The notes under the pieces were generated by a model. That model was not told where the DNA came from, searched no databases, and worked only from the letters and a program-made list of their open reading frames with translations. A stretch of DNA of 64,000 nt from Alloascoidea hylecoeti. Lineage: Eukaryota. The DNA is taken from assembly GCA_001600815.1 (NCBI GenBank), contig BCKZ01000018.1, positions 401,974 through 465,973 on the forward strand. Reading direction: 5' to 3'. Of the stretch, positions 1 through 64,000 are shown piece by piece. How positions within the stretch are numbered: the stretch's first letter is position 1; every line of letters starts with the position of its first letter. A program made the translations under genes and the position numbers.

Positions 1-339
1 TTTTTTCTTCTTTATTATTCATATTTTATTTATGTTCCTTTACCTATGCCAGCTTAAAATATTTTTTTCAAATAAGGAAGTAAAAGAGTAGTATGGTTTT
101 AACGGAAATAAAAAAGTAATATGGGTTTGACGGAAATAAGCAGTAAATTCCATTGTTTCCATATTTTTTTTGTTACAATAATTTGCTAAGATACAGTAGT
201 TAGGGTCAATTGTAAAATATGTCTATAAGATCTTATGTATATAAATATGTTTAACTTTCCTATAAACAACCCCTTCTTATCAAAAAGATTAATTTAATTT
301 AATATTGAAAAGCTTAATTATCAATTCGTTATAAAAATA

Positions 340-1362
340 ATGGAGTGTACAAATCTTGGAAATTCTGGACTTAAGATCTCAAAGGTTGTTGTGGGGTGTA
401 TGTCTTTTGGGGACAAATCATGGAGTCCTTGGGTTATTGAGGATGAAGAAAAAGCCTTTTCAATTTTGAAGAAAGCATATGATCTTGGTATAAGAACTTT
501 CGATACCGCCGATACTTATAGTAACGGGCCAATTGGAAATTATTTTAGGAAAATTCTTGAATATAATATTAAAAGATCGACTGTTATTATTTTATCAAAA
601 GTTTTCCTTCTTTGTGATCCAGAAGAAAAATCCTATATGTTTGAATTGTTCGATTTAAAACACAATGGCCAATTGGATGCTAAGCACTTAAATCAATACG
701 GATTATCAAGAAAACATATCATGGATGCTGTTGATGAATCGGTTAAAAGATTAGGCACTTATATTGATGTTTTTCAAATTCATAGATTTGATCCTCCAAC
801 ACCAAAAGAAGAAACAATGAAGGCTCTTGATGATGTTGTTAAAAGTGGAAAGGTAAGATATATTGGAGCTTCTTCAATGTGAACATATCAATTTGCTCAA
901 TTACAAAATATAATGGATGGACCAAATTTATATCAATGCAAAATTTATACAACTTAGTAGATAGGGAAGGGGAAAAGGAAATGATTCCATTTTGTAAAGG
1001 AACTAGAGTTGGTTTAGTCCCTTGGTCCCCGTTATCAGGTGGTATCTTAGCGCATCCAGTATCAGAAAAATTATCTACTGAGAGAGGTGAGTGTGAACTA
1101 ACCTCAAAGTTCTACGGCGACGAATCAAAACCAAGAGATGCAATTTTCGATAGAGTAGAAGAGATATCCAAAAAGGAATGTACCGATGTCACAAATCGCT
1201 TTTGCCTGGGTTCTTCATAAAGGCGCTTCACCAATCGTTGGATTCAATAAGGAATCAAGAATTGATGTTGCAGTTGCTTCTTTGAAACTTAAGCTGACAG
1301 ATGAAGAGATCAAATATTTGGAAGAACCTTATGTTACACAGCCTCAGAAAGGATTTGCTTGA
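340..1362 (+). pseudogene. Aldo-keto reductase (aryl-alcohol dehydrogenase, YPL088W/AAD-like) pseudogene
   Basis: AKR motifs LGNSGLKIS, GCMSFG, FDTADTYSNG, LGTYIDVFQIHRFD, GKVRYIGASSM, FISMQNLYNL and IKYLEEPY are spread over several frames. There is an in-frame TGA at 880-882, frameshifts near 529-560, 910 and 1172, and the natural stop is at 1360-1362. Confidence 0.9.
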
Positions 1363-2920
1363 TTTTCATATATGATAGTATTAACTTATACCTATGTAAC
1401 TACAGTTAAATTTTAATGATAGTTAGTTATAACTAGGTAGATGGAACATCAATTTCGATCCCAATATCACTCTTTAAATATATACAATTTCTAGTTATAG
1501 TATTGATATTATGCTTCATCCGATCATGGAGCTTCCTCTATAGCTGCACAGTTAGATATTTCCTAAGCTACGTAGCATCTTGCGAACAAATCAGATACTA
1601 AAATTACACTAATCTCAATGTATACGTAATTAATTATGAGATCTCAAATATCTGAGAAAAATAGATTTCAAGTTTAATACTACCCACGGCCACTAATAGT
1701 ATTTAAGTAATCTAAACACATAAATAAAATAAAATTGTTAAATCAAGTACCCCAATTAGATTAACTGCAAAGAGTTTTTCCCCTCAATTTGAAGACTTCG
1801 AATCTAAAGTGAATCAAAGACTATATAAACAGTTTGAGGAAGTAAGAATATTTATTTCAATACAGGATCGGTTTCTGTTGGATATATGGCACAGTTTCAT
1901 GATCTATTAATGAAATTTGATAAGTTTAATAAAGCTGATAAAGGTCCAGTTCAAGGGATGGTCAATTAAATACATCTTAAACTGCTAATCAATCACAAAC
2001 AAAACCCTTCACTAATATTTCTCTGAAATAATGCTACGAATTGGTGGAAAACAGGACAAACACCAAATTGCAATTGGACACTTTTGCTGAAAAGAAGACC
2101 GATACATGTACAACGCTAAGTTGCTGAAATTTTTTATTGGATACTATATATCGTCATTTCACTTAATTTCGGCTATATGAAGCTCCAAATATTCGGCAAT
2201 GTGGAGCAATAATAAGCGTCCGCTAATCGAGGTGCTAAATAACCGCCAAAATTATACACTAATGTTAGGCCATGTTATTGTTGATGTACTGATTATCAGC
2301 CTCATGGTACACTGATTTCAGCGAACCCCTTAGTTTTTGGCCGCATGTGTAGTGCTACTGGCATCTTTTCTCCAATAACATTTGTTTTATGTATTGAGCT
2401 TGTACTTATATTAAAAAAGATGTAGATCTGTTTGTTGAATCTTAGGATTCAAGGTATTTGATTTGGGTTTAAATTTCCTAATATAGAATTCGAAGTAATT
2501 CTCTACTTTTTGTTAGCTATGGAAAATAATTAGTTATTTATTTACTCATAACAAAATCGGAGAGAAGAGGAAAAATTAAATATGTATATAATGTAACAAA
2601 CATTTTTTACTAAATTCGTAGTTGGGATTATTTCGTGAAAACTAATAGCGCTATATATACTTTGCATATACCTTATATATGTTTTAACTACGAGTATTCC
2701 AGGAACCTCTCAAAACTATATATAAATATATAAATATATAAATTATAATCGATTAGTTTTGTTTTTTTAGATTATTAATCATACATTAATAAAATAAAAT
2801 GTGAAGTTAGAAAATTATCGGCAAATGGTTGGCCGAATAGTATTGAATCAATTGACCGAATATTAGTACATAATATGGACGGATATTATTGCATCATATG
2901 GACGAGTGCAGTATAGCCTT

Positions 2921-4194
2921 TATAGTGTTCCATGTGACCTAAATTAAGTGAAATGACTCTGCAATATGACTTCTAAAATTCTGTTAAGCGAGATCTCAGG
3001 TAATCATAATTCTAAAAAGCACTTGCAAATAGCTAAGTGATTTGAAATTTGCAATATGAGTAAAAGTGGCTTCTCAATTTCTGAAAGAGGTAGAAGGGTT
3101 AATTCTGCACCTTCAACGGTGCGATTCACAGTGAATAAATATGGCAACTCTTCTAATAAGTTTCCGAGGGTTATAGAAGCTTCCCCTTAGAATACGTTTG
3201 AGGCGCTGGCTTCAAAGTTCAGTAAAGTATCAAAGACCTGCTGTAAGTTAAACATCCCTAATCAGAATATGGCTACATGAATATGGAACATTCTCTGTAT
3301 ATGGTATCTCTTATCTGAATGAGAAAAACAAACGGAACAGAATGATGATTTATTGACAAATTTTCGGTCGTTACACGTTACAGGTTCCGGAACTGGAAAA
3401 AATAGATGCTCTACAACAGTCACTCCAGGCCTGTGAATAAAAAAAATATCTTATAATACGAGGAAGTCTGGGTTTATGAGTGTTATGTTATGGACTAAAA
3501 TTTGAAAAAGGTTGGTACCGTTAGTGCTTCACTGTAGAGGAATATGGTGTTCATCGAAATTGACACACATAAAATTTTTCACCTACAGCCATTTTTTCAA
3601 CCCTAATGAAGTTATCCACCAACAACACAAAATATAATTTTAAAGACGTAAGTCGATAGATAAATAGCCAAATAAAACTACTATTATCTTATTTTTTTTC
3701 TTTCTTTGTTTGCGTTGTGAAGTTCATTAGCTTTTAAATAATAGCCTTTTTCGCCGATCCGTCCCATTTTATCACACATAGTAAAATATATATGCATATG
3801 CATAGCACGAAAAAGGAACGGCTGCACCTTCCTACATACAACTTTTAAAAGAGGCCTTCGATGAGCTTCTTGAGGGTCCCATATTCAAGCTGTTTGGGTC
3901 GCTGCCCTTTTCACTGGACCTGAATCCAATTGAGCGCATGTGGAAAAATTCATCACAATGCAGGAATTACGATTAAGGGCCTTCCACATGTACACGGTGT
4001 AGAAAGAAAGAAAGATATATTTCTGGAGTCTCTTTTAAAAAATTTAGACTGATATGGATCAGTATATCATTGATATAATATGATTGACTACATGCCTCGT
4101 AGGTGGTAGCCGTCTATGGCGTTATGGGCGCCAACACTAAATATTGAACTTAAAATGTCATCCTTTATAACCTCTGGAATTTACGGAACAATAT
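2921..4194 (+). mobile_element. Degenerate Tc1/mariner (IS630-Tc1 type) DNA transposon, about 1.27 kb
   Basis: LPFSLDLNPIERMW at about 3902-3943 resembles the Tc1 motif SPDLNPIENLW. MPRR...ANTKY* ending at 4147 resembles SMPRR...GGHTKY*. A SVMLW-like stretch lies near 3480. The left end TATAGTGTTCCAT (2921) matches the inverted right end ACGGAACAATAT (4183-4194) at 10/12. Confidence 0.8.
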
Positions 4195-5913
4195 GCACCG
4201 TTTTAATAACAGCTTAAGGATTTTTAAAGTACTCATAACTGAGTAAAAAACTGGTTATGTTATTATTCTATAATGGTAGTCATAAAGCGTTTAAACGCTT
4301 TCACTCACATGGTCCATATACATGTAATTATTATAGATCTATACCAGATTTCCTACTTTCATGTTAATATTAACTAGGTTCAACATATAAGATATATGGT
4401 GGATCTCTCGATAAATTTACAATTAGTAAACAGACTTTAATCCAAAAAACCAATTCACCAAGATATAATCCATTCCTGTTTTGAATGTTAGTCATCTCTA
4501 ATTAAATTATTAACGTGCTTGAAAATATTGATATGATAGTCGATAGATTTAACAGCAAAATATCTCTTCCCCTGTCTCTGTGTCTACCCGTTTTTATTAA
4601 GAAGAATTGAAAGTGACTATTATTTTGGTAATTTCTAGTATGATGAAGAATGGAGTGTTTCTGTCGATTCTTAAATTCGGCCATCCACTCCACTAATATA
4701 TATATTACATTTTCTATAATATGGTAATGTTATACGTAGTAGGTTATATTTATACGGTTCGAGCTCACTGTAAACCTTATAGAAGTGTTTAATTAGTAAA
4801 GAAGGTGAATGATAATTATTCATCATCAAAAGGTGGCCGATATTAAGTAGAAACACTATGCATAACTATAAAATTTTAGAAAGTATTTATAGGGAACGAG
4901 CAGCAGGAATGGAACTAGACAACTTTTGATTTTTAGTTCCAGATTGTGCACCGATGCTGGCTCAGCATTATCGATTGTTTGACTTTAATGGCTTAGCCTT
5001 ACTAAATTTACGGAGACAAAGAAAATCTGAAAAATGCATAGGTATATGGTAGATAGCTATTATCTATTGCCTGGAATCTGTTGCAGTTAAAATATGGATA
5101 AAATTTCATACCTTAGAGTACTGATACTTTAGATATTTCGCTAATGATATCCCACTAAAGTGCGAATTGTTGGTAGACACAAGTAACGACCTGTATTTTT
5201 GCATGCTACTAGTATCTCGGGGATCAACCCCCACACAAAAAAAAAAAGATTTCCGTGAGACCATGTGCTAAATATTAGTACTTAAAATTTGAGTAAATTC
5301 CCTGACCGACTTTAAATATTCGGGAGCTAGAATTAATACCCCCTTATAATATCATATGGTTACCGCTACTACATGAGGAAATTTGCCGATTATCCTTCAC
5401 AACTCTCCCGAATGTTATGTCTAGGATACCGAATAGGTACGCGAAACTTGACGTAATTAAGTAGAAACACCACAACTATATTTTTGTTCTGCTATGCTAT
5501 ATACTATTAAATTTCAACATAAAATTTCGATTTGACTTTTGTAGCTATAGCTTATGTTATTGAAGCCCATGCAATTGCATTTGTCTTTGTAGCCTACTTT
5601 ACCAGGTACACATAAAAGAGGGAATAGTTTATAATTACCAATGAACATCAATAATCACTGTACTATTATTTGTGAGTCATATCATACACTGTAATTCCAA
5701 TGGAGATCGAGCGGAATATGCTTCAAACTTAAAAACTAGAATAAGTTTAAAAACACCAATTGCAACAACAATAAAAGCAGGTGGGGTATAAACTGTTTTA
5801 GGCAGAATATATAGCTGTATGTAGGTTTACTTTTCATATTTATAACCATAAAAATTTTATTATGGCGGACGTCCGTCCTTCGGACAGCGTTTAATAGCAA
5901 ATCCCATTTCGGC

Positions 5914-5933
5914 ATATCAGATTAATCTGATAA
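5914..5933. promoter_or_regulatory. Palindromic double iron-GATA repressor site (SreA/Sfu1/Fep1 type, ATCWGATAW)
   Basis: Perfect 18-bp palindrome TATCAGATTAATCTGATA (5915-5932) gives ATCTGATAA on + and ATCTGATAT on -, about 135 bp upstream of the mitochondrial iron carrier ATG. Confidence 0.7.
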
Positions 5934-6067
5934 TTTTTTCCCAATTAAGGTTTTCTGAACAAGGCCCCTAGCACTTCAAATTTAAAGTTAAATACTCCAT
6001 GAATTCTCGTTTTCTTTCTTTATTTTCTCTGCTTTTGGTAATTCATCATTAATAATTTAATATTAAC

Positions 6068-7099
6068 ATGCCTCCTATAAAGAATGAATATGTTCCACCA
6101 GGAATGATGCTTTCTCCCACCGTTGTAACCATCAATCCCCATGGCCATACTGATCATGAATTGCACACGTCTGTTCCTAAACCGGCAATTGATTATGAAG
6201 CTTTACCTGAAAACTCCACATTGGCTGCAAATCTGATGGCAGGTGCCTTCGCAGGGATTATGGAGCATTCTGTGATGTTTCCCGTTGATCTTATAAAAAC
6301 AAGAATGCAATCTGGTGAGACAAATCTTCTTCGAACATCTATAGTAAGATCGGCCACTCAAATTGCTTCAACTGAAGGTATAAGATCTTTATTTAAAGGT
6401 CTTTCATCTGTTATTTTAGGGGCAGGTCCTGCACATGCTGTGTATTTTGCACTGTACGAGTTTACCAAAGAGAATTTGAATTCCGCGCTTGATATTCGAG
6501 AGGATGGAAGTCATCATCCAGTAATAACTTCTATCTCAGGTGCTGTTGCCACAATGGGAAATGAAGCGCTAATGACTCCGTTTGATGTCATGAAACAAAG
6601 AATGCAACTTCCTGGAAATTCATATCGCTCTTTAAGCTCTTGCTTTAAGACCACTTTCCAAAATGAAGGGATATCTGCTTTTTATGTCAGCTATCCTACA
6701 ACCTTAGCAATGAGTATTCCATTTTGTGCTTTGAATTTTACTGTTTACGAATCGTCTCTTAGAGTTCTAAATCCCAGTGGTGAACACAATCCAATGATTC
6801 ATTGCGTGTCAGGAGGACTTGCAGGTGCCGTTGCTGCTTTCGTCACTACACCTCTAGACTGTATTAAAACCTTACTACAAACCAAAGGGATTGCAAAAGA
6901 TACTGCTCTACGAAGGATAAATTCATTCAACACTGCAATTGCAAATATATATAGACGAAATGGAATTATGGGATTTACTAGGGGCTGGAAACCTAGAGTG
7001 GTTGCTAATATTCCTGCAACTGCAATTTGCTGGACATCTTATGAGATGGCTAAGTTTTATTTATTCAAGAAAAGTGGAATTAATAAAGAGGATTTCTAA
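6068..7099 (+). CDS. MRS3: Mitochondrial iron carrier (mitoferrin, Mrs3/Mrs4)
   Basis: DYEALP...AGAFAGIMEHSVMFPVDLIKTRMQ, GAGPAHAVYF, three PxD/ExxK carrier motifs and PATAICWTSYE. MRS3 and MRS4 cannot be told apart. Confidence 0.93.
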   Translation: MPPIKNEYVPPGMMLSPTVVTINPHGHTDHELHTSVPKPAIDYEALPENSTLAANLMAGAFAGIMEHSVMFPVDLIKTRMQSGETNLLRTSIVRSATQIASTEGIRSLFKGLSSVILGAGPAHAVYFALYEFTKENLNSALDIREDGSHHPVITSISGAVATMGNEALMTPFDVMKQRMQLPGNSYRSLSSCFKTTFQNEGISAFYVSYPTTLAMSIPFCALNFTVYESSLRVLNPSGEHNPMIHCVSGGLAGAVAAFVTTPLDCIKTLLQTKGIAKDTALRRINSFNTAIANIYRRNGIMGFTRGWKPRVVANIPATAICWTSYEMAKFYLFKKSGINKEDF

Positions 7100-7256
7100 A
7101 ATATATTTCCAAAATGCAGATAACTAGATGCTGTATATACATATCTTAAAGCTTTGCCTGTTAACATTGTCTTTTTTGTTTTTCCTTTTCATATGGTGGT
7201 GGGCCTACACATTTTTGCAAACTGATGATACGTGTTCATGATTTGATACCTTTATG

Positions 7257-7290
7257 CCTTGTCTTGTCTTGTCTTGTCTTGTCTTGTCTT
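7257..7290 (+). repeat. (GTCTT)n microsatellite
   Basis: Six perfect GTCTT units at 7261-7290, between convergent genes. Confidence 0.9.
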
Positions 7291-7477
7291 CCGTTTCATT
7301 GTTTTTTTCGCCTTGTATTTTATTAGATATTATGCACATTGTATATACCAGCTACCAAATATATATATCTAAGCTTCTGGTCGGTTTTAATTGATACATT
7401 TATTCCATGTATTTATAAAAATTTATATATACATAATGTTATATTTTTTATTGATAATCATGATTATTATTTCATCA

Positions 7478-8890
7478 CTAAATCATTAATTGTTCTGTTA
7501 CATTATGGTACCAACGGCAACGGTCTGCAACTTCACAGTGTGAACATTTCGTTTTTATTTCGACAGTGAGAGGTTCAATTCCTCTTGGTGGTCTCTCTCC
7601 ATTCCAAAATTTAAGAGAATCATTGATAATATTATTGGTTGTTGTATTATCTACATTATATTTCATTACAGCAAATGGTAATGGTATAATATCAGAATTT
7701 GAAGTTGAACTTTTTTTCTTTAATTGTTTCATAGGAGCCATAAGGACTTCTCTTGAAAGGGTTGCAAATACAGGCATTCGTTGATATGAAGTAATTGCAG
7801 AATAATAATCAACGGCTAATTCATTAGACATTTTAATTTTCAATCGTTTAGCAAATTCTAATGATGTCACCAACTTAGTTATAACTTCATTAAGTGTTTT
7901 CGGAAACTCGGTGTTATCTTCCTCATCTGGTGGTGTTAACTCCTTATCAAGATTTATTTTAGCCCTAGTCAGGTATTCTAGAATAATATCTTTATAGTTT
8001 GAAGTGATCATAGTATTGAATAGTCTATGATATATAAGTAATTGATGATAAGCTCCATCTCTTTGAGAAATAACAGGTAAATTTCTCATTGATCTAGTTT
8101 TTGAATCAGATAAATATATTAATCCATCTTTTAAATAAATATGATCAATAATTCCAGAGATCATGAATCCATTTAACATTCCAAAAACATATATTTCTCT
8201 TGCTTCACCTATTTCTTCTAATGAATGTAATCTTGCAACCAAATCCATTAATTTAGCTGCCATTAAATCTTCAGTTGATTTAGCATGCGATTTCTTATAT
8301 CCAACAAATCCATGAACTGATTTCTCAAGCTTTGCATGTATTTTTTTCCCTCGTGTCATGGCAGGTGTTTCTTGTTTAGTATAAACCCCATATATTTGAT
8401 AATATTTCTGTAGTTCACACCAACTCTGTGTAATAAGAGATGTTACAGAAATCCTACTTTTTCGTGATTTTTGTCGTGGTGTAATTGATCCAGGGCTTAT
8501 TTCTAAAGGGAGAAATCCATCTTTATCCAAAGGTAAATATTTATTTCCTAATTTCTTGGTTTCAATTGGTACCACTTTCTCTTTAATACTTTTATTTTCC
8601 TGTATGTTATGCTTTTCCTGTGAAATATCTTGATCTAAAACACTATATATAGTTGATCGAGCCTTTTTATGTTTATTTTTATTTTTATAAACAGGTAGAT
8701 TAATGTTTATCGTCCGTTGCTCAAGTTGTACTTGTTCTGTTTTTACTACAGGAAATATTTCAGAAGATTTTAATTTATTTAAAATTGAATCTGCTACTTC
8801 ATGACCTTTAGATGGAGAGTTGGTATAAATTAATCTTATACCTTTCACATATGAAGTATACCTTCTTGGGATAAATATTGTTGAAGACAT
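7478..8890 (-). CDS. EXO5: Exonuclease V (Exo5/Dem1), Fe-S nuclease
   Basis: ISVTSLITQSWCELQ, TPAMTRGKKIHAKLE, AREIYVFG...ISGIIDHI, LSDSKTR, FWNGERPPRG and KCSHCEVADRC (split four-Cys Fe-S ligands). The N-terminus looks like a mitochondrial presequence. Confidence 0.88.
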   Translation of the reverse strand: MSSTIFIPRRYTSYVKGIRLIYTNSPSKGHEVADSILNKLKSSEIFPVVKTEQVQLEQRTININLPVYKNKNKHKKARSTIYSVLDQDISQEKHNIQENKSIKEKVVPIETKKLGNKYLPLDKDGFLPLEISPGSITPRQKSRKSRISVTSLITQSWCELQKYYQIYGVYTKQETPAMTRGKKIHAKLEKSVHGFVGYKKSHAKSTEDLMAAKLMDLVARLHSLEEIGEAREIYVFGMLNGFMISGIIDHIYLKDGLIYLSDSKTRSMRNLPVISQRDGAYHQLLIYHRLFNTMITSNYKDIILEYLTRAKINLDKELTPPDEEDNTEFPKTLNEVITKLVTSLEFAKRLKIKMSNELAVDYYSAITSYQRMPVFATLSREVLMAPMKQLKKKSSTSNSDIIPLPFAVMKYNVDNTTTNNIINDSLKFWNGERPPRGIEPLTVEIKTKCSHCEVADRCRWYHNVTEQLMI

Positions 8891-8993
8891 AATGTTATAT
8901 CTATTTCCAGTGTAAAAAAAACTTCTATATATTAGCTAGCATATAGACTTATATTCAAGCTTCTAATCTAATGAGTATATCAGAAGATAACAA

Positions 8994-8999
8994 ACGCGT
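8994..8999. promoter_or_regulatory. MCB element (ACGCGT) upstream of EXO5
   Basis: Exact ACGCGT about 105 bp upstream of the EXO5 start, with ACGCGCGA near 9088. Confidence 0.4.
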
Positions 9000-9232
9000 T
9001 GGAATTCCACAGATAAAAAAATTTTAAGATCGATATAATGGGGTGTATGGGTGTTTGTTTGGAATAATTATCAAAAAGTAGAATTCTACGCGCGAATGAG
9101 TGAGAGTATACGTACAAATATGTTTGTATGTTTACGTGAACATCAATGGGTTTATCAAGTAAAAGAAATCATTAAAACAAATATAAACTAGCTAAATTAG
9201 TATCTGCAATCCTCATAATAAACATATAAATG

Positions 9233-11251
9233 TTATTTTTTCCCCCATGGCCAAATATTTTTTGGTAAAGTTACATGAACATTAATCTTTTTATTTTGTT
9301 TAATTTTTTTTTGATCATGATCATGACTTAAAGTTATACTATCATCATTAGTAATAACTTTATTAATAATTGGTTCTTCAAATTCATTTAAATTTAAATT
9401 ATTTTGTTGTAATTTTAATTGTTTTTTATGTTTTTTAATTTCTTTTGAAACCCATTTTTCAGCTTTTTTACGTTCTTTTTCATTTTTTTTACGTTCTTTT
9501 TCTAAAAATTTATTTAATTTCTTTTCATTTTTTAAATCATTTTCTAAATCATTTTCTAAATCATTTTCTTTTTCAATATTTTCATTATAATTATTTTTAT
9601 TTTTAATTTCATTTTGTTGATTTGTTTCATCAATTTGATCAGGTAATTTTAAACCCATTTTATGATGATTTGTTGAAAATGTTAAACTACGTTTAACTTT
9701 AATTCCTTTTGGTTTAACAAGTTTTAAAGAAAAATGAGAATTACTTCTTTTAACTTGTTTTATTTTTGGTTTTGTATTATCATTTCCATTTCCATTTCCA
9801 TTTAAATTTAAATTTGTTAATAATTCAGTTTCAGATTTCCAATTATCTTGTTGTTCTTTTGTTGGTGAAAGCATACTTTGAAGTTCAGATTCTGGTCCAA
9901 CACTAATAGAAAGAGGTGAAAATGGAGTAAAATGAATACCATTTTCATCTGTTATACCATCACTAGTAGTTAAATCATTTTCATTTGATAATGATATTAA
10001 TTTTAAATCACCAGAATAAAAAGTATCATTTTCTTCTTCAATATTTGATATTCTTTTCCATACAATATCATTATGAGTTGCATATAATGGATCAGTAATT
10101 AAACAATAAAGAATTGAATCATTTTTAAAATATGTTAAAAATTCATTTTTTTTATATAAAATTCCAAATTTTTGTTCTTTATTAATTATTTTTTTAATAC
10201 CTTCTTCAGTTATTTGATTTGAAGTTCTATCTAAAAAATTCTTAACCAATCTACCTTTATTTAATAATTCATCATATTTATTACCATTATAAATATTTTG
10301 AGAAATTGTTTTTTCAACAAATGATAATAATTTTTCACAAGCTTCAAAAGATTTAATTTTAAATTTTTCAAAAGATTTATATTCAAAATCATTATTTGAT
10401 AAAACCCATAAATGTAATAAATTTAAATTAAATTTTTTAAAAATTTTTAAAATTTCATTTGATTCTTTATCAAAAGTTCCATTAAATATTGGATTTAAAG
10501 TTTGATTTTTAAAACATAATGAATGTAATAATTGTTTATCATTATCATTTGTTAAATGAATCATTTTATTTAAAGCATCTAAAATTGAATTTAATGATAC
10601 TTCTGAAACATTCTTCATGATGCTAATTAAAGGTTCATAAGATGTTATAATGTTTGAACCTAGACCTGTATCTGTCACACATGCATATTCTTTTTGTTTT
10701 TCAGAGGAGGTATAAGATAGAATCAATGTATTAACAAGGGCGACTAAAGCGCAGGGACCAAGTTGATTGTTTAAGATAATGAAACTTTTAAATTTGGAGT
10801 TATTGTTATCCGTCCAATTAATTTCTTTTACTCGGAATTTCATTTGAGATTGTTGTTGATGTTGATGTAATTCTGCACTAAAAGGATTATTTGATGTATT
10901 ATTAACATTAATATATTTAGAAGTAGAATTGAGATTATTGTTATTAAGATTGATGAATGGTTTTTGGAAATTAACATCTCTTCGGTCGAAAATTGTACCA
11001 TCTTGATTAATTTTTTTGTTTTTGTTGGTGTTAGTTTGACTAAATGATTCATCATTGTTTAAATCCAAAGAAAATCGAAAAGACGAACTTTCACTTTCAC
11101 TAAAAGTACCACCTTGTATAACATTATTATCCGAGTCTAAGAAAGGATTGGCCAGGTTCTCGACGCTCCTCGAGCTGTTTGAAAATGCAAGGCTTGGGTT
11201 GTCCAGTGAGGGCTGAGGGGTGGAAAGAAAAGTCAGCTGGGTGTGTGCCAT
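9233..11251 (-). CDS. MINDY-family deubiquitinase-like protein (Miy1/Miy2 orthologue), probably inactive
   Basis: IILNNQLGPCALVALVNTLIL (Cys motif), LNPIFNGTF, FNLNLLHLW, FLDRTSNQITEEG, LYCLITD and DIVWKRI...DTFYSGD. It lies next to SCY1, as YGL082W does in S. cerevisiae. Confidence 0.82.
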   Translation of the reverse strand: MAHTQLTFLSTPQPSLDNPSLAFSNSSRSVENLANPFLDSDNNVIQGGTFSESESSSFRFSLDLNNDESFSQTNTNKNKKINQDGTIFDRRDVNFQKPFINLNNNNLNSTSKYINVNNTSNNPFSAELHQHQQQSQMKFRVKEINWTDNNNSKFKSFIILNNQLGPCALVALVNTLILSYTSSEKQKEYACVTDTGLGSNIITSYEPLISIMKNVSEVSLNSILDALNKMIHLTNDNDKQLLHSLCFKNQTLNPIFNGTFDKESNEILKIFKKFNLNLLHLWVLSNNDFEYKSFEKFKIKSFEACEKLLSFVEKTISQNIYNGNKYDELLNKGRLVKNFLDRTSNQITEEGIKKIINKEQKFGILYKKNEFLTYFKNDSILYCLITDPLYATHNDIVWKRISNIEEENDTFYSGDLKLISLSNENDLTTSDGITDENGIHFTPFSPLSISVGPESELQSMLSPTKEQQDNWKSETELLTNLNLNGNGNGNDNTKPKIKQVKRSNSHFSLKLVKPKGIKVKRSLTFSTNHHKMGLKLPDQIDETNQQNEIKNKNNYNENIEKENDLENDLENDLKNEKKLNKFLEKERKKNEKERKKAEKWVSKEIKKHKKQLKLQQNNLNLNEFEEPIINKVITNDDSITLSHDHDQKKIKQNKKINVHVTLPKNIWPWGKK

Positions 11252-11603
11252 AGTGAACGATGAGGCGTACTGCTATATTGATTACACTTTTGTAAACTTA
11301 GAGTTTAGTTTAAAGATAAAAGACTTTGTTGTAAAAAACAAAAAAGAAAAAGAAGAAGAAAACTGGAGGGTAAAACAAATAAATCAAAATCAAAAATCAG
11401 AATCAAAAATCAAAATAAAATGAAACTCGAGAATAATATTCGTAGGATAATTAATTTTTACTTGACATATATCTTTTATCTCATAATTTAAAATTAATTA
11501 ATCAATCAACTTAAATATTATAATTTTGTTTCATGACAGAACAGATGTGCGGATGTATCCACTTTCCAACACGACAACTGTTTGACAGACATTATTATTC
11601 CAC

Positions 11604-14214
11604 ATGTTCGGGTTAAAAGTTTGTAAGTCCACTTTTTCACTGTTTAACAGGTGTTGTACGTTTTTTCTAATGGTCATTCCTTATAGTTAAGGTTGGAATC
11701 GATTCTCGATACTCCATTCAAAAAAATCCATCTTTTTACGCTGGTCCTTGGGCCGTACATACCGCGACGATACGGAAAGGTTTGGGTTCAAGTAGTAATA
11801 AAAACAATGAAAATGGTTCAGCCTTAAAAGAACGTACTAAAGTATCTGTTTTCATCTTTGATAAACGTAAAATGGAATCAACGTTAATTAAAAATGGGGC
11901 ACATAAATCAAATTTTGAAGATGCTTATCGAGTATTAAGAAAACAAGTTTCAAACTTGGCGAAAATGAGACATCCTGCTATTTTGGAACTTATTGAACCA
12001 TTAGAAGAATCAAGTTCTAAAATGATGTTTGTTTCAGAATATACAACAAATTGTGTTAAGAATTTGATTGATATGAGTGCTAATCGTAACTATGATTCAA
12101 ATTTACCTGATAATCAAGAACTTGATGATATAGTAATACAACAAGGTCTTTTACAAATTATTCAAGGACTTGAATTTTTACATAATGCTGGATTTGTTCA
12201 TTTAGGATTAGAACCAAATTCAATATTAATAAATAATAAAGGAGATTGGAAAATATCTGGATTAGCATTTATTCAAAATTTAAAAGAAAATGAAAATAAA
12301 AAAGAAAAATTTTATTTAGAAGTTTTTGATTCAAGAATGCCACGATTTGTTAATATTAATCTTGATTATTCAGCTCCAGAATTAGTTCTTGATAATGAAT
12401 TATCACCATCAAATGATTTATTTTCAATTGGTTGTTTAATTTATTCAATATATTTAGGTACATCATTATTTGAAACTTATAATAATTCATCATCATATAA
12501 ACAACAATTAAATGGATCATTAAGAAAAATTAAATTTTTATCAAAAGAAAGTTCATCAAAAATTCCATCATATTTATTAAATACATTAAATCAATTAATA
12601 ACAAGATCATCAAATGAACGTTATTCATTAATACAATTTCAATCATCAAAATATTTTGATAATATTCTAGTAAGAACAATTAAATTTCTTGATGAATTTC
12701 CAACAAAAACAGATAATGAAAAACAAAATTTTATGAAAGGTTTAAATAAAATAATGAATCAATTTCCAATATCAATATTAAGTAAAAAAATATTACCAAC
12801 ATTAATTGAAACCATTAATCAATTTTCAAATGAACAAATTCCAAAATATGAAACTCAACCAATTGACATAAATGATCCATTATTAATTTCATTAACATTA
12901 ATAAATATTTTAAATATTGTTAAAGATTTAAGTCAATTAACATTTAAAGAAAAAATCTTACCAATTTTAAATATTAAAAAAATTTTAAAATTTCCAAGTT
13001 CACAAAAAATTATATTTGAAAATATTGAATTAATTGAATTAAAAATTAATAATAAAGAAGAATTTAAAAATTTTATTTTACCAATATTTGAATTAAGTTT
13101 ATCACCTATACAATCACCATTAAAAATTCAAGAAATTTCATTAAATAATTTATCAAAAATTATTAAAAATTTAAATTTTTTAACAATTAAAAATGAAATA
13201 TTTCCAAAAATTGGACAATTATTTTCAAAAACAACACATTTAAAAATAAAAATTTTAGGATTAAAAACTTTTGAAATATTAATTGATTCAAAAGGTTTTG
13301 ATAAATATACAATTGATGAAAAATTATTACCATTATTAAAAAATATTAAAACAAAAGAACCAAGTGTTTTATTATCAACATTAAAAGTTTTTGAAAAAAT
13401 TAGTTTACCTGAAGAAAATGGATCATCAATTATTTTAGATATTGATAAATTAGCAATTGAAATATTACCACAATTATGGCAAATGTCAATGGCTACAACA
13501 CTTAATGGTAATCAATTTAAACAAATGGTTTCTGTTATTAATCGAATTTCTCAAAGAATTGAAACAGAACATTTAAAGAAATTAAATATTTCAAATATTG
13601 ATGAAAGTAGTGATACTCCTATAATAACTTCAACTAATAGTGATAATGAAGATATTGATTTTGAAAGTTTAGTATATGGTACTATTAGGAATAAAACACC
13701 AACACCAACACCAAAACCAAAACCAAACAATGTTCAAGAAGTTAATAAAGTTCCACAACATATTAAACCTTTAACTCTTAAACCATCACCTTCAAAAGTA
13801 ACATCTAAAAATGATGATTTTGATGATTTTCAAAGTTTCCAATCTGCACCTGGTTTACAAACACCAATTTCTACATCAACTCCAAATACTAGTAATAGTT
13901 GGAATAAATCAAATGAATCTTCTGGTATTGATTGGTCATCAGAAGCATATAAAGCAAAGAATAAATTCTCTTCACTTTCATCATCTTCATATTCAAGTCT
14001 TCAACCTCAAACATCTAATTTTGGAAGAAGTTCAAACTCTCCATCAAATACTAATTCTAATTTTGGTAGAAGTTCACCATTAAATTCAAATACACCACTT
14101 GGATGGAATAGTCAACCTTTAACACCAACGAATAAAAGTGCACAATCTATTAATTCAAATCGATCGATATCTCAAAGGGATAATAAGGTAAATCAATGGG
14201 ATAGTTTAATTTAA
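11604..14214 (+). CDS. SCY1: SCY1-like pseudokinase; exons 11604-11622 and 11687-14214
   Basis: Intron GTAAGT...TTCTAAT...TATAG restores MFGLKVFKVGIDSRYSIQKNPSFYAGPW. Also KVSVFIFDK, LAKMRHPAIL, GDWKISGLAF, LDYSAPE and HEAT repeats. Confidence 0.92.
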
Positions 14215-14290
14215 TATTTACTATTTAATATTATATAGCTGTATATATAGTTTATAATGGATTAGTATTATTTACAAATTACCCGGATTT

Positions 14291-14310
14291 GCGACACGAA
14301 AACGCGAAAA
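14291..14310 (+). promoter_or_regulatory. SCB/MCB-like G1/S elements upstream of RFA2
   Basis: CACGAAA and ACGCGAAA side by side about 80-95 bp before the RFA2 ATG. Confidence 0.55.
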
Positions 14311-14387
14311 ATAAAAAAAGAGTAATTTTTTTTTCTTTTTTACTAGATTTCAGTTAACAGTTTAACAGTTAGCAAAAACAATAAACA

Positions 14388-15277
14388 ATGTCAGGTAAGT
14401 AAAAATAAAAAAGGGGGATATATGAAAGAATAGTGATAATTGACCAAAGTGGATGAGTAGGATTTGATTATAATAATGATTACTCTGGAGGACACTCAGG
14501 AGGTGGATTTAACAACGATGGAGGTAGTCAGGAGGCAAGAGTAAGTTAGTTATAAAATGGATTGATTAATTTGTTAGCACGACAATTAACAAGGACGAAA
14601 AGACACAACAAAGACAAAGCTTGACGCCAGTCACCATCAAACAGATCGGCTTAATTCAAATCCACCCAGATAATACATTCGAGCTTGATGGATGTGATAT
14701 TCAGCAGGTTAAGTTTGTCGGAAGTATTTCCACTATCCAGGATGCAGCTACGTCGTTGACATACAAGCTGGAGGACGGGACAGGCAGCATTGAAGCACGC
14801 AAATGGGTCAGCGATGTGGCAGAGGAGGACCAGGAAGAGAGCGGTGCGCCCAAACTTGAGATAAACCGTTACGCGCGGGTCACGGGCAACGTGCGGTCGT
14901 ACCAGGACCGGGTGCAGGTGGTGATCGAGAAGATCGTGCCGGTCGAGGACCACAACGAGGTTCTGTACCATCTGCTGGAGGCCGCCGCGGTGCACGCGGA
15001 ACGCACGCACGCACCCACGGCCGCGTCCCGTGCGTCCCGTGCGCACGACGAGGGCCAGCTGTTTGTGGGCGGCGAGGGCGGCGAGGGCGGCGAGGACGGG
15101 CGGATCGTTGAGTTTCTGCGCAGCGAGCAGGCCTCCGGCAACGGCGAGGTGCACGTGAACGCCATTGCGCGCGGGGTGACGCTGGGGAGCGAGCGGGTGC
15201 TGGCGGTGCTGGAGCGGCTGGTGGAGGCCGGGGAGGTGTACAACACGCTCGATGACTACCACTTTGCTCTAACTTAG
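14388..15277 (+). CDS. RFA2: Replication protein A 32-kDa subunit; exons 14388-14394, 14461-14540 and 14594 or 14603-15277
   Basis: Two GTAAGT introns give MSGFDYNNDYSGGHSGGGF.... The OB fold reads SLTPVTIKQI...YKLEDGTGSIEARKW and DHNEVLYHLLEA, and the C-terminal winged helix ends GEVYNTLDDYHF. Confidence 0.92.
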
Positions 15278-15300
15278 TTTCGCTAACTTAGCTTAATTCT

Positions 15301-15335
15301 ATGATGTCATGCGGTCACGTGCGCTGCTGAGTCAG
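15301..15335 (+). promoter_or_regulatory. Cluster of CRE-like (TGATGTCA), E-box (TCACGTG) and AP-1/Gcn4 (TGAGTCA) sites upstream of RCK2
   Basis: Three recognisable motifs within 35 bp, about 80-110 bp before the ATG. Confidence 0.5.
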
Positions 15336-15410
15336 GAAGTGTAGTTTCTGCTCTTAATTTGAGGTATTCTTCCTTCACTTCCATACTACCCGTTTCCCTT
15401 ATCACCATTC

Positions 15411-17507
15411 ATGGCTTTGCAGAACCTGAAAAACTTCATCCGTCGTGGACGCCAGGCCTATGACAGCCCGTCGACCGTCCTCACCACCGACCCGGTCATG
15501 GGCCTAAACTCCCATTCTCAGATAGATAGTACCGTAGATCAAAGTCAAAATCAATCCCATGCGGACAATCAACCACAGTCTTCGAGTCCCCCTCATCCTA
15601 CTTCGACCACCCCTGTCAAAGAACTTCCTGATACTCCTACTGGTGCTGATTTATATAATGAAGCCGCTAACAGGATAGTACAAGAAGAAGAAGCTAAAAA
15701 ATCGAAAATGCCAACGTATCCGGGTTTAGATAACTATTTACTATTAGATCAAATGGGAGAGTAAGTATTTTGTACTTTTATTTTTCATGAACCTATCTTT
15801 CTAATCAATTTTATCATCTTTTTTTTTAATTTTTTTTTTTTTTTTCATTGCCTTTTCTTAGGGGTGCATTCTCGATTGTTTATCGTGCTCAAGATTTAAC
15901 CACAAAAGAATTTGTGGCGGTAAAAGTTATTAAAAAATATGAAATGGATGCTATTCAGGTATGTTTTTTTGTTTTTTTTATTTATTATCATATTCATTTT
16001 CAAATTCATTATTTTATTTTTGATTTTGTTTATTTTGTTTTTGTTTTTGTTTTTTTTTTTGTTTTTTTTTTAATTTAATTTCTATATTTTGTTTTGATTT
16101 ATGTTCGCTCACATTTATTTATGTTTTAATTTTAAAAAGGCTGAGAAAGTCCTTGGTAGAGAAGGTAAAAGGGCTAGAGAATTGGTTAAGGTTGTTTATA
16201 TTTTTGAAATTTTATTTATATTTGTCTTTTATTAACTTCATCTTTATTCATATTTATTCATATTTATTCATTTTTCTCTCTTCCTTTTATTTTAATCTTT
16301 TATTTTTTTAATCTTTTATTATTTATTGTCATCAAATTACTAAATACTAACATAAAAATGAATATAGAAATCAAGTATCTTAAAAGAAGTAGCAATCATG
16401 AGACAATTACGACATCGAAACATTGTATCATTTTATAGATTTATTGAAGCAAATCAATATTATCATATAATTCAAGAATTAGTACCAGGTGGTGAATTAT
16501 TTCAAGAAATTGTTAGATTAACATATTTTTCTGAAAATTTATCTCGTCATGTAATTAGACAAGTTGGTGAAGCTGTACGTTATTTACATGAAGAAGCAGG
16601 TATTGTTCATCGTGATATAAAACCAGAAAATTTATTATTTTATCCAATTGAATTTAAACCATCAAAAAAGCAAGTTTTCAGAAAAGGTGATGATCCAAGT
16701 CAAAAAGTTGATGAAGGTGAATTTTTACCAGGTATTGGATCTGGTGGAATTGGAATTATAAAATTGGCAGATTTTGGTTTATCAAAACAAGTTTGGGATA
16801 GTAAAACGAAAACTCCATGTGGTACTGTTGGTTATACTGCACCAGAAATTGTTCGAGATGAAAGATATACAAAATCTGTTGATATGTGGGCAATTGGTTG
16901 TGTTTTATATACAATATTATGTGGTTTCCCACCATTTTATGATGAAAATATTGAAACATTAACTGAAAAAGTTGCAAAAGGTCAATATACTTTTTTAAGT
17001 CCATGGTGGGATGATATTAGTAAAGATGCAAAAGATTTAGTATCTCATTTATTAACGGTTGATCCTGATAAAAGATTTACAATTGATGAAATGTTAAATC
17101 ATAAATGGATGAAACAAGGTACTGTTTTAAAAGATAATGCTTCTGATTATAGACAATTAGTTAAACCTTTAGCAAATACTTCAATAAAATCACCTGCAGC
17201 AGTAACATTAAGAGAAATTTTTGATGTTTCAAATGCTGTTCATAGAATGGAAGAAGAAGGTGCATTAAGGAAAGGTGGTGGTAATTTAGGAATGTTAAAT
17301 GAATATGAAGAAGATAGTGATGATGATCATGATGAAGAATTAACAATTCAATTTGAACCAAATTCAAGTCGTTCTCGGGGTCGTGGAAGGAAACCAAGAG
17401 TTTTTGATTTAAGTTTGGATGGTGCAACACTTTTGGAACGACGTAAAAAAAAAAATAATACAATTGATATGAATTTGAATTTTGATGATAATAAATTAAA
17501 AGTGTGA
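15411..17507 (+). CDS. RCK2: MAPK-activated CAMK kinase Rck2/Srk1; exons 15411-15760, 15862-15958, optional 16140-16190, 16368-17507
   Basis: MALQNLKNFIRRG N-terminus, spliced GEGAFSIVY, VAVKVIKK, HRDIKPENLLF, the Rck-specific VDEGEFLPGIGSGGIGIIKLADFGLSK and FDLSLDGATLLERRK. Confidence 0.93.
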
Positions 17508-18697
17508 CGATAATCAATGGATGTTTTCATTTTATACAATTGCAAGTGTTTTAAGACCTTAATCAAGAAGTTAAATTTAGATAAATTTATTCTTGATTGT
17601 TATACGTTATATTTTTCAGTTAATTGATCAATTAATATTAATTAATTTTTTTACCATTTTTTATATATCCTTTATCTATCTTATCATTTATTTTTCATCT
17701 TTTATTATTATTATAATTATTATAAATTGTTTCTAGTGCTTTTTTTGAATTAGTTTATTGTTTATTATATATGAATTTGAAAATGGAAATTTAAACTATT
17801 TAATTTACTACCAATTGAATTTTTTGTATGTATATGTATGAATGCATTTGAACATTTAGTGGCTATGTACGGTACACCAAAACATAGCCTTTATAAGGAA
17901 TGCATATTCATCGAATTTAAATAATAATAATATAATAGTTGTTTATATTTGGTAATTAATTTATGCTGATCTTTTAATTTGAGAAATCGTGTTTGTATTA
18001 GGCTAAGCATTTCTCCGTACCTTATTTCTTAATTTTATTCTATTAAAATAATTAATAAATATTTCTATTTTATAATCATAATTGTGTACTTATACATTCA
18101 ACAAATGGATCGGGGTTTAAGAGATTTGCACCAATAATCAGCATTGTAAATAGTCCAAACTATATTGCAAATGGTTAATCAGTATCCCAATCGGAATAAT
18201 TATTTCAACAGAGTTATATTGTTACAAGTTAAATAGAATAAAGTTTTATTATTTATATTATATTTGGTATGATAATTAATGTCAAATAGAACAAGGATAA
18301 ACCTTAAATAGTTTAATATGTGGGCTATAACAAATTAAAACGATCTACTTGTACTTTAAATTTTTACTTGCACTTATCAAATGTCAAATATTTCAATGAA
18401 TTTTCATCATTGAATTTCATAATTGAATTTCATAATTGAATTTCATAATTGAATCGAGTCGATTCATTAAAATAGAAGTTTACCAAAATAAATAATTAAA
18501 ATTAAAATTTAGTTTTCATTATTCGTTTAAATTTCGTTTTATGTCAAAATTTCCTCTAATTTAGTAAATTATAATATTATATTATTTGAAAATAAAGTTT
18601 TAAAATTATTTAGCACATCATAAAATTATAAAAATTATGGACGAATCTGATTCGCAATTATGTTGAAATAAAAACAAAGAAGACAATAAACAACAAC

Positions 18698-18742
<45 letters not shown>
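18698..18742 (+). repeat. (AAT)n microsatellite
   Basis: Run of about 15 AAT units. Confidence 0.9.
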
Positions 18743-18747
<5 letters not shown>

Positions 18748-18967
18748 AACATGTACTTAGTTAATAATTAATATTTTTTTTATATATAATATTTTATCAT
18801 ATGATTCATAATCAACAACATAAAAGATAAGAAGAAGAAAAAGAAGAAATAAAAAATAAAAAAATAAAAAAATAAAAAAATAAAAAAAAATTTACATTAA
18901 CATTAACATTAATAATATTCATATATTTCATTAAAATTAAAAAGATCAAAAAAAGTTTCAATTTTTA

Positions 18968-19959
18968 TTAATAAAATGGAGAAAATGGAATCAATCCAGA
19001 TTTTCTAAAACCATTATTAATATTTTCTTTAATTAATGAAAATTTTCTTGCTTTATTTAAACATAAAATAAATTCAGGTTTTTTAACTTTTGATAAACCT
19101 AATGATAAAATTAAATCCATTTCATAAACCATTTTATATTTTAATGGTCCATAAATTGATAAATCTAATGGTTGTAAAATATGTGATGTACTTGGTGGTA
19201 TAATTAATAATTGAATATTTGAATTTAAACAAAAATTTAAAAATTTACATGTTATATGTGTTGGATGACCATTATAAATTAAAAGTCTTGGTTTTAAATT
19301 TTTATTTGATCCAGAAGTTGATGTTGTACATTTATATCTTGTTTTTTTATCAAATGAATTAACTAACCAATCATAAATTATATGACTATTAGTCCATCCA
19401 TTTTCAGTACAAATAAATTGCCAATTTTCATCAGTTTCAATTGGGAACCAAGATTTATCAATATATTTTCCTTTAAAAATAATATAAGGATCCAATGAAC
19501 TATTATCACCACAAATACATTCTAAAACAGATATATTATCTTCTCTTGAATGATTTATTTTCATTGAACTATCAACAATTGACCATCTTCTTTGAGTTTC
19601 ACCTAATATAAAACCAGTTTCATCAACATTATAAACATTTTCACTTGTAATTCCATATTTAATGATTATTTTTTCATATGTTTTAAACCATCTTTTTAAT
19701 GTTGTTTCTAAATAAGTACTTGATCTATGTTTATCAATTGGTTGACAAACTATTGAAGGTAATTCAGGATGTCTTTTAATAAAACGTTCAATCCAAACTT
19801 TACATGTTCTATAATCTGGAAGTGTTGAAGAAGGTCTATTAATATATTTAGAACTTGAACTTGAACGTGAATTAGTATTTGAATTTGAATGATTATTCAT
19901 AATTTGCCCATTACCATTAATATCCAAAACTCTATAATCATTATTATTATTATTATTAC

Positions 19960-19992
<33 letters not shown>

Positions 19993-20165
19993 AATAGGTT
20001 AAATATGGTTCAGAAAAGTTTAAATTAACATTATTTTGTTGATAAAAATCATTTGTTTGAAGTATTGGGAAACCATTAGTACCAAGTACAGAACCATTTG
20101 AAAAATTAGTATTAAAATCATTTGAATAAATTTGAGAATTATTACGATGATGATGATGATGATGA

Positions 20166-20196
<31 letters not shown>

Positions 20197-20677
20197 GATT
20201 TGAATTTAAATATGCAAATGGTTGGTTTAAATTATATTCCGAAGATGAAGAATTTGATAATTGTGTTGATAAATATGAATCATTTGATGGAGTTAATGAT
20301 AAAGATGGTGATGTAATTGGTAATGATTCTTTACCAGATCTATTATTAAACATTTCTTTAATAAGTTCATAAATATGTCTTGATGTAATAGGATAACCAC
20401 TTCTTGATAAAACTTTAACATATTGAGATAAAAGAGATTCTTCACGGGAAGTTAACATATCATCTTGTAATTGTAACTGTAATTGATTGTGATGATGAAC
20501 TATATTATTGTTTGAATCTTTTGATTTTCTACCTTTAACTCTAAAATACAAAGTTGTGTATGGAATACCATGAGCCCTGGCGGCATCTTTGATGTTTGCA
20601 TGAAGACCATTTTCAAGTTCAGAGATTGCACTTTTTATATTAATCTCTCTTGGAGAGTTTGCATGTTTGGCGGCCAT
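18968..20677 (-). CDS. Domesticated pogo/Fot1 transposase-derived (CENP-B-like) protein: psq HTH, Tc5 HTH and DDE_1 domain
   Basis: NIKDAARAHGIPYTTLYFRVKG, LTSREESLL, WIERFIKRHPEL, IIKYGITSENVYNVDETGF, NGWTN, RLLIYNGHPTH, PPSTSHILQPLD and GFRKSGLIPF. Intact ORF with polyQ/H/N inserts and no terminal repeats seen. Confidence 0.9.
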
Positions 20678-21032
20678 TGTTGCTATTGTTTGCTATTGTT
20701 ATTATTGTTTGATTGTGATCATAAAAAGAAGGAATTGGGGACATTTTATAAGTTTCTTGGAGTGGAAAAGATTGACATATTTTCTGTGCATATGAACAAC
20801 GGATTGGGAATTATTATCTTGAAATGAGCTGCAGCATGCATTGAAGAAGGCTGTCCAACTTTTATACGGAGAAGATCCCTTCTAATTACCTTCTAGAAAC
20901 GCGGAAGAACATTGGAAGAATATCAAAAGAACACAGCCTTCTGCAATACGCTTCTCTGCATGCTTCGGTGCATACACCCGTCCCCCTGTTATCCATATAT
21001 TGTCTTTTTCCGGACATCCAGACACAATAACT

Positions 21033-23266
21033 ATGTTAATGCATCGCACATTGAACTATGCACTGCTGCTATTTACGCTGTTTATCCACAATTCACAGAC
21101 GTCTTACGCCCCTTACGAGGTCGACTGCCCGTTGACCTCCGTCGTCAGGCCCGCAAAGGTATACGCGATACCCAACCTACAATCCTCTTTTTGTGACTAA
21201 TGCCGTTTTAGGACCTGGGTGCGGACGAAAAGATTTATATAGATAAGCGCCATGCAATCACAAGAAATGCTCTTCACTGGTTTTTCCACAAGATCGATTT
21301 TAACACTTCCGTCGATTTTGACGTTGATACCTTCATTGACCAATCTTATAACGTGATACCACCAGCTCATGAAGAAGAAGAAGAAGTTTATTCTCCAATA
21401 AATATAGGAATCGCGCTTTCTGGTGGTGGGTTTAGGGCAATGTTACATGGCGCTGGGTGTATCTCAGCTTTAGATGGCCGTTCAAACTCTCATGATACAA
21501 ACAGAAACAGACAGGTTTCAACTTTGGGAGGTTTATTACAATCTTCTTCTTATATTGTTGGTGTTTCTGGCGGTTCTTGGGCTTTATCTTCCCTTGTTGT
21601 TAATGATTTTCATACCATTGAACAAATATCTAAGTGGAACTTATCTTCAAGTATATTTATGGGAATCCCTGATGTTAAAGTTAGACATCCAACAACTGAA
21701 GATCCTTCAAATATTTTAAATGGAGATGGATTATCTGATATTTTATCACATCAAACAACAATGATGATGAATAATAAAGATAAAGATAAAGATAAAGATA
21801 AAGATAAAGATAATGTTAATGTTAAAACAAAACCAAATCTTGTAAAATCATTATTTAAAAGATTAAAAAATAAATTTGATAACAAATATAAAACTGCAAA
21901 TAATGATTATAAAAAATTAAATACAGTAACTAATACTTTTAAAGAAACTCTTTCATATTATTTAAATTTACATCTTCAAGTTGAAGAAAAAAGAAAAGCA
22001 AAATTTAGTGTTTCATTAACTGATTATTGGGGTAGAGCATTATCATCAAAATTATTTTTAAATCAACAATTAACAAAATCAATGACAATTAGTGATATAT
22101 CAAATTTATCATCATTTAAAAATTTTAAACAACCATTTCCAATTTTTATATCAAATGCAAGATCTCCAATTGATCCTGATAAAGATGCTGATAGTATAAC
22201 TTCTAAAATTTTTGAATTTTCTCCATTTGAATTTGGTAGTTGGGATTATAAATTACATGCTTTTTTAGATATTAAATATTTAGGTTCAAAAATAAATCAA
22301 GGTAAACCAAATAAATGTGTTAATGGTTATGATAATATTGGTTTTCTTGTTGGGACATCATCATCATTATTTAATAAAGTATTTACTTTTTTATATAATG
22401 CATTAAATAATGCAGAAAAAGAGCAAGAAGAAGAAGAACAAAAATTAAATTTAAATAGAGATGATAAAAATACAAAAAAATTTTTAAAAGCAATTTCAAA
22501 AACAATTCAATTATTTGGAAATTTTAAAAAATATCCTGATTATGCAATATTTGATCCAAATCCATTTTTTAATTATATTGATAGAGGAATTAAAAGTGAT
22601 ATTTTAAATTCTAAAAAATTATATTTAGTTGATGGTGGTGAAGATGGACAAAATATTCCTTTTAATCCTTTATTACAACCACAAAGAAAATTAGATATTA
22701 TATTAGCAACTGATTCAACAGCAGATTTAAATAATTGGCCAAATGGTACAACTTTACAATTTAGTTCAAGAAGATATCATGGTAATAATATTTATACTCC
22801 ATATAGATGGTATAATGGTATTAAAAAAAGTTTATTCCCTTATGTTCCATCAACTGAAGAATTTCTTGAAATGAATTTACATCAAAAACCAAGTTTTTTT
22901 GGATGTGATGTTAATAATTCATATCCAACTTTATCTAATCAAGTTGGTGAATTTGAATATCCTGAACATGATGAATATAATTCAAATTTTCAAATACCTC
23001 CATTAATTGTTTATATACCAAATTCACAATATTCTTTTCTTTCAAATACTTCAACATTTAAATTAACATATTCCGAAGATGAAAAAGATAAAATGATCAA
23101 GAATGGATTTGATGTAATGTCACAAGGAAATAATACAAATTGGTCAACATGTATTGGATGTGCTATATTACATAGAGCAATCATGAGACAGAGAACAAAT
23201 CCTCCTGATATATGCAGAGAATGTTTTAAGCAATATTGTTGGAATCCACCAATTGGGATAATTTAG
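21033..23266 (+). CDS. SPO1: Meiotic phospholipase B-like protein Spo1; exons 21033-21158 and 21212-23266
   Basis: Signal peptide followed by SYAPYEVDCP. Intron GTATAC...GACTAAT...TTAG. Motifs IALSGGGFRAML, GVSGGSW, SLTDYWGRALS, FEFSPFEFGSWD and VDGGEDGQNIP, with no GPI tail. Neighbours match YNL012W-YNL011C-YNL010W. Confidence 0.85.
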
Positions 23267-23756
23267 GTATTGATTGGTATAGATAATAGCTTTATTAGTC
23301 ATATTGCAATTGATTTGAATCTACAAACTACAAATATCTTGGACATACTTAAATAGAATCAAATTTGTTTATCACAGATTGCAGTTGTATTGTTGAGTAT
23401 TTATTGTACGAGTAGTACTACCGTTAAAGTTACGTATATAGGTTACAGCTAAGTAGAATAAATCTAATTAATATATATATATATATATATAAATAATACA
23501 ACAATGATAAGATAGATCAAAATAACCATATTTTAATTGATTAATACAATTATTATACAAGATCTAGATTTGCTATAATTATGTTCGATCTCATTTTGAC
23601 TCATTTGCATAATTATAATGACTTTATTTCAAAGTGTGTGTTTACTTTGTATGTAATAATTGTTCCGGTTTTATATGACAACACGTGACACGTGCTTTAT
23701 TAATAAAATTCTGATTGATATATTGATATGGCATTTCATTTTTTTTGTAAACATCC

Positions 23757-24528
23757 ATGGATAAAGAGATTAGTTTAGCAATCATTTCAGGCGGAACAGC
23801 CACAAATGAATTAGTTGAACTATTTTCATCGATTACACCACGTATAACTTATATTTTACCGGTTAGTGATAATGGAGGATCAACGTCTGAATTAATTAGA
23901 GTACTTGGAGGACCAGCATTGGGTGATATTAGGTCAAGAATAACAAGATTAATACCTGATAATGAAAGAGGGATTATATTAAAGGAATTTTTTTCTCATA
24001 GATTAAATGAAAATGGATTAATTGCAAAACAAGAATGGGATTCAATTGTTGAAGGAACTCATTCAATTTGGAATAATATTGAGCAACAATGGATTGAATT
24101 AATTCGAGCATTTTTAATACATGTTCATGTTGAATTATTAAAAAAATCAAGACCTGGTAGAGAATTTAAATTTGAATGTGCAAGTATTGGGAATTTATTT
24201 TTAACAGGTGCAAGATTATTTTGTGGATCTGTTGATAGTGCAATTGAATTAATGTTAAGAATTGTTAATATATCGGAATCTATTCAAGTTCTTCCTTGTT
24301 TAAATACAAACTTTAGCCATCATATATCAGCACTTTTAGCCAATGGTACGATTGTTACAGGACAATCTCAAATCTCGCATCCTACAGATATTAAAGAAAT
24401 AAATCCAAACCCAGAGGTTTCAAGTGGAGAAATTAATGAAACTCGTCCAGCTACCCCAATTAATGTTATATCCAATAATTGTAATGGAAATAATAATAAT
24501 AATATCAATGGAAATAATAATAATAATG

Positions 24529-24569
<41 letters not shown>

Positions 24570-25166
24570 TATATTGATTCGGATGAGAATCTGCCTTATT
24601 TACACCCGGATTTAAGAATATCACAAATTCATTTCAATAAAGATAAAATCGTTCCATTGATAAGCCCAATTAAACGAATATTTTATATAAGTCCATATGG
24701 AGAGGAATTCCACCCAAGGGCCCACACCCGAGTAATCAAGTCTATTGGGAAAAGTGATGCTATCATCTATTCGATTGGCAGCCTACTGACAAGCACAATA
24801 CCGGTGGTTATCTTGCAAGGGGTTGGGCAAGCCATCAGGGAATCGGCGACAGCCAAAAAGAAGGTATTGCTCCTGAATGGCAGTATCGACCGAGAAACAT
24901 TAGGGCTGGATGGGACAGGGTTCGTGCGAATGATAGTAGAAGCGGCGATTTACAGCATTCAGGGCGGAGAAGATGTGGAGACGGTGGACTGGAGTCAGTA
25001 CGTAACCCATGTAGTGTATATTACAGGAGGGGTGCCCGTGAGGCAGGAGGAGGTTGAATCGCACGGGATCCGGTGCCTTGGAGTGAAGGGGATTCTGTGC
25101 GGGCAACAACTACACTACGAAGCAGAAGATCTTGGACAGGTGCTGGGGGAAATAATATCTGAGTGA
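23757..25166 (+). CDS. CofD/YvcK (UPF0052) family protein, YNL011C homologue
   Basis: ISGGTATN, YILPVSDNGGSTSELIRVLGGPALGDIRSR, ASIGNLFLTGARLF, GQSQISHP, IKRIFYISPYGEE, IIYSIGSLLTS and LLNGSIDRET. Confidence 0.9.
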
Positions 25167-25470
25167 ATATGGTAAACATGGGCGAATTATAATACCACCG
25201 AAAAGAGCCCGCAAAGAGCTGTTTCCGGTAGAAATAGAAGATTGGTAGGCACATGGTTGGATGAGAAGGCGTTACTCCAGCCTGCAACATCACGCCCAGA
25301 ATGGTAAGATGGATGCAACACTCATGTGCCTTTGCATGGCATGCGAACGGAAAGGATCTTCCATTAATGTGTTTATACATGATATTGAGATATCAACTTT
25401 ATAATTTATAATTTATAATTTATATATCTTTAATTTTTTTCTCTTCTTCCTCTCCATATTATATTTCATA

Positions 25471-26458
25471 ATGACAACATCTTCCTCAAGTGCTCCTCAA
25501 GCAATAGTCTTCACAGATTGGGACGGAACGGTGACGCAGCAGGTAAGCCGCACCAGCAGATCAGTGTCTGATCTTGATCTTTAGGACCGCACCGAAGACT
25601 AACGCCAACTGCATTTTTCACAGGATGGTAATGACTATTTGGCGGATAATTTGGGGGTGGGTCCAGAACGACGCCGCGAGATCAATGTAGAGATTCTGGA
25701 GGGGAAAAACAGCTTCAGGTTAGTATTCTCCCACCTGGCTGGCCTGGCCTGGCCTGCCTGGCCTGGCCGGCAGCATCGTAAACACGAGCACTAACAGCTA
25801 TTGACATTTGCAGAGAAGGCTTCCAGGAGATGGTGGACTCCATAACACTGCCTTTCGACGAGTGCATCGAGCTGGTTAAACGAGGTAAGTTGAGATATGT
25901 GACTCCCGATTATTAAAGTTGTTCTATAATCATCGCCAGTGATGGATCGCATGCTAACGTGAAATAGATGTGGAACTGGATCCCGGATTCGCTGACTTTT
26001 ACCTGTGGTGTAGATCGAATAATGTCACTCTGATCGTTGTGTCAGGAGGCATGAAACCTCTCATATCGGCCCTTCTGGGACACCGTCTGGGCCAGGGAGC
26101 CTTGGAAAACATCGAGATCATATCGAATGACGCTACTGTCGATGAAAATGGTGCATGGGACATAGTGTACCGTGATGACACAATCTTTGGTCACGATAAA
26201 TCAAATGCCATCCGTCCTTACAACAGAGCCCCTGCTGGACAGAGGCCGCTCCTCTTTTATTGTGGTGATGGGGTCTCTGATTTAAGTGCTGCTCGTGAAA
26301 CGGATCTACTATTTGCTAAACGTGGTAGGGACTTAATTACCTTCTGCAAAAGAGAAGGAATTCCTTTTCATACGTTTGATTCCTTCCGCGACATCCAACA
26401 TGAAATCGAATCTATTCTCTCAGGCAACAAGCAACTGGAAGATAGCTTTGAAAATTAA
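25471..26458 (+). CDS. PYP1: Polyol phosphate phosphatase (HAD family, YNL010W); exons 25471-25542, 25624-25718, 25814-25884 and 25968-26458
   Basis: Three in-frame GT-AG introns join AIVFTDWDGTVTQQD-GNDYL, SFREGFQEM, LDPGF, VVSGGMKP, FGHDKS and FYCGDGVSDLSAARETDLLFAK. Confidence 0.92.
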
Positions 26459-26942
26459 TTAATATTTTCAGACATTTTCAAACATTTTCAAACATTTTCA
26501 AACAAATTTAATTATATGTCAAACAAATTAAACAAGAATTTAAAAAAAAACATCAATATTGATATTTATTATTATTAATATATATTAATCTATTTTCCAA
26601 CCTCCTCCAATTACAATTCAACTAATATTGTTTTATTTTTGGACTTACTTATTTCCCGATATTAGTGTTCTGATATTTATCTTTAATTCTCATGTTTTCT
26701 ATTTAATAACTCATTTTTATCAAAGTTTATTCAGGTCGGGTACTATGTTTAAATTTGTTATTATTTATATTTTCTTTCTTCATCATCTTTTTCTTTTTTT
26801 GCCAAAAAAAATTTCAAATTTTTCAAAATTTTTTTATGTTATCAATAATACAAACCATTTTTTTTTTTTTTTTTTTTTGTTTATCTATTTCTATTTCTAA
26901 TTCTTTTCTTATTTCTCGTTATAAATAGTATAGACATTAATA

Positions 26943-27470
26943 TTAATTAATGGGATCTTCCTTTTCATGGGCTTCAAGTTTATCCTGTTGTGTAACCCTT
27001 CGTAATACTTCTCTTCTTGAACTTTCTTGAATATTTCCACCTAATAATAATTCATCAAGGATATAATATGCCTTTTGGAAATTGAAAATGATATCTAATT
27101 CACATACATTTCCATAATATTTATCCATTAATTCAACATATCGGTGAATAGTTTCAAGGGCTATGAGTTCATTATCATCTCCATCAATACCTGCAATGAA
27201 AAATAATGATGCGTATCTTCGATATACAATCTTTGAATCTATTAAATCATATCGGTTAATTTCTTATGTCATTCATCATCTTTCACTTATCATATAAATC
27301 TTCTTACCTTTATATTCCAAAAAATTACACATTCGTGCACGTCTCCCCAAAACAATTGTGATTATTTCCCGAATAATCTTGGTTCGATCTTTTGTAGATA
27401 TTGTTTGAAACCATTTAACCAATCTGACTTTGCCCTGACGAGACAACAATATCATATATCGTAGAGCCAT
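26943..27470 (-). CDS. APS1: AP-1 adaptor small (sigma) subunit; exons 27470-27308 and 27238-26943
   Basis: [13 protein letters not shown], spliced [22 protein letters not shown], and [23 protein letters not shown]. Confidence 0.93.
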
Positions 27471-27657
27471 CCTTTTGAATAATAACTAACCCTTTTAAAA
27501 TCAACTTTGCCAGATACACAAAAGGAAAGTTGTATGGGTGTAACACAACCCTTCACCAATGTGTATAATTAGGCCTTGATAGTATAATTATTATATGCTG
27601 CTAACTAAACTACCTTAATAATATGCGATTATACTATATATGCTATATATTTACCAT

Positions 27658-29523
27658 CTATTCCATGAATGGTATTGTATCATATAAATGCTGTAATTGT
27701 TCATTAATCTCTAAGCATAAATCTGATCTTTTAACCTTTTTAAAAGTATCAACTTCAATCCTTTTTTTACATAATAATTCATCCATGATAGTCCATGTTG
27801 AAAGCTCAAAATCATAACCGATTAATTTTGTCATACCTGTTCCATATAATCTTCGTCGAACATTTGATTTTGTAGTTAATTTCTTACCTGTTTTTAATTC
27901 CCATGGATTTAATTTTGGAAAATTAGCATGAATGAATAATACTCCTGGGGCACTTAAAGGATTTTTTTCAGTTAGATCTTGTTCATTGTATCCTTCCCGA
28001 GTATTTGCCGCACTAGATTTGGTTTGCCCTCCAGATCTAGTCTTAGATCCACTATTAACAGGTAGTAATTGTTTCTTTGGATCAACTTCCATCTCAATTT
28101 CTCTACTAACTAATTTATGAGAATTTAAATTTTGATCTTCCTTTATCAATAATGTCTCTTCATTTTTTCTACCAATTGGTTTATCCACTTTTAAGGTACT
28201 CTTATTATTTAATAATTTCTTATTTTCCATAGTATGTTTAAAAAGATTATAATCTGCAACTGGATCATATTGTCCCATTCCAGTACCAATAAATTCAGTA
28301 CGATCAGTTTCATCCCAATATCCAAGAGCATTTAAAAATTTCTGTACTTGATAAAAATTCTCTTTTACAACGACAGCTGCAGCTAAAAATGTTTCTTTAT
28401 CTCCTTCTCCATCAGATCCTTGTGAAAATAATGGATAAAAATGAGTTGGACCAAATAAGTTATAGTATAATGATAAAAACATTGTTTTTGAATGAGTTGC
28501 TTTACTTAATAATAATTGTCCACTTTCTGAAGTTGGATCAGGTATTGCACCTTCTCGATCATGTAATGGAATACTATTAAGATTATTAATATCACCTCTT
28601 ATTCTTTTTGTTGATACATCAATACCGGCAATTTTATAATAATATGGTGACGTGGCTCTTCTCCAAAAATCAGGCCAAACAACAAGACCATAAGATAAAA
28701 ATGGATCAGAAGTAAATAAATAATCAGGATTATGAGCAGGAATATTATCAGAATCTAATAATAGAACATTTTCAAATGATGATATTAATAAAGCTAAAGC
28801 TTTATATTGATAACCTCTAAATTGAAACATACTTGTAACATCTTTACCTAAAGCTTTTGGTAATATAACACATTTTGTATTTAAATTTGGGAAAATATTA
28901 TCACATAATTCAACTTCATATTCTTCTAATGTTGGTATAATTACTTCAATTGGACTTGAACAATTTAAATTATTTCTTAAATGTTGAATAGATAATAAAG
29001 CTAACCAATTGAATTTACCACCACCAACCATTACAATTCCATTACCTTGATATAAATCTTGGGTATTAATATTTGGTAAAGATCTTACTAAATTTTGATG
29101 TGAACTTGATAAAGATATAACTTCTTCATTTGTAAGATCTAAATATTGGCCTAAATATGTTTCAGTAAACATTGGTTCTTCTAATGGTTTTTCATAAGCT
29201 GCGTGATAAATACGTTCATCAACTTTATAATTTGTTAAAGATTGTGTTGTTGGTTTATATTTTGAAAATAATCTAAAAAGTTGTGAATAAATATGTTGAG
29301 CATTTGCATTTCTTGATTTTGAATTATCAATTGCTAAAGATGCTTTTAATTTTGAAGCTGTTGTTGAAGTTGATCTACCCAAAGAATGAAAAAATGATGA
29401 AGAATTCAAGGATGAGGATGGGTCATGAGTATAGAAATTATACAATATAATGACTAAAATGATAGAAAAAATTAAAATCCTTTCATATCGTTTACCACGT
29501 CTTCTTGAAAACCATAGTCTCAT
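27658..29523 (-). CDS. Alpha-1,2-mannosyltransferase (GT71, Mnn2/Mnn5 family)
   Basis: Type II membrane anchor, GIVMVGGG, YQYKALALLISSFENVLLLDSDN, VWPDFW, TSESGQ, GEGDKETF and FIHANFPKLNP. Confidence 0.92.
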   Translation of the reverse strand: MRLWFSRRRGKRYERILIFSIILVIILYNFYTHDPSSSLNSSSFFHSLGRSTSTTASKLKASLAIDNSKSRNANAQHIYSQLFRLFSKYKPTTQSLTNYKVDERIYHAAYEKPLEEPMFTETYLGQYLDLTNEEVISLSSSHQNLVRSLPNINTQDLYQGNGIVMVGGGKFNWLALLSIQHLRNNLNCSSPIEVIIPTLEEYEVELCDNIFPNLNTKCVILPKALGKDVTSMFQFRGYQYKALALLISSFENVLLLDSDNIPAHNPDYLFTSDPFLSYGLVVWPDFWRRATSPYYYKIAGIDVSTKRIRGDINNLNSIPLHDREGAIPDPTSESGQLLLSKATHSKTMFLSLYYNLFGPTHFYPLFSQGSDGEGDKETFLAAAVVVKENFYQVQKFLNALGYWDETDRTEFIGTGMGQYDPVADYNLFKHTMENKKLLNNKSTLKVDKPIGRKNEETLLIKEDQNLNSHKLVSREIEMEVDPKKQLLPVNSGSKTRSGGQTKSSAANTREGYNEQDLTEKNPLSAPGVLFIHANFPKLNPWELKTGKKLTTKSNVRRRLYGTGMTKLIGYDFELSTWTIMDELLCKKRIEVDTFKKVKRSDLCLEINEQLQHLYDTIPFME

Positions 29524-30182
29524 ACTGTCATGAGATTTCTTATCAATGTCTTGAATATCAATTTTTGATCTGGTTCTGGTGGTAGAATTTTCAAGATTTG
29601 CCGACGTGTTTGGATTTGTGCTTGTGCTTGTGTTTGGATTTGAGTTTGAGTTTGTGTGGGTGTGCGTATTTGTGTCAGGATGACTACGGACACGGTAATG
29701 AGTATTCTTTGGGGCTAGTATTTTGGATGGTAGTGCGCACGGAGTGGGTGATGATGGTGAATGTTGACGGTAATGTCAAGTTGCGGAGATGGCCTATATG
29801 TAGGAGAAAGAGAGGAAAGTGGAAAAAGAGAAGTATTTTTAAAATAGTAAATCCCAAGGTTTTAAAGTTGGATAGTTAAGAGTTGCCCTATGTTTCATGC
29901 ACAAATAATATTTCAAAACCTTTTCTATTTTTTAAGCTCTACTTTCCGATAATCCACTATGATAAACTGCTATTGAGATCTCTTGTTTCAATCTAGGCCT
30001 GGACGTCTAAATATAGGGCTAATATAAGCTTAAGGTATCTACATGTGGAAATATTTTTTTCATGTATAGCAATTGCAATATTATGTAAAATATTTACGCC
30101 TATTTACAGTGCCTAGATTGTTGATATGTTATCTACAAGATTTGTTCTCCGCAAATGAATATGAATGCAAAAACAGAACAGT

Positions 30183-32714
30183 TTATAGGTTTTGAATAAT
30201 TTCATCCCTTCGAGCTCTATTAACAGGTTCAAATCCTTCTAATTCCATATTAAAATTGCCTCTACCTTGTGTAAGACTTCTTAAAACATTCACATAACCC
30301 ACCATTTCTCGTAAAGGAGTTCTGGCTCTAATAATTTTAGAACCAGATTCTGATCTGTTTCCATGTTTACTCATATATAATGTCAAATCTTTTGGAACAT
30401 GGATTTTCTCAACTTCTGCACGCGAATCAAAGTCTGATTTATCATTTATTGAAATTTCATGAGTTGATTCATCTTCAATTCCTTCAATTTGCCCCTTTCT
30501 ACCAGATGTCATATCATGAGTGATTTTTCCTAAATCTTCTTCTGTAACAGTAACAACAACTTTCATAATTGGTTCCATTAATGCAAATGAATCAGGTTTT
30601 AATTTACTAAGTGCATGTGTCATTGCTTGACGAGTTAATGTTGTAAGAGGCGATGGTATATCAACATCATCAGGCATTTCCCAATTTTTAATTCTTATAT
30701 TAATAGAATGTAATGGGAAATTATATGGTCCACCACTTGATATACATGGAATAACACCCATTTTAAAAGCATTTTCCATTTTTTCTTCAGAAATTAATAA
30801 ATGTTTTAAATCACAATCATATGTTATGAAATTGTTATCAAAACCAAGATTTTCAGAATTTTCATTATTTTCAGAATTTTCAGAATTTTCATTATTTTCA
30901 GAATTTTCATTATTTTCAGAATTTTCATTATTTAATTGATCATTAGACATTTCAACTTGTAAAGTTACTGAATATTGATCTTCAATAGTTTTTTTACATT
31001 CAATTGTAGTTTGTAAAATTGTTTCTTTATATGAAACCATAATTTTACCCATTTCAACCCTTGCTTTCATTTCATTAATCAAACGATCTCTAATAATTTC
31101 TAAATGTAATTCACCCATCCCACTAATTAAAGTTTGTCCAGTTTCTTCATCAATATTAACATGTAAACTTGGATCTTCACGTATTAAAATTTCTAAACAT
31201 TCATCCATATTTCTTTTATCAGAAATTGTTAATGGTTCCAAAGATGCAAAAAATACTGGTGATGGGACTTTAATTGGTAACAATTTAATACTTTTTTCTT
31301 GTTCTGAAAAGGAATTAATACCATTTTTTTTAGTTGAATGTCCAATTATTGTATCACCAGTTCTTAAAGCTTTTGACCCACATATAACTCCAATGTTTCC
31401 ATTATCAATACTTGGAATATCTATTGGTGAATCTGCATGCATTAATAATAATTTCCCAATTCGTTCTTTTTCTCCTGTTGATGTATTTAAAACTGTTGCT
31501 CCTGATTTTAAAGAATTTTTATACATTCTAACAAATACCATAATTCCTCTGTTAATATCATTAACTACTTTGAATGCTAAACCAACAATCATTTGACTAT
31601 TAACCGTATCTAAGTTTTTAGATATTATCCCATCATTTTGATCTATTGTTTCAGGTAAATTTTTTGATAGATGTTTTTTACTACTTTTATTTTTAGTCCT
31701 TTGCATTTCAATAATTGGTGGAGCACGTTCTAAAGGAGATGGTAAATATTCAACAATTGCTTCTAATAAAGGTTGAACACCAATATTTTTAAAACTTGCA
31801 CCACAAAGAATAGGAACAATTTCATTTTTTAAAGTTGCAATTCTTAAAGCTTTTTTAATTGAAGTAGCTGATAATTCCATATAATTATATTCAGAATCTT
31901 CTAAATTAAAAAATTCTTCAACAAGTGATTCATTTAATTCAGTTAATGTTTCAATTAATGAAGTACGACATTTTAAACATTCATCAAAAATTAATGGTGT
32001 TGATTCTTTTGTTATATCAATTATTGAAATTTCTGGATCATTACCATTAATTGAATCAGACCATTTAAATATTTTTTTATCAATTATATCAATAATACCA
32101 ATAAATTTTTCATCATGAGTACCTTGATTTAAAAAAAATGGTATATTAACTAATCCAACTTTTGTATTTAATTTTGTTATAATTTCTTTAACAGTTCTAC
32201 TAAAACCAGAACCATCTCTATCCATTTTATTTATAAAAATAATTTTTGGAATTTGAAAATCAATTGCTTGTTTCCAAACTTTTTCAGTTTGTGATTCAAC
32301 TCCAGCAACTCCATCTAAAATTGTTATACAACCATCTAAAACTCTTAATGATCTAATTACTTCAAATGTAAAATCTGCATGCCCTGGAGTATCAATTAAA
32401 TTAATTTTATGATTTTTCCAATATAGTGTTATTGCTGCTGAAGTTATTGTTATACCTCTACTTCTTTCAGCAGGTAAATAATCCATTACTGTATCTCCAT
32501 CATCAACATTACCAATTCTTTTAATCAATCCTGAATAATATAACATTCGTTCAGTAGTTGTTGTTTTACCTGCATCGATATGGGCAATAATTCCAATATT
32601 TCGTATCTTATCAGTTTTAGTAATTGTAGGAATTGTAGAATAACTTCGTAAAGGCTTCCATAATGATATTAATTGTTTCCGAAGAAGTGGTCTAGCCAGC
32701 TCCATAAGAATCAT
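30183..32714 (-). CDS. MEF2: Mitochondrial EF-G2 / ribosome-releasing factor 2
   Basis: RNIGIIAHIDAGKTTTTERMLYYSG, GDTVMDYLPAERSRGITITSAA, DTPGHADFTFEV, NKMD and GMGELHLEI. Contains an (NNENSE)n insert. Confidence 0.95.
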   Translation of the reverse strand: MILMELARPLLRKQLISLWKPLRSYSTIPTITKTDKIRNIGIIAHIDAGKTTTTERMLYYSGLIKRIGNVDDGDTVMDYLPAERSRGITITSAAITLYWKNHKINLIDTPGHADFTFEVIRSLRVLDGCITILDGVAGVESQTEKVWKQAIDFQIPKIIFINKMDRDGSGFSRTVKEIITKLNTKVGLVNIPFFLNQGTHDEKFIGIIDIIDKKIFKWSDSINGNDPEISIIDITKESTPLIFDECLKCRTSLIETLTELNESLVEEFFNLEDSEYNYMELSATSIKKALRIATLKNEIVPILCGASFKNIGVQPLLEAIVEYLPSPLERAPPIIEMQRTKNKSSKKHLSKNLPETIDQNDGIISKNLDTVNSQMIVGLAFKVVNDINRGIMVFVRMYKNSLKSGATVLNTSTGEKERIGKLLLMHADSPIDIPSIDNGNIGVICGSKALRTGDTIIGHSTKKNGINSFSEQEKSIKLLPIKVPSPVFFASLEPLTISDKRNMDECLEILIREDPSLHVNIDEETGQTLISGMGELHLEIIRDRLINEMKARVEMGKIMVSYKETILQTTIECKKTIEDQYSVTLQVEMSNDQLNNENSENNENSENNENSENSENNENSENLGFDNNFITYDCDLKHLLISEEKMENAFKMGVIPCISSGGPYNFPLHSINIRIKNWEMPDDVDIPSPLTTLTRQAMTHALSKLKPDSFALMEPIMKVVVTVTEEDLGKITHDMTSGRKGQIEGIEDESTHEISINDKSDFDSRAEVEKIHVPKDLTLYMSKHGNRSESGSKIIRARTPLREMVGYVNVLRSLTQGRGNFNMELEGFEPVNRARRDEIIQNL

Positions 32715-33064
32715 TTTTCATCCTTTCAAGGTACACAAAGTTTCAATATTTCAAATTTATTTAGCCGGGTAATTCTATCAACTCTCTCTACATTAAATAT
32801 ATATTTGAAAATGAAGATGAATTTAAATATGAATTTGTATTAAGTAATAAATATAAAAGATAAAAGTAAAATTTTAATCAATTGTTAAAATATGATTATA
32901 TATATATATACACGTATTAAATAGAATAAGTGAAAAGTCATTAATAATTTTTATGTTCTAAATTTTAAATCTAATGTTGAAATTAGAAAATAAAAGATAA
33001 ACCATCAAGAGAACAAAGAGTGAAAGAGAATTAAAGAAGAAAAAAATAAAAAAATAAAAAAAAA

Positions 33065-33907
33065 TTATTTCCCTAATAAACTTAAGAATTCTTCTCTTGT
33101 TTTACTCATTTCTCTAAAAGTCCCCAACATACAACTAGTAACAGTTTTACTACCCAATTTTTGAACACCACGCATAACCATACACATATGTTCACATTCA
33201 ATGACAACAGCAACACCTTGAGGTTGTAAAATTTCACTTAAAGCCATTGCAATTTGTTTAGTTAATCTTTCTTGAACTTGTAATCTTCTTGAATACATTT
33301 CAGCTAATCTTGCTAATTTTGATAAACCTAAAACTCTTTTATTTGGTATATAACCAATTGAAACTTTCCCATGAAATGGTACTAGATGATGTTCACATAA
33401 AGAAAAAATTGGAATATCTTTAACAATTACCATTTCATCATGATCTTCTTCAAATATTGCATTATTTATAATATTTGTTAAATTTTCTTCATAACCTTTT
33501 GTAAAAAATAGCATTGCTTTCGCATAACGATCAGGAGTTTTTAATAAACCTTCACGATTAACATCTTCTCCCAATTCGGTTAATAATACTTTTACAGCAT
33601 CAGCGATTCTTTTTGTTCTTTCAGTTGATTCATCATTTGATTCTTCTAATCTATTTCTTGCACCTGGAGAAGGCCAAGATAAACCATCATAATCAACAGG
33701 AGGTAAGATTGTGTGTGGGGATATACGACGGGTTGATAATGGAGTACCAGGAAGAGTTGGAGGTTTTTGAGGAATTGTAGATATATTTAAAGAATTTGAA
33801 GAAAGATGAACGGTGTTACGTTGAGGTTTTGGATGATTTAAGATGGTTGTTGCGATATTATGATCATGATCGTTTGAATCATCGACACTACTTGATTTGT
33901 CCGACAT
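33065..33907 (-). CDS. FOL2: GTP cyclohydrolase I
   Basis: [51 protein letters not shown] and [11 protein letters not shown]. Confidence 0.97.
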
Positions 33908-33939
33908 TTTTAAAGAACTTTTAAAGAATTTTTAAAGAA

Positions 33940-34340
33940 TTTTTAATGATTGTTAAAAGAATTTTTAATAAATACTCAATGAATTATGAATATATGATTT
34001 TATGATTTTATGATTTTATGATTTTATGATTTTATGACTTGGAAATAAATAAAAAAGAGTACTAAATTAATTTTTTTTGAAATATTTAAATTATACAGTA
34101 TGAGTAATATGGTAGTACATGGAAAAACATTGAATAAAAAAAAAAGCTCACAACAAAAAAAACCGAAAATATAAAATATTTTCCGAATTTCGAGCGAAAT
34201 ATGAAAAAGTTTGAATTTTCCGAGTCCTTTGCACGTTCGGCAGAATTCGGAACCGAGCTGATCCCACATTCGGCCGGATCCACCACAGGTACCGCATAAA
34301 TTCCCAAGCTTACCATGCCGGAGTACCGCTACTTGCACGG
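33940..34340 (-). repeat. Diverged tandem duplicate of the HUA1 3' end and 3' flank
   Basis: 34226-34300 aligns without gaps to 34576-34650 (62/75 by hand count) and reads LCGTCGGSGRMWDQLGSEFCRTCKGLGK. Region 33940-34070 resembles 34418-34530. Confidence 0.85.
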
Positions 34341-34556
34341 GAGCCCGCAGGCGGGTCGCATCGCTTAGCTAAGCACGAACGTATTCCGTAGAGCATTGGC
34401 CAATGCCACAAAGGTTAGAATTTTTTAATGATTGTTCAATGAATTTTTATATATAGAATATTTAATGAATACTCAACGAATTATAAATTATATGAGTAAC
34501 AGAAGAGATTGAAAAATAAATAAGATGTAGCACGATATGTTATGACACAACCCAAA

Positions 34557-35078
34557 TCAAAGCAAACGGCCAACTCCTTTGCACGTAGGACACAATTCGG
34601 ATCCAAACAGGTCCCAGATTTGGCCGGATCCACGACAGGCACCGCATAAAACACCTCCGATGCTGGGATCGCCAGGCTGGACCATGCGGGGGACTCGGGG
34701 GACTCGGGGGACTCGGGGCATTAGGGGTGCTTGGATCACGCGGGGAATTCCGGCGTTAAAGGACAGGGAGCGAGGGGCAGAGCTGGGCTGGTACTGGGCA
34801 GTGTTTGGGGTGGCGAACAGGAAATAGCATGATTTGCAGGTGTTGCCGTTCTTCAACTTCGTGCCCGTATTGTGGCACTTGGGACACCAGTAGTTGTCCG
34901 GGTAGTGGAGACGCGGGTTGCCGTTGTAGTTGTTCGGGTACGGCTGTGGGTACGGCTGTGGGTACGACTGAGGGTGGTTGTACTGTGGGGGTGCCTGGGA
35001 TGTGCTTGCTCTGCTTGCTCTGCCGTTGCCCGCATTCGGGTCGTATCTGGAGTAGGGAGGAGGATTCTCTTTTGGCAT
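34557..35078 (-). CDS. HUA1: Proline-rich zinc-finger protein Hua1
   Basis: PPPY motif, WCPKCHNTGTKLKNGNTCKSC, VQPGDPSIGGVLCGACRGSG and CPTCKGVGRL. Adjacent to FOL2, as in S. cerevisiae. Confidence 0.9.
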   Translation of the reverse strand: MPKENPPPYSRYDPNAGNGRASRASTSQAPPQYNHPQSYPQPYPQPYPNNYNGNPRLHYPDNYWCPKCHNTGTKLKNGNTCKSCYFLFATPNTAQYQPSSAPRSLSFNAGIPRVIQAPLMPRVPRVPRVPRMVQPGDPSIGGVLCGACRGSGQIWDLFGSELCPTCKGVGRLL

Positions 35079-35153
35079 TGAGTTGAAAGATGGAAGGAGG
35101 GTTAACTACTGACTACTTATATTCTCTCTCAAACCTCCATTTTTCACCACCTA

Positions 35154-35769
35154 ATGATTTGGCTATCGGAAACACAGAGTACGTTCATACTCAACCATAC
35201 TTCTACATATAATTAACTAACCTTCCTCTGCTTCAGAATTTGGTGTTGCCTTCACCGCAGGAGGTATGCTCATCTTCAATTGGTGTCAATCATACCTTTA
35301 TCAGCAGCAATTTTAACAATCTAAATATAGGAGTCTTCTTCTTCTTCTTCGGAATAATCATGTTCTTCGATAGACCTTTATTAGCCCTTGGAAATATCTT
35401 ATTCATCTTTGGTCTTTACTTAATAATCGGTCCAAATAAAGCTTATTCTTTCTTCACAAGGCCAACTAAAATCCGTGGTACAATATTTTTTGTAATAGGT
35501 ATCTTATTAATTTTATTAAAATGGTCAATTATTGGTTTTATAATTGAAATTGTTGGAATATTAGGATTATTTGGTGATTTCTTTGGTATCATTGTTGGTT
35601 TTTTGAAAAGTGTTCCTTATCTTGGTCCTATCTTAACAAATAGATTTATTGAACCTGTAAGTAACATATTCCTATTATTATTCATTTTAATATTCATAAC
35701 TAATTATAAAATATCTAGTACATTGATAAACTAGCTGGTATTACAAGTCAATCAGTTCTTCCAGTGTAA
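35154..35769 (+). CDS. GOT1: Golgi transport protein Got1; exons 35154-35178, 35237-35263, 35331-35656 and 35719-35769
   Basis: Spliced product [42 protein letters not shown]...[19 protein letters not shown]. All three introns are GT-AG and in phase. Confidence 0.93.
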
Positions 35770-35812
35770 ACTATTTATATATTATTGAATTAATGAATAT
35801 AATTCTGATAAT

Positions 35813-36934
35813 TTATCTTCTTCTTGCAAAACAGTATACTGTACTCCACTCAACATCAATAATACTTTGATCATTCCAATTGCATTCTTCTTTTAAAGCA
35901 TTTATAAATTCATCTGCTAATTCATAATCATTTGGATGTGCTTTTTTCCAACCATGATATGCACTCCATGTCATTACATATTGTTTAAATTCTGATAATT
36001 GAAGTCTTTTAGATATAAATAGTGATGTTTTTTCTTCTTTATTTTTAATTTCATTTTCATCTTCTTCTTCATTTACTTTTGCAATATATTCAACTCTTTT
36101 AATATCATAAAATAAATTATTTGGTACTTTAACTCCTCTAATTAAATCTTTTAAATAACTTCTTCCAGGTAATTCCCAATAATCACCTAAATATTTTTTT
36201 TTATTCTTTTCATTTTTATCTTTATTTTCTTCTTCATTATCATAAATATCATAAGTAAATTTGTTATAAATTTCATTTGCTCTTTTATTTTTTATAAAAA
36301 TTGGATCAACATAAATCCAAAATGCTAATGTTCCATCTTTACGTAATAGTCTATAAATTTCTTTAAAAAATTTATCATGATTAAACCAATGAATTGCTTC
36401 TGCTGATAAGATTAAATCTTGTTTATCTTTATCATCATTGTTATTACTTGGAGGGAAAATCGATGATAAATCTTCTGCTGGTGATTGTAAAAATTTAAAA
36501 TTAATTTTACTATTATGATTTTCATTTTCATTTTCATTTTCATTTTCATTTTCATTTTCATTTTCATTTTCATTGATTGGTAAATTTGGATATTTCTTTA
36601 TAAATTCCGGAATTTTTGAAGTTGCTGTTGAAAGCATCTTATCTGAAATATCTGTTCCTAGAAAATTAAATACATCTTCATTTTTATCTCCATTATTATC
36701 ACTATCATTATTAATAGAATTTGTTGTACTTCTTTGAAATTCATCTTCATAAATCATTGGGACCAATTGAAATAAAACTTCACCAGGTCCTGAACCAATA
36801 TCAACAACATTTCTTAATTTAGAATCTTTAATATCATGATGATAATTTAATAATTCTTTATAAAAGTCAATTGGATATGTTGGTCTTGCTTTAAAATAAG
36901 ACTCTGATTTGAAATTGGGATCTGAAAAATCCAT
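35813..36934 (-). CDS. TMT1: Trans-aconitate 3-methyltransferase-like SAM methyltransferase (Tmt1/Crg1)
   Basis: MDFSDPNFKSESYFKARPTYP, VVDIGSGPG, GTDISDKML, AEAIHWF, DGTLAFW, YLGDYWELPGR and TWSAYHGWK. Contains an (NE)n insert. Confidence 0.85.
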   Translation of the reverse strand: MDFSDPNFKSESYFKARPTYPIDFYKELLNYHHDIKDSKLRNVVDIGSGPGEVLFQLVPMIYEDEFQRSTTNSINNDSDNNGDKNEDVFNFLGTDISDKMLSTATSKIPEFIKKYPNLPINENENENENENENENENENHNSKINFKFLQSPAEDLSSIFPPSNNNDDKDKQDLILSAEAIHWFNHDKFFKEIYRLLRKDGTLAFWIYVDPIFIKNKRANEIYNKFTYDIYDNEEENKDKNEKNKKKYLGDYWELPGRSYLKDLIRGVKVPNNLFYDIKRVEYIAKVNEEEDENEIKNKEEKTSLFISKRLQLSEFKQYVMTWSAYHGWKKAHPNDYELADEFINALKEECNWNDQSIIDVEWSTVYCFARRR

Positions 36935-37135
36935 TATAAACACCTTTTAAAAATGACTAATTAAAAGACGAAACAAGAGAATATAAATATAGAAATAATT
37001 AACCTAACGGCTGATTATGAATCATAACATCTGATGACATATACATCACGTGCACAGGGTTTGTGAGACACCTTCTAGAAAACAATATACAATATAATAA
37101 CATAACCAACCACTGAAACTGTTCATAAAGTAGGG

Positions 37136-37830
37136 TATAGTGTTCCATAGAAGTGGCATGGATACTAGAGGTTAGGTTAGATTATATAAAATAGAATTTT
37201 ACACCCAGTGTTTGGTGTTGGCGCCTTTAACGCCATATATATAGACGGCTACCACCACGCATGGAGTCCATCAGATTATCAATTGCAATTGCAATATTAA
37301 TGATATTCTCATCTGCCCAAAAATGTGAAGGAGACTCAAACAATATATCTATCTTCTTTTCAACACTACCACTTGGTATGCGAAAAACTCATACTCAATT
37401 CCAGCCTGGTACCCTCTGCCCTATCTTCATCTCACAAAACCAACTCTTCATGATGTATGCTTTATTCAGGTTTATTGGTACATTGTCTTGCATGGAGTTA
37501 TGTGAAATCCTTGGGGATCTCTCTTTAAAGGCTCCTTCCATAAAATATACATAGAAGAATGCGATGACCCTTTCCTGCTACCAGGAATCCCAACCACTCT
37601 ATAGTGGACCACGGCCTCCTTCGCAAATTCCAGTCCTTACTACAATTCTTACAAACCCAGACTATTAAACTTCCTGCTGTAGTTTTATCCAAATACGTAG
37701 AAATAGCGTAAACAAATCTAGGCAGAAATATTCGTACTCTGGTAGAAAGTAGAAGGTTTCTTTGGGTCTATGAAATTTGAAAGTTTCACTTTGAAGCCAG
37801 TTTATCAAACATATCCAAGGGCTATGTATA
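37136..37830 (-). mobile_element. Second degenerate copy of the same Tc1-like transposon
   Basis: TATAGTGTTCCAT at 37136-37148 is identical to 2921-2933. The reverse complement of 37205-37275 matches 4081-4146 (GGTGGTAGCCGTCTAT...GGCGCCAACAC), and that of 37788-37820 matches 3185-3218 (CTGGCTTCAAAGT). LEFAKE...WSTIEW reads near 37600-37635. Confidence 0.82.
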
Positions 37831-38349
37831 ATCTTTTCAATAATTGGGAGCGAAAATTATTTTCATAGTATTGGAAACTAAATTGATTATCACCTGGAGT
37901 GGCGTCAAAATCATTAGGGTTTTCATCCTTTACTTTGTCCTTCTCCTTTGAATCCTTCGAAGAAACTTCCATCATTCTTCATCTGCTCAGAAGCTAGATT
38001 CTCAACTTTGTCGACAATACCATTCAAGGTGTTATCGATCTGGATGATGGGATCCATTTCCTGTAACATTTCCTCCATTTGATCCCTTTTCTCATCTGGA
38101 ACCAAAATTATCAATTACAGTTTTGTTGAACTCAACTCTTGTTTAGACACAAAAATGTTCATTTTAGCCTTCACAACGGCAGACTTATCATTACCTTAGG
38201 CTTTGATAAGTGGTAAAGAAGACATTGTTTGGTTTTAATAATATTTCAAATGTTTGTTATAACAAGGTAAAATTATATTTATATCGATTATTGAACTTTG
38301 TAAGTAAACATTCTATTGAAGTTGTCTGAATATTCTTCACCATTATTAC

Positions 38350-38465
38350 TGTTCATCAGTAATTCTCCCATATAGACCAGACAATATGCTTAATAGCATA
38401 GAGTTAGCAATCTCGTCGTTCATTTCTAGGCCAGCACTTTCTAAATCTCTTAAATAAAATAATTC
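38350..38465 (-). mobile_element. Ty1/copia gag-like remnant
   Basis: The minus strand reads LRDLESAGLEMNDEIANSMLLSILSGLYGRI, similar by eye to the Ty1 Gag segment [28 protein letters not shown]. Confidence 0.4.
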
Positions 38466-38819
38466 AGAAAGACTCAACCTTAGAATTTGATTTACTACAG
38501 TTTGATATGCTTTCTTTTTCGAGGAGCTATAGTAGAAGGATTGTTGAAAAATCTCTGTATTGTATCCTATGTTTACTTAGATTTCAAATTTACAATAGTT
38601 TTAGCTGGTTGGAAATTCTTTTTATATTTAGAATTACCTTAAATCTCATTTAGTTTAATTCTAAAAGTCGTTCTATTATATTTAAAAATATGGGTCTTTT
38701 TGGGCGTCTACAAAGGAAACACACAGGCTAAGAAAATGCTTAGCCGTAAATAGCAACAATCTTTATTAAACATTATTAAACAATATATAGTAGAAATTTA
38801 TATAATGTATCCTCATAAA

Positions 38820-40397
38820 TTAATCTCTTATATTTAATCTATCCCTAACATTAGGATATGCCTCCATGATTTCTTCAAATCTTTCTGGATAACTTAATCT
38901 GAAAACTTCTGGATCTCTTGCTAAAGCAACGAAAAATGTTCCAACACCACTTTGAATTGGAACAGTTGTAATATTAGTAATTTGTAAAGAAATTAAAAAT
39001 GTAAAAGCAATAACTGGTGCATAATAATTCCCTGATGAATTATAACTTGGATTTGTATAATGTAAATATAAATAAGCAAATAATGCAGAAACATATGATA
39101 CAAATAATCCGCCCATTCCTAATACTGAATTAATTAAACAATCATTTACCATTGCATCAATTCCTTTTTGTTTCATTAATTGCCATGTATCTTTTGCTGA
39201 TGGGATATATGCTTTACCATATAAAGCAATATAACAATAAGCATAATGATTGAAAAATTCTAAAAGCCAATCAATTAAACTAACAAAACATTCAAGACAA
39301 CAAAATATAAAAGTTGTTAACATATCACCATTATTTTGACTACTTTGTCTTAAAGCAGATAATAATTGTTTTAATAATTGAACAAACGTAACAATTAATG
39401 ATCCAAAACAAATAGATCCTAAAGATGTTGTAATTGCTCTTTTAAAAGCACCAAAAGCTGGATGTCTAGGCATACCTTGATCTGATTTTGATAAATAATA
39501 CCAACTACCATAAACTCCTGCAATTGAAACATGAATAATATTTTTAATAACTTCAGAAATATAATAACCTGCAAAAAATACAAATACTAAAACACCAATT
39601 AATTTTGCTTGACTACAATTACCGCCAGATGTTGAACAACCAGGATTATTTTCATTTGGATCAAATTTCATATATGTTGTGACAACAACAACAGAAAATA
39701 AAGCACTGAAAACTGCTGAAATGATACATCCAATTAAAGAAAGGATTAAAACTGATGGATTTGCTCTTGTTACATCAATTATGATTTCTAAAATTATTCT
39801 TGCAAATGGTATTCTTGATCTCATTGTCCAATAACAAAACGCAGATATTAATGTAAATACCAAAAAAACAATGGCCGCTGAATAATAATGACGGGTAAAA
39901 TAATAAATACATGTCGCTAATCCAATAACAATATTTAATACTAACGATGCTATAATGAATGCTTTAGGGAACATTCTTGCCAAACAAAAGTATAAAAACG
40001 CTAGTACCATTGAAATCACAATCACAAAAGAAAATAAAATAACCGTTGAGGAATTTAATGAAAATGAATTTGAAGAATTGTAAATTCCTGAACCTTGAAA
40101 CGAATAGTTTTGTGACCATGCTCTAATAACAATAGCGGCAACTGCTATGAACCCACCAAGAGTTAAAAGGAAAAAAATCAAGGCCCATAAGTCATTCCAA
40201 CGCTTTTTTTCAATTTTAAAAGCATCATCGAATGATTGTCCTTCTTGTGCATTAGGCGCACCAGACCCCCATTTTTCTTGATCATTTGGAGCATATGCAT
40301 TATATGGTTGTTGTTGTTGATTATAGTTTTGCTGTTGATCCGGAGAAGGATACGATGGAGGTTGATAAAAGTTGGGATTATTAGCGTTATTTGACAT
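38820..40397 (-). CDS. PNS1: Choline transporter-like protein Pns1
   Basis: SFDDAFKIEKKRWNDLW, RIPFA, NPGCSTSGGNCS, YYISEVIKNIIHV, TTSLGSICFGSLIV and FNHYAYCYIALYGKAY. Confidence 0.95.
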   Translation of the reverse strand: MSNNANNPNFYQPPSYPSPDQQQNYNQQQQPYNAYAPNDQEKWGSGAPNAQEGQSFDDAFKIEKKRWNDLWALIFFLLTLGGFIAVAAIVIRAWSQNYSFQGSGIYNSSNSFSLNSSTVILFSFVIVISMVLAFLYFCLARMFPKAFIIASLVLNIVIGLATCIYYFTRHYYSAAIVFLVFTLISAFCYWTMRSRIPFARIILEIIIDVTRANPSVLILSLIGCIISAVFSALFSVVVVTTYMKFDPNENNPGCSTSGGNCSQAKLIGVLVFVFFAGYYISEVIKNIIHVSIAGVYGSWYYLSKSDQGMPRHPAFGAFKRAITTSLGSICFGSLIVTFVQLLKQLLSALRQSSQNNGDMLTTFIFCCLECFVSLIDWLLEFFNHYAYCYIALYGKAYIPSAKDTWQLMKQKGIDAMVNDCLINSVLGMGGLFVSYVSALFAYLYLHYTNPSYNSSGNYYAPVIAFTFLISLQITNITTVPIQSGVGTFFVALARDPEVFRLSYPERFEEIMEAYPNVRDRLNIRD

Positions 40398-40598
40398 TTC
40401 TTTTTTAGATTTAACAATGGAGATGGAGTAAAAAAAGGGAAGAGTTTATTTATAAATCTAAATAGCAAGCTCCACTACTGCCAGCCGCGTTGATGCGATG
40501 TGATGCAACATGCATGTCATATACTTACATATTTACATACCAACAAATTATAACATTATAAACTTATAAATTTAAATAATATGACAAATAATATGAAA

Positions 40599-43500
40599 TT
40601 AATAATTTTCATTATACAAACTTTCCTCGACTTGTTGCCGACTATTACTGATTATTTTTAAAACACCTTCAATTTCAATTCTAACTTCCTTCAGAATTGA
40701 ATCTCTATTCCAATTACTTCGGTGTTCCCATATAATATCCATTAGTTTAGAATTAATTTGTTCCAATTCTTCAACCGTAAATCCTGCTGTTGATGAGACT
40801 AGTTCATCAATGTAATTTTCTGCAAGCGATTCCGTGAAAATATATTCATCATGTTCTTCTTCCACCTCAACTATATCCATTTCAGGTGCTTTCTCAACTG
40901 TTTGGTCAGTAGCTAAAGACTCATGCTTTTTCTTCTTTTCTTCCTCCTTTATCTCTTCTTCCGCTGCATCCACCTTTGGTGTTTTCTCAACTGATTGTTC
41001 AATAATTAAAGGACCCTCATGCCCCTTTTCCTCTTCAACAACAATTTTTTTTTCTAATGTGTTCTCAACTTTTCCATTCTCAGTTGGAATTAAAATAGAA
41101 TTATCAAAAACCTCTTCATCAATCATCATATCATCGGGTCCAATACCGTAAGTACTTGGTATGACCTGATCAGGATTTTCATCGGATAGGTTTAAACCAC
41201 CATCTGTACTTGGTATAACCTGCTCAGCATTATCATTCAATGGTTTTGAAACTGGTTCTTCAATAACTTGAATGCTTGAATTTGGTATAATTGGACTAGA
41301 TTCTTCAATTGGACCTTCTAATAAAGCAGTTGGTTCTTTGGGGACATCAACTTGTATTTGTATCTGAACATGTTTTTCCACCAGTGGGTCAAGATTTTCT
41401 TTTATTGTACCATCTTGCTTTTCAAGGGCTTCTTTTTCTAAAATAGCTTGCTTCAATTTTTGTTGTTCAATGAATTTATTTTGCCTTTCAATTTCTCTAT
41501 GATGCATACTTCTACACTCCAATAAAAATTGACCATCACTTATTTCATCAATTGCAACCTGTGCATTAGCAAACATTTCACTTGCTTTCAATAATCTATC
41601 TCTATCACCAAGTGTAATACAATCAATATAAATCATTTCAATATCACGTAAGAATTGTTTTGGCTCTGAATAAAACCCATTCCATAATCTTTCTTCAACA
41701 ACATCTAAATCCATATTGAAAAATCGTTTACCGGTTGTAATTTCTAAAATCTTATCACCATCTTTAATATATCCCCATTGTTGTTGTGGTTGTGAAGAAT
41801 CAACAGGTTCAAATAAATGTGTTAATAACATATCATCAATTGGTGGTTTTTTAAAACGCTTATATCGATTTTTAAATAAATCCATTAATCCACTTAATTT
41901 AATCTTTAATAAATTTTTTAATCTCATATCTTTCTTTTCTTGTAATTTTAATTCAAATTTACTTAATTCTAATTTTTTTGGCTTTTTAACAATTTCTAAA
42001 ATTGGTAATTTTTTCTTTTTTCGATTTTCAATATCATCATAATCATATGGTCTTAATTTAATTGATTTAATAAATATTTTATTAAAAAATAATTTTCTTT
42101 CATTTGAATTTGGTTTAATTAATTCAAAATTATTTAATTTATTAAAACCAAATATTTTTTTAATACCAGGATTAATATCATTTAAATTTAAATCTGATAT
42201 ACCTAATACTAAAATCTTTTCACTTGGTAATAAATTTCTTAATAATGATGCAAAAGTTAATCTTGCAGAATCTGAAATTGCATTAAACCAAATTTCAATA
42301 TTTGGTATAAATATAACACTTGGTTTATGCCTCCTTGCTTCAATGAAAATTTGAATCATTGTCGCTTCAGGTGTTCTTGTTGAATCACCTAATAATGTAC
42401 CAAGATCTAAAGATTGAACTTGAAATCCCTCTAAATGATGTAAAATTGCACCACTAATATATTGTTGTCCTAATCCAGCATCACCAGTAATCAATATTCT
42501 TGGTTGACAAATTCTTGAATTTTGTATTAATTTCATCATTTCTTGTTTTTCAAATCCATTAGTTTCATCATTTCCATAATTAAAATCTTCATATTCTGCT
42601 TCTTCTAATGTTGACATTTTTTTCTTTATTGGTATTAAATTATCAATAATCTTATTAATTTTAATTATTGTATTATTTAATAAAGGATTAATATTTTCTG
42701 GTAATGGAGCTGCTAATGTTGATATTGATCTTGCAGATGATGGTACAATTTTTTCAATAGCTTTCATAAAATCAATTGCTGATACCTTAATTTCATCTTC
42801 ATTAATTTTTAACTTTTCATTTGTCTTATAAATTTGTGGATATTTTCTTTGAATACTATTTAATGCAGCTTCTGTACATAAAGCTCTTAAATCTGCTCCT
42901 CCATAACCTTTAGTTAAATTGGCAACTTTATTTAAAAAAACTTCATTTAATTTTGGATCCCATTTCTTTGTATGAATTGATAAGATTTTTTTCCTACCTT
43001 CAAAGTCAGGTAATGGGAAATAAAATTCTCTATCAAATCGACCTGGTCTTCTTAATGCAGGATCAATTGAATCTGGTCTATTTGTTGCACCAATAACAAT
43101 AACTTGACCTCTATTATCCATACCATCCATTAAAGCAAGTAACGTTGAAACAATCGATGCATGAATTTGTTCTTGTTTTGATGATCGAACAGGTGCTAAA
43201 CCATCGATTTCATCGAAAAATATAATTGATGGTTGTTGATTTTTCGCTTCTTCAAATAATAAACGTAATTGACGCTCTGCTTCACCAACCCATTTACTTA
43301 AACAATCAGATCCTTTCCTCATGAAAAATGTGATTTTTCTTTCATTTGTTGAACATGATGCAGCGAGAGCTCTAGCCATTAAAGTTTTACCTGTTCCAGG
43401 CGGTCCATGAAATAAAACCCCTCGTGGTGGAGTTATACCAAATTTTTTATAAACTTCAGGATATAAAAGTGGTAATGCGACCATTTCTTTTAATTGATCA

Positions 43501-45412
43501 ATATAATTATCTAATCCTCCAATTACACTAAAATCAATATTCATATCAACACCTAAAGGATCGGTATCTGATAAATTATTTTTCTTTGTATTAAGTTTAC
43601 CCATTTTAGTAGATGGTGTTGCAAGACCACCACCTCCACCACCTGCTTTGGTACCATTAACAGTTATATTTAAATCATCATCATCATCTGAATCAATATC
43701 AACATCGACACCATTTTGAGCATTTGAAGGAATATTTGAACCAAATATACTGGTTACTCCGCTACCACCAAATGGACCCATTGTTGGGAATAATCTTCTA
43801 ATTTCTAAATTATTATTACGTCTTCGTTTATTATTTGTTGATGATGATGTTGCAATTGCCATTTCTTCTAATTGATAATTATCAGTTATTGGTGGTGGTA
43901 GTTGATAATTGACTACTTTTCTTGCACGTAAATGTAATTTTCTTGTTGGAGTATTTGATTTTTTATCTTCTTCACGTAATTCAGCTAATTCTTCTTCTAA
44001 TGTTAATTCACGATTTGGATCATCATCATCATCGATATTATTATTATTATTATGTTGTCTAGTACTTCTTAAAGATCTCCCTCTTCGAACATTATTGTTA
44101 TTATTTTTGTTTCTTCTTCTTGAACGACGAGATCTATTATTCCCATAAATTTCGAAATCATCATCATCATTATTAAATTCATCATGATCATCATCATTAG
44201 TTATAAATTGTTTATCTTTACGTCTTGAATCTTCTCTTCTTGCTCTTCTAGCATCAGCAGGATTTGAATAAGCTGAATCTTCTGTATCGTTACCAATATC
44301 ATCAGGTGCAATTAATGATTCATTTTCTGATTCAATATATTCATCTTCTGATTGTTTATTTGATTTTGAAGTAGTTCTTTTTGCCTTTCGTGTTGTTCTT
44401 GTGTGATTTATTGGTTCTTCGGTGGATAATCGAGGACGACGACGTAATCTATGGCCTATGTTATCATCATCAGTTTCAGGATCTAAATTAAAGCGCTGTT
44501 AGTAAATTTGTTTTAAATCTCATTAGTAAAACACAAAAAGAAATCAAAAATATTTGAACATATATAAAAGAAAAATAAAAAATAAAATGGAAATTAAATC
44601 TGTACCTTTTGTAATTGAATCTTCTTCAGTATCTTTAACTTCATTTAATTGTTCTTCATTATTGGTTGCTTCAATAACAATAGAAGCATCACCATTACCA
44701 TTCATATTAGTATCATAATCAATAATTTTTTCATTAGTTGACTTTAAAAACTCTTTATTGGTGATTTTTAATGTAACAAAATATGATGGAGATGGTTGTT
44801 TCTTGTTATTAATATTGAGATTCTTATTTTGTGGTGACATAGATTGTTTGCCATCTATTTCAGGTGTTGTATTATATGTATCTGTAAGATCACGATCAGG
44901 ATCAGGAATGCCTTCAGTAGATAAAGATTTGTTATAACAATGCTCCATTATATAATTTTTTGGGTACAACATTTAATAAGAAAGAGGGAATCAATAAAAA
45001 AAAGGAATTAAGAAAAGACGAAATGAAAGGGAAAAGTTCTTTTTGAATTGATTACAAATAAAATGGACAAAAAAACAAAATGTTACTTACTTTTAGCAAC
45101 TATTGTGATCTTCTTCCCACTTAATTTTTTTCTATTGCCATCACCGTTAATATCCCCATTACCATTCTTATTTTCCGTTTGATTATATCCTTCATCATCT
45201 TCTTCTTCTTCATCATCATCTAAATCTACAGCATAATTAGGTCTCGAGGATCTTCTCCGTGGACCATAACGAGAAGTAAACTCATCATCATTACCATTTG
45301 TATCGTGATCATCGCCGAAATGATTGGTATTATTTGATTTTTTACGTGGTGAATCATCATCATCGGAGTTTTGAATAGTTCGTCGTAATCTTTTTCTTGA
45401 ATTAGTCGTCAT
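40599..45412 (-). CDS. YTA7: AAA+ ATPase/bromodomain protein Yta7; exons 45412-45091, 44911-44606 and 44482-40599
   Basis: PPRGVLFHGPPGTGKT, FFDEIDG, PALRRPGRFDRE and a bromodomain (MDLDVVEERLWNGFY). Phase-matched introns (GTAAGT...AAG and GTACAG...TACTAAC...TAG) join the upstream acidic ORFs. The first acceptor is less certain. Confidence 0.92.
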
Positions 45413-47526
45413 GACTGAATATTAATAAAAGAAAAATTGCAGACAAAATAAAATGGATTATTTTATATTTACAAATAAATATAAAACAAAAACAGGACTC
45501 AAAGATAAAAATATAATTTCAATAGTTTATAATTAAAGATGATTTGTTCTGTATATTGTTGTCGTTCAAATTCCCAATTTCCAATTTTAACATGTTTTTA
45601 TTTGTTTTGTTTCTTTTTAGTGTGTAGATGTCCGGATGTCCCACCAACAGCCAATCACAGGCCGTGATTCTGCATAATATTGCCACCCAACACCTCCAAC
45701 CATCTTTTTTTTATCTTCAACAAAAACAAGCAAAGTCTAAAATCTCAAATCCAAAAAAAAGTGCTTTTTCTTTAAAATTTTATATTAATCCTGTTTTCAT
45801 TAAAGAAATCAATGATTGTTTTCTTTGAAAAACTGTAATATTTTGGGTTAATTAATCATTGTAGACGATCACATAAAACTCTACTACACAAAGTGTATTT
45901 TCATTTTTGCCCCTCTTCTAGTGTTCATTCAACATTTTCATCTTTGTAGCAAATCTCACTGAAGTGTTCGTTGTAAACAGACCTGATTCTCATTAGCGTA
46001 AGGATGTTCACCAGATGTTTGAAATGTACTGCTGAACCCAGCATACATTCATAAACACATAAAACGAGCGGATGCCGATACAATCTAATCAGAAGTAAAG
46101 AATTCACAAAGTGGCGAAGAAAAAGAAAAGTACTACAACTGTGTAAAAAAAAAACTGGATTTATCATTATGTTTAATTTTAAAATATGGAATAAACATGA
46201 TATAATTTAACCTTCTTTTATCCACGTGCACGCATACTTTTTTATTTAAATTTACAAAATGATGTGCACTCCTTCTGTCCAATTGGATCGAACAATATCT
46301 GGAATTCGTGTGATTGCAACTTGCAAGAAGAAGGATCTGAATACTTACATTGCCATTTCCATTTTGGAAAATAAAATAAATTATAAGGCCTCATAAGGTG
46401 TTGAAGCACAACATCCGTACACCTGTATTTGTCCAAACCTCACAAAGCTTTTCTATATGACCAGAACTCCTTCGGCTACATTTTCATCTTTGAAATTTCG
46501 TTTCTTTCATCCAAATATAATGAGATAAGTCAAATAAAGTGAAAACTTGGAGGGAATACCGACTGAAAATAGTACAACTCCATGGCTAAAGGTTTAGTTA
46601 TATGAAGGGTACCCGGATTGTCAATATTATGGCAAGTTCTAGGTAAACAAAACTAAGAAATGAACTTTCTTCATTTTCCCCAGACATCTCATAACCATTT
46701 TTATAAATACATAAATCTCGCAATTACTCCTATCATATATCTAATTTTAAAGAAGCGCTATTAAATCACTTTCGAGATATCCACATTTTAAGATAAATGT
46801 ATGGGTGTTTGAATACTGTAGGGTCATCTTCATCTTCGCTTTCCATTAACTCAATATGTAGTATTATGTACTGAAATATCCTTAACAAGGCTTATACAAG
46901 TATGATTCTCTCATCTTATATCCTATTTTCAATTTTAATGGACAGTTATGATAGAAGGGTAATGATCGAGAAATCTACGCATACTATTTTTAACTTTCAA
47001 AGGTTTGCATCCTTACCCGGGTTAAAACGTGTAAAACTTCCGGAGTGAGTCTAGTTAGGGATGTGTTAAGGAGAAGGGACTAGACGTAACTATATATACT
47101 CTGAGGATAGTCCTGTGATATGAGACCATCCGTAGACATATGACTGTGATTGTTACACACCATGAAGCTACTGTTGCAAGCTGCCCAACCCACACCCGTA
47201 TGTATGCCTTGTTGTAAATATGCATATGCATAATAAGACACAAATAGTAAAACTTCAATTCTAATAATCTTTCTTCGATATATCTAGAACCACCATTTTT
47301 GTAGTTGAGCAGCTATTAGCTGATCGCTGATAAGTTTTCTTAAAAAAATATCTACTCTTTATATAATCCAATCTTTTCTATATTATTCTAGTATAGCGAT
47401 CCACTAGTATAGTAACTCTAATATTTAATGTATTATATCAAATAATACAATTGCAACAGTCTTATTCAAAACAATCCTCCTATCCTTCAATTTAATCAAA
47501 CTTGGAGTTCAATTCAACCATCAAGA

Positions 47527-48689
47527 ATGGAGCGTTTAGACCAACAATCAGTCCAAAGCAACAGCCGTTTATCCCTTTTCATCCTCGATCCAAAGAAAAG
47601 TCCCACAAATATGAAATCCAACGATGAATTCCAAAATAATGTATCACTCTCTTTTATACCTTTTAGGATATAATGGTAAAACAAAATCGAACAAGAAATT
47701 TTCCGTTTTGATGATGATGTATCATCCACTTGGTCGGAGATGACTCCTATTGAGTCTGTTGTTCATAGTGATTTTACTGACCATATTGTTAATTCATTGG
47801 AATCGCCTATTCCAATTATTAAGTTGAATGATATAGAGTCTTATGGAGGTATTCATAACTATATTGACTTTGTTAAATATAATTCAGAAGCTCTTGGATT
47901 ATTAAACGAACATCTTGAGTATAAAGTATCAGAAGTATCTAATTCTTCTCAACGAAAAAACCTTCATATTTTACAATCAATGATTTTAAATAGTTTAACA
48001 AAAAAGATTCAATAATTATAAGAAATTCAAAAACAATTAATGAAATTATTGAATGTTTAATTGAAAAATATCGATATGAAATTAGTTTGCAAAATTCATT
48101 TGAAATTTATAAATATCTTTTATCAAAAAAATTAAATATTAATATGAATAAAAATCAAATTATTGAATTTATACCAAAATATCATGTTTAAATGATTGTG
48201 AATATATAACTGGTTATGAACCAGACTTTAGAGATTTTTCTGAAAGAATTGGGAGAAAAATTATTGGTTTATCATTATTTTATTCAAATAAAAATAATAA
48301 ATTGAATGATAGTTACAGAGAAAAATGATGAAATTAAATCAAAGCCTTTATCCTCATCAAAAATTGATATAATTAAAATGAATTATTGGTACACAAATGA
48401 AAAGGTGGTAAAATCGGCAGAGACCATCAAAAATTTATCAAAGCCCAATGTATCAACTACAACTGTAATTAATAGTGGTAAAAATTTGGATACTCCTGAT
48501 TTTGATGAGAAATCATTTTGTACAGCCCCAACGAAAGATCTTAGGGCTCAAAATGAAATTGAGACAGTTAAAAAGAAAAGTTCTAAGGATCCACAATTGC
48601 AAATCAAAAACAAGGGCCGAAAACAAAAAATAAACCAACTTATAAAACAACTACTTCAACTACAACTACAACAAACAACATGGTGGTAA
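47527..48689 (+). pseudogene. Decayed coding remnant, possibly retrotransposon gag
   Basis: Consecutive broken + strand reading frames (47527-48015 and 48306-48689) with stops and shifts and no recognisable host-gene motif. Confidence 0.3.
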
Positions 48690-49119
48690 ATTCAAAATTA
48701 ATTAGTTTATTTTATGTTTTTAGATAGGTTCTATTTTATCTACTATTATGAAAAATGAATCTAATAATTCATTTAAACCCTTATTATTTTAGATAATAAG
48801 GTATAATGTTTCGTAATCTTTTTTCCTTATGTAATTATTAGAAATATATTATAATCCAAGTTATTGAGTGTTAGAGGTTGACCCCCGTAGAGCTAAATAG
48901 GTACCAATGTTTTGATTTAGACATACGGGAATTGATCCATTGAAAAATCTTACCACCTTTTATGTTTTGAAAGACCGGTGTTGATCATCTTCTTTTACAG
49001 TTTTTTTTTTTTTGCAATCAATATGACCTGTCAACTTCATTTGGGACCAGCAGAAATCAGTTCGTCTAGTTACTTCCCTAGTTGATCATGCGGACTGACT
49101 CTTCATCACCGAAGAATTA

Positions 49120-49255
49120 TTTTGTTATTATGCAAGGTATGTTTGAGGAATCGATAATTCTCAGAAGGAAGCTTCATCAAAAAGCTTTCCAGCAAATAAG
49201 ATCGTAACCGAAGTATTTAGTTTTGTAATCAGAAGCATTCATCCTTCCAAATTAT
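49120..49255 (-). mobile_element. Ty1/copia gag-like remnant
   Basis: With one frameshift the minus strand reads LLITKLNTSVTILFAGKL/LMKLPSENYRFLKHTLHNN, similar by eye to Ty1 Gag IIDRLNNNG...[18 protein letters not shown]. Confidence 0.42.
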
Positions 49256-52200
49256 TTGAAGAATCTAAATAATGTATATGTTATCTAATTTCAAAATTTT
49301 TTTTTTTTTTTGAAGGACTAAAAGATCGATAGGCCACACTTTCATGGTTTGTATTCACACTGATAGGAATTGGAAACGATGTCTTTTTGGAAGAAAGATT
49401 ATTATATGGTGAAAGCCATTAGAAAAAAATCCTCGTACGTATTTAACTTTCTACATTAATATTTTACATTAAATTTCATATTGCCCATCTTAAACTTTGA
49501 CAAAAAAGAAATAAATATTTAAATAAGAGGTAGACGTTTTTTATTTTATATGAGTGATTTCCTCAGTTAATTAAATAGTTGACTAACGTTTTCACACGCG
49601 AAATTTGGTTCTCTGAAATTTGCATGCAGCTGGATCATATTACGTTATGACGAAACTTATGGGTTGCATATGCATTCAGACACCCAAATGAGGTAAGTTG
49701 CATTATTTTTACCCACGCGACTATATTCAAGCTTAAGGTCTGTAACGTTATTTCTTAACTATTTGTGTGTTCGTGTAATATGGAAACCAATGTATCGTTC
49801 AGAAACATTTACCATACATAGAGAATGGTTTTGGTATTGTTGTCATATTTTGCGCGAGGGATATATATTTTTCTAAAGGTTGGTCAAATTTATACTGTTG
49901 AGTTACAACTCTCCAGGTATAAAATTAGACCTGAAAATGGCAATCATAATTCAAATAGTTCAACTTATCACTGCAACTGTACCATAAAATTTAGCAATTA
50001 CAATCGTAAGTAGCTTAAATAAATATATATTTTTTTAAAGCTTGTCATGGATAATTCACTATAAATAATAAAGGAGTTAGAGCAACTACTCCAGAACTAT
50101 ATCGATATCTATACCGGCTGTTAATATTAAATCAACTTTATAATTCCAGACATATGATATAGTCAATGTTAATCATTAGAAGCATATTTCATGGTTACAC
50201 TAGTACGTACTTCTACATACTCAGAGGTATTTTCTACAGATTTCATGCTGAAATAGCTATCATTGGAATCGAGCGATAGTAGCTTAAAAAGGGGGTTTCA
50301 GTAATTCTATCAATTTCTAGAAAATTCACAGGAGTCAGTTATAAGACACGATTGTGTCCAAAATGTCTTATATATATAGAATGCCAAATTAACGAACCTG
50401 AAGTATATAAGCTTACATATATAGGAATCATACCGCTTAATATATGTATTATACTTATATACTTAATTAACTGGAGCTATTAGCACTTGAAGTCATTAAT
50501 TATATAGCTACGGTTTGAAAATACCAAATGAAATCGTTACCTGATCATGAGACAAAGAACAATCAGCTATACCGTTTCTTTTCAATATAATTCGCGAAAA
50601 TCTACACGTATGCATATAGGCCAATACTCATAGATAATGAAGAGTACTATGCATATGATAGTTATTTCCTTCTTTTGATATAAGTCTCTAAGCTTCATAT
50701 TTATTGATAAATTTTTGTTATTAACTGCTTACTACTCATAGAGCTAACAATGAATTATATTAAAACAATTGGCAAATTGTTCTTTAAATTGATCCACGAA
50801 GCGAATTGATTTTGTATTCTTCCACTGTAGTTAATGAAGCCACTATAATTTAACTATATAATTATAATTCAATGTAAATCATAATGTGAATCCCAATAAA
50901 CTAAAAATAGAAGTCGATTTTGTCTGAAAAGAAAGGCTATGTTAATATAGTATATATATGGTTCTAAAGTCATATAAAATTTAAAAACCAGCTACATGTA
51001 CATATTTCCATAAATATAATTACGCAAAAATGAATCAGATAAAGATATTATAATTAAATATCAATATTACCGGATTCTTATTACGACTGTCACCTTGAGT
51101 TCGAAAGCTATAGACCTGCATGGCATTCCTTAAGCTTGCAATTATAAGGTAAAGTATTATATGAAATTATGAATAGGTATCCCCATAACTAACAATTTTC
51201 ATAATAATATTAATATGTTTTAAATCATATATATTACTACTGCTATATATACATTCTAATTATAGTTGATCTACATCATGATCACCGGTACCAATTGCAA
51301 TTGCAAAATTGGGATTGGTGACTATTATTAGTAGTGATGCTGCGGGTTTGGATGATATAAATAAAAATACAACGATTAAAGCATATTCATATAAACTTAA
51401 GCTATGGTATATTATATTTTGCTTACGTTTGGCCTTTAATTTATATTAATTATACGATTTTATAATTGATATTGAGTGCAATTATACTTATAATTATGCA
51501 CATGCATATTTAGCCAATGTTACGAGCTCGACTATTTTATCTACGAGTACGCAGACTTAAATCTCACAAGTACTTCTATGATATTTTACTTTTGATCATT
51601 AAGTCTTATAGTACCAGACTTTAATTAAATAATAAAGTTGATGAACAGCTTTTTATTTGAATAGTTTCTGTAAAAATTTATTGATCAAAACTTCTAAAAT
51701 TCTGTTATAATTATATAAACCTTTACTAAATTTCATTGGTCTTAGCCTTTTACAGATATCAGTCATGCATCATTCCAGTGGTAGTCTTCGCGAGTTCTAA
51801 AAAGTTTGCGGTCTTCAATGTGTCTTAGACAAATGATCTAATATAGATCAGAAATCAACAAATTTAATGATTACGCGTAGTTTCAAAATGAAACCATTCA
51901 AATATGCATTCATAATTGATAAATATATGAACTTATTGATTTATTAATAGATTTCACAACTCCAAATGTGCCTGATTAGTTTAATGTTAGTAATTTTATT
52001 ATAAGTCAAGTTAGTAAACCCATAAATTTTGCCTTTATAATTATTACAAGTAAAAACTTTACATGTAAGATATCTGCAGGATCCAGGGCGCCAACTGCAG
52101 GTGCCAATTGCAACATATTTGTAATTGTTATTTATGGGTCAAATTTTTACATACATACATGTATATCTCATATAACTATTTATAGCATTCCAAAGTTTGT

Positions 52201-52367
52201 GTTTAAGAGAAATAATGATGAATATAAAAGGGATTCATATCCACTGAATCATATATACTCTAGACTTCTTTAAACTTGCCTTCATTCCTCGGTACTATCT
52301 TTAATCAAACGTCATTCATTCACTTAAAATTTAATTCTTTATCAAAATTAATTTACATTCTTTAAAA

Positions 52368-53408
52368 ATGAAGTATTCATCAGCTATCTTAACTCTCTCA
52401 GGTGTAACCTCAGTATTTGCTTGTGAAGCTTTCGATAACTTTAACTCAGAATATAGTCAGTATGGATCTAATTCTGATTCCGATTCCAATGAAGGTTACT
52501 ATGATTGGAGTGGCAGTGAAAACTCCGGTAATACTATAGCTACGGTTACCGCTGCAGTCGCTACCCAAAAATTCTCTTGGGGTGATTATAGTGATTTCAT
52601 ATCGAAGGTTTCATACGATGCTTCTAATGTTGCCGAAACCCTTGGAATCACATTATCTCTTGGTCATTTAGAAACCGCTGCATCAACTGAAGTTCCTTAC
52701 ATTATTTCATCTATCATCTCTATTTTACAAAGTGCAGATGCTACTGCAACAGTAACTGGTGGTATTGTTGGTTCTACAGCTACCGCTACCCCCGTTGCAA
52801 CCTTAAGTCAAGGCTTAACAACTTTGGAGACATCAGTTACAAATTTACAAGCATCTAGTACCATAGAAGAAGAAGATTCCACCGTCGTTCAGTACACAAC
52901 CGTTCCCACTGTTGTTACAGCATTCACTACATATTGTCCAGCTGCAACTGAATTGACCATCAATGATGAGACAATTACTGTAACAGCTGCTACATATATA
53001 ACTATTACAAGTTGTCCAAATGGATGCACTATTACTACCAGTATTCCAGTTAACTCTTACACTTCAATCAAAGCTACAGCTTTAACCTCAGAGGCTACAA
53101 TTGGAGAATCATCAACCGAAGAGGAAACAGTTTATAGTACTGGTACTGTCGTTTTAACCTCATCAGTTTCTCAAACCTTAACCTCAGCCAGCACATCAAC
53201 TGAAATAGAGGAGGAAACAGTTTACAGTACTGGTACCGTCGTTTTGACCTCATCAGTTGCCCAAAACTTAACCTCACCTAGCACTTCATTAACTGCAGAA
53301 AACTCAACCTCACCTACCCTTGATGTTGCAACCGGAATGGGAAGCAATACAAATGTTTTTGGTGGATTGATTGGTGCTGCTCTTGGCTTCTGTGTTATGT
53401 TATTATAA
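52368..53408 (+). CDS. Ser/Thr-rich GPI-anchored cell wall protein with a Sed1/Spi1-type Cys repeat
   Basis: Signal peptide, TVVTAFTTYCPAATELTINDETITVTAATYITITSCPNGCTIT, two copies of EEETVYSTGTVVLTSSV and a hydrophobic GPI-signal C-terminus. Confidence 0.88.
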   Translation: MKYSSAILTLSGVTSVFACEAFDNFNSEYSQYGSNSDSDSNEGYYDWSGSENSGNTIATVTAAVATQKFSWGDYSDFISKVSYDASNVAETLGITLSLGHLETAASTEVPYIISSIISILQSADATATVTGGIVGSTATATPVATLSQGLTTLETSVTNLQASSTIEEEDSTVVQYTTVPTVVTAFTTYCPAATELTINDETITVTAATYITITSCPNGCTITTSIPVNSYTSIKATALTSEATIGESSTEEETVYSTGTVVLTSSVSQTLTSASTSTEIEEETVYSTGTVVLTSSVAQNLTSPSTSLTAENSTSPTLDVATGMGSNTNVFGGLIGAALGFCVMLL

Positions 53409-53870
53409 ATTTGTAGATATTAATTAATATTGGAACTTTTTATAATAATTTCGAACCCACAATTTTAAGAATATATTAACATTATATTATTTTATCTTTC
53501 TAATTTAATCTTGAAATTTAAGACTTTATATATATTGAGTAGTAGTTCAATTTGTGATTGTTCCTACCTCAACTAATAAATAATATTCATTTTAAGGTAT
53601 ACAAACTATTTAATTAATTTAATTCTTTTTTTTTTTTCATTCTGTTTAGAATCTACAATGCTAAAAAATAGATATTTGTGTATCAATGATTATATTTAGG
53701 TAAATACGATCAGTGAATGGCATTTGAAGATAAATGCTCAGTAGCTTATGCATAGCTTGAAGTGAAACAAAGTTCGCGTAGTAATCATACCAGGTGAGTA
53801 AATATCATCATCACTATGAAGTTTGATAATGTTCACTTAAGCTTATCGCAGTATCTTGCATCAACTCAGA

Positions 53871-55366
53871 ATGACCAGCAACATGACAAGCAACACCAAC
53901 AGTCCCGTAATTGCGATTGACGTGAGAAAGTATTCGTTTTTGAAAAATGCAGATCCAACTCCTTATGGCCTTTTCTGTGTTCCCAGTTCCCAACAAAAGA
54001 GTAAATCAAATCAAGATTGGACTCATTACCCTTTCAGAGGCGACATCTCGTTAACTTTCATCCCTCTTAATATACCTACTATAGCCCCTTCTCCTCCCGC
54101 GGTTGCAATAAAAGTGGCCTGGAAAACAACTATTCTAGAAGAGCTTGATCTTTCACAATTGTTCTCCACCTTTGCGGATCTTGTGTCGATTGGAAATCCA
54201 CCGATATTGATTGTATCAAAGTCACCTTGCATTGGTGTGAAATATCTTATTAAGAACTCAGATAACACTATAATGGTTTGTATCTACTTTTTTATTTTTT
54301 ACTTATTTATAAGAGGCTTAAGTTAATGTTTTTACCCCATATTAGACTCATCGTTTTCAATTAAGATTTCCTACAGATGTTGAATTTCAGAAAGCATTAG
54401 TTATATTTACAAAATATGGAGTAATGTGCCATGAAGCCACTAATGTGATTATGACCTCAAAACAGAATAAACCAAAGGCTCAAAATTCAATTTCAATTGC
54501 TGCAGAAACATCCGAAAACACAAAGTCTTTAGATACTCAAGAACAATGTTCATATACCCAATTAGGATTAGATTTAATGACTCCTACGGATTCTCAATAT
54601 GATTCACAGTTTCAACACCAACAAATAAACTCCCCACATAGCAGCTATAAACATAATGATAAGCATGAGAATATAAATAAATCTGCCTCACAAGAATCTA
54701 TGCAACAAGATCACTTTCACAAACAATGCCATTCAGTTGAGAGTATGCCGATACCTTTTAGTTTCACGCAACCTTCTGCGAAACCCCGACCTTTATCTTG
54801 GTCTAATCCAAAGCTTTCAAATCTTACTACCAATACTAATACCATTTCAGGTACAAACATTAATAATGTTCTTGATTCTCCGATCCAAATAGATGCGCAG
54901 AGTTTAAAGAATATTTCAACACCATACACTGCACAATTTAAAGAAACAGTGTCTCATGGTTCTTTATTGACTCCAGATACTTCTATGACGACTCCAACGC
55001 GTCTCCCATCCATCAGAAAGAAACCAAAATTGCAATTTTTAAATCCGATATCTAGTCCCGTGGTTGGGGTTGAGGTTGGAGTTGCCAATGAAAGTGGAAC
55101 AATGACTCCTATTAATCAATTGGAAAATACCAAACAGATCCAGGTGTATGAAAGTGAAGACTCAGCCCTTCCATTTAATTTTGATGATATCGATAAACAG
55201 AAAGTTATACGATTATTGCAAGATCCTAAGTTTATTGATTATGTTTGTATCATGAATTATTTCTATATTTACTGTTCAATTATACCCCTAGAAATCAAAC
55301 TAACGACCCCATTTTTCATAGGCTGAGAAAATAGAATTGCTCCTTACCGATTTAAAGAACCATTGA
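53871..55366 (+). CDS. REC114: Meiotic DSB protein Rec114/Rec7; exons 53871-54275, 54346-55242 and 55322-55366
   Basis: Spliced PH-like N-terminal domain (KYS...WTHY...KVAWKTTILEELDL...IVSKSPCIGVKY...M-THRFQLRF...EFQKALVIF), a disordered middle, and C-terminal LLQDPKFIDY-AEKIE. Both introns are phase 0 with GTTTGT donors. Confidence 0.78.
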
Positions 55367-55725
55367 TACATTTGCTTCCTTTTTTTCTATATATCCTTTT
55401 AAACTTCCTTTTAATCATGCATTGAATTATAAAATTCGGAATTTTGACAATATCAGGATAATAATATTAATAACTATTTACCATGCTTTACTTTTTGATA
55501 TAATATAAGCTATTTTTATCCAGATTAATATCATATTACGTACATATACGTATAGGCCTACAATTAATGTTCGTAGTTCGTATGATCTGATGCGACCGAC
55601 ATCATCCTGCATCAAGTTATAGATCAAGATCCGAAAGCAATATTCAGTATATAAATAAATCTCATAAACCTCCTCTTATTTGTATAATTTATTTTATCTT
55701 TACATTTATATTTATCTAAAATAGA

Positions 55726-56459
55726 ATGACTATTTACTATTCCTTGGTACGTTTATGTTGTTCAATTAATTAATCAATACTGAAATTGTGAACTCAAGAT
55801 TAAGAAAAGCAATCGAACAATCATCATTTTTATATAAATACTAACAATGTCAATAGATATTTGGCATTCTAGTTGCTGAAATGGCAGCCTTTGCAGCACT
55901 CTGTATCCCAATTCCTTCAAAGATTCGTCATAGAACTCTTTTATTAATCAATAAACCATTCAAATTAGCACCTGTTAAAATTGGTGTTAAAAGTGCTACT
56001 GTCTTTATTTTAATCTTATTCCTAGATTCTGTTAATCGTGTTTATAAAATAACACAAGAATTAGTTGATTCACCAATCAATAAATATGGTATGGGATTTA
56101 GTGTTGAAAGATCAGATATTCAAGCCCGTCGATTTTACGCCCAAAGAAATATGTATTTATGTGGTTTTACCTTATTTTTATCAGTTATTTTAAATCGTGT
56201 TTATAATATTTTGTTAGATTTGATCGTTGCCCAAACTCAATTAAAAAATGGAATAGTTAATACATATACAACTGGTTCTGCGTCTAATTCTACAACTGAT
56301 TCAGCTGAAATTTTGGAACTACAGGATGAATTAGCGAAAAAAGATCTTGAGTTGAAAGCTTTTAAGAAACAGAGCAAGGGATTTTCCGATGTGTATGATA
56401 GAACTGATAAAGCTGCCGATGTTAAATCTCGTTTAAGATCAAATAAAAAGTCTGATTAG
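55726..56459 (+). CDS. BAP31-family ER membrane protein (Yet1/Yet3); exons 55726-55746 and 55857-56459
   Basis: MTIYYSL-IFGILVAEM across a GTACGT...TACTAAC...TAG intron, LILFLDSVNRV, ARRFYAQRNMYLCGFTLFL and a C-terminal KKSD retrieval signal. Confidence 0.92.
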
Positions 56460-56507
56460 AAATATATATGATGTTATTTCTTTATGATTCTATAACTTAT
56501 ATGTTAT

Positions 56508-58575
56508 TTAATATGAACTACTCTTATGTTTAGGAGTATATTGAAATTTATCATTTGTTTTCCCTAAATACATCTCAGTAATTTTAATCCAATCTTTATA
56601 ATCTCTACTCCCCAATAAAGTTTCCATTTCATTTCTTCCTTGCCATTTTGGAGGTCGATCATTTAAATGAGGTGGTAATCTTTCTAAAATTCCAACTGGA
56701 ATATAACGATGAGAAAATGATAAAAATTCACATAAATATCTTCTAGTAATATTAATACCATATTCATCTGTTCCCCAATGTTGTAAACCATATTCAGCAT
56801 ATGCTTTAATATATTCAAGTCTTTCAGTAGCTGATTTATCAAGATATTGTTGTGATTCAATTTCTTCAAATATCCATGGTTTTATGAGTGCGCCTCTAGC
56901 AACCATAACACTATCACAATGAGATTCATTAATTGCATTATTGTAATCTTCATATGTATAAACATCTCCATTACCAATAAACCAGGGTTTACCACCATCT
57001 CTTTCAGTCTTTTCAGCCTCAACTTCAATTAAATCAGCAACTTCTTTGATGTAACTCCAATCACACGTCTTTGTATATCTCTGTTGCCGAGATCTTCCAT
57101 GTAGTGTAATAGCTCTGGCGGTACCATCCTGTACGATTCTTGTAACCAGATTTTTTGCAGTTGGATGATTATCTCTCGTTCCCATTCTAATCTTTATAGT
57201 AACAGGAATATCATCACTAACAGCACTCATTCCATTAGCAATTCTTAATAATCTAGCAGGATTATCAAGTAAGCCGGAACCAGCACCTTGTCTATAAATC
57301 AAATCAATTGGACAACCACAATTTAAATTTAATTCCGAAACGTTTGTCGTTAATTTTGCAATTGCTTCAGCTGCTTTTGTTGCTTGCCAATGTTTTGCGG
57401 CAGCAATTTGAACACCAAATCCACCAATTTCTGAAGAATGTGCACGAGGTAAAGCCCATTCAGATTTATTACCTTGAATTAAAGGTAATGCTAATGCCAT
57501 TTCACTATATGTTACATCAGCTCCTAATGTTTTCATTAATCTACGGTATGGTAAATTACCAACTGTTGTTAATGGTGAAACAATTTTCGCACCTTTTAAA
57601 TATATTTTCTTTTTTTCACTTGGGAGAAATGGTGGTTCAATGTAACTTGACATTTCATTTTTGGTCTCTTCTCTTTTTGTATCATTGTCAATAATAATAT
57701 TTTGTTCAACTTTTTCACTCTGTTCAACTTTCTCCTTTTCTTCGTCTTTATCATTTTTCTCATTATTTTCATTCTGTTTTTTCTCTCCATTATTAGTTTT
57801 ATCTGAATCTCTATCATTCCTAATAACCATAGAATCAAGATATGATATATAAGCTTCTGCTTTTTCTAATGGGAATTTTTTCCTTTGTAAATTATTTTGT
57901 ATTTTTGTTGGAACTCTATTAATTTCAAAATCACTTTCAGCTGCCTTTTTAACTTTTTCTTCATCAACAATAAGTTTCATATTCTCTTTATCAAAATGAG
58001 TAAATAACCATCTACATCTAACACCATTTGAACAAATACCAACTTTTTGAAAAGATGGACAAATACCATCTAAATCAATTGGTTTTGAATCAATATATGC
58101 TTTTATATCATGTGAAAATCTACAATTTTCAGAACCAAATTGACATTCTTTACCATTTGCAATTGGATCACAAATTTTAATATCATCTTTTGTAAATTGT
58201 TGATCTAATTCTCTTTTTTTATTTTGACCTCTTTGCTTCTTTTTATTATTTCTTTTATTTTTTTTATTTCCAAGACCTGCTATATCATTCAAATCTTTAT
58301 ATTTATCTCCTTCAGCTTCATCATCTCGAATGATTGGCTCTAGAACTTCCTTGTCTACAATATACCTTTTAAGAAAGAAAAAGAAAGATTGATAATTAGT
58401 TATAGTTATTAGATTATTTATCGACAAATACATACTGTTTTTTAATAGCTGCTATTCCTTTAACATAACTATTATCATTATCATTATCGATTTTAACCTT
58501 CTTGGTAATAGCATCAGCATCAGCATCAGCATCAGTTACATTTTTGGCGGATCTTTTTAAATTGTCATTATCCAT
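56508..58575 (-). CDS. DUS3: tRNA-dihydrouridine(47) synthase; exons 58575-58436 and 58365-56508
   Basis: GIAAIKKQ-YIV across a GTATGT...AAG intron, CCCH fingers, SPLTTVGNLPYRRL, LNCGCPID, TLHGRSRQQRY and final PKHKSSSY. Confidence 0.95.
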
Positions 58576-58732
58576 TTTTAAATATAAAAGATGTTGAATT
58601 TTGAATATTATAAGAAACTAATTGAAGATGGAAATTTTTTAATGCAGAGCAATGCACACCTCCAAAAAACCTTTAAAAAGTTTCAAGTCACCAAAATATA
58701 AATATCTGTAGCTAGCTATATGATACAGGAAT

Positions 58733-59836
58733 ATGACATTAGAAAATAATGATGATAATCCAAATCATTATACACATGATGAACTTATCAGACAAATTTC
58801 AAAAAGGAATCTAGATGATAGGCCAATAAACATAATTAAATCCAAAATGTTAAAACATGAAACGGTTACAATAGCAGCCCCAATGGTGAGATATTCCAAA
58901 TTACCATTTCGAGCATTATTAAGGCATTATAAAGTTGATGTAGTGTATTCACCAATGATGTTAGCGAGAGAATTTGTTAGAAATCAAGTTGCAAGAGATT
59001 CAGAATTTACAACGAACTTAAACGACCACCCATTACAAATCCAGATAGGTGTTAATAACTCTTTGGATATAATCCGAATGGTTGATTTAATATCAGATTA
59101 TGTCGATGGTATTGGAATAAATTGTGGCTGTCCAATAAAAGATCAAGTTAGAGAAGGAATTGGTGCTGCATTAATGACCCAACCAGAAAATGTAGCACAA
59201 ATGGTTAAAGTTGTTAAAGAGAAGTATGGAGATAAAATAAGTATTGAGGTTAAAATAAGGATTCATAAAGATATCAATGAAACAATAAGATTTGTTAAAT
59301 TAGTTGAAGTTGCAGGAGTTGATTATATAACGGTTCATGGGCGACGAAAATCCCAAAGAAATACCGAACCTGTTAATCTTGAAGCTATAAAAACCGTCGT
59401 TGAACACGCAAAGGTACCAATAATTGCAAACGGCGACTGTTTCAGTTACGAAGACATTGATCGTATAACTAGATATACTGGAGTTGCTGGTGTAATGGCG
59501 GCCCGTGGTCTATTAGAAAATCCAGCCTTATTTGCTGGTTTTAAAGTAACCCCATGGCACGCAGTTGAGAGATTTTGGGATTATTCAACAGCATATGGAT
59601 TACCATTTAGATTAACCCAACATCATTTCAGTGAAATGTTAGTTAAATTAATATCAAGGCAGGAAAAATCTGATATGAATACGTGCAATAATCTAGTTGA
59701 ACTGATTGCTTGGTTTGATGAAAGATTTATTTTAAAAAGATCTAATGAAGAAGGTTTTGCAACGGCTGTTGAGGTACCATGGAGAAAGGAATATCTTAGA
59801 AAAGTACAATTACAAGAATCTGAATTAGAATTATGA
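58733..59836 (+). CDS. DUS4: tRNA-dihydrouridine(20a/20b) synthase
   Basis: IAAPMVRYSKLPFR, AREFVRNQVARDSEFTT, GINCGCPIKDQVREGIGAALM, ITVHGR and IANGDCF. Confidence 0.95.
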   Translation: MTLENNDDNPNHYTHDELIRQISKRNLDDRPINIIKSKMLKHETVTIAAPMVRYSKLPFRALLRHYKVDVVYSPMMLAREFVRNQVARDSEFTTNLNDHPLQIQIGVNNSLDIIRMVDLISDYVDGIGINCGCPIKDQVREGIGAALMTQPENVAQMVKVVKEKYGDKISIEVKIRIHKDINETIRFVKLVEVAGVDYITVHGRRKSQRNTEPVNLEAIKTVVEHAKVPIIANGDCFSYEDIDRITRYTGVAGVMAARGLLENPALFAGFKVTPWHAVERFWDYSTAYGLPFRLTQHHFSEMLVKLISRQEKSDMNTCNNLVELIAWFDERFILKRSNEEGFATAVEVPWRKEYLRKVQLQESELEL

Positions 59837-59966
59837 TGATGTCCCTATATTAGCAAGTAGAAATCATGTCAATATATATTAACGTAAATTAAATTTCAAG
59901 ATAAACTACCACCAACGATATAAACCAGTTACAACCCATTAAATATATATAAAACATGAAAGAACG

Positions 59967-60013
<47 letters not shown>
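59967..60013 (+). repeat. Poly(dA) tract, 47 nt
   Basis: Uninterrupted A run between the convergent DUS4 and UBC6 genes. Confidence 0.95.
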
Positions 60014-60015
<2 letters not shown>

Positions 60016-60115
60016 AGACACTGTAAATAGGCATTAACCATTCCAAGCCAGATTCAAACGTAAATTTATTGTTAATTAAGCAAACCCACTGATGTGATAA
60101 TCGGTTAAAATATCT

Positions 60116-61001
60116 TCATAGAGACATAACTCTAACTGCACCATAACACGATACAAATAAAACCAATAAAGAAACATAAAAATAAAGATATTTAAAGGAA
60201 TTGGGTTTATTCTTATTAATATTATTAGCCATAGCAGTATTAATAGCATCCTTATTATGGGTTCCTTTTTGAATCTCTTTCGCACGTATTAAATCTTCAG
60301 GATCAGGATTGATCATCTCTTTTTGCTGTTGATGGTTGTTATGATTATTAGTTAATTTCTTTTGTTTAGCTATTTTAGGCTTTGACGATTCTTCAAGATT
60401 CTTAACAATTAAATCGGGAAATTGTTCTCTAAATCTTTTACTTTCAGTTGCATTCCATTGTTTTGATCTTTTGGCATATTCTTTTCTTGTTGCATCAGTC
60501 GAAAACAGTGAACCAGTTGTTTCCTCATTTGAAGTCATGAAACTTAGTAATCCTGTTAAGATTGTACTCACACTCCAGGATGGATTCCACGTTTTTGGAT
60601 GAAAATCGGAAAAGGATAAACATAATCTTGTATCAATAGCAAACCTACCATTTGGTGTGATCATTCTAATTGCTGGCGGTTTGAACGGGTACTCGGAAGG
60701 AAAAGTCAATGTTCCATGATATTGTCCACCTTCATAAGGTGTGTCAGGAGGGCCAGTAATTAGATAGTGCCATCTAACCGAAAAAAATCTTCAGGTTAAA
60801 TTAAGGGTCAAGTATAAAATAATATAACAACATACTCCAATATATTCTTTTCGTTAGGATGGGTGATTATAAAAGGAGGAGGGTTTGCCTGAATAGCCTT
60901 GAATTCCCTATTGAGCTAATAGAAAGTTAATATCTACATGTCAAAAGACAGTTAATTCGTGTTAATATCCATACTCTTTTGGTTGCCTGTCTGCTAGCCA
61001 T
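60116..61001 (-). CDS. UBC6: ER-anchored E2 ubiquitin-conjugating enzyme; exons 61001-60975, 60915-60836 and 60773-60116
   Basis: Spliced MASRQATKR-LNREFKAIQANPPP...[30 protein letters not shown]...TRLCLSFSDFHP and a C-terminal transmembrane segment. Confidence 0.95.
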
Positions 61002-61413
61002 GTTAATTACGTATAAAGATAAGGAAAACTGGATGCAAAAGGTTTTATGTGGTATGGTGGCCCGTTTATGGCACGTGCACGACCTCCACGTCACGTGATA
61101 TTTTATATACAAAGCCATATATCTTATTTATTTCTCTTGTGTCTTCATCATAATTGAACTTACATGCACTTTGTTATTGAATATGGATTCAGTGGCTTCG
61201 AAAACTTTGTTGGTTTCGGTTTCGTTCAAAAATGGTAAATTTTCAGGTGTATCATTAAAAGAGAAGAGCATTATGACGCTGATGATATAATTATAACCTT
61301 ACAGAACCACTAAAAAATCCTAAACTTTGTAGGACTCCCCCGAGTTGGTTGATAAGTCTTACCGTAGCACTGATCTTAGACAGTTATCTTAAAAAAAAAT
61401 TAGAAGAGAAAAG

Positions 61414-61647
61414 GTGCGTGGAAAACATGAGATCGCAAAATATCTCAAACAAAAAATGGATAGATTGAAACCAGGGAGAAAACTGTTTATCGATAACAAA
61501 GGAGGTAATGCGTCTGTTACATCTTTATTCAAGAATTTATGTGATTTGAAATTTGATGGTAAAGAAGGTATTTCCGTAGCTAAATATTTAGCAATATTTG
61601 AAAGTACAATTAATATACGAAAAAGCATCAGAAGAAGCAATAAGTAG
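61414..61647 (+). mobile_element. Possible copia-type gag remnant
   Basis: SLFKNLCDLKFDGKEGISVAKYLAIFE resembles the gag pattern L..LK....SV..YL..F. Flanking frames are broken. Confidence 0.3.
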
Positions 61648-62270
61648 CCCAATGAAGGGACAGTTCCTAATACACTCATTAGACGGTGAGGATCGTCAAG
61701 TTAGAAAGGATATGGAGACAGTTAGAAAACCTTTAATTCCAAATAAAAGTAAAAATGGAAAATCTTGAGATTTCTTTATCGACCTCAAAAGAAAATACGG
61801 TTGAACTCTTAAGCCAAGCACAGGTGCCTTCAAATCAAACAGAGCATCGATATGGTTATCAAATCCCCCAATGAAATAACTCTACAATCCAAATGAAAGA
61901 GAGGATCCTGTTGGAGGCATACCAAGAGATCTCTTGCCTCACCGATCATCAAGTTTGGAATAGTTATAGTCTCTATTATAGTCATGTATTGTATTTCCTG
62001 GTCCTTCCTTCAAATTATTGTAGTTTTATTATTATTGTAAAGAATTCTTTTCGGGACTGGTGATGAATTAACAGAGCCTACTTGCTTTCCAACAAATACT
62101 TATTTCCGAACTAACAGCGGAACCATCATATTCAACATCAGAGATTGAAGATTGAAAAGATTTTAATTGTTGAGGGAAAGGTGGTGGTAATGGTTCAGAT
62201 TCCTTTACAGATTTTAAAGATCTTTATTAATGATAAAACTCTAAGATTTCTAAATAAGGTGTGTCGTTAA

Positions 62271-62361
62271 AAACCCATACTTCTGCGCGTCGGCACGTGA
62301 TGTACTCTAGGGCTGTAGCACACATTCATGCATACTTCCCGTTTAGGACTCGAAGTCACAG
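62271..62361 (+). promoter_or_regulatory. Ribosomal-protein promoter elements: Rap1-like, Cbf1 E-box, Tbf1-like and Homol-D-like
   Basis: AAACCCATACTT (62271), CACGTGA (62294), TAGGGCT (62308) and AAGTCACAG (about 62353). Confidence 0.45.
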
Positions 62362-62439
62362 ATTTCTAATGCATTTTTTCATCAAATACAGTGATATCTT
62401 ACTACTTGATACCATCAACACATACTTCAACAACAAAAG

Positions 62440-63537
62440 ATGTCCGTCACAAGACCACAAGTATCAGTCTACTCCACTACCGGTGAAGTCTCAAAGGCCT
62501 CCGTTGCCTTACCAGCTGTTTTCAAAGCTCCAATCAGACCTGACATCGTTCACTCTGTTTTCAAGGGTGTTAACAAGAATAAGAGACAAGCTTATGCCGT
62601 TTCTGAAAAAGCCGGTCATCAAACCTCTGCTGAATCTTGGGGTACTGGTCGTGCTGTTGCCCGTATTCCTCGTGTCAATGGTTCAGGTACTCACCGTGCT
62701 GGACAAGCTGCTTTCGGTAATATGTGTCGTGGAGGTAGAATGTTTGCTCCAACAAAGACATGGAGAAAATGGCACGTTAAGGTCAACCATAACGAAAAGA
62801 GATATGCTGTCGCTTCCGCTATTGCTGCTTCAGGTGTTGCTTCTTTAGTTTTGGCTAGAGGTCACAGAGTTGAGACAATCCCAGAAGTTCCATTAGTTGT
62901 TGCTAATGAGATTGAATCCGTCACCAAGACCAAAGATGCCGTCGCTGTTTTGAAAGCCATTGGTGCTCACCGTGATGTCATTAAGGTTATCAAATCCAAG
63001 AAATTGAGAGCTGGTAAAGGTAAACTTAGAGGTAGAAGACACACCCAAAGACGTGGACCTCTCGTTGTCTATGGTAATGACAATGGTATCGTTAAGGCTT
63101 TCCGTAACGTTCCAGGTGTTGAAACCGCCAATGTTAGAGCTTTAGGTCTTTTACAATTAGCACCAGGTGCTCACTTAGGTAGATTTGTTATCTGGACTCA
63201 ATCTGCTTTTGAATTATTAGACTCAATCTGGGGATCCGAATCTACTGAATCATCCAAATCTGGTTATGTTTTACCAAAATCAATCATTTCCAACGCTGAT
63301 GTTCAAAGAATTATCAACTCTTCCGAAATTCAAAACGTTGTTAGACCAGCTGGTCCAAGAGTTCAAAAGAGATCTCATGTTCAAAAGAAGAATCCTTTAA
63401 AGAACAAACAACTTTTGTATAGATTGAATCCTTATGCTAAAGCATTTTCTGAAAAGAAATTAGGATCTGTTAAAGTTTCTAAATCAAAGGCTAAATTCTC
63501 AAATGGTGTTTTCCATGAAGTTAGAAAACAAGATTAA
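62440..63537 (+). CDS. RPL4: 60S ribosomal protein L4 (uL4)
   Basis: [48 protein letters not shown] and [14 protein letters not shown], with strong codon bias. Confidence 0.98.
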
Positions 63538-64000
63538 ATATTATAAATACATTAACGTTTTAGTCTGATTATATAACTATTAATACCTAATTTTTTCAAA
63601 AACTTCATGATCATATGTATAGTAAAACCAGTAACAATAATTGATTTATTTTAGAAAACGATATATGTCATTATAAGTTGAATATAGCGTACGGGTATCA
63701 AAGATTCGGGCAATTACAGACCCAGTCAATAAGCCCAGTTATATAGAAATGAAAATATCAGACGTTATTGACGTGTATACCTTCACTGATTTCACTTCCT
63801 CAAAAATCACATTTATAACCGTAGTTTGCTTAATGAATCTCTTTCATCCTGTCACTTGTGTTACAAGTTGTGTAGTAGATTCTAGATTCTTTATTAGATT
63901 CTTTATGTGTGGATTTTTAATGGGGATCAGGGGAAGATAGATCGCCAAGTATTACTGTTACATCTATTCTCTATCCTTTGAATGGTTGGAAATGATTCAA

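Follow-up and report, generated by a model that had tools for sequence, protein, structure and literature searches.

GC peaks, probably linked to recombination, and a strand-composition flip at promoter spacers in a very AT-rich budding yeast

Introduction

In dogs and birds, recombination hotspots that do not depend on PRDM9 sit stably at promoters and give rise, by GC-biased gene conversion (gBGC), to local peaks of GC content. The 5'-3' GC gradients of plant genes are listed with these systems. Resection and conversion tracts in yeast are of the order of 0.3-1 kb. Saccharomyces chromosomes are reported to show GC3 peaks (PMC2997560), and GC-biased conversion in S. cerevisiae is described as weak and disputed (PMC9246145).

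Base composition can also differ between strands. In almost all unicellular fungi, PMC3315797 reports a coding strand rich in C at the 5' end and in G at the 3' end, at four-fold sites and promoters as well; its GC and AT skews correlate positively (the purine type). In the flanks of human hotspots, C>N and A>N mutations are strand-asymmetric, with the C>G, A>G and C>A classes highest away from the centre; Hinch et al. 2023 (PMC7615360) ascribe this mirror asymmetry about the break site to single-stranded 3' tails. At yeast replication origins the published skew jump is ~9%, relaxing over ~20 kb (PMC3459929).

Here we describe GC peaks in a 64,000-nt stretch of DNA (the window; 30.6% GC) from a very AT-rich budding yeast. 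Like the promoter-hotspot peaks of gBGC systems, they are kb-scale rises in silent and non-coding GC beside promoters, they cross gene boundaries and they shift the encoded protein. Unlike those systems, their amplitude is extreme (four-fold GC climbs from 7.5% to 92% within ~500 bp), the peaks are few and discrete, two of the three are lopsided, and recombination is read from sequence alone. The original prediction took them for very stable Spo11 hotspots in which conversion tracts and strand-asymmetric mutation had been recorded.

Results

Three GC peaks in an AT-rich background

In background open reading frames (9-45 kb) GC3 is 7-14%, and 171 of 2292 four-fold degenerate sites (7.5%) are G or C; third codon positions outside the peaks are, as claimed, nearly all A/T. 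A 200-bp scan, with peak segments defined by GC of at least 0.42, placed three main peaks where the original prediction had them, at 14601-15750, 24651-26400 and 34151-35200, with 200-bp maxima of 74%, 56% and 65%. The 74% value lies ~13 SD above the window mean. Four-fold GC reaches 54/59 (92%; 14900-15199), 34/51 (67%; 24800-25099) and 35/51 (69%; 34700-34999). Weaker peaks expected near 11200, 21000 and 29700 are found as segments at 11051-11300, 20801-21600 and 29551-29850; others lie at 37401-37700 and 52.5-54.2 kb. The main peaks are 1-1.75 kb wide, and their GC centroids (15123, 25521 and 34718) are 10.4 and 9.2 kb apart. The predicted spacing of ~10 kb stands, but as a periodicity it does not, since the same scan found no comparable peak at 1-10 kb or 36-64 kb.

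The shift is common to four-fold sites, introns, intergenic DNA and amino-acid choice, and GC gradients run within intact reading frames. The CpG observed/expected ratio is 0.76-1.07 inside peaks versus 0.46-0.58 outside. Even in genes away from the peaks, the first 150 nt have the highest GC4 (0.195, against 0.05-0.12 further in).

The strongest, peak 1 (14601-15750; mean 54% GC), covers the 3' half of an RFA2/RPA32-like gene (14388-15277, + strand; Pfam OB-fold and RPA_C), the following spacer and the 5' end of a CaM-kinase-type (RCK2-like) gene. The three RFA2-like exons splice to an open 257-codon frame. The spacer (15278-15410; 43% GC) comprises the RFA2-like terminator and the kinase promoter, with four-fold GC of 56/63 to its left and 25/48 to its right. 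GC skew and purine skew change sign within it, the neutral-site switch from + to - falling at ~15250-15300. The last 600 nt of the RFA2-like gene have G44:C24 at four-fold sites, and its introns, predicted to be G/A-rich, are 76% and 58% purine; the first kinase intron is 25% purine.

Peak 2 (24651-26400; mean 47% GC) extends from the 3' end of a CofD/UPF0052 (YNL011C-like) gene (23757-25166, + strand; Pfam CofD, 1.9e-40) across a spacer and an entire gene for a HAD-family phosphatase (PYP1-like; 25471-26458, + strand; four exons, Pfam HAD). The three HAD introns, at 49%, 58% and 39% GC, compare with 16-36% in six other hand-modelled introns. The spacer, which is the HAD promoter (25167-25470; 37% GC), contains an AT-rich dip at ~25350-25470 and is flanked by four-fold GC of 30/48 and 12/26. 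Compared with 60 orthologues, the CofD-like protein has a shift to GC-rich codon classes of +0.07 to +0.15 that is confined to the peak (p=3.7e-5); for MEF2, the off-peak control, the shift is -0.054 overall. Four-fold counts are G37:C10 in the last 600 nt of the CofD-like gene; the HAD gene begins with G15:C8 over 300 nt and ends with G6:C10 over 300 nt. GC skew is close to zero or slightly positive across the HAD 5' half and negative only past ~26100, which agrees with the original wording that C/T-richness right of centre lies at the PYP1 3' end. The G bias of the HAD 5' half is contrary to both models of the flip considered below.

Peak 3 (34151-35200; mean 49% GC) has two lobes. The first (34151-34400) is non-coding and carries a 76-nt copy of the 3' end of a HUA1-like gene (34225-34300 versus 34575-34650, 83% identical); the second (~34520-35200) corresponds to that gene and its divergent spacer. 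The HUA1-like gene (34557-35078, - strand) encodes a proline-rich CxxC protein of 174 codons. Its name is that of the original prediction, Pfam giving just a weak, sub-threshold match. Gene models place a 75-bp divergent promoter (35079-35153) between it and GOT1 (35154-35769, + strand; four exons, Pfam Got1), whose 5' UTR and introns the peak also reaches; these introns are pyrimidine-rich, with 36%, 31% and 16% GC. Beside the spacer, four-fold GC is 27/43 on the left and 5/22 on the right, and skew switches sign there (neutral G:C of 50:16 left, 13:48 right).

Peaks adjoin promoter spacers

Each of the three peaks thus spans coding sequence and a spacer, as predicted, and each of these spacers bears a promoter; no peak lies at a convergent spacer in the window. 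Four-fold GC flanking the peak spacers is 0.73, 0.57 and 0.49, and 0.38 at the FOL2-HUA1 spacer, which borders peak 3. At the other eight of 12 promoter spacers it is 0.07-0.23, and at four convergent spacers 0.02-0.30. A peak is present at only 3-4 of the 12 promoter spacers, which counts against the recombination reading given below. The claim that peaks are centred on promoters holds as far as adjacency goes, but peaks 1 and 3 are lopsided, their GC maxima falling ~200-400 bp to the left of the spacer. All three are richer on the left. Offsets of this kind are unexpected for a symmetric, break-centred process.

Of the weak peaks, that at 11051-11300 (maximum 47%; 13/37 four-fold sites G or C within the 300-bp flanks) is at the 5' end of a MINDY-type deubiquitinase gene (- strand), by a divergent promoter. 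The one at 20801-21600 (maximum 49%) occupies the divergent spacer, itself 41% GC, between a PDC2-like DDE_1 gene (- strand) and phospholipase B (+ strand). The third, at 29551-29850 (maximum 47%), lies over the 5' leader of a mannosyltransferase gene (- strand), where neutral G:C is 104:30 left of the spacer centre versus 53:55 right.

A purine-to-pyrimidine flip

We scored + strand letters at four-fold sites to the left and right of the centres given in the original prediction. G55:C35 changes to G10:C17 at peak 1 (p=0.046), G34:C10 to G27:C24 at peak 2 (p=0.018) and G40:C15 to G1:C4 at peak 3 (p=0.031). Pooled, the change is significant for G:C (p=7e-4), for A:T (p=0.007) and for purine:pyrimidine (p=7e-7), and it persists within codon families; peaks 2 and 3 are rich in A on their left. 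By purine flip at neutral sites, the three peaks rank as the top 3 of 19 spacers. The predicted flip is thus real: strand composition is asymmetric about promoters, to a degree that tracks the GC peaks. Transitions leave the purine content of a strand unchanged, so the flip requires either strand-asymmetric transversions or selection.

Does the flip follow gene orientation? It was said not to, and the HUA1-like gene, the sole minus-strand gene that bears on the matter, agrees: its sense strand has C40:G15 at four-fold sites overall and C28:G4 in its 3' half (binomial p=2e-5). The case for orientation independence comes from this one 174-codon gene.

Discussion

We think it probable, judging from base composition, that the peaks are linked to recombination. 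The fuller account that we lean towards is that they are gBGC footprints at a few long-lived hotspots in promoter spacers, with a real flip, centred on promoters, that tracks them. Breaks would form in the nucleosome-free promoter, conversion tracts would extend 0.5-1 kb to either side, and AT-to-GC changes would then be fixed despite a mutation pressure strongly towards AT. Raising four-fold GC from 7.5% to 67-92% would, for sites at equilibrium, need a population-scaled bias B of ~3-5, a value that would be unusual in a yeast given the weak, disputed bias in S. cerevisiae. The machinery for breaks is encoded, since a Rec114 homologue is present at 53841-54326 (Pfam, 1.7e-13). As to the stable hotspots of the original prediction, recombination-linked GC-biased fixation fits the silent sites, introns, protein, kb width and promoter spacers; the part that invokes resection is weaker.

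The closest competitor, tenable if tentative, accepts the peaks as gene-conversion footprints and treats the flip as unrelated to breaks: a general, transcription-linked skew of the fungal coding strand, more readily visible at a high content of G and C. Transcription, including divergent non-coding transcripts that start at these promoters, would bias promoters and 5' ends towards C and 3' ends towards G. A flip of this sign is indeed an already published general feature of fungal genes (PMC3315797), and that skew predicts the observed + strand change from G to C at tandem and divergent spacers alike. Within the window, most genes show the 5'-C/3'-G skew at all sites, and off-peak genes have C44:G22 at four-fold sites in their first 150 nt. 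All-site GC skew flips with the same sign at all five convergent spacers and at 7 of 11 promoter spacers without a peak, and at the peaks the flip coincides with spacers, not with GC centroids.

Several observations sit badly with such a general skew. Neutral sites show a large flip at the three GC peaks only, where GC skew changes by +0.72 versus +0.08 and -0.21. The A:T flip is at odds with the AT skew that PMC3315797 has as uniform along genes. Outside the peaks, four-fold G bias at 3' ends occurs only with a promoter downstream (G25:C12 versus G21:C29; p=0.029, per-gene p=0.067). The HUA1-like gene, C-biased up to its stop codon, and the HAD 3' end also contradict the gene-position rule. 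In PMC3315797, 'recombination', 'convergent', 'divergent', 'tandem', 'neighbo...' and 'double-strand' each occur 0 times.

The full reading of the original prediction, with stable Spo11 hotspots, a flip from damage or repair of resected 3' tails and hotspots mappable from sequence, we consider unlikely as a whole. A break-linked flip would come from changes of C to G and of C to A in the resected 3' tail, which left of the break is the + strand. GC skew has the sign expected if that tail loses C; four-fold composition is mirror-image around the promoter spacers, the presumed tail strand has little C and many purines on either side, and the effect has a half-width of 0.3-1 kb, close to the yeast tract scale. 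The exposed strand at human hotspots likewise loses C (PMC7615360). There, however, the pattern is one of de novo and rare variants at short-lived PRDM9 hotspots and here one of accumulated composition, and the human exposed strand also loses A, whereas the presumed tail strand here shows no A depletion. Against this reading, too, are the small number of peaks (three in total, with orientation tested by one gene), the displacement of GC maxima from the flip points and the HAD 5' half, which has no flip. A break-linked flip also sits badly with the lack of mirror symmetry outside the peaks, where the 5' C bias fades by 150 nt and the 3' G bias continues for 600 nt. Its geometry is identical to that of divergent transcription: initiation spreading both ways from a nucleosome-free region is inseparable from resection by sequence alone. 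With a generic fungal skew on record and all-site skew flipping at all five convergent spacers, resection is compatible with the flip, not demonstrated by it. For the flip itself, an origin linked to transcription initiation at the same promoter is quite possible; one linked to breaks is possible.

It is very improbable that the skew changes sign at these places on account of replication origins or termini, with the GC peaks having a separate cause. An origin would give the + strand change from G to C seen here (PMC3459929), but the published jump is about ten-fold smaller than the 40-110% within ±0.5 kb found here at ~10-kb spacing. Origins also predict a T-rich left and an A-rich right side, the opposite of what is observed, and they leave four-fold GC of 92% unexplained.

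Selection or artefact (codon optimisation, protein needs, structural RNA, foreign DNA, repeats or mis-assembly) can practically be set aside, for although RPL4 (62410-63537), with its C-ending codons, is a case of selection raising local GC3 in this yeast, the peaks affect introns and spacers and grade within intact frames, orthologues lack the GC-rich amino-acid shift, and 0.91-0.99 of sampled words from 24000-33999, which includes peak 2, were found in four sequencing runs of three studies; two of these runs may be the source. Peak codons are GGC, CCC and G-ending; the RPL4 optimum is GGT and CCA with no G-ending codons, and codon optimisation was rejected. The peaks hold no tRNA or Rfam matches and share no common repeat. 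Among relatives, none above ~50-57% protein identity was found.

Read as footprints of gBGC at promoter hotspots, the peaks would show such a bias acting at an amplitude extreme for a yeast and dragging protein sequence along with it.

Results

GC-rich peaks cross gene boundaries in an AT-rich background

The whole window is 30.6% GC. ORFs within 9-45 kb have a third-position GC (GC3) of 7-14%, and outside the peaks described here G or C occupies 171 of 2292 four-fold degenerate sites (7.5%). The introns of this budding yeast DNA carry the signals GTAAGT...CTAAC...AG. Against this background, three segments stand out. Peak 1 (14601-15750) averages 54% GC with a 200-bp maximum of 74%; peak 2 (24651-26400) averages 47% with a maximum of 56%; and peak 3 (34151-35200) averages 49% with a maximum of 65%. 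At the maxima, four-fold sites are G or C in 54 of 59, 34 of 51 and 35 of 51 cases, respectively, bearing out the original observation of sharp GC peaks in AT-rich DNA. Weaker rises lie at 11.1-11.3, 20.8-21.6, 29.55-29.85 and 37.4-37.7 kb.

Genes were identified from Pfam matches and hand-built models. In peak 1, an RFA2/RPA32-like gene (+) contributes its 3' half and a CaM-kinase-type gene (+) its first exon, with a 133-bp spacer (15278-15410) between them. Peak 2 comprises the final ~500 bp of a CofD/YNL011C-like gene (+), a spacer (25167-25470) and an entire four-exon HAD (PYP1-like) gene (+). Peak 3 consists of a non-coding lobe (34151-34400), a HUA1-like gene (-), a 75-bp divergent spacer (35079-35153) and the leader and introns of GOT1 (+). 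GC in the three introns of the HAD gene is 49, 58 and 39%, versus 16-36% in six other introns; intron GC comes from these nine hand-modelled introns only, a loose regular-expression set (80 candidates, mostly spurious) having been left out. Four-fold sites, introns and spacers are all GC-raised across gene boundaries, as the footprint of GC-biased gene conversion (gBGC) requires.

Several sequence features accompany the peaks. The observed/expected ratio of CpG is 0.46-0.58 in AT-rich background (27000-45000) versus 0.76-1.07 in the three peaks; that of GpC is ~0.8-1.06 in both. Context-dependent mutation or cytosine methylation might account for the CpG depletion, the latter being unusual in budding yeasts. 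In every strong peak there are short, GC-rich tandem repeats with periods of 4, 5, 9 or 12 (15001-15099, 25734-25771, 34687-34718 and 34936-34975), several of them in frame within coding sequence; tandem repeats are abundant window-wide (204 listed). Inside the left lobe of peak 3, 350 bp downstream of the HUA1-like gene, 34225-34300 is a 76-nt direct duplicate, 83% identical, of the 3' end of that gene (34575-34650). Its frame continues into AT-rich DNA and lacks a start codon upstream, which gives it the look of a relic. Shortly before peak 2, a long (AAT)n run (24460-24575) adds a poly-asparagine segment to the CofD-like protein; AAT/ATT runs of a similar kind occur at 18698-18743 and 19940-19991.

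Other readings of the peaks

Could selection for translationally optimal codons have raised GC? We reject this reading because introns and spacers are raised as well. The codons also differ: GGC, CCC and many codons ending in G in the peak genes, versus GGT, CCA and not one four-fold codon ending in G in RPL4 (62410-63537, +). The raised GC3 of RPL4 comes from C-ending codons only, with GTC, TCC, GCC and ACC used alongside T-ending codons and four-fold G at zero in every family. We read its codon usage as translational selection, with a signature distinct from that of the peaks.

Foreign DNA or mis-assembly is rejected because the GC gradients lie inside intact frames and the stretch is also present in independent runs: 0.91-0.99 of sampled words from 24000-33999, which contains peak 2, were found in four runs of three studies, of which two may be the source. 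There was no RNA run among the runs listed for that interval, and a search for the same locus in metagenome contigs gave 580 pattern matches, none of them confirmed. A GC-rich repeat common to the peaks is rejected, the HUA1-like 3'-end copy being the sole duplicate, as are tRNA or other RNA genes, for which the peaks contain no tRNA or Rfam matches.

A GC shift at the protein level

The closest protein matches are to Saccharomycotina at 50-57% identity only, so there is no close relative for comparison. We compared GC at codon positions 1-2 of the CofD-like gene with that of aligned orthologues (the first 60 among the 101, of 120 listed, that were kept by a length filter). Outside the peak the differences are +0.004, +0.020 and -0.113, and this part of the gene matches the orthologues. 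Inside the peak they are 0.00, +0.07 and +0.146 (Mann-Whitney p=3.7e-5). MEF2, which lies outside all peaks, differs by -0.054 overall from 60 of its 109 length-filtered orthologues. Because the CofD-like shift occurs only inside the peak and MEF2 has none in that direction, the push toward GC is local, lineage-specific and strong enough to alter amino acids; the protein-level shift is that of one peak gene.

Peaks adjoin promoter-bearing spacers

Sixteen spacers between 6 and 37 kb were compared, 12 containing promoters and 4 convergent. Flanking four-fold GC is 0.73, 0.57, 0.49 and 0.38 at the promoter spacers around the peaks and 0.07-0.23 at the other promoter spacers. At the four convergent spacers it is 0.02-0.30, and these spacers are themselves 12-28% GC. 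A promoter-bearing spacer adjoins each of the three strong peaks; no convergent spacer (0/4) holds a peak centre. Off the peaks, genes have a four-fold GC of 0.195 over their first 150 nt versus 0.05-0.12 deeper.

The peaks had been proposed to centre on promoters about 10 kb apart. Adjacency to promoters stands, but exact centring does not: the maxima are shifted 200-400 bp from the spacers, and the peaks are lopsided, with four-fold GC higher on the left flank than on the right in all three. Likewise, the GC centroids (15123, 25521 and 34718) are 10.4 and 9.2 kb apart, but 1-10 kb and 36-64 kb hold no strong peak, and we reject a 10-kb period.

At 15290-15340, in the spacer central to peak 1, reading by eye showed several words that resemble transcription-factor sites, clustered together: TGATGTCAT (CRE-like), CACGTG (E-box) and TGAGTCA (AP-1/Gcn4-like). 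In other yeasts, factor-bound sites of the CRE, E-box and AP-1/Gcn4 types create hotspots. The ORF at 53841-54326 (+) is a predicted homologue of Rec114, with a Rec114/Rec7 N-terminal domain (Pfam 1.7e-13). Rec114 is a partner of Spo11 in meiotic break formation, and this match shows that meiotic break machinery is encoded. The ORF has its own moderate rise in GC, and four-fold GC is ~0.34-0.42 at its ends.

Elsewhere, an ORF at 18968-20677 (-) has HTH_psq and DDE_1 domains (pogo/CENP-B type). It occurs once in the window and shares the AT-rich composition of its neighbours, making a domesticated gene, putatively PDC2-like, more probable than an active transposon. The intervals 1500-6000 and 45000-52000 hold no ORF of at least 90 codons with a Pfam match; they may contain many introns or non-coding DNA.

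A strand flip at neutral sites

The + strand had been described as changing from G/A-rich to C/T-rich across each peak centre. We split the four-fold sites at the centres originally proposed (~15300, 25300 and 35100). Left versus right, the + strand has G55:C35 versus G10:C17 in peak 1 (p=0.046), G34:C10 versus G27:C24 in peak 2 (p=0.018) and G40:C15 versus G1:C4 in peak 3 (p=0.031). For the three peaks pooled, A56:T42 on the left becomes A48:T76 on the right (p=0.007); G:C gives p=7e-4 and purine:pyrimidine p=7e-7. The flip is therefore real at four-fold sites. It persists within codon families, which rules out amino-acid composition as its cause: for GTN, G:C is 24:5 in the + genes on the left, 1:4 in the minus-strand gene on that side and 6:8 in the + genes on the right, and the corresponding counts for GGN are 16:15, 0:8 and 3:5.

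The flip is concentrated at the peaks. Within +/-500 bp, the neutral-site purine difference (left minus right) is +0.27, +0.21 and +0.27 at the peaks, and the next highest among 19 spacers is +0.10; the chance of the peaks taking the top three ranks is 1/969, though some windows overlap. GC skew at neutral sites changes by +0.72 at peaks, compared with +0.08 where a promoter spacer has no peak and -0.21 where the spacer is convergent. The skew changes sign at the spacers rather than at the GC centroids. About the spacers the asymmetry is a mirror image, with C depleted on the presumed 3'-tail strand, in composition as distinct from mutations.

Gene position or promoter?

A skew of this kind is already known, and a transcription-linked origin competes with one in the resection of meiotic breaks. 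McLean and Tirosh report that in nearly all unicellular fungi the coding strand has an excess of C over G at promoters and 5' ends and of G over C at 3' ends, with AT skew roughly uniform along genes (PMC3315797); recombination and neighbour orientation are nowhere mentioned in their paper. The published skew predicts a G-to-C change on the + strand at all spacer types, including tandem (peaks 1 and 2) and divergent (peak 3). At all sites, such a flip occurs in this window at 5 of 5 convergent spacers and at 7 of 11 promoter spacers that lack a peak, and most genes, convergent ones included, obey the rule. The 5' C bias extends to four-fold sites, which have C44:G22 over the first 150 nt of off-peak genes.

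The original argument that the flip ignores gene orientation is thus by itself no evidence for resection, since the generic skew predicts a flip anyway. Only two places can show whether the flip is independent of gene orientation and position. The 3' half of the minus-strand HUA1-like gene has C28:G4 on its sense strand and the HAD 3' end has G6:C10 at four-fold sites; both contradict the rule based on gene position and agree with one centred on promoters. The HAD 5' half, however, contradicts independence from orientation and position: it is slightly G-rich (G15:C8), and the sign changes only after ~26100.

Two further observations bear on the choice. In the last 600 nt of off-peak genes, four-fold sites have G25:C12 where a promoter lies downstream versus G21:C29 where the neighbour is convergent (p=0.029 by site; p=0.067 per gene). 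And whereas AT skew is roughly uniform in the published fungal pattern (PMC3315797), here A:T flips across the centres. The concentration of the neutral-site flip at the peaks, the dependence of the 3' G bias on a downstream promoter and the HUA1-like and HAD ends favour a promoter-centred process over a gene-position one, although the numbers are small.

A promoter-centred process need not involve breaks. Divergent transcription from one nucleosome-free region has a geometry identical to that of breaks and cannot be separated from them on that basis. Replication origins fit poorly: in yeast the leading strand is A+C-rich, with a jump of ~9% relaxing over ~20 kb (PMC3459929), and although the GC-skew sign agrees, the TA sign is opposite and the amplitude here is 40-110% within +/-0.5 kb.

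Discussion

We consider gBGC at recombination hotspots the best-supported explanation of the peaks, and probably the right one, judging from composition. At equilibrium under one mutation bias, raising four-fold GC from 7.5% to 92, 67 and 69% would correspond to a population-scaled conversion strength (B) of ~4.9, 3.2 and 3.3. A 2026 preprint proposes that Holliday junctions migrate from hotspots co-directionally with transcription and stall at convergent sites (10.64898/2026.03.13.711646). Such migration would be consistent with peak 2 running on through the HAD gene and peak 3 through the HUA1-like gene; most of peak 1 does not fit it.

How might breaks write a strand flip? Transitions leave the purine content of a strand unchanged, so a flip at silent sites would need strand-asymmetric transversions or selection. 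At human hotspots, one study describes strand-asymmetric C>N and A>N changes in 2-kb flanks, with C>G, A>G and C>A peaking off-centre (PMC7615360). The single-stranded tail there is the forward strand on the left, a side assignment that is our own reading. C>G and C>A on such a tail would produce a G- and A-rich left side, as seen here. The same study, however, also reports loss of A from the tail, and that loss would not give an A-rich left side.

A break-linked origin of some kind for the flip is a tentative possibility, with the balance somewhat against it; resection in the form first proposed, with the flip written by damage or repair on the 3' tails of Spo11 breaks, we find doubtful. Still less probable is the broadest version, in which this yeast genome would be a sequence-readable map of meiotic hotspots (a GC peak with B ~3-5, plus a flip by tail transversions) and the fungal 5'-C/3'-G skew (PMC3315797) would be its diluted genome-wide form and not an effect of transcription.

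The phenomenon is of a known kind, and this is an unusually extreme example of it. In the literature that we searched by full text, no paper described promoter GC peaks as extreme as these in a budding yeast, and none a base-composition flip at recombination hotspots. If the peaks are conversion footprints, they are about the cleanest contrast known in fungi between mutation pressure (~7% silent GC) and local fixation bias (up to 92%). They would then offer a natural system for measuring conversion bias, the lifetime of hotspots and the cost to proteins, in a group for which the strength of that bias is a matter of dispute. The flip, in turn, suggests a hypothesis open to test: that the GC skew general to fungal genes is centred on promoters, as sites of breaks or of initiation, rather than on position within the gene.

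Follow-up and report, generated by a model that had tools for sequence, protein, structure and literature searches.

A putative 17-codon cassette exon in an RCK2/Srk1-type kinase gene of Alloascoidea hylecoeti and its counterparts in other fungi

The window analyzed here is a 64,000-nt stretch of contig BCKZ01000018.1 (assembly GCA_001600815.1) from the budding yeast Alloascoidea hylecoeti. Within it, a protein kinase gene of the CAMK1-RCK family has its N-lobe interrupted by 409 nt of T-rich sequence that holds a short, purine-rich island. The locus raises the question of whether this island is an exon that can be either included or skipped, as a first-pass annotation had proposed, and whether such a choice is shared with other fungi. 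Our best reading, to which we give a probability of roughly 0.7, is that the island is a conserved and ancient cassette exon of the fungal RCK2/Srk1/SrkA/Hrk1 kinases and that the A. hylecoeti gene makes both a 528-aa and a 545-aa form.

The kinase gene and the 51-nt island

The gene lies on the forward strand and is read as four exons, at 15411-15760, 15862-15958, 16140-16190, and 16368-17507. Exon 1 (15411..15760) runs in an open frame from the start codon to a codon split in the Gly-rich loop and carries an N-terminal motif similar to the RCK family consensus. The interval that follows (15761..15861; 101 nt, phase 2, with GT..AG ends) is predicted to be intron 1, since its removal restores the Gly-rich loop. 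Translation of exon 2 (15862..15958) starts in the Gly-rich loop and reaches strand beta3, which carries the catalytic Lys. Exon 4 (16368..17507; 379 codons) runs from helix alphaC to the stop codon and encodes the remaining kinase domain and a C-terminal region in which an SP motif is conserved. It matches Pfam PF00069 (Pkinase) with an E value of 3e-62, and its closest homologues, at 56-59% identity, are Rck2/Srk1 proteins of Yarrowia, Trichomonascus, and Lipomyces. These best matches and the presence of the invariant family columns place the kinase in CAMK1-RCK. In a tree of 41 kinase domains, it groups among the budding-yeast sequences with Komagataella and CUG-clade proteins (support, 99/91), a result that we take as a lineage-level hint only, because the tree was midpoint-rooted and its bootstrap had not settled.

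An RPA2/RFA2-like gene (OB fold, RPA_C) lies upstream at about 14389-15277 (+) and probably contains short introns near 14396 and 14541. GC content in its 3' half is 61-77%, compared with 31% for the genome, and only about 135 nt separate its end from the kinase start codon. Downstream of the kinase, about four copies of a ~13-nt tandem repeat occupy 18400-18455.

Between exons 2 and 4, positions 15959-16367 (409 nt) divide into a 181-nt intron, the 51-nt island, and a 177-nt intron. The island, at 16140-16190, consists of 17 codons (AEKVLGREGKRARELVK) without a stop, is in phase 0 at both ends, and falls between VAVK and LKE. By arithmetic from the coordinates, the predicted products have 528 aa when this exon 3 is skipped and 545 aa when it is included. 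On recomputation, the first-pass annotation proved exact in the island coordinates, the length of the interval, the number of codons, both phases, and the open frame, and the coordinates bear out its statement that inclusion and skipping alike keep the frame. Retention of either flanking intron, on the other hand, leads to an in-frame stop. Intron 2 (15959..16139; 68% T) has a consensus donor, a weak branch-like site at 16107-16112, and an AAG acceptor. Intron 3 (16191..16367) has a nonconsensus donor after an AAG exon end, a consensus branch site at 16345-16351, and a TAG acceptor. The AG at 16138-16139 is the first one downstream of the 15959 donor, and intron 3 contains no AG before 16366.

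Base composition sets the island apart. Purines make up 36 of its 51 nt (71%), versus 27% and 32% in the flanks, and a purine-rich window like it appeared in 0 of 5,000 shuffles of the 409-nt interval, so that the description of a purine-rich island in T-rich surroundings holds. The G content is 35% inside exon 3 and 4-8% in the T-rich flanks.

The encoded peptide was then compared with a profile of 79 distinct orthologue inserts of 17-18 aa, in which Basidiomycota, Pezizomycotina, and budding yeasts were equally weighted. The A. hylecoeti peptide scored 10.6, compared with a shuffle mean of -9.7 (P = 0.0013). Shuffle P values by clade were 0.0013, 0.011, and 0.0068, and the budding-yeast inserts gave the best fit. 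Exon 3 ranked first, in its exact register, of the 196 open 51-nt windows in the interval; the runner-up, at 16107, scored 10.5 and lacks an acceptor. In a null set from 400 kb of the same genome, the score was reached by only 1 of 663 open segments of the form AG-51 nt-GT. The Leu, Gly, Lys/Arg, and Val columns are conserved in the A. hylecoeti peptide, the near-invariant His preceding the Leu is lost, and identity to any single orthologue insert is low. Judged from these comparisons, exon 3 is almost certainly a genuine homologue of the insert exon of its orthologues.

The insert exon and its two forms in other fungi

Of 119 homologues, 64 have a short stretch (15 residues) between the catalytic-Lys motif and LKE, 36 have a long one (30-37 residues), and 19 were unreadable; one of the 36 (P0007) is an intron read-through. 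When the query carried the insert, 105 of 120 basidiomycete homologues were long, 6 were short, 5 had another length, and 4 were unreadable. The models of Lipomyces, Limtongia, Myxozyma, and Dipodascopsis among the listed matches all contain the insert. Two Lipomyces models (P0009 and P0141) are one or two residues longer where exon 3 joins exon 4, which suggests tandem acceptors at this point. A region search with the Trichomonascus insert gave 2 matches among 10 candidates and no further yeast long forms. A profile search recovered insert homologues in the Mucoromycota (Halteromyces, Gongronella, Radiomyces, Mortierella, and Bifiguratus), which argues that the insert predates the Dikarya.

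Comparison of orthologues for a phase-0 microexon, the check proposed in the first-pass annotation, turned up an equivalent exon. Of the 79 loci from a metagenome scan, two, L009 and L010, align along almost the entire query at 49-51% identity and were treated as orthologues. The L009 genomic contig, which by similarity we assign to a Sordariomycete type, has a consensus donor after a Gln codon, a 54-nt phase-0 exon, a nonconsensus inner donor, and an alphaC exon. The A. hylecoeti exon also has the features of the Fusarium graminearum type: it is the third exon, its length is a multiple of 3, its phases are 0/0, and it lies between beta3 and alphaC.

In F. graminearum, skipping of the third exon of srk1 (FGSG_00786), with loss of 17 aa, was confirmed by RT-PCR (Zhao et al. 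2013, PMC3577648), and the accessible part of that report counts srk1 as one of 4 exon-skipping cases among 231 alternatively spliced genes. The RT-PCR primers given there, translated here, correspond to residues just before beta3 and just after alphaC. In the supplement, the skipped exon is given as a 21-nt range, yet the text says 17 aa; this mismatch is probably a typing error in one coordinate.

Pairs of proteins that differ by the insert and have zero substitutions were found in Cryptococcus neoformans (P0217, skipped, 2 contigs; P0326, included, 104 contigs; both Logan only), C. deneoformans (P0213, skipped, 19 contigs; P0318), Cutaneotrichosporon (P0222/P0218), a Suillus cluster (P0356/P0357, both Logan only, with one further 1-residue gap), A. 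fumigatus (P0159/P0162), Aureobasidium (P0151/P0145), Colletotrichum (P0186/P0184), and a JGI set (P0178/P0113); the contig counts are not equal to isoform ratios, and the species names of Logan and JGI proteins were taken from identical or co-clustered named proteins. Since these genes bear introns and the Logan and JGI open reading frames run unbroken on contigs of 2-5 kb, the contigs appear to derive from spliced RNA, which makes the Cryptococcus and Suillus-cluster pairs the most telling. The budding-yeast pairs, from Trichomonascus (P0004/P0131, two RefSeq ids, 551 and 568 aa, on contigs of equal length) and Yarrowia lipolytica (P0123/P0125, 571 and 587 aa), are gene models, and NCBI models may mirror the choices of a gene caller and not transcripts. 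Both forms exist in relatives from the Ascomycota and Basidiomycota. The first-pass annotation had noted filamentous-fungal Srk1 proteins with and without an insert, and the F. graminearum RT-PCR and the pairs from Basidiomycota and early-branching yeasts give stronger evidence for this; its suggestion that the event is old agrees with pairs in two phyla and an insert in Mucoromycota. All three metatranscriptome runs of a single study (80% likeness) gave short unrelated pieces only, with no joints and no contig over 16140-16190.

Elsewhere, one form appears to have been fixed or the exon lost. CUG-clade-type Logan open reading frames have the short form and lie whole on contigs of 8-85 kb, which suggests that they are intronless. 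In P0007 and P0134 (JGI), the models read through one in-frame intron of 48 nt at the site and no exon is present, an independent loss of the exon that left one intron behind. The long form of a Malassezia-like protein (P0402) lies on contigs of up to 100 kb. Rck kinases of Vanderwaltozyma and Naumovozyma (P0435 and P0489/P0538) carry a basic insert of 12-16 residues at the same site, apparently without introns, and this insert either arose independently or represents an inclusion form that became fixed and diverged. A. hylecoeti itself has two paralogues, L002 (G000:C13) and L003 (G000:C1), whose N-lobes lack introns and have a short beta3-alphaC link. Both have long Asn/Ser-rich tails and long, compositionally odd tree branches; they may be retrocopies of a skipped mRNA.

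Splice signals and alternative readings

The splice sites of exon 3 were compared with homology-defined introns in Ras, ubiquitin-conjugating, and proteasome loci of the same genome. Of 41 intron rows, 32 were kept (margin of ≥5 bits) and 9 were dropped, and the comparison of donors and acceptors is a tally by eye. (At G000:C28:178365-179513, two UQ_con-family matches with identical scores lie on opposite strands 0.5 kb apart, reflecting an inverted gene duplication or an assembly artifact.) The donors have a purine at +3 in 31 of 32 cases and G at +5 in 28 of 32. Where a confident donor lacks G at +5, as three do, G occupies -1 and A occupies +3. The acceptors comprise 28 TAG, 2 CAG, 1 AAG, and 1 doubtful GAG, and intron lengths range from 51 to 358 nt, with a median of about 70 nt.

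Against these 32 introns, the cassette has consensus sites on the outside, and its inner donor and AAG acceptor are outliers, in agreement with the weak inner and strong outer signals described earlier. The 16191 donor (T at +3, G at +4, T at +5) has neither the +3 purine nor the +5 G; no confident intron is like it, and one doubtful row is. Each intron flanking exon 3 is longer than 31 of the 32 sampled introns, and the undivided 409 nt would be longer than all 32. The locus thus shows the general features of a cassette exon, namely, weak inner sites, strong outer sites, and long flanking introns. An unsupervised splice-signal survey of 464 kb found consensus donors only weakly enriched and was uninformative for the 16191 donor. 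An RNA structural switch at 15940-16390 was also considered and was rejected because the fold of this region is ordinary (z = +1.31).

Under the cassette reading, the strong outer splice pair would make skipping the default in A. hylecoeti, and we infer that exon 3 is mostly skipped. Inclusion would rely on the AAG exon end, acting as a U5-type donor, and on the purine-rich body, which could bind an SR-type protein. In the donor class described in the accessible text of Parker et al. 2023 (PMC10581693), strong U5 pairing at the exon end offsets weak intron-side pairing, and the AAG end of exon 3 fits this class. It is likely that both in-frame forms are made, and stress regulation of the choice is plausible.

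Besides the outlier donor, the lost His, and the nearly equal score of the 16107 window, two further points weigh against this reading. Additional GT sites, which the first-pass annotation did not mention, occur within exon 3 at 16156 and 16165 (both out of frame) and at 16185 (in frame). The second of these (16165..16170, +) is a competing donor whose use would shorten the exon to 25 nt and bring an early stop in exon 4, and it resembles a real donor of the same genome (L156). With G at -1 and A at +3, it is closer to the donors of this genome than the 16191 donor is. In addition, given the weak inner sites, exon 3 may be included rarely or never.

The alternative that survives best, although we consider it unlikely, is that exon 3 is a decaying relic, homologous to the insert exon but always skipped in the A. 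hylecoeti lineage and heading for loss, as in yeasts that retain the short form alone. Such a relic would account for the outlier donor and acceptor and the divergent peptide, and the kinase does group with Komagataella and CUG-clade proteins, whose models are of the short form; P0007 retains one 48-nt in-frame intron and no exon. However, exon 3 has kept its length, its phase at each end, its open frame, and the conserved Leu, Gly, Lys/Arg, and Val columns, and a long-dead exon would be expected to drift toward the T-rich composition of its flanks, which the G content of exon 3 has not done.

Still less probable is a poison exon, included mainly through the 16165 donor, which would tune the amount of kinase by early termination and mRNA decay. 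The bases around 16165 match those of the three confident donors without G at +5, and the shifted frame meets a stop after 22 codons; yet the similarity to orthologue inserts runs past 16165 to the Val at codon 16, and the orthologues make in-frame long forms. A constitutive small exon, always included and with its weak sites tolerated, ranks slightly lower again. It would be in keeping with the Lipomycetaceae models among the listed matches, all of which include the exon, and with the predominance of long forms among the basidiomycete matches, but it does not sit well with outer sites that are consensus next to the weakest inner sites seen or with skipping in relatives from both phyla. That the island arose by chance in one 409-nt intron and is unrelated to the inserts of other fungi is very improbable: the low identity to any single insert and the nearly equal score of the runner-up window would allow it, but position, length, phase, AG/GT ends, and profile score all coincide, and such an intron would exceed every sampled one in length.

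Predicted consequences for the kinase and relation to known systems

The effect of inclusion on the protein was modeled with the natural Trichomonascus pair, not the A. hylecoeti protein, and the long and short forms used different alignments. In the short-form model, beta3 (102-110) and alphaC (116-131) have pLDDT values above 90. In the long-form model, a low-confidence loop (111-124; pLDDT under 50 at 113-117) precedes an alphaC that spans 125-148. The nearest solved structure by sequence, CaMK1 (PDB 4fg7), has the kinase fold, and its beta3-alphaC length is nearly the same as that of the skipped form, whereas alignment with the long form leaves an 18-residue gap in CaMK1. No fungal RCK kinase was among the 60 solved-structure sequences listed. 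The skipped form would have a compact, CaMK1-like beta3-alphaC link, and the included form would gain a basic, flexible loop and an alphaC longer by about two turns.

The inserts are basic, with mean net charges by clade of +3.4, +0.9, and +1.7. The nuclear localization signal (NLS)-like motif K[KR]x[KR] is present in 53 of the 59 inserts from basidiomycetes, in 5 of the 21 from Pezizomycotina, and in none of the 14 from budding yeasts, and the A. hylecoeti peptide has one match (by eye). A conserved classical monopartite NLS in the exon was rejected, since the motif is mostly limited to the Basidiomycota, and a nuclear-import role shared by the inserts is unsupported because the motif is not conserved across clades. 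A conserved phosphosite is unlikely as well, as only 9 of 21 Pezizomycotina inserts have Ser or Thr in the last 6 residues. In other kinases, the length of the beta3-alphaC loop influences the alphaC-in, active position. This effect suggests a modulatory role for the insert, involving partners, localization, or activation threshold. Inclusion most likely changes one of these properties and would not abolish catalysis. The kinase is Hog1 activated in other species, and the loop may shift its activation threshold.

An SR-protein kinase of F. graminearum is also called Srk1, and we take it to be a different gene from the RCK-type srk1. It is cited in PMC9597501 and PMC12886710, in whose accessible text "srk" occurs in reference lists only. 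"srk" is absent from the accessible text of PMC3925392, PMC5294800, PMC8942408, and PMC12861292, whose supplements may list the event under gene ids. Kinase isoforms are not mentioned in the accessible text of PMC8399174, PMC12232718, or PMC3076434. In that of the last, a report on Hrk1, "exon," "intron," and "splic" do not occur, and AN4483 is absent from two supplementary text files of PMC12232718, which may not cover its data sets. PMC3577648 was the only literature on the exon found in a search of mainly open-access text. The skipping event is already known, from one species (F. graminearum); no report of how widely it extends across Basidiomycota and budding yeasts came up in that search.

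The host-gene family comprises SrkA of Aspergillus nidulans, Srk1 of Schizosaccharomyces pombe, SRK1 of Trichoderma, and Hrk1 of Cryptococcus, described in the accessible text of PMC8399174, PMC12232718, and PMC3076434 as activated by Hog1/SakA. RCK family members undergo stress-induced nuclear entry after this activation (PMC8399174). In Trichoderma, SRK1 is a binding partner of the SR protein SRP1 and has an effect on splicing, according to the accessible part of PMC12232718, so feedback of the kinase on its own purine-rich exon is conceivable. An extended proposal, which we regard as doubtful, is that the exon has remained a cassette alternative at least from the common ancestor of Ascomycota and Basidiomycota onward and forms a feedback loop from Hog1 to Srk1 to an SR protein to Srk1 exon inclusion. 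Such a loop would switch the kinase between two forms that differ in localization or activation, and A. hylecoeti would be a late holder of the switch beside lineages that fixed one form.

Exon skipping that preserves the frame is rare in fungi, and a shared event would count among the oldest cassette exons conserved in fungi. It would be common to mushrooms, Cryptococcus, molds, and early-branching budding yeasts and sits in a central stress kinase, at a site governing alphaC. Studies of SrkA, Srk1, and Hrk1 may have pooled two forms or used only one, and gene models choose the long or the short form. The A. hylecoeti gene adds one more member to the cassette and does not establish the function of the longer form.

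The closest known system is exon 3 of F. graminearum srk1, which agrees with that of A. hylecoeti in kinase family, position as third exon, length of 17 aa, location in the kinase domain, and conservation of the frame (PMC3577648). The A. hylecoeti exon differs in that it belongs to a budding yeast, encodes a divergent peptide, has a far weaker donor, and is predicted to be skipped. The accessible part of the F. graminearum report covers one species and gives no function for the srk1 exon. In being old, frame-preserving fungal alternative splicing, the event also resembles conserved splicing in Saccharomycotina (Hurtig et al. 2020, PMC7491326) and SKI7/HBS1 (PMC3597508), as far as their accessible text describes these. 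Unlike the present gene, the exon-skipping case in PMC7491326 is GND in Yarrowia, and its main text does not contain "rck," "srk," or "kinase." Loss in some yeast lineages and paralogues that fix one form are further features shared with the present gene.

What the first reader, a model, noticed from the sequence alone, without database searches (positions are those of the whole stretch)
18968..20677. Domesticated pogo/Fot1 transposase with a D-N35-D triad and transcription-factor-like polyQ/H/N inserts
Seen: an intact 569-aa ORF with both CENP-B-type HTHs and a DDE_1 domain. The first Asp (VDETG, 19622-19624) and third Asp (QPLD, 19163-19165) are kept. The second is Asn (LLIYNGH, AAT at 19271-19273, normally LLILDGH), with 35 residues between it and the third. 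About 180 aa of polyS/Q/H/N sequence is inserted in frame inside the second HTH, codon usage is host-like, and no terminal inverted repeats are visible. Known: fission-yeast Abp1/Cbh1/Cbh2, yeast Pdc2 and mammalian CENP-B are domesticated pogo transposases. Inference: this is a catalytically dead, host-adopted DNA-binding regulator, perhaps for transposon silencing or centromere function, and possibly an independent domestication.
Basis: partly seen in the sequence, partly recalled or inferred. Interest (0 to 1): 0.7.

Follow-up and report, generated by a model that had tools for sequence, protein, structure and literature searches.

The report
Tamed Fot transposase gene pair, yeast
A budding yeast keeps two old copies of a gene descended from a Fot-type "jumping gene" enzyme that has lost a key DNA-cutting residue but kept its DNA-gripping part and gained a long floppy loop, so it most likely now works as a host gene regulator, one more case of a known kind of gene recruitment.

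Summary
Observation confirmed: intact 569-aa ORF with triad D352-N469-(35)-D505, a ~170-aa insert inside the second HTH, no TIRs, and codon use like its neighbours. Domestication is well supported. A dispersed paralog (G000:C15, 69% identical in the core) shares the Asn, two further losses of near-invariant residues, the insert and the stop position. Between the two, dN is 0.22 against dS 1.05-1.3, and HTH1 dN is 0.06. The genome's true Fot transposons are frameshifted relics with TIRs. Corrections: the gene is not single-copy; the donor is Fot-family (HTH_psq, DD35D), so it is not a CENP-B, Abp1 or Pdc2 family member; the polyQ/H/N runs are strain-variable microsatellites absent from the paralog; nothing supports a silencing or centromere role. 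Best reading: a non-catalytic, sequence-specific DNA-binding regulator whose dead DDE fold is kept as a scaffold (inferred). No orthologs, synteny, RNA or function could be tested, because the host has no close relative in the databases. The scan already noted the C15 paralog (e1-7785309) and a similar case in another genome (e1-7518501). New variant of a known kind; interest 0.38.

The parts
18968..20677 (-). Intact 569-aa ORF: Fot-family transposase-derived host gene
   Evidence: paralog at G000:C15 (L002:1492-3114)
20519..20656 (-). HTH1 (pipsqueak-type, aa 8-53); 91% identical to the paralog, dN 0.058 against dS 1.75
20339..20458 (-). HTH2 (Tc5/CENP-B-type) helices 1-2, aa 74-113
   Evidence: family profile matches CENP-B 1hlv, E 1.6e-5
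19820..20338 (-). In-frame disordered insert (aa 114-286) between helix 2 and the recognition helix of HTH2; homologous to the paralog's insert; carries strain-variable Q/H/N/S runs
   Evidence: (local score 116; 0 of 1000 shuffles reach it)
19643..19819 (-). HTH2 recognition helix (W295..F299..KRHP) and linker helix, aa 287-345
18971..19642 (-). DDE_1/RNase H-like domain (aa 346-569), ending exactly at the protein's C-terminus; no Fot C-terminal tail
   Evidence: Mos1 catalytic domain Z 15.8, rmsd 3.1 A, 188 aligned
19622..19624 (-). First catalytic Asp (D352), kept
19271..19273 (-). Second catalytic position changed to Asn (N469, AAT); also Asn in the paralog, in P0005, and no other letter in metagenome contigs covering it
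19163..19165 (-). Third catalytic Asp (D505), kept
20678..21032 (.). 355-bp divergent intergenic region shared with the phospholipase B gene; no TIR

Best explanation
A Fot-family (pogo superfamily, DD35D) transposase was captured by an ancestor of this yeast. It lost its TIRs, its ~160-aa C-terminal tail and catalytic competence (D469N, S473T, H496S), gained a disordered loop inside HTH2, and then duplicated into two unlinked genes (C18, this finding; C15). Shown: the anatomy, the shared derived changes, purifying selection after inactivation, and no TIRs (about 0.9 for domestication). Inferred: the tandem HTHs bind a specific host DNA motif, the same for both paralogs; the dead RNase H fold is kept as a structural or protein-contact scaffold; the S/N/Q/aromatic insert is a disordered effector or partner-binding region. 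The protein most likely acts like Pdc2/Rag3, as a sequence-specific transcription regulator.
For: Paralog: 248 of 369 core residues identical; dN 0.217 against dS 1.27 (NG86) or 1.05 (4-fold sites, F81); HTH1 dN 0.058; DDE dN 0.21 against dS 0.94. A neutral simulation kept the frame open in 0 of 2000 runs at 0.1 substitutions per site or more. 137 of 149 nearest relatives keep DDD; of 37 near-invariant columns 29 are kept in both paralogs, and both share D469N, S473T and H496S. DNA homology between the paralogs stops at the stop codon and the flanks are unrelated. GC3s matches the neighbours and not the relics. Resident Fot relics show TIRs, stops and frameshifts. Precedent: Pdc2 and Rag3 are described as pogo-related yeast transcription factors (PMC2134285, passages).
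Against: No expression, binding or phenotype data. No ortholog in another species, so there is no synteny or between-species dN/dS, and selection is measured between paralogs only. dS is near saturation. The insert is weakly acidic (5-6% D/E), unlike classic acidic activation domains (own knowledge), and may merely be tolerated. The DDE domain is more conserved than a pure DNA-binding role needs: SETMAR's drifts at Ka/Ks 0.7 (PMC6326780, passages). 3 of 149 ordinary relatives also read DND, so the Asn alone is not diagnostic.
Confidence: 0.6

Rival explanations
1. Abp1/CENP-B-like chromatin organiser: the protein binds LTRs, transposon ends or centromeric repeats and silences or clusters them.
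For: Precedent: Abp1/Cbh1/Cbh2 repress Tf2 and bind LTRs (PMC7175516, passages). This genome carries at least three decayed Fot-like families. Tandem HTHs match CENP-B's DNA-binding domain.
Against: An HTH-region search hit only C18, C15 and C3, and no resident transposon (3 matches among 8 candidates). Family A copies are much younger (pS 0.07-0.28) than the paralog split, so they spread while the gene existed. There is no C-terminal extension that could hold a CENP-B-type dimerisation domain. The donor family differs from Abp1's Lemi.
Confidence: 0.17
2. Altered-activity nuclease: D352 and D505 plus the intact fold support residual nicking or structure-specific cleavage used in a host rearrangement or repair step (SETMAR-like or Kat1/alpha3-like).
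For: Two Asp are kept with exact 35 spacing in both paralogs; the DDE domain is under purifying selection; the fold is intact (Z 15.8 to Mos1). Catalytic domestications exist in yeasts (bioRxiv 10.1101/2022.12.06.519325, passages).
Against: The second Asp, 100% conserved in the DDD rows, is Asn; S473 and H496 are also lost in both paralogs. In SETMAR a D-to-N change plus other mutations largely abolished nuclease activity in two groups' in-vitro work (PMC6326780, passages).
Confidence: 0.12
3. Not a host gene: two related transposon copies that diverged while mobile and died recently, or an open frame kept by chance.
For: No RNA or phenotype evidence; no orthologs; selection on active transposases can mimic a low dN/dS.
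Against: Both copies share the same inactivating changes, insert and stop position, so their divergence came after inactivation. No TIRs. Codon use has ameliorated. The frame would not survive neutrally. Genuine relics here carry 1-2 stops and 2-5 frameshifting gaps in each of 7 pairwise comparisons.
Confidence: 0.05

Closest known systems
Fot/Fot-like family transposases of the pogo superfamily (Fot1, Pot2, Tan1, Flipper, Aft1; Fotyl in Yarrowia) as defined in PMC7386202
   Same: HTH_psq plus Tc5-type HTH plus DDE_1; 35-residue spacing; 30-41% identity in the core; nests among fungal Fot-type hits in the tree
   Different: Second Asp is Asn; no TIR or TSD; C-terminal tail absent; ~170-aa insert in HTH2; two dispersed old copies instead of a family of near-identical copies
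Yeast Pdc2/Rag3 (pogo-related transcription factors; PMC2134285 passages)
   Same: Degenerate pogo transposase kept as a probable DNA-binding regulator in a budding yeast; low-complexity effector-like region
   Different: The genome has a separate Pdc2-like gene (G000:C4; label recalled from its N-terminus, not tested) with no significant BLAST match to this protein (E 1.3); here the low-complexity region lies inside HTH2, not at the C-terminus
Fission-yeast Cbp1/Abp1, Cbh1, Cbh2, Cbt1-6 and Dipodascaceae Cbt7 (bioRxiv 10.1101/2022.12.06.519325)
   Same: Dispersed paralogous domesticated pogo transposases with degenerate triads
   Different: Those derive from the Lemi family; this one is Fot-type, and no LTR or centromere role is shown
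Mammalian CENP-B (pogoR-derived) and SETMAR (Hsmar1-derived)
   Same: Tandem HTH DNA-binding domain kept; SETMAR also has a D-to-N triad change with a conserved DNA-binding domain
   Different: Different donor families; SETMAR's change is at the third Asp and its catalytic domain drifts (Ka/Ks 0.7), whereas here it is the second Asp and the domain is conserved (about 0.2); no SET fusion and no CENP-B-type tail

Membership tests
Fot/Fot-like transposase lineage (descent) | HTH_psq and/or HTH_Tnp_Tc5 DNA-binding domain plus DDE_1 | tested here: met
   (HTH_psq, DDE_1); Tc5 HTH split by the insert but aligned; definition from PMC7386202 passages
Fot/Fot-like transposase lineage (descent) | 35 residues between second and third triad positions | tested here: met
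Fot/Fot-like transposase lineage (descent) | Phylogenetic placement in the Fot clade | tested here: inconclusive
   Nests among fungal DD35D hits, but the hits are mostly unnamed, no reference Fot1 was included, and AU tests rejected neither alternative grouping
Active Fot transposon | Intact DDD triad | tested here: not met
   N469, against DDD in 137 of 149 relatives
Active Fot transposon | TIRs and TA/TAA target duplication | tested here: not met
   the same BLAST approach finds TIRs at resident relics
Domesticated transposase (criteria as applied in PMC4231638, passages; 5 of 6 seen) | No transposon hallmarks in the flanks | tested here: met
Domesticated transposase | Intact coding capacity under functional constraint | tested here: met
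   dN/dS about 0.17-0.21 between paralogs; frame kept in a second isolate's protein P0005
Domesticated transposase | Conserved synteny in related species | not testable with these tools
   G000 has no relatives held; no orthologs found; even FOL2 has no hit above about 82% outside the species
Domesticated transposase | Expression | not testable with these tools
   no RNA holder listed
Domesticated transposase | Biological function shown by mutant | not testable with these tools
   needs experiments
CENP-B / Cbp1(Abp1) family | CENP-B_N or HTH_ABP1_N N-terminal domain and Lemi/pogoR ancestry | tested here: not met
   Pfam gives HTH_psq only; ancestry. No Abp1 or CENP-B sequence was placed in my trees.
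CENP-B / Cbp1(Abp1) family | Binding to centromeric DNA or LTRs | not testable with these tools
   no data
Pdc2/Rag3 | Orthology to Pdc2 | tested here: inconclusive
   No significant match to the genome's own Pdc2-like ORF, which makes orthology unlikely; but that ORF's identity is recalled, no named Pdc2 was compared, and the AU test gave p 0.50

The most novel reading that the evidence does not exclude
This is a lineage-private transcription-factor family built from Fot transposases, a donor family for which my five literature searches found no described domestication in budding yeasts. An effector-like disordered region was grafted into the turn of the second HTH. C18 and C15, together with the more degenerate C3 and C29 genes and two HTH-only genes, would be successive stages of one transposase-to-transcription-factor conversion inside a single genome.
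Probability: 0.3. Interest if true: 0.6.

Novelty: new variant of a known kind. Interest (0 to 1): 0.38.

Why it matters
Domestication of pogo transposases is well known, but the fungal cases are less studied (stated in bioRxiv 10.1101/2022.12.06.519325, passage), and those traced so far come from the Lemi family. A Fot-derived, duplicated gene with a dead but conserved catalytic fold would add a donor family. It would also give a clean test of what the DDE domain does after catalysis is lost, and of whether an HTH works with a ~170-aa loop before its recognition helix. The host is a non-model yeast with no close sequenced relative in these databases, which limits reach.

Tried and rejected
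Insert as an intron or exitron: a GTAAAG...CAG pair would remove 519 nt in frame (my reading). Rejected because it matches none of the usual 5' splice patterns, the paralog has neither signal at those places, the nearest branch-like TACTAAT lies in a stretch deleted in another isolate, and amino-acid motifs in the insert are conserved. No RNA was available to exclude it fully. Whole-genome-duplication ohnologs: none of the non-transposase ORFs in 40 kb around C15 matched a window ORF. Resident-family TIR remnants in the flanks: only 8-16-nt chance matches. Homodimer prediction of aa 287-569: no answer, score 0.00, not evidence either way. Expression: no RNA holder listed; RNA run X8 gave one 35-nt partial piece, uninformative. 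PDB sequence search with the single protein gave only His-tag and low-complexity matches. ESM Atlas gave generic DDE_1 clusters. AU tests could not reject grouping the pair with Pdc2-like plus C21 (p 0.50) or with resident transposons (p 0.47); a third test (pair plus C3 plus C29) did not finish. In the mixture-model tree C3 is sister to the pair at 93/89, unstarred and on a long branch, and all four intact genes were one side of a branch in 12% of 200 bootstrap trees. Within-species polymorphism is too low to test selection (1 substitution in about 800 nt). Literature searches found no description of this gene or of a Fot-derived host gene in budding yeast; I saw listings only, apart from the papers cited, and the library lacks most subscription journals. 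No supplements were read; Table S1 of PMC7386202 and the tables of PMC10799480 may bear on the novelty claim.

Full report
OBSERVATION. The ORF at 18968-20677 (minus strand) encodes 569 aa without a stop. The triad positions are D352 (19622-19624), N469 (AAT, 19271-19273) and D505 (19163-19165), with 35 residues between the last two. Pfam finds DDE_1 (E 1.8e-25) and HTH_psq (E 3.7e-4). The AlphaFold model (12-sequence alignment) shows three N-terminal helices, two more at 77-113, a disordered stretch at 116-283, a helix at 289-302 and a confident catalytic-type domain. That domain matches Mos1 (Z 15.8, rmsd 3.1 A, 188 aligned), Metnase and Sleeping Beauty. A profile of 86 family members matches the CENP-B DNA-binding domain 1hlv (E 1.6e-5). 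The G94-W295 span is 201 aa here and 190 in the paralog, against 24-46 in the 114 relatives that could be measured among 149. No TIR was found. GC3s is 0.049, like the flanking genes (0.030-0.046) and unlike three transposon relic frames (0.31-0.35).

CONTEXT. The host is an AT-rich budding yeast with a 24.8-Mb assembly. Its FOL2 is about 75-82% identical to that of yeasts from many orders, with no closer relative listed, so the absence of orthologs says little about the gene's age. The latter appears to start at 21033 with a signal-peptide exon, leaving a 355-bp shared upstream region.

THE PARALOG. The own-genome search gave 24 matches among 36 candidates. The second is an intact 540-aa ORF on contig C15. 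It shares the Asn, the 35 spacing, the insert position and the last residues before the stop. DNA similarity ends at the stop codon, the flanks are unrelated, and the neighbours are not syntenic. In the core 248 of 369 residues are identical. NG86 gives dN 0.217 and dS 1.27 over 360 codons; HTH1 dN 0.058, DDE dN 0.209 against dS 0.94, insert dN 0.85. Four-fold sites give a distance of 1.05. dS is near saturation, so the ratio (about 0.17-0.21) is rough. A neutral substitution model left the frame open in 4 of 2000 runs at 0.05 substitutions per site and 0 of 2000 at 0.1 or more. Among the 149 best non-self relatives from 1.84 billion representatives, 137 read DDD and 3 read DND. Of 37 columns at least 85% conserved in the DDD rows, 29 are kept in both paralogs, and D469N, S473T and H496S are shared losses; 120 of 149 relatives continue for 60 aa or more (median 162) past the point where both paralogs stop. 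Shared derived losses followed by slow protein divergence mean that selection acted on the already crippled protein. This is the main argument for domestication.

CONTROL: TRUE TRANSPOSONS IN THE SAME GENOME. At least three decayed Fot-like families are present. Family A copies are mostly 80-93% identical with TIRs of about 200 bp. In all 7 pairwise comparisons with one copy there were 1-2 stops and 2-5 frameshifting gaps, with pN/pS 0.35-0.79. The finding looks nothing like these. It does not group with them in the quick tree, although an AU test could not reject such a grouping (p 0.47).

OTHER ISOLATES AND SPECIES. Three searches found only near-identical versions of the two paralogs (P0005, P0006). 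The next hits were ordinary Fot-type transposases at 30-41% identity (1092 against 262 bits). P0005 differs by T122K, I413V and in-frame shortening of the repeats by 19 aa. Both paralogs occur in two wood-decay metagenomes of one study; in X4 the gene shows one substitution in about 800 nt and a 33-base in-frame skip in the insert.

THE INSERT. It is homologous between paralogs (score 116; 0 of 1000 shuffles reach it), with conserved short motifs near its C-terminal end. The paralog has no homopolymer run of five or more, and 4 of 18 other window ORFs carry similar runs. The polyQ/H/N tracts are thus microsatellite expansions on an older S/N/aromatic disordered loop, not evidence of a transcription factor. 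An intron reading was considered and rejected (see Tried and rejected).

FAMILY. PMC7386202 (passages) defines Fot/Fot-like transposases by DD35D and HTH_psq/HTH_Tnp_Tc5, and lists Fot in Pezizomycotina and Basidiomycota; Fotyl shows the family in Yarrowia (PMC5014426, passages). PMC7325037 (passages) also gives DD35D for the groups that include Fot1. Fission-yeast Cbp1/Abp1 and Dipodascaceae Cbt7 derive from Lemi, and CENP-B from pogoR (bioRxiv 10.1101/2022.12.06.519325, passages and section 31 part 2). This protein hits a Fusarium transposase at E 2e-45 but the genome's own Pdc2-like ORF at E 1.3 and the C21 gene at E 0.09 (the Pdc2 label is recalled). An independent domestication is therefore likely, though the AU test did not formally exclude a joint clade (p 0.50). 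PMC10799480 (passages) reports that co-option of transposon domains is relatively frequent in Saccharomycotina, and PMC13548663 (passages) frames DNA-binding versus catalytic co-option.

MECHANISM. Shown: a conserved tandem HTH, a conserved but crippled catalytic fold, a disordered loop, and two stable loci. Inferred: HTH1 is nearly frozen between paralogs (91% identical), as expected if both read the same DNA motif. The DDE domain is constrained (about 0.2, unlike SETMAR's 0.7; PMC6326780, passages), so it probably serves folding or partner binding. The loop is the likeliest effector surface. A Pdc2-like transcription regulator is the best guess (0.6); an Abp1-like silencer (0.17), a residual nuclease (0.12) and a non-functional relic (0.05) are the rivals.

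EARLIER NOTES AND VERDICT. The scan already described a 1623-letter DN35D Fot-type ORF in this genome (e1-7785309; its length equals that of the C15 ORF, so I take it to be the paralog) and a similar case in another genome (e1-7518501). These are AI notes and not independent support; my reading was logged before I saw them. The finding is real and the domestication call is sound. It is a new variant (Fot donor, loop inside HTH2, duplicated) of a well-known kind, with function untested. Interest 0.38.

Noticed in passing
G000:C3:1106386-1107975 (L003, P0003) and G000:C29:112316-114880 (L011, P0004): Two more intact, TIR-untested Fot-derived ORFs (528 and 854 aa) with more fully degenerate triads and low-complexity inserts or tails; C3 is weakly sister to the C18/C15 pair (93/89, long branch). 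Further candidate domestications.
   Followed up: partly
G000:C3:386419 (L052, 456 aa) and G000:C9:406676 (L055, 273 aa): Intact ORFs with HTH_psq plus HTH_Tnp_Tc5 but no DDE domain: possible DNA-binding-only derivatives of Fot transposases.
   Followed up: partly
G000:C21, L033:934-2652 (-), P0154: Intact 572-aa Tigger/Lemi-like ORF with Tc5 HTH, DDE_1, apparently all three Asp, and an acidic C-terminal tract reminiscent of CENP-B/Cbp1; a better candidate for an Abp1/Cbt7-like gene than the finding itself.
   Followed up: partly
G000:C4, L056 (-), 913 aa: Pdc2-like gene (label recalled, not tested) with DDE_1 E 1.4e-35 and polyN tracts.
   Followed up: partly
L004, L007-L010, L014, L018, L048; L005/L013/L049; L012/L016/L020/L043: Three decayed Fot-like DNA transposon families; family A has ~200-bp TIRs starting with a GC-rich hairpin, family B ~47-bp TIRs. 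DNA transposons are described as scarce in budding yeasts (PMC4316626, abstract start only).
   Followed up: partly
window 21033-21212 (+): The phospholipase B gene seems to have an upstream signal-peptide exon (21033-21158) and a short intron with non-consensus signals (GTATAC ... GACTAAT ... TTTTAG).
   Followed up: partly
window 15761-16367 (+): 607-nt canonical intron splitting the kinase gene (ORFs 15411-15764 and 16398-17507 are one gene).
   Followed up: no
window 6068-63537: GC3s varies from 0.03 to 0.26 between genes in blocks, an isochore-like mosaic; the two paralogs differ likewise (0.049 against 0.208).
   Followed up: no
window 52368-53408 (+) and 54424-55326 (+): Two ORFs of 346 and 300 aa with no Pfam match.
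   Followed up: no
window 56508-59836: Two dihydrouridine synthase genes (a DUS3-like CCCH type and another Dus) lie head to head about 300 bp apart.
   Followed up: no
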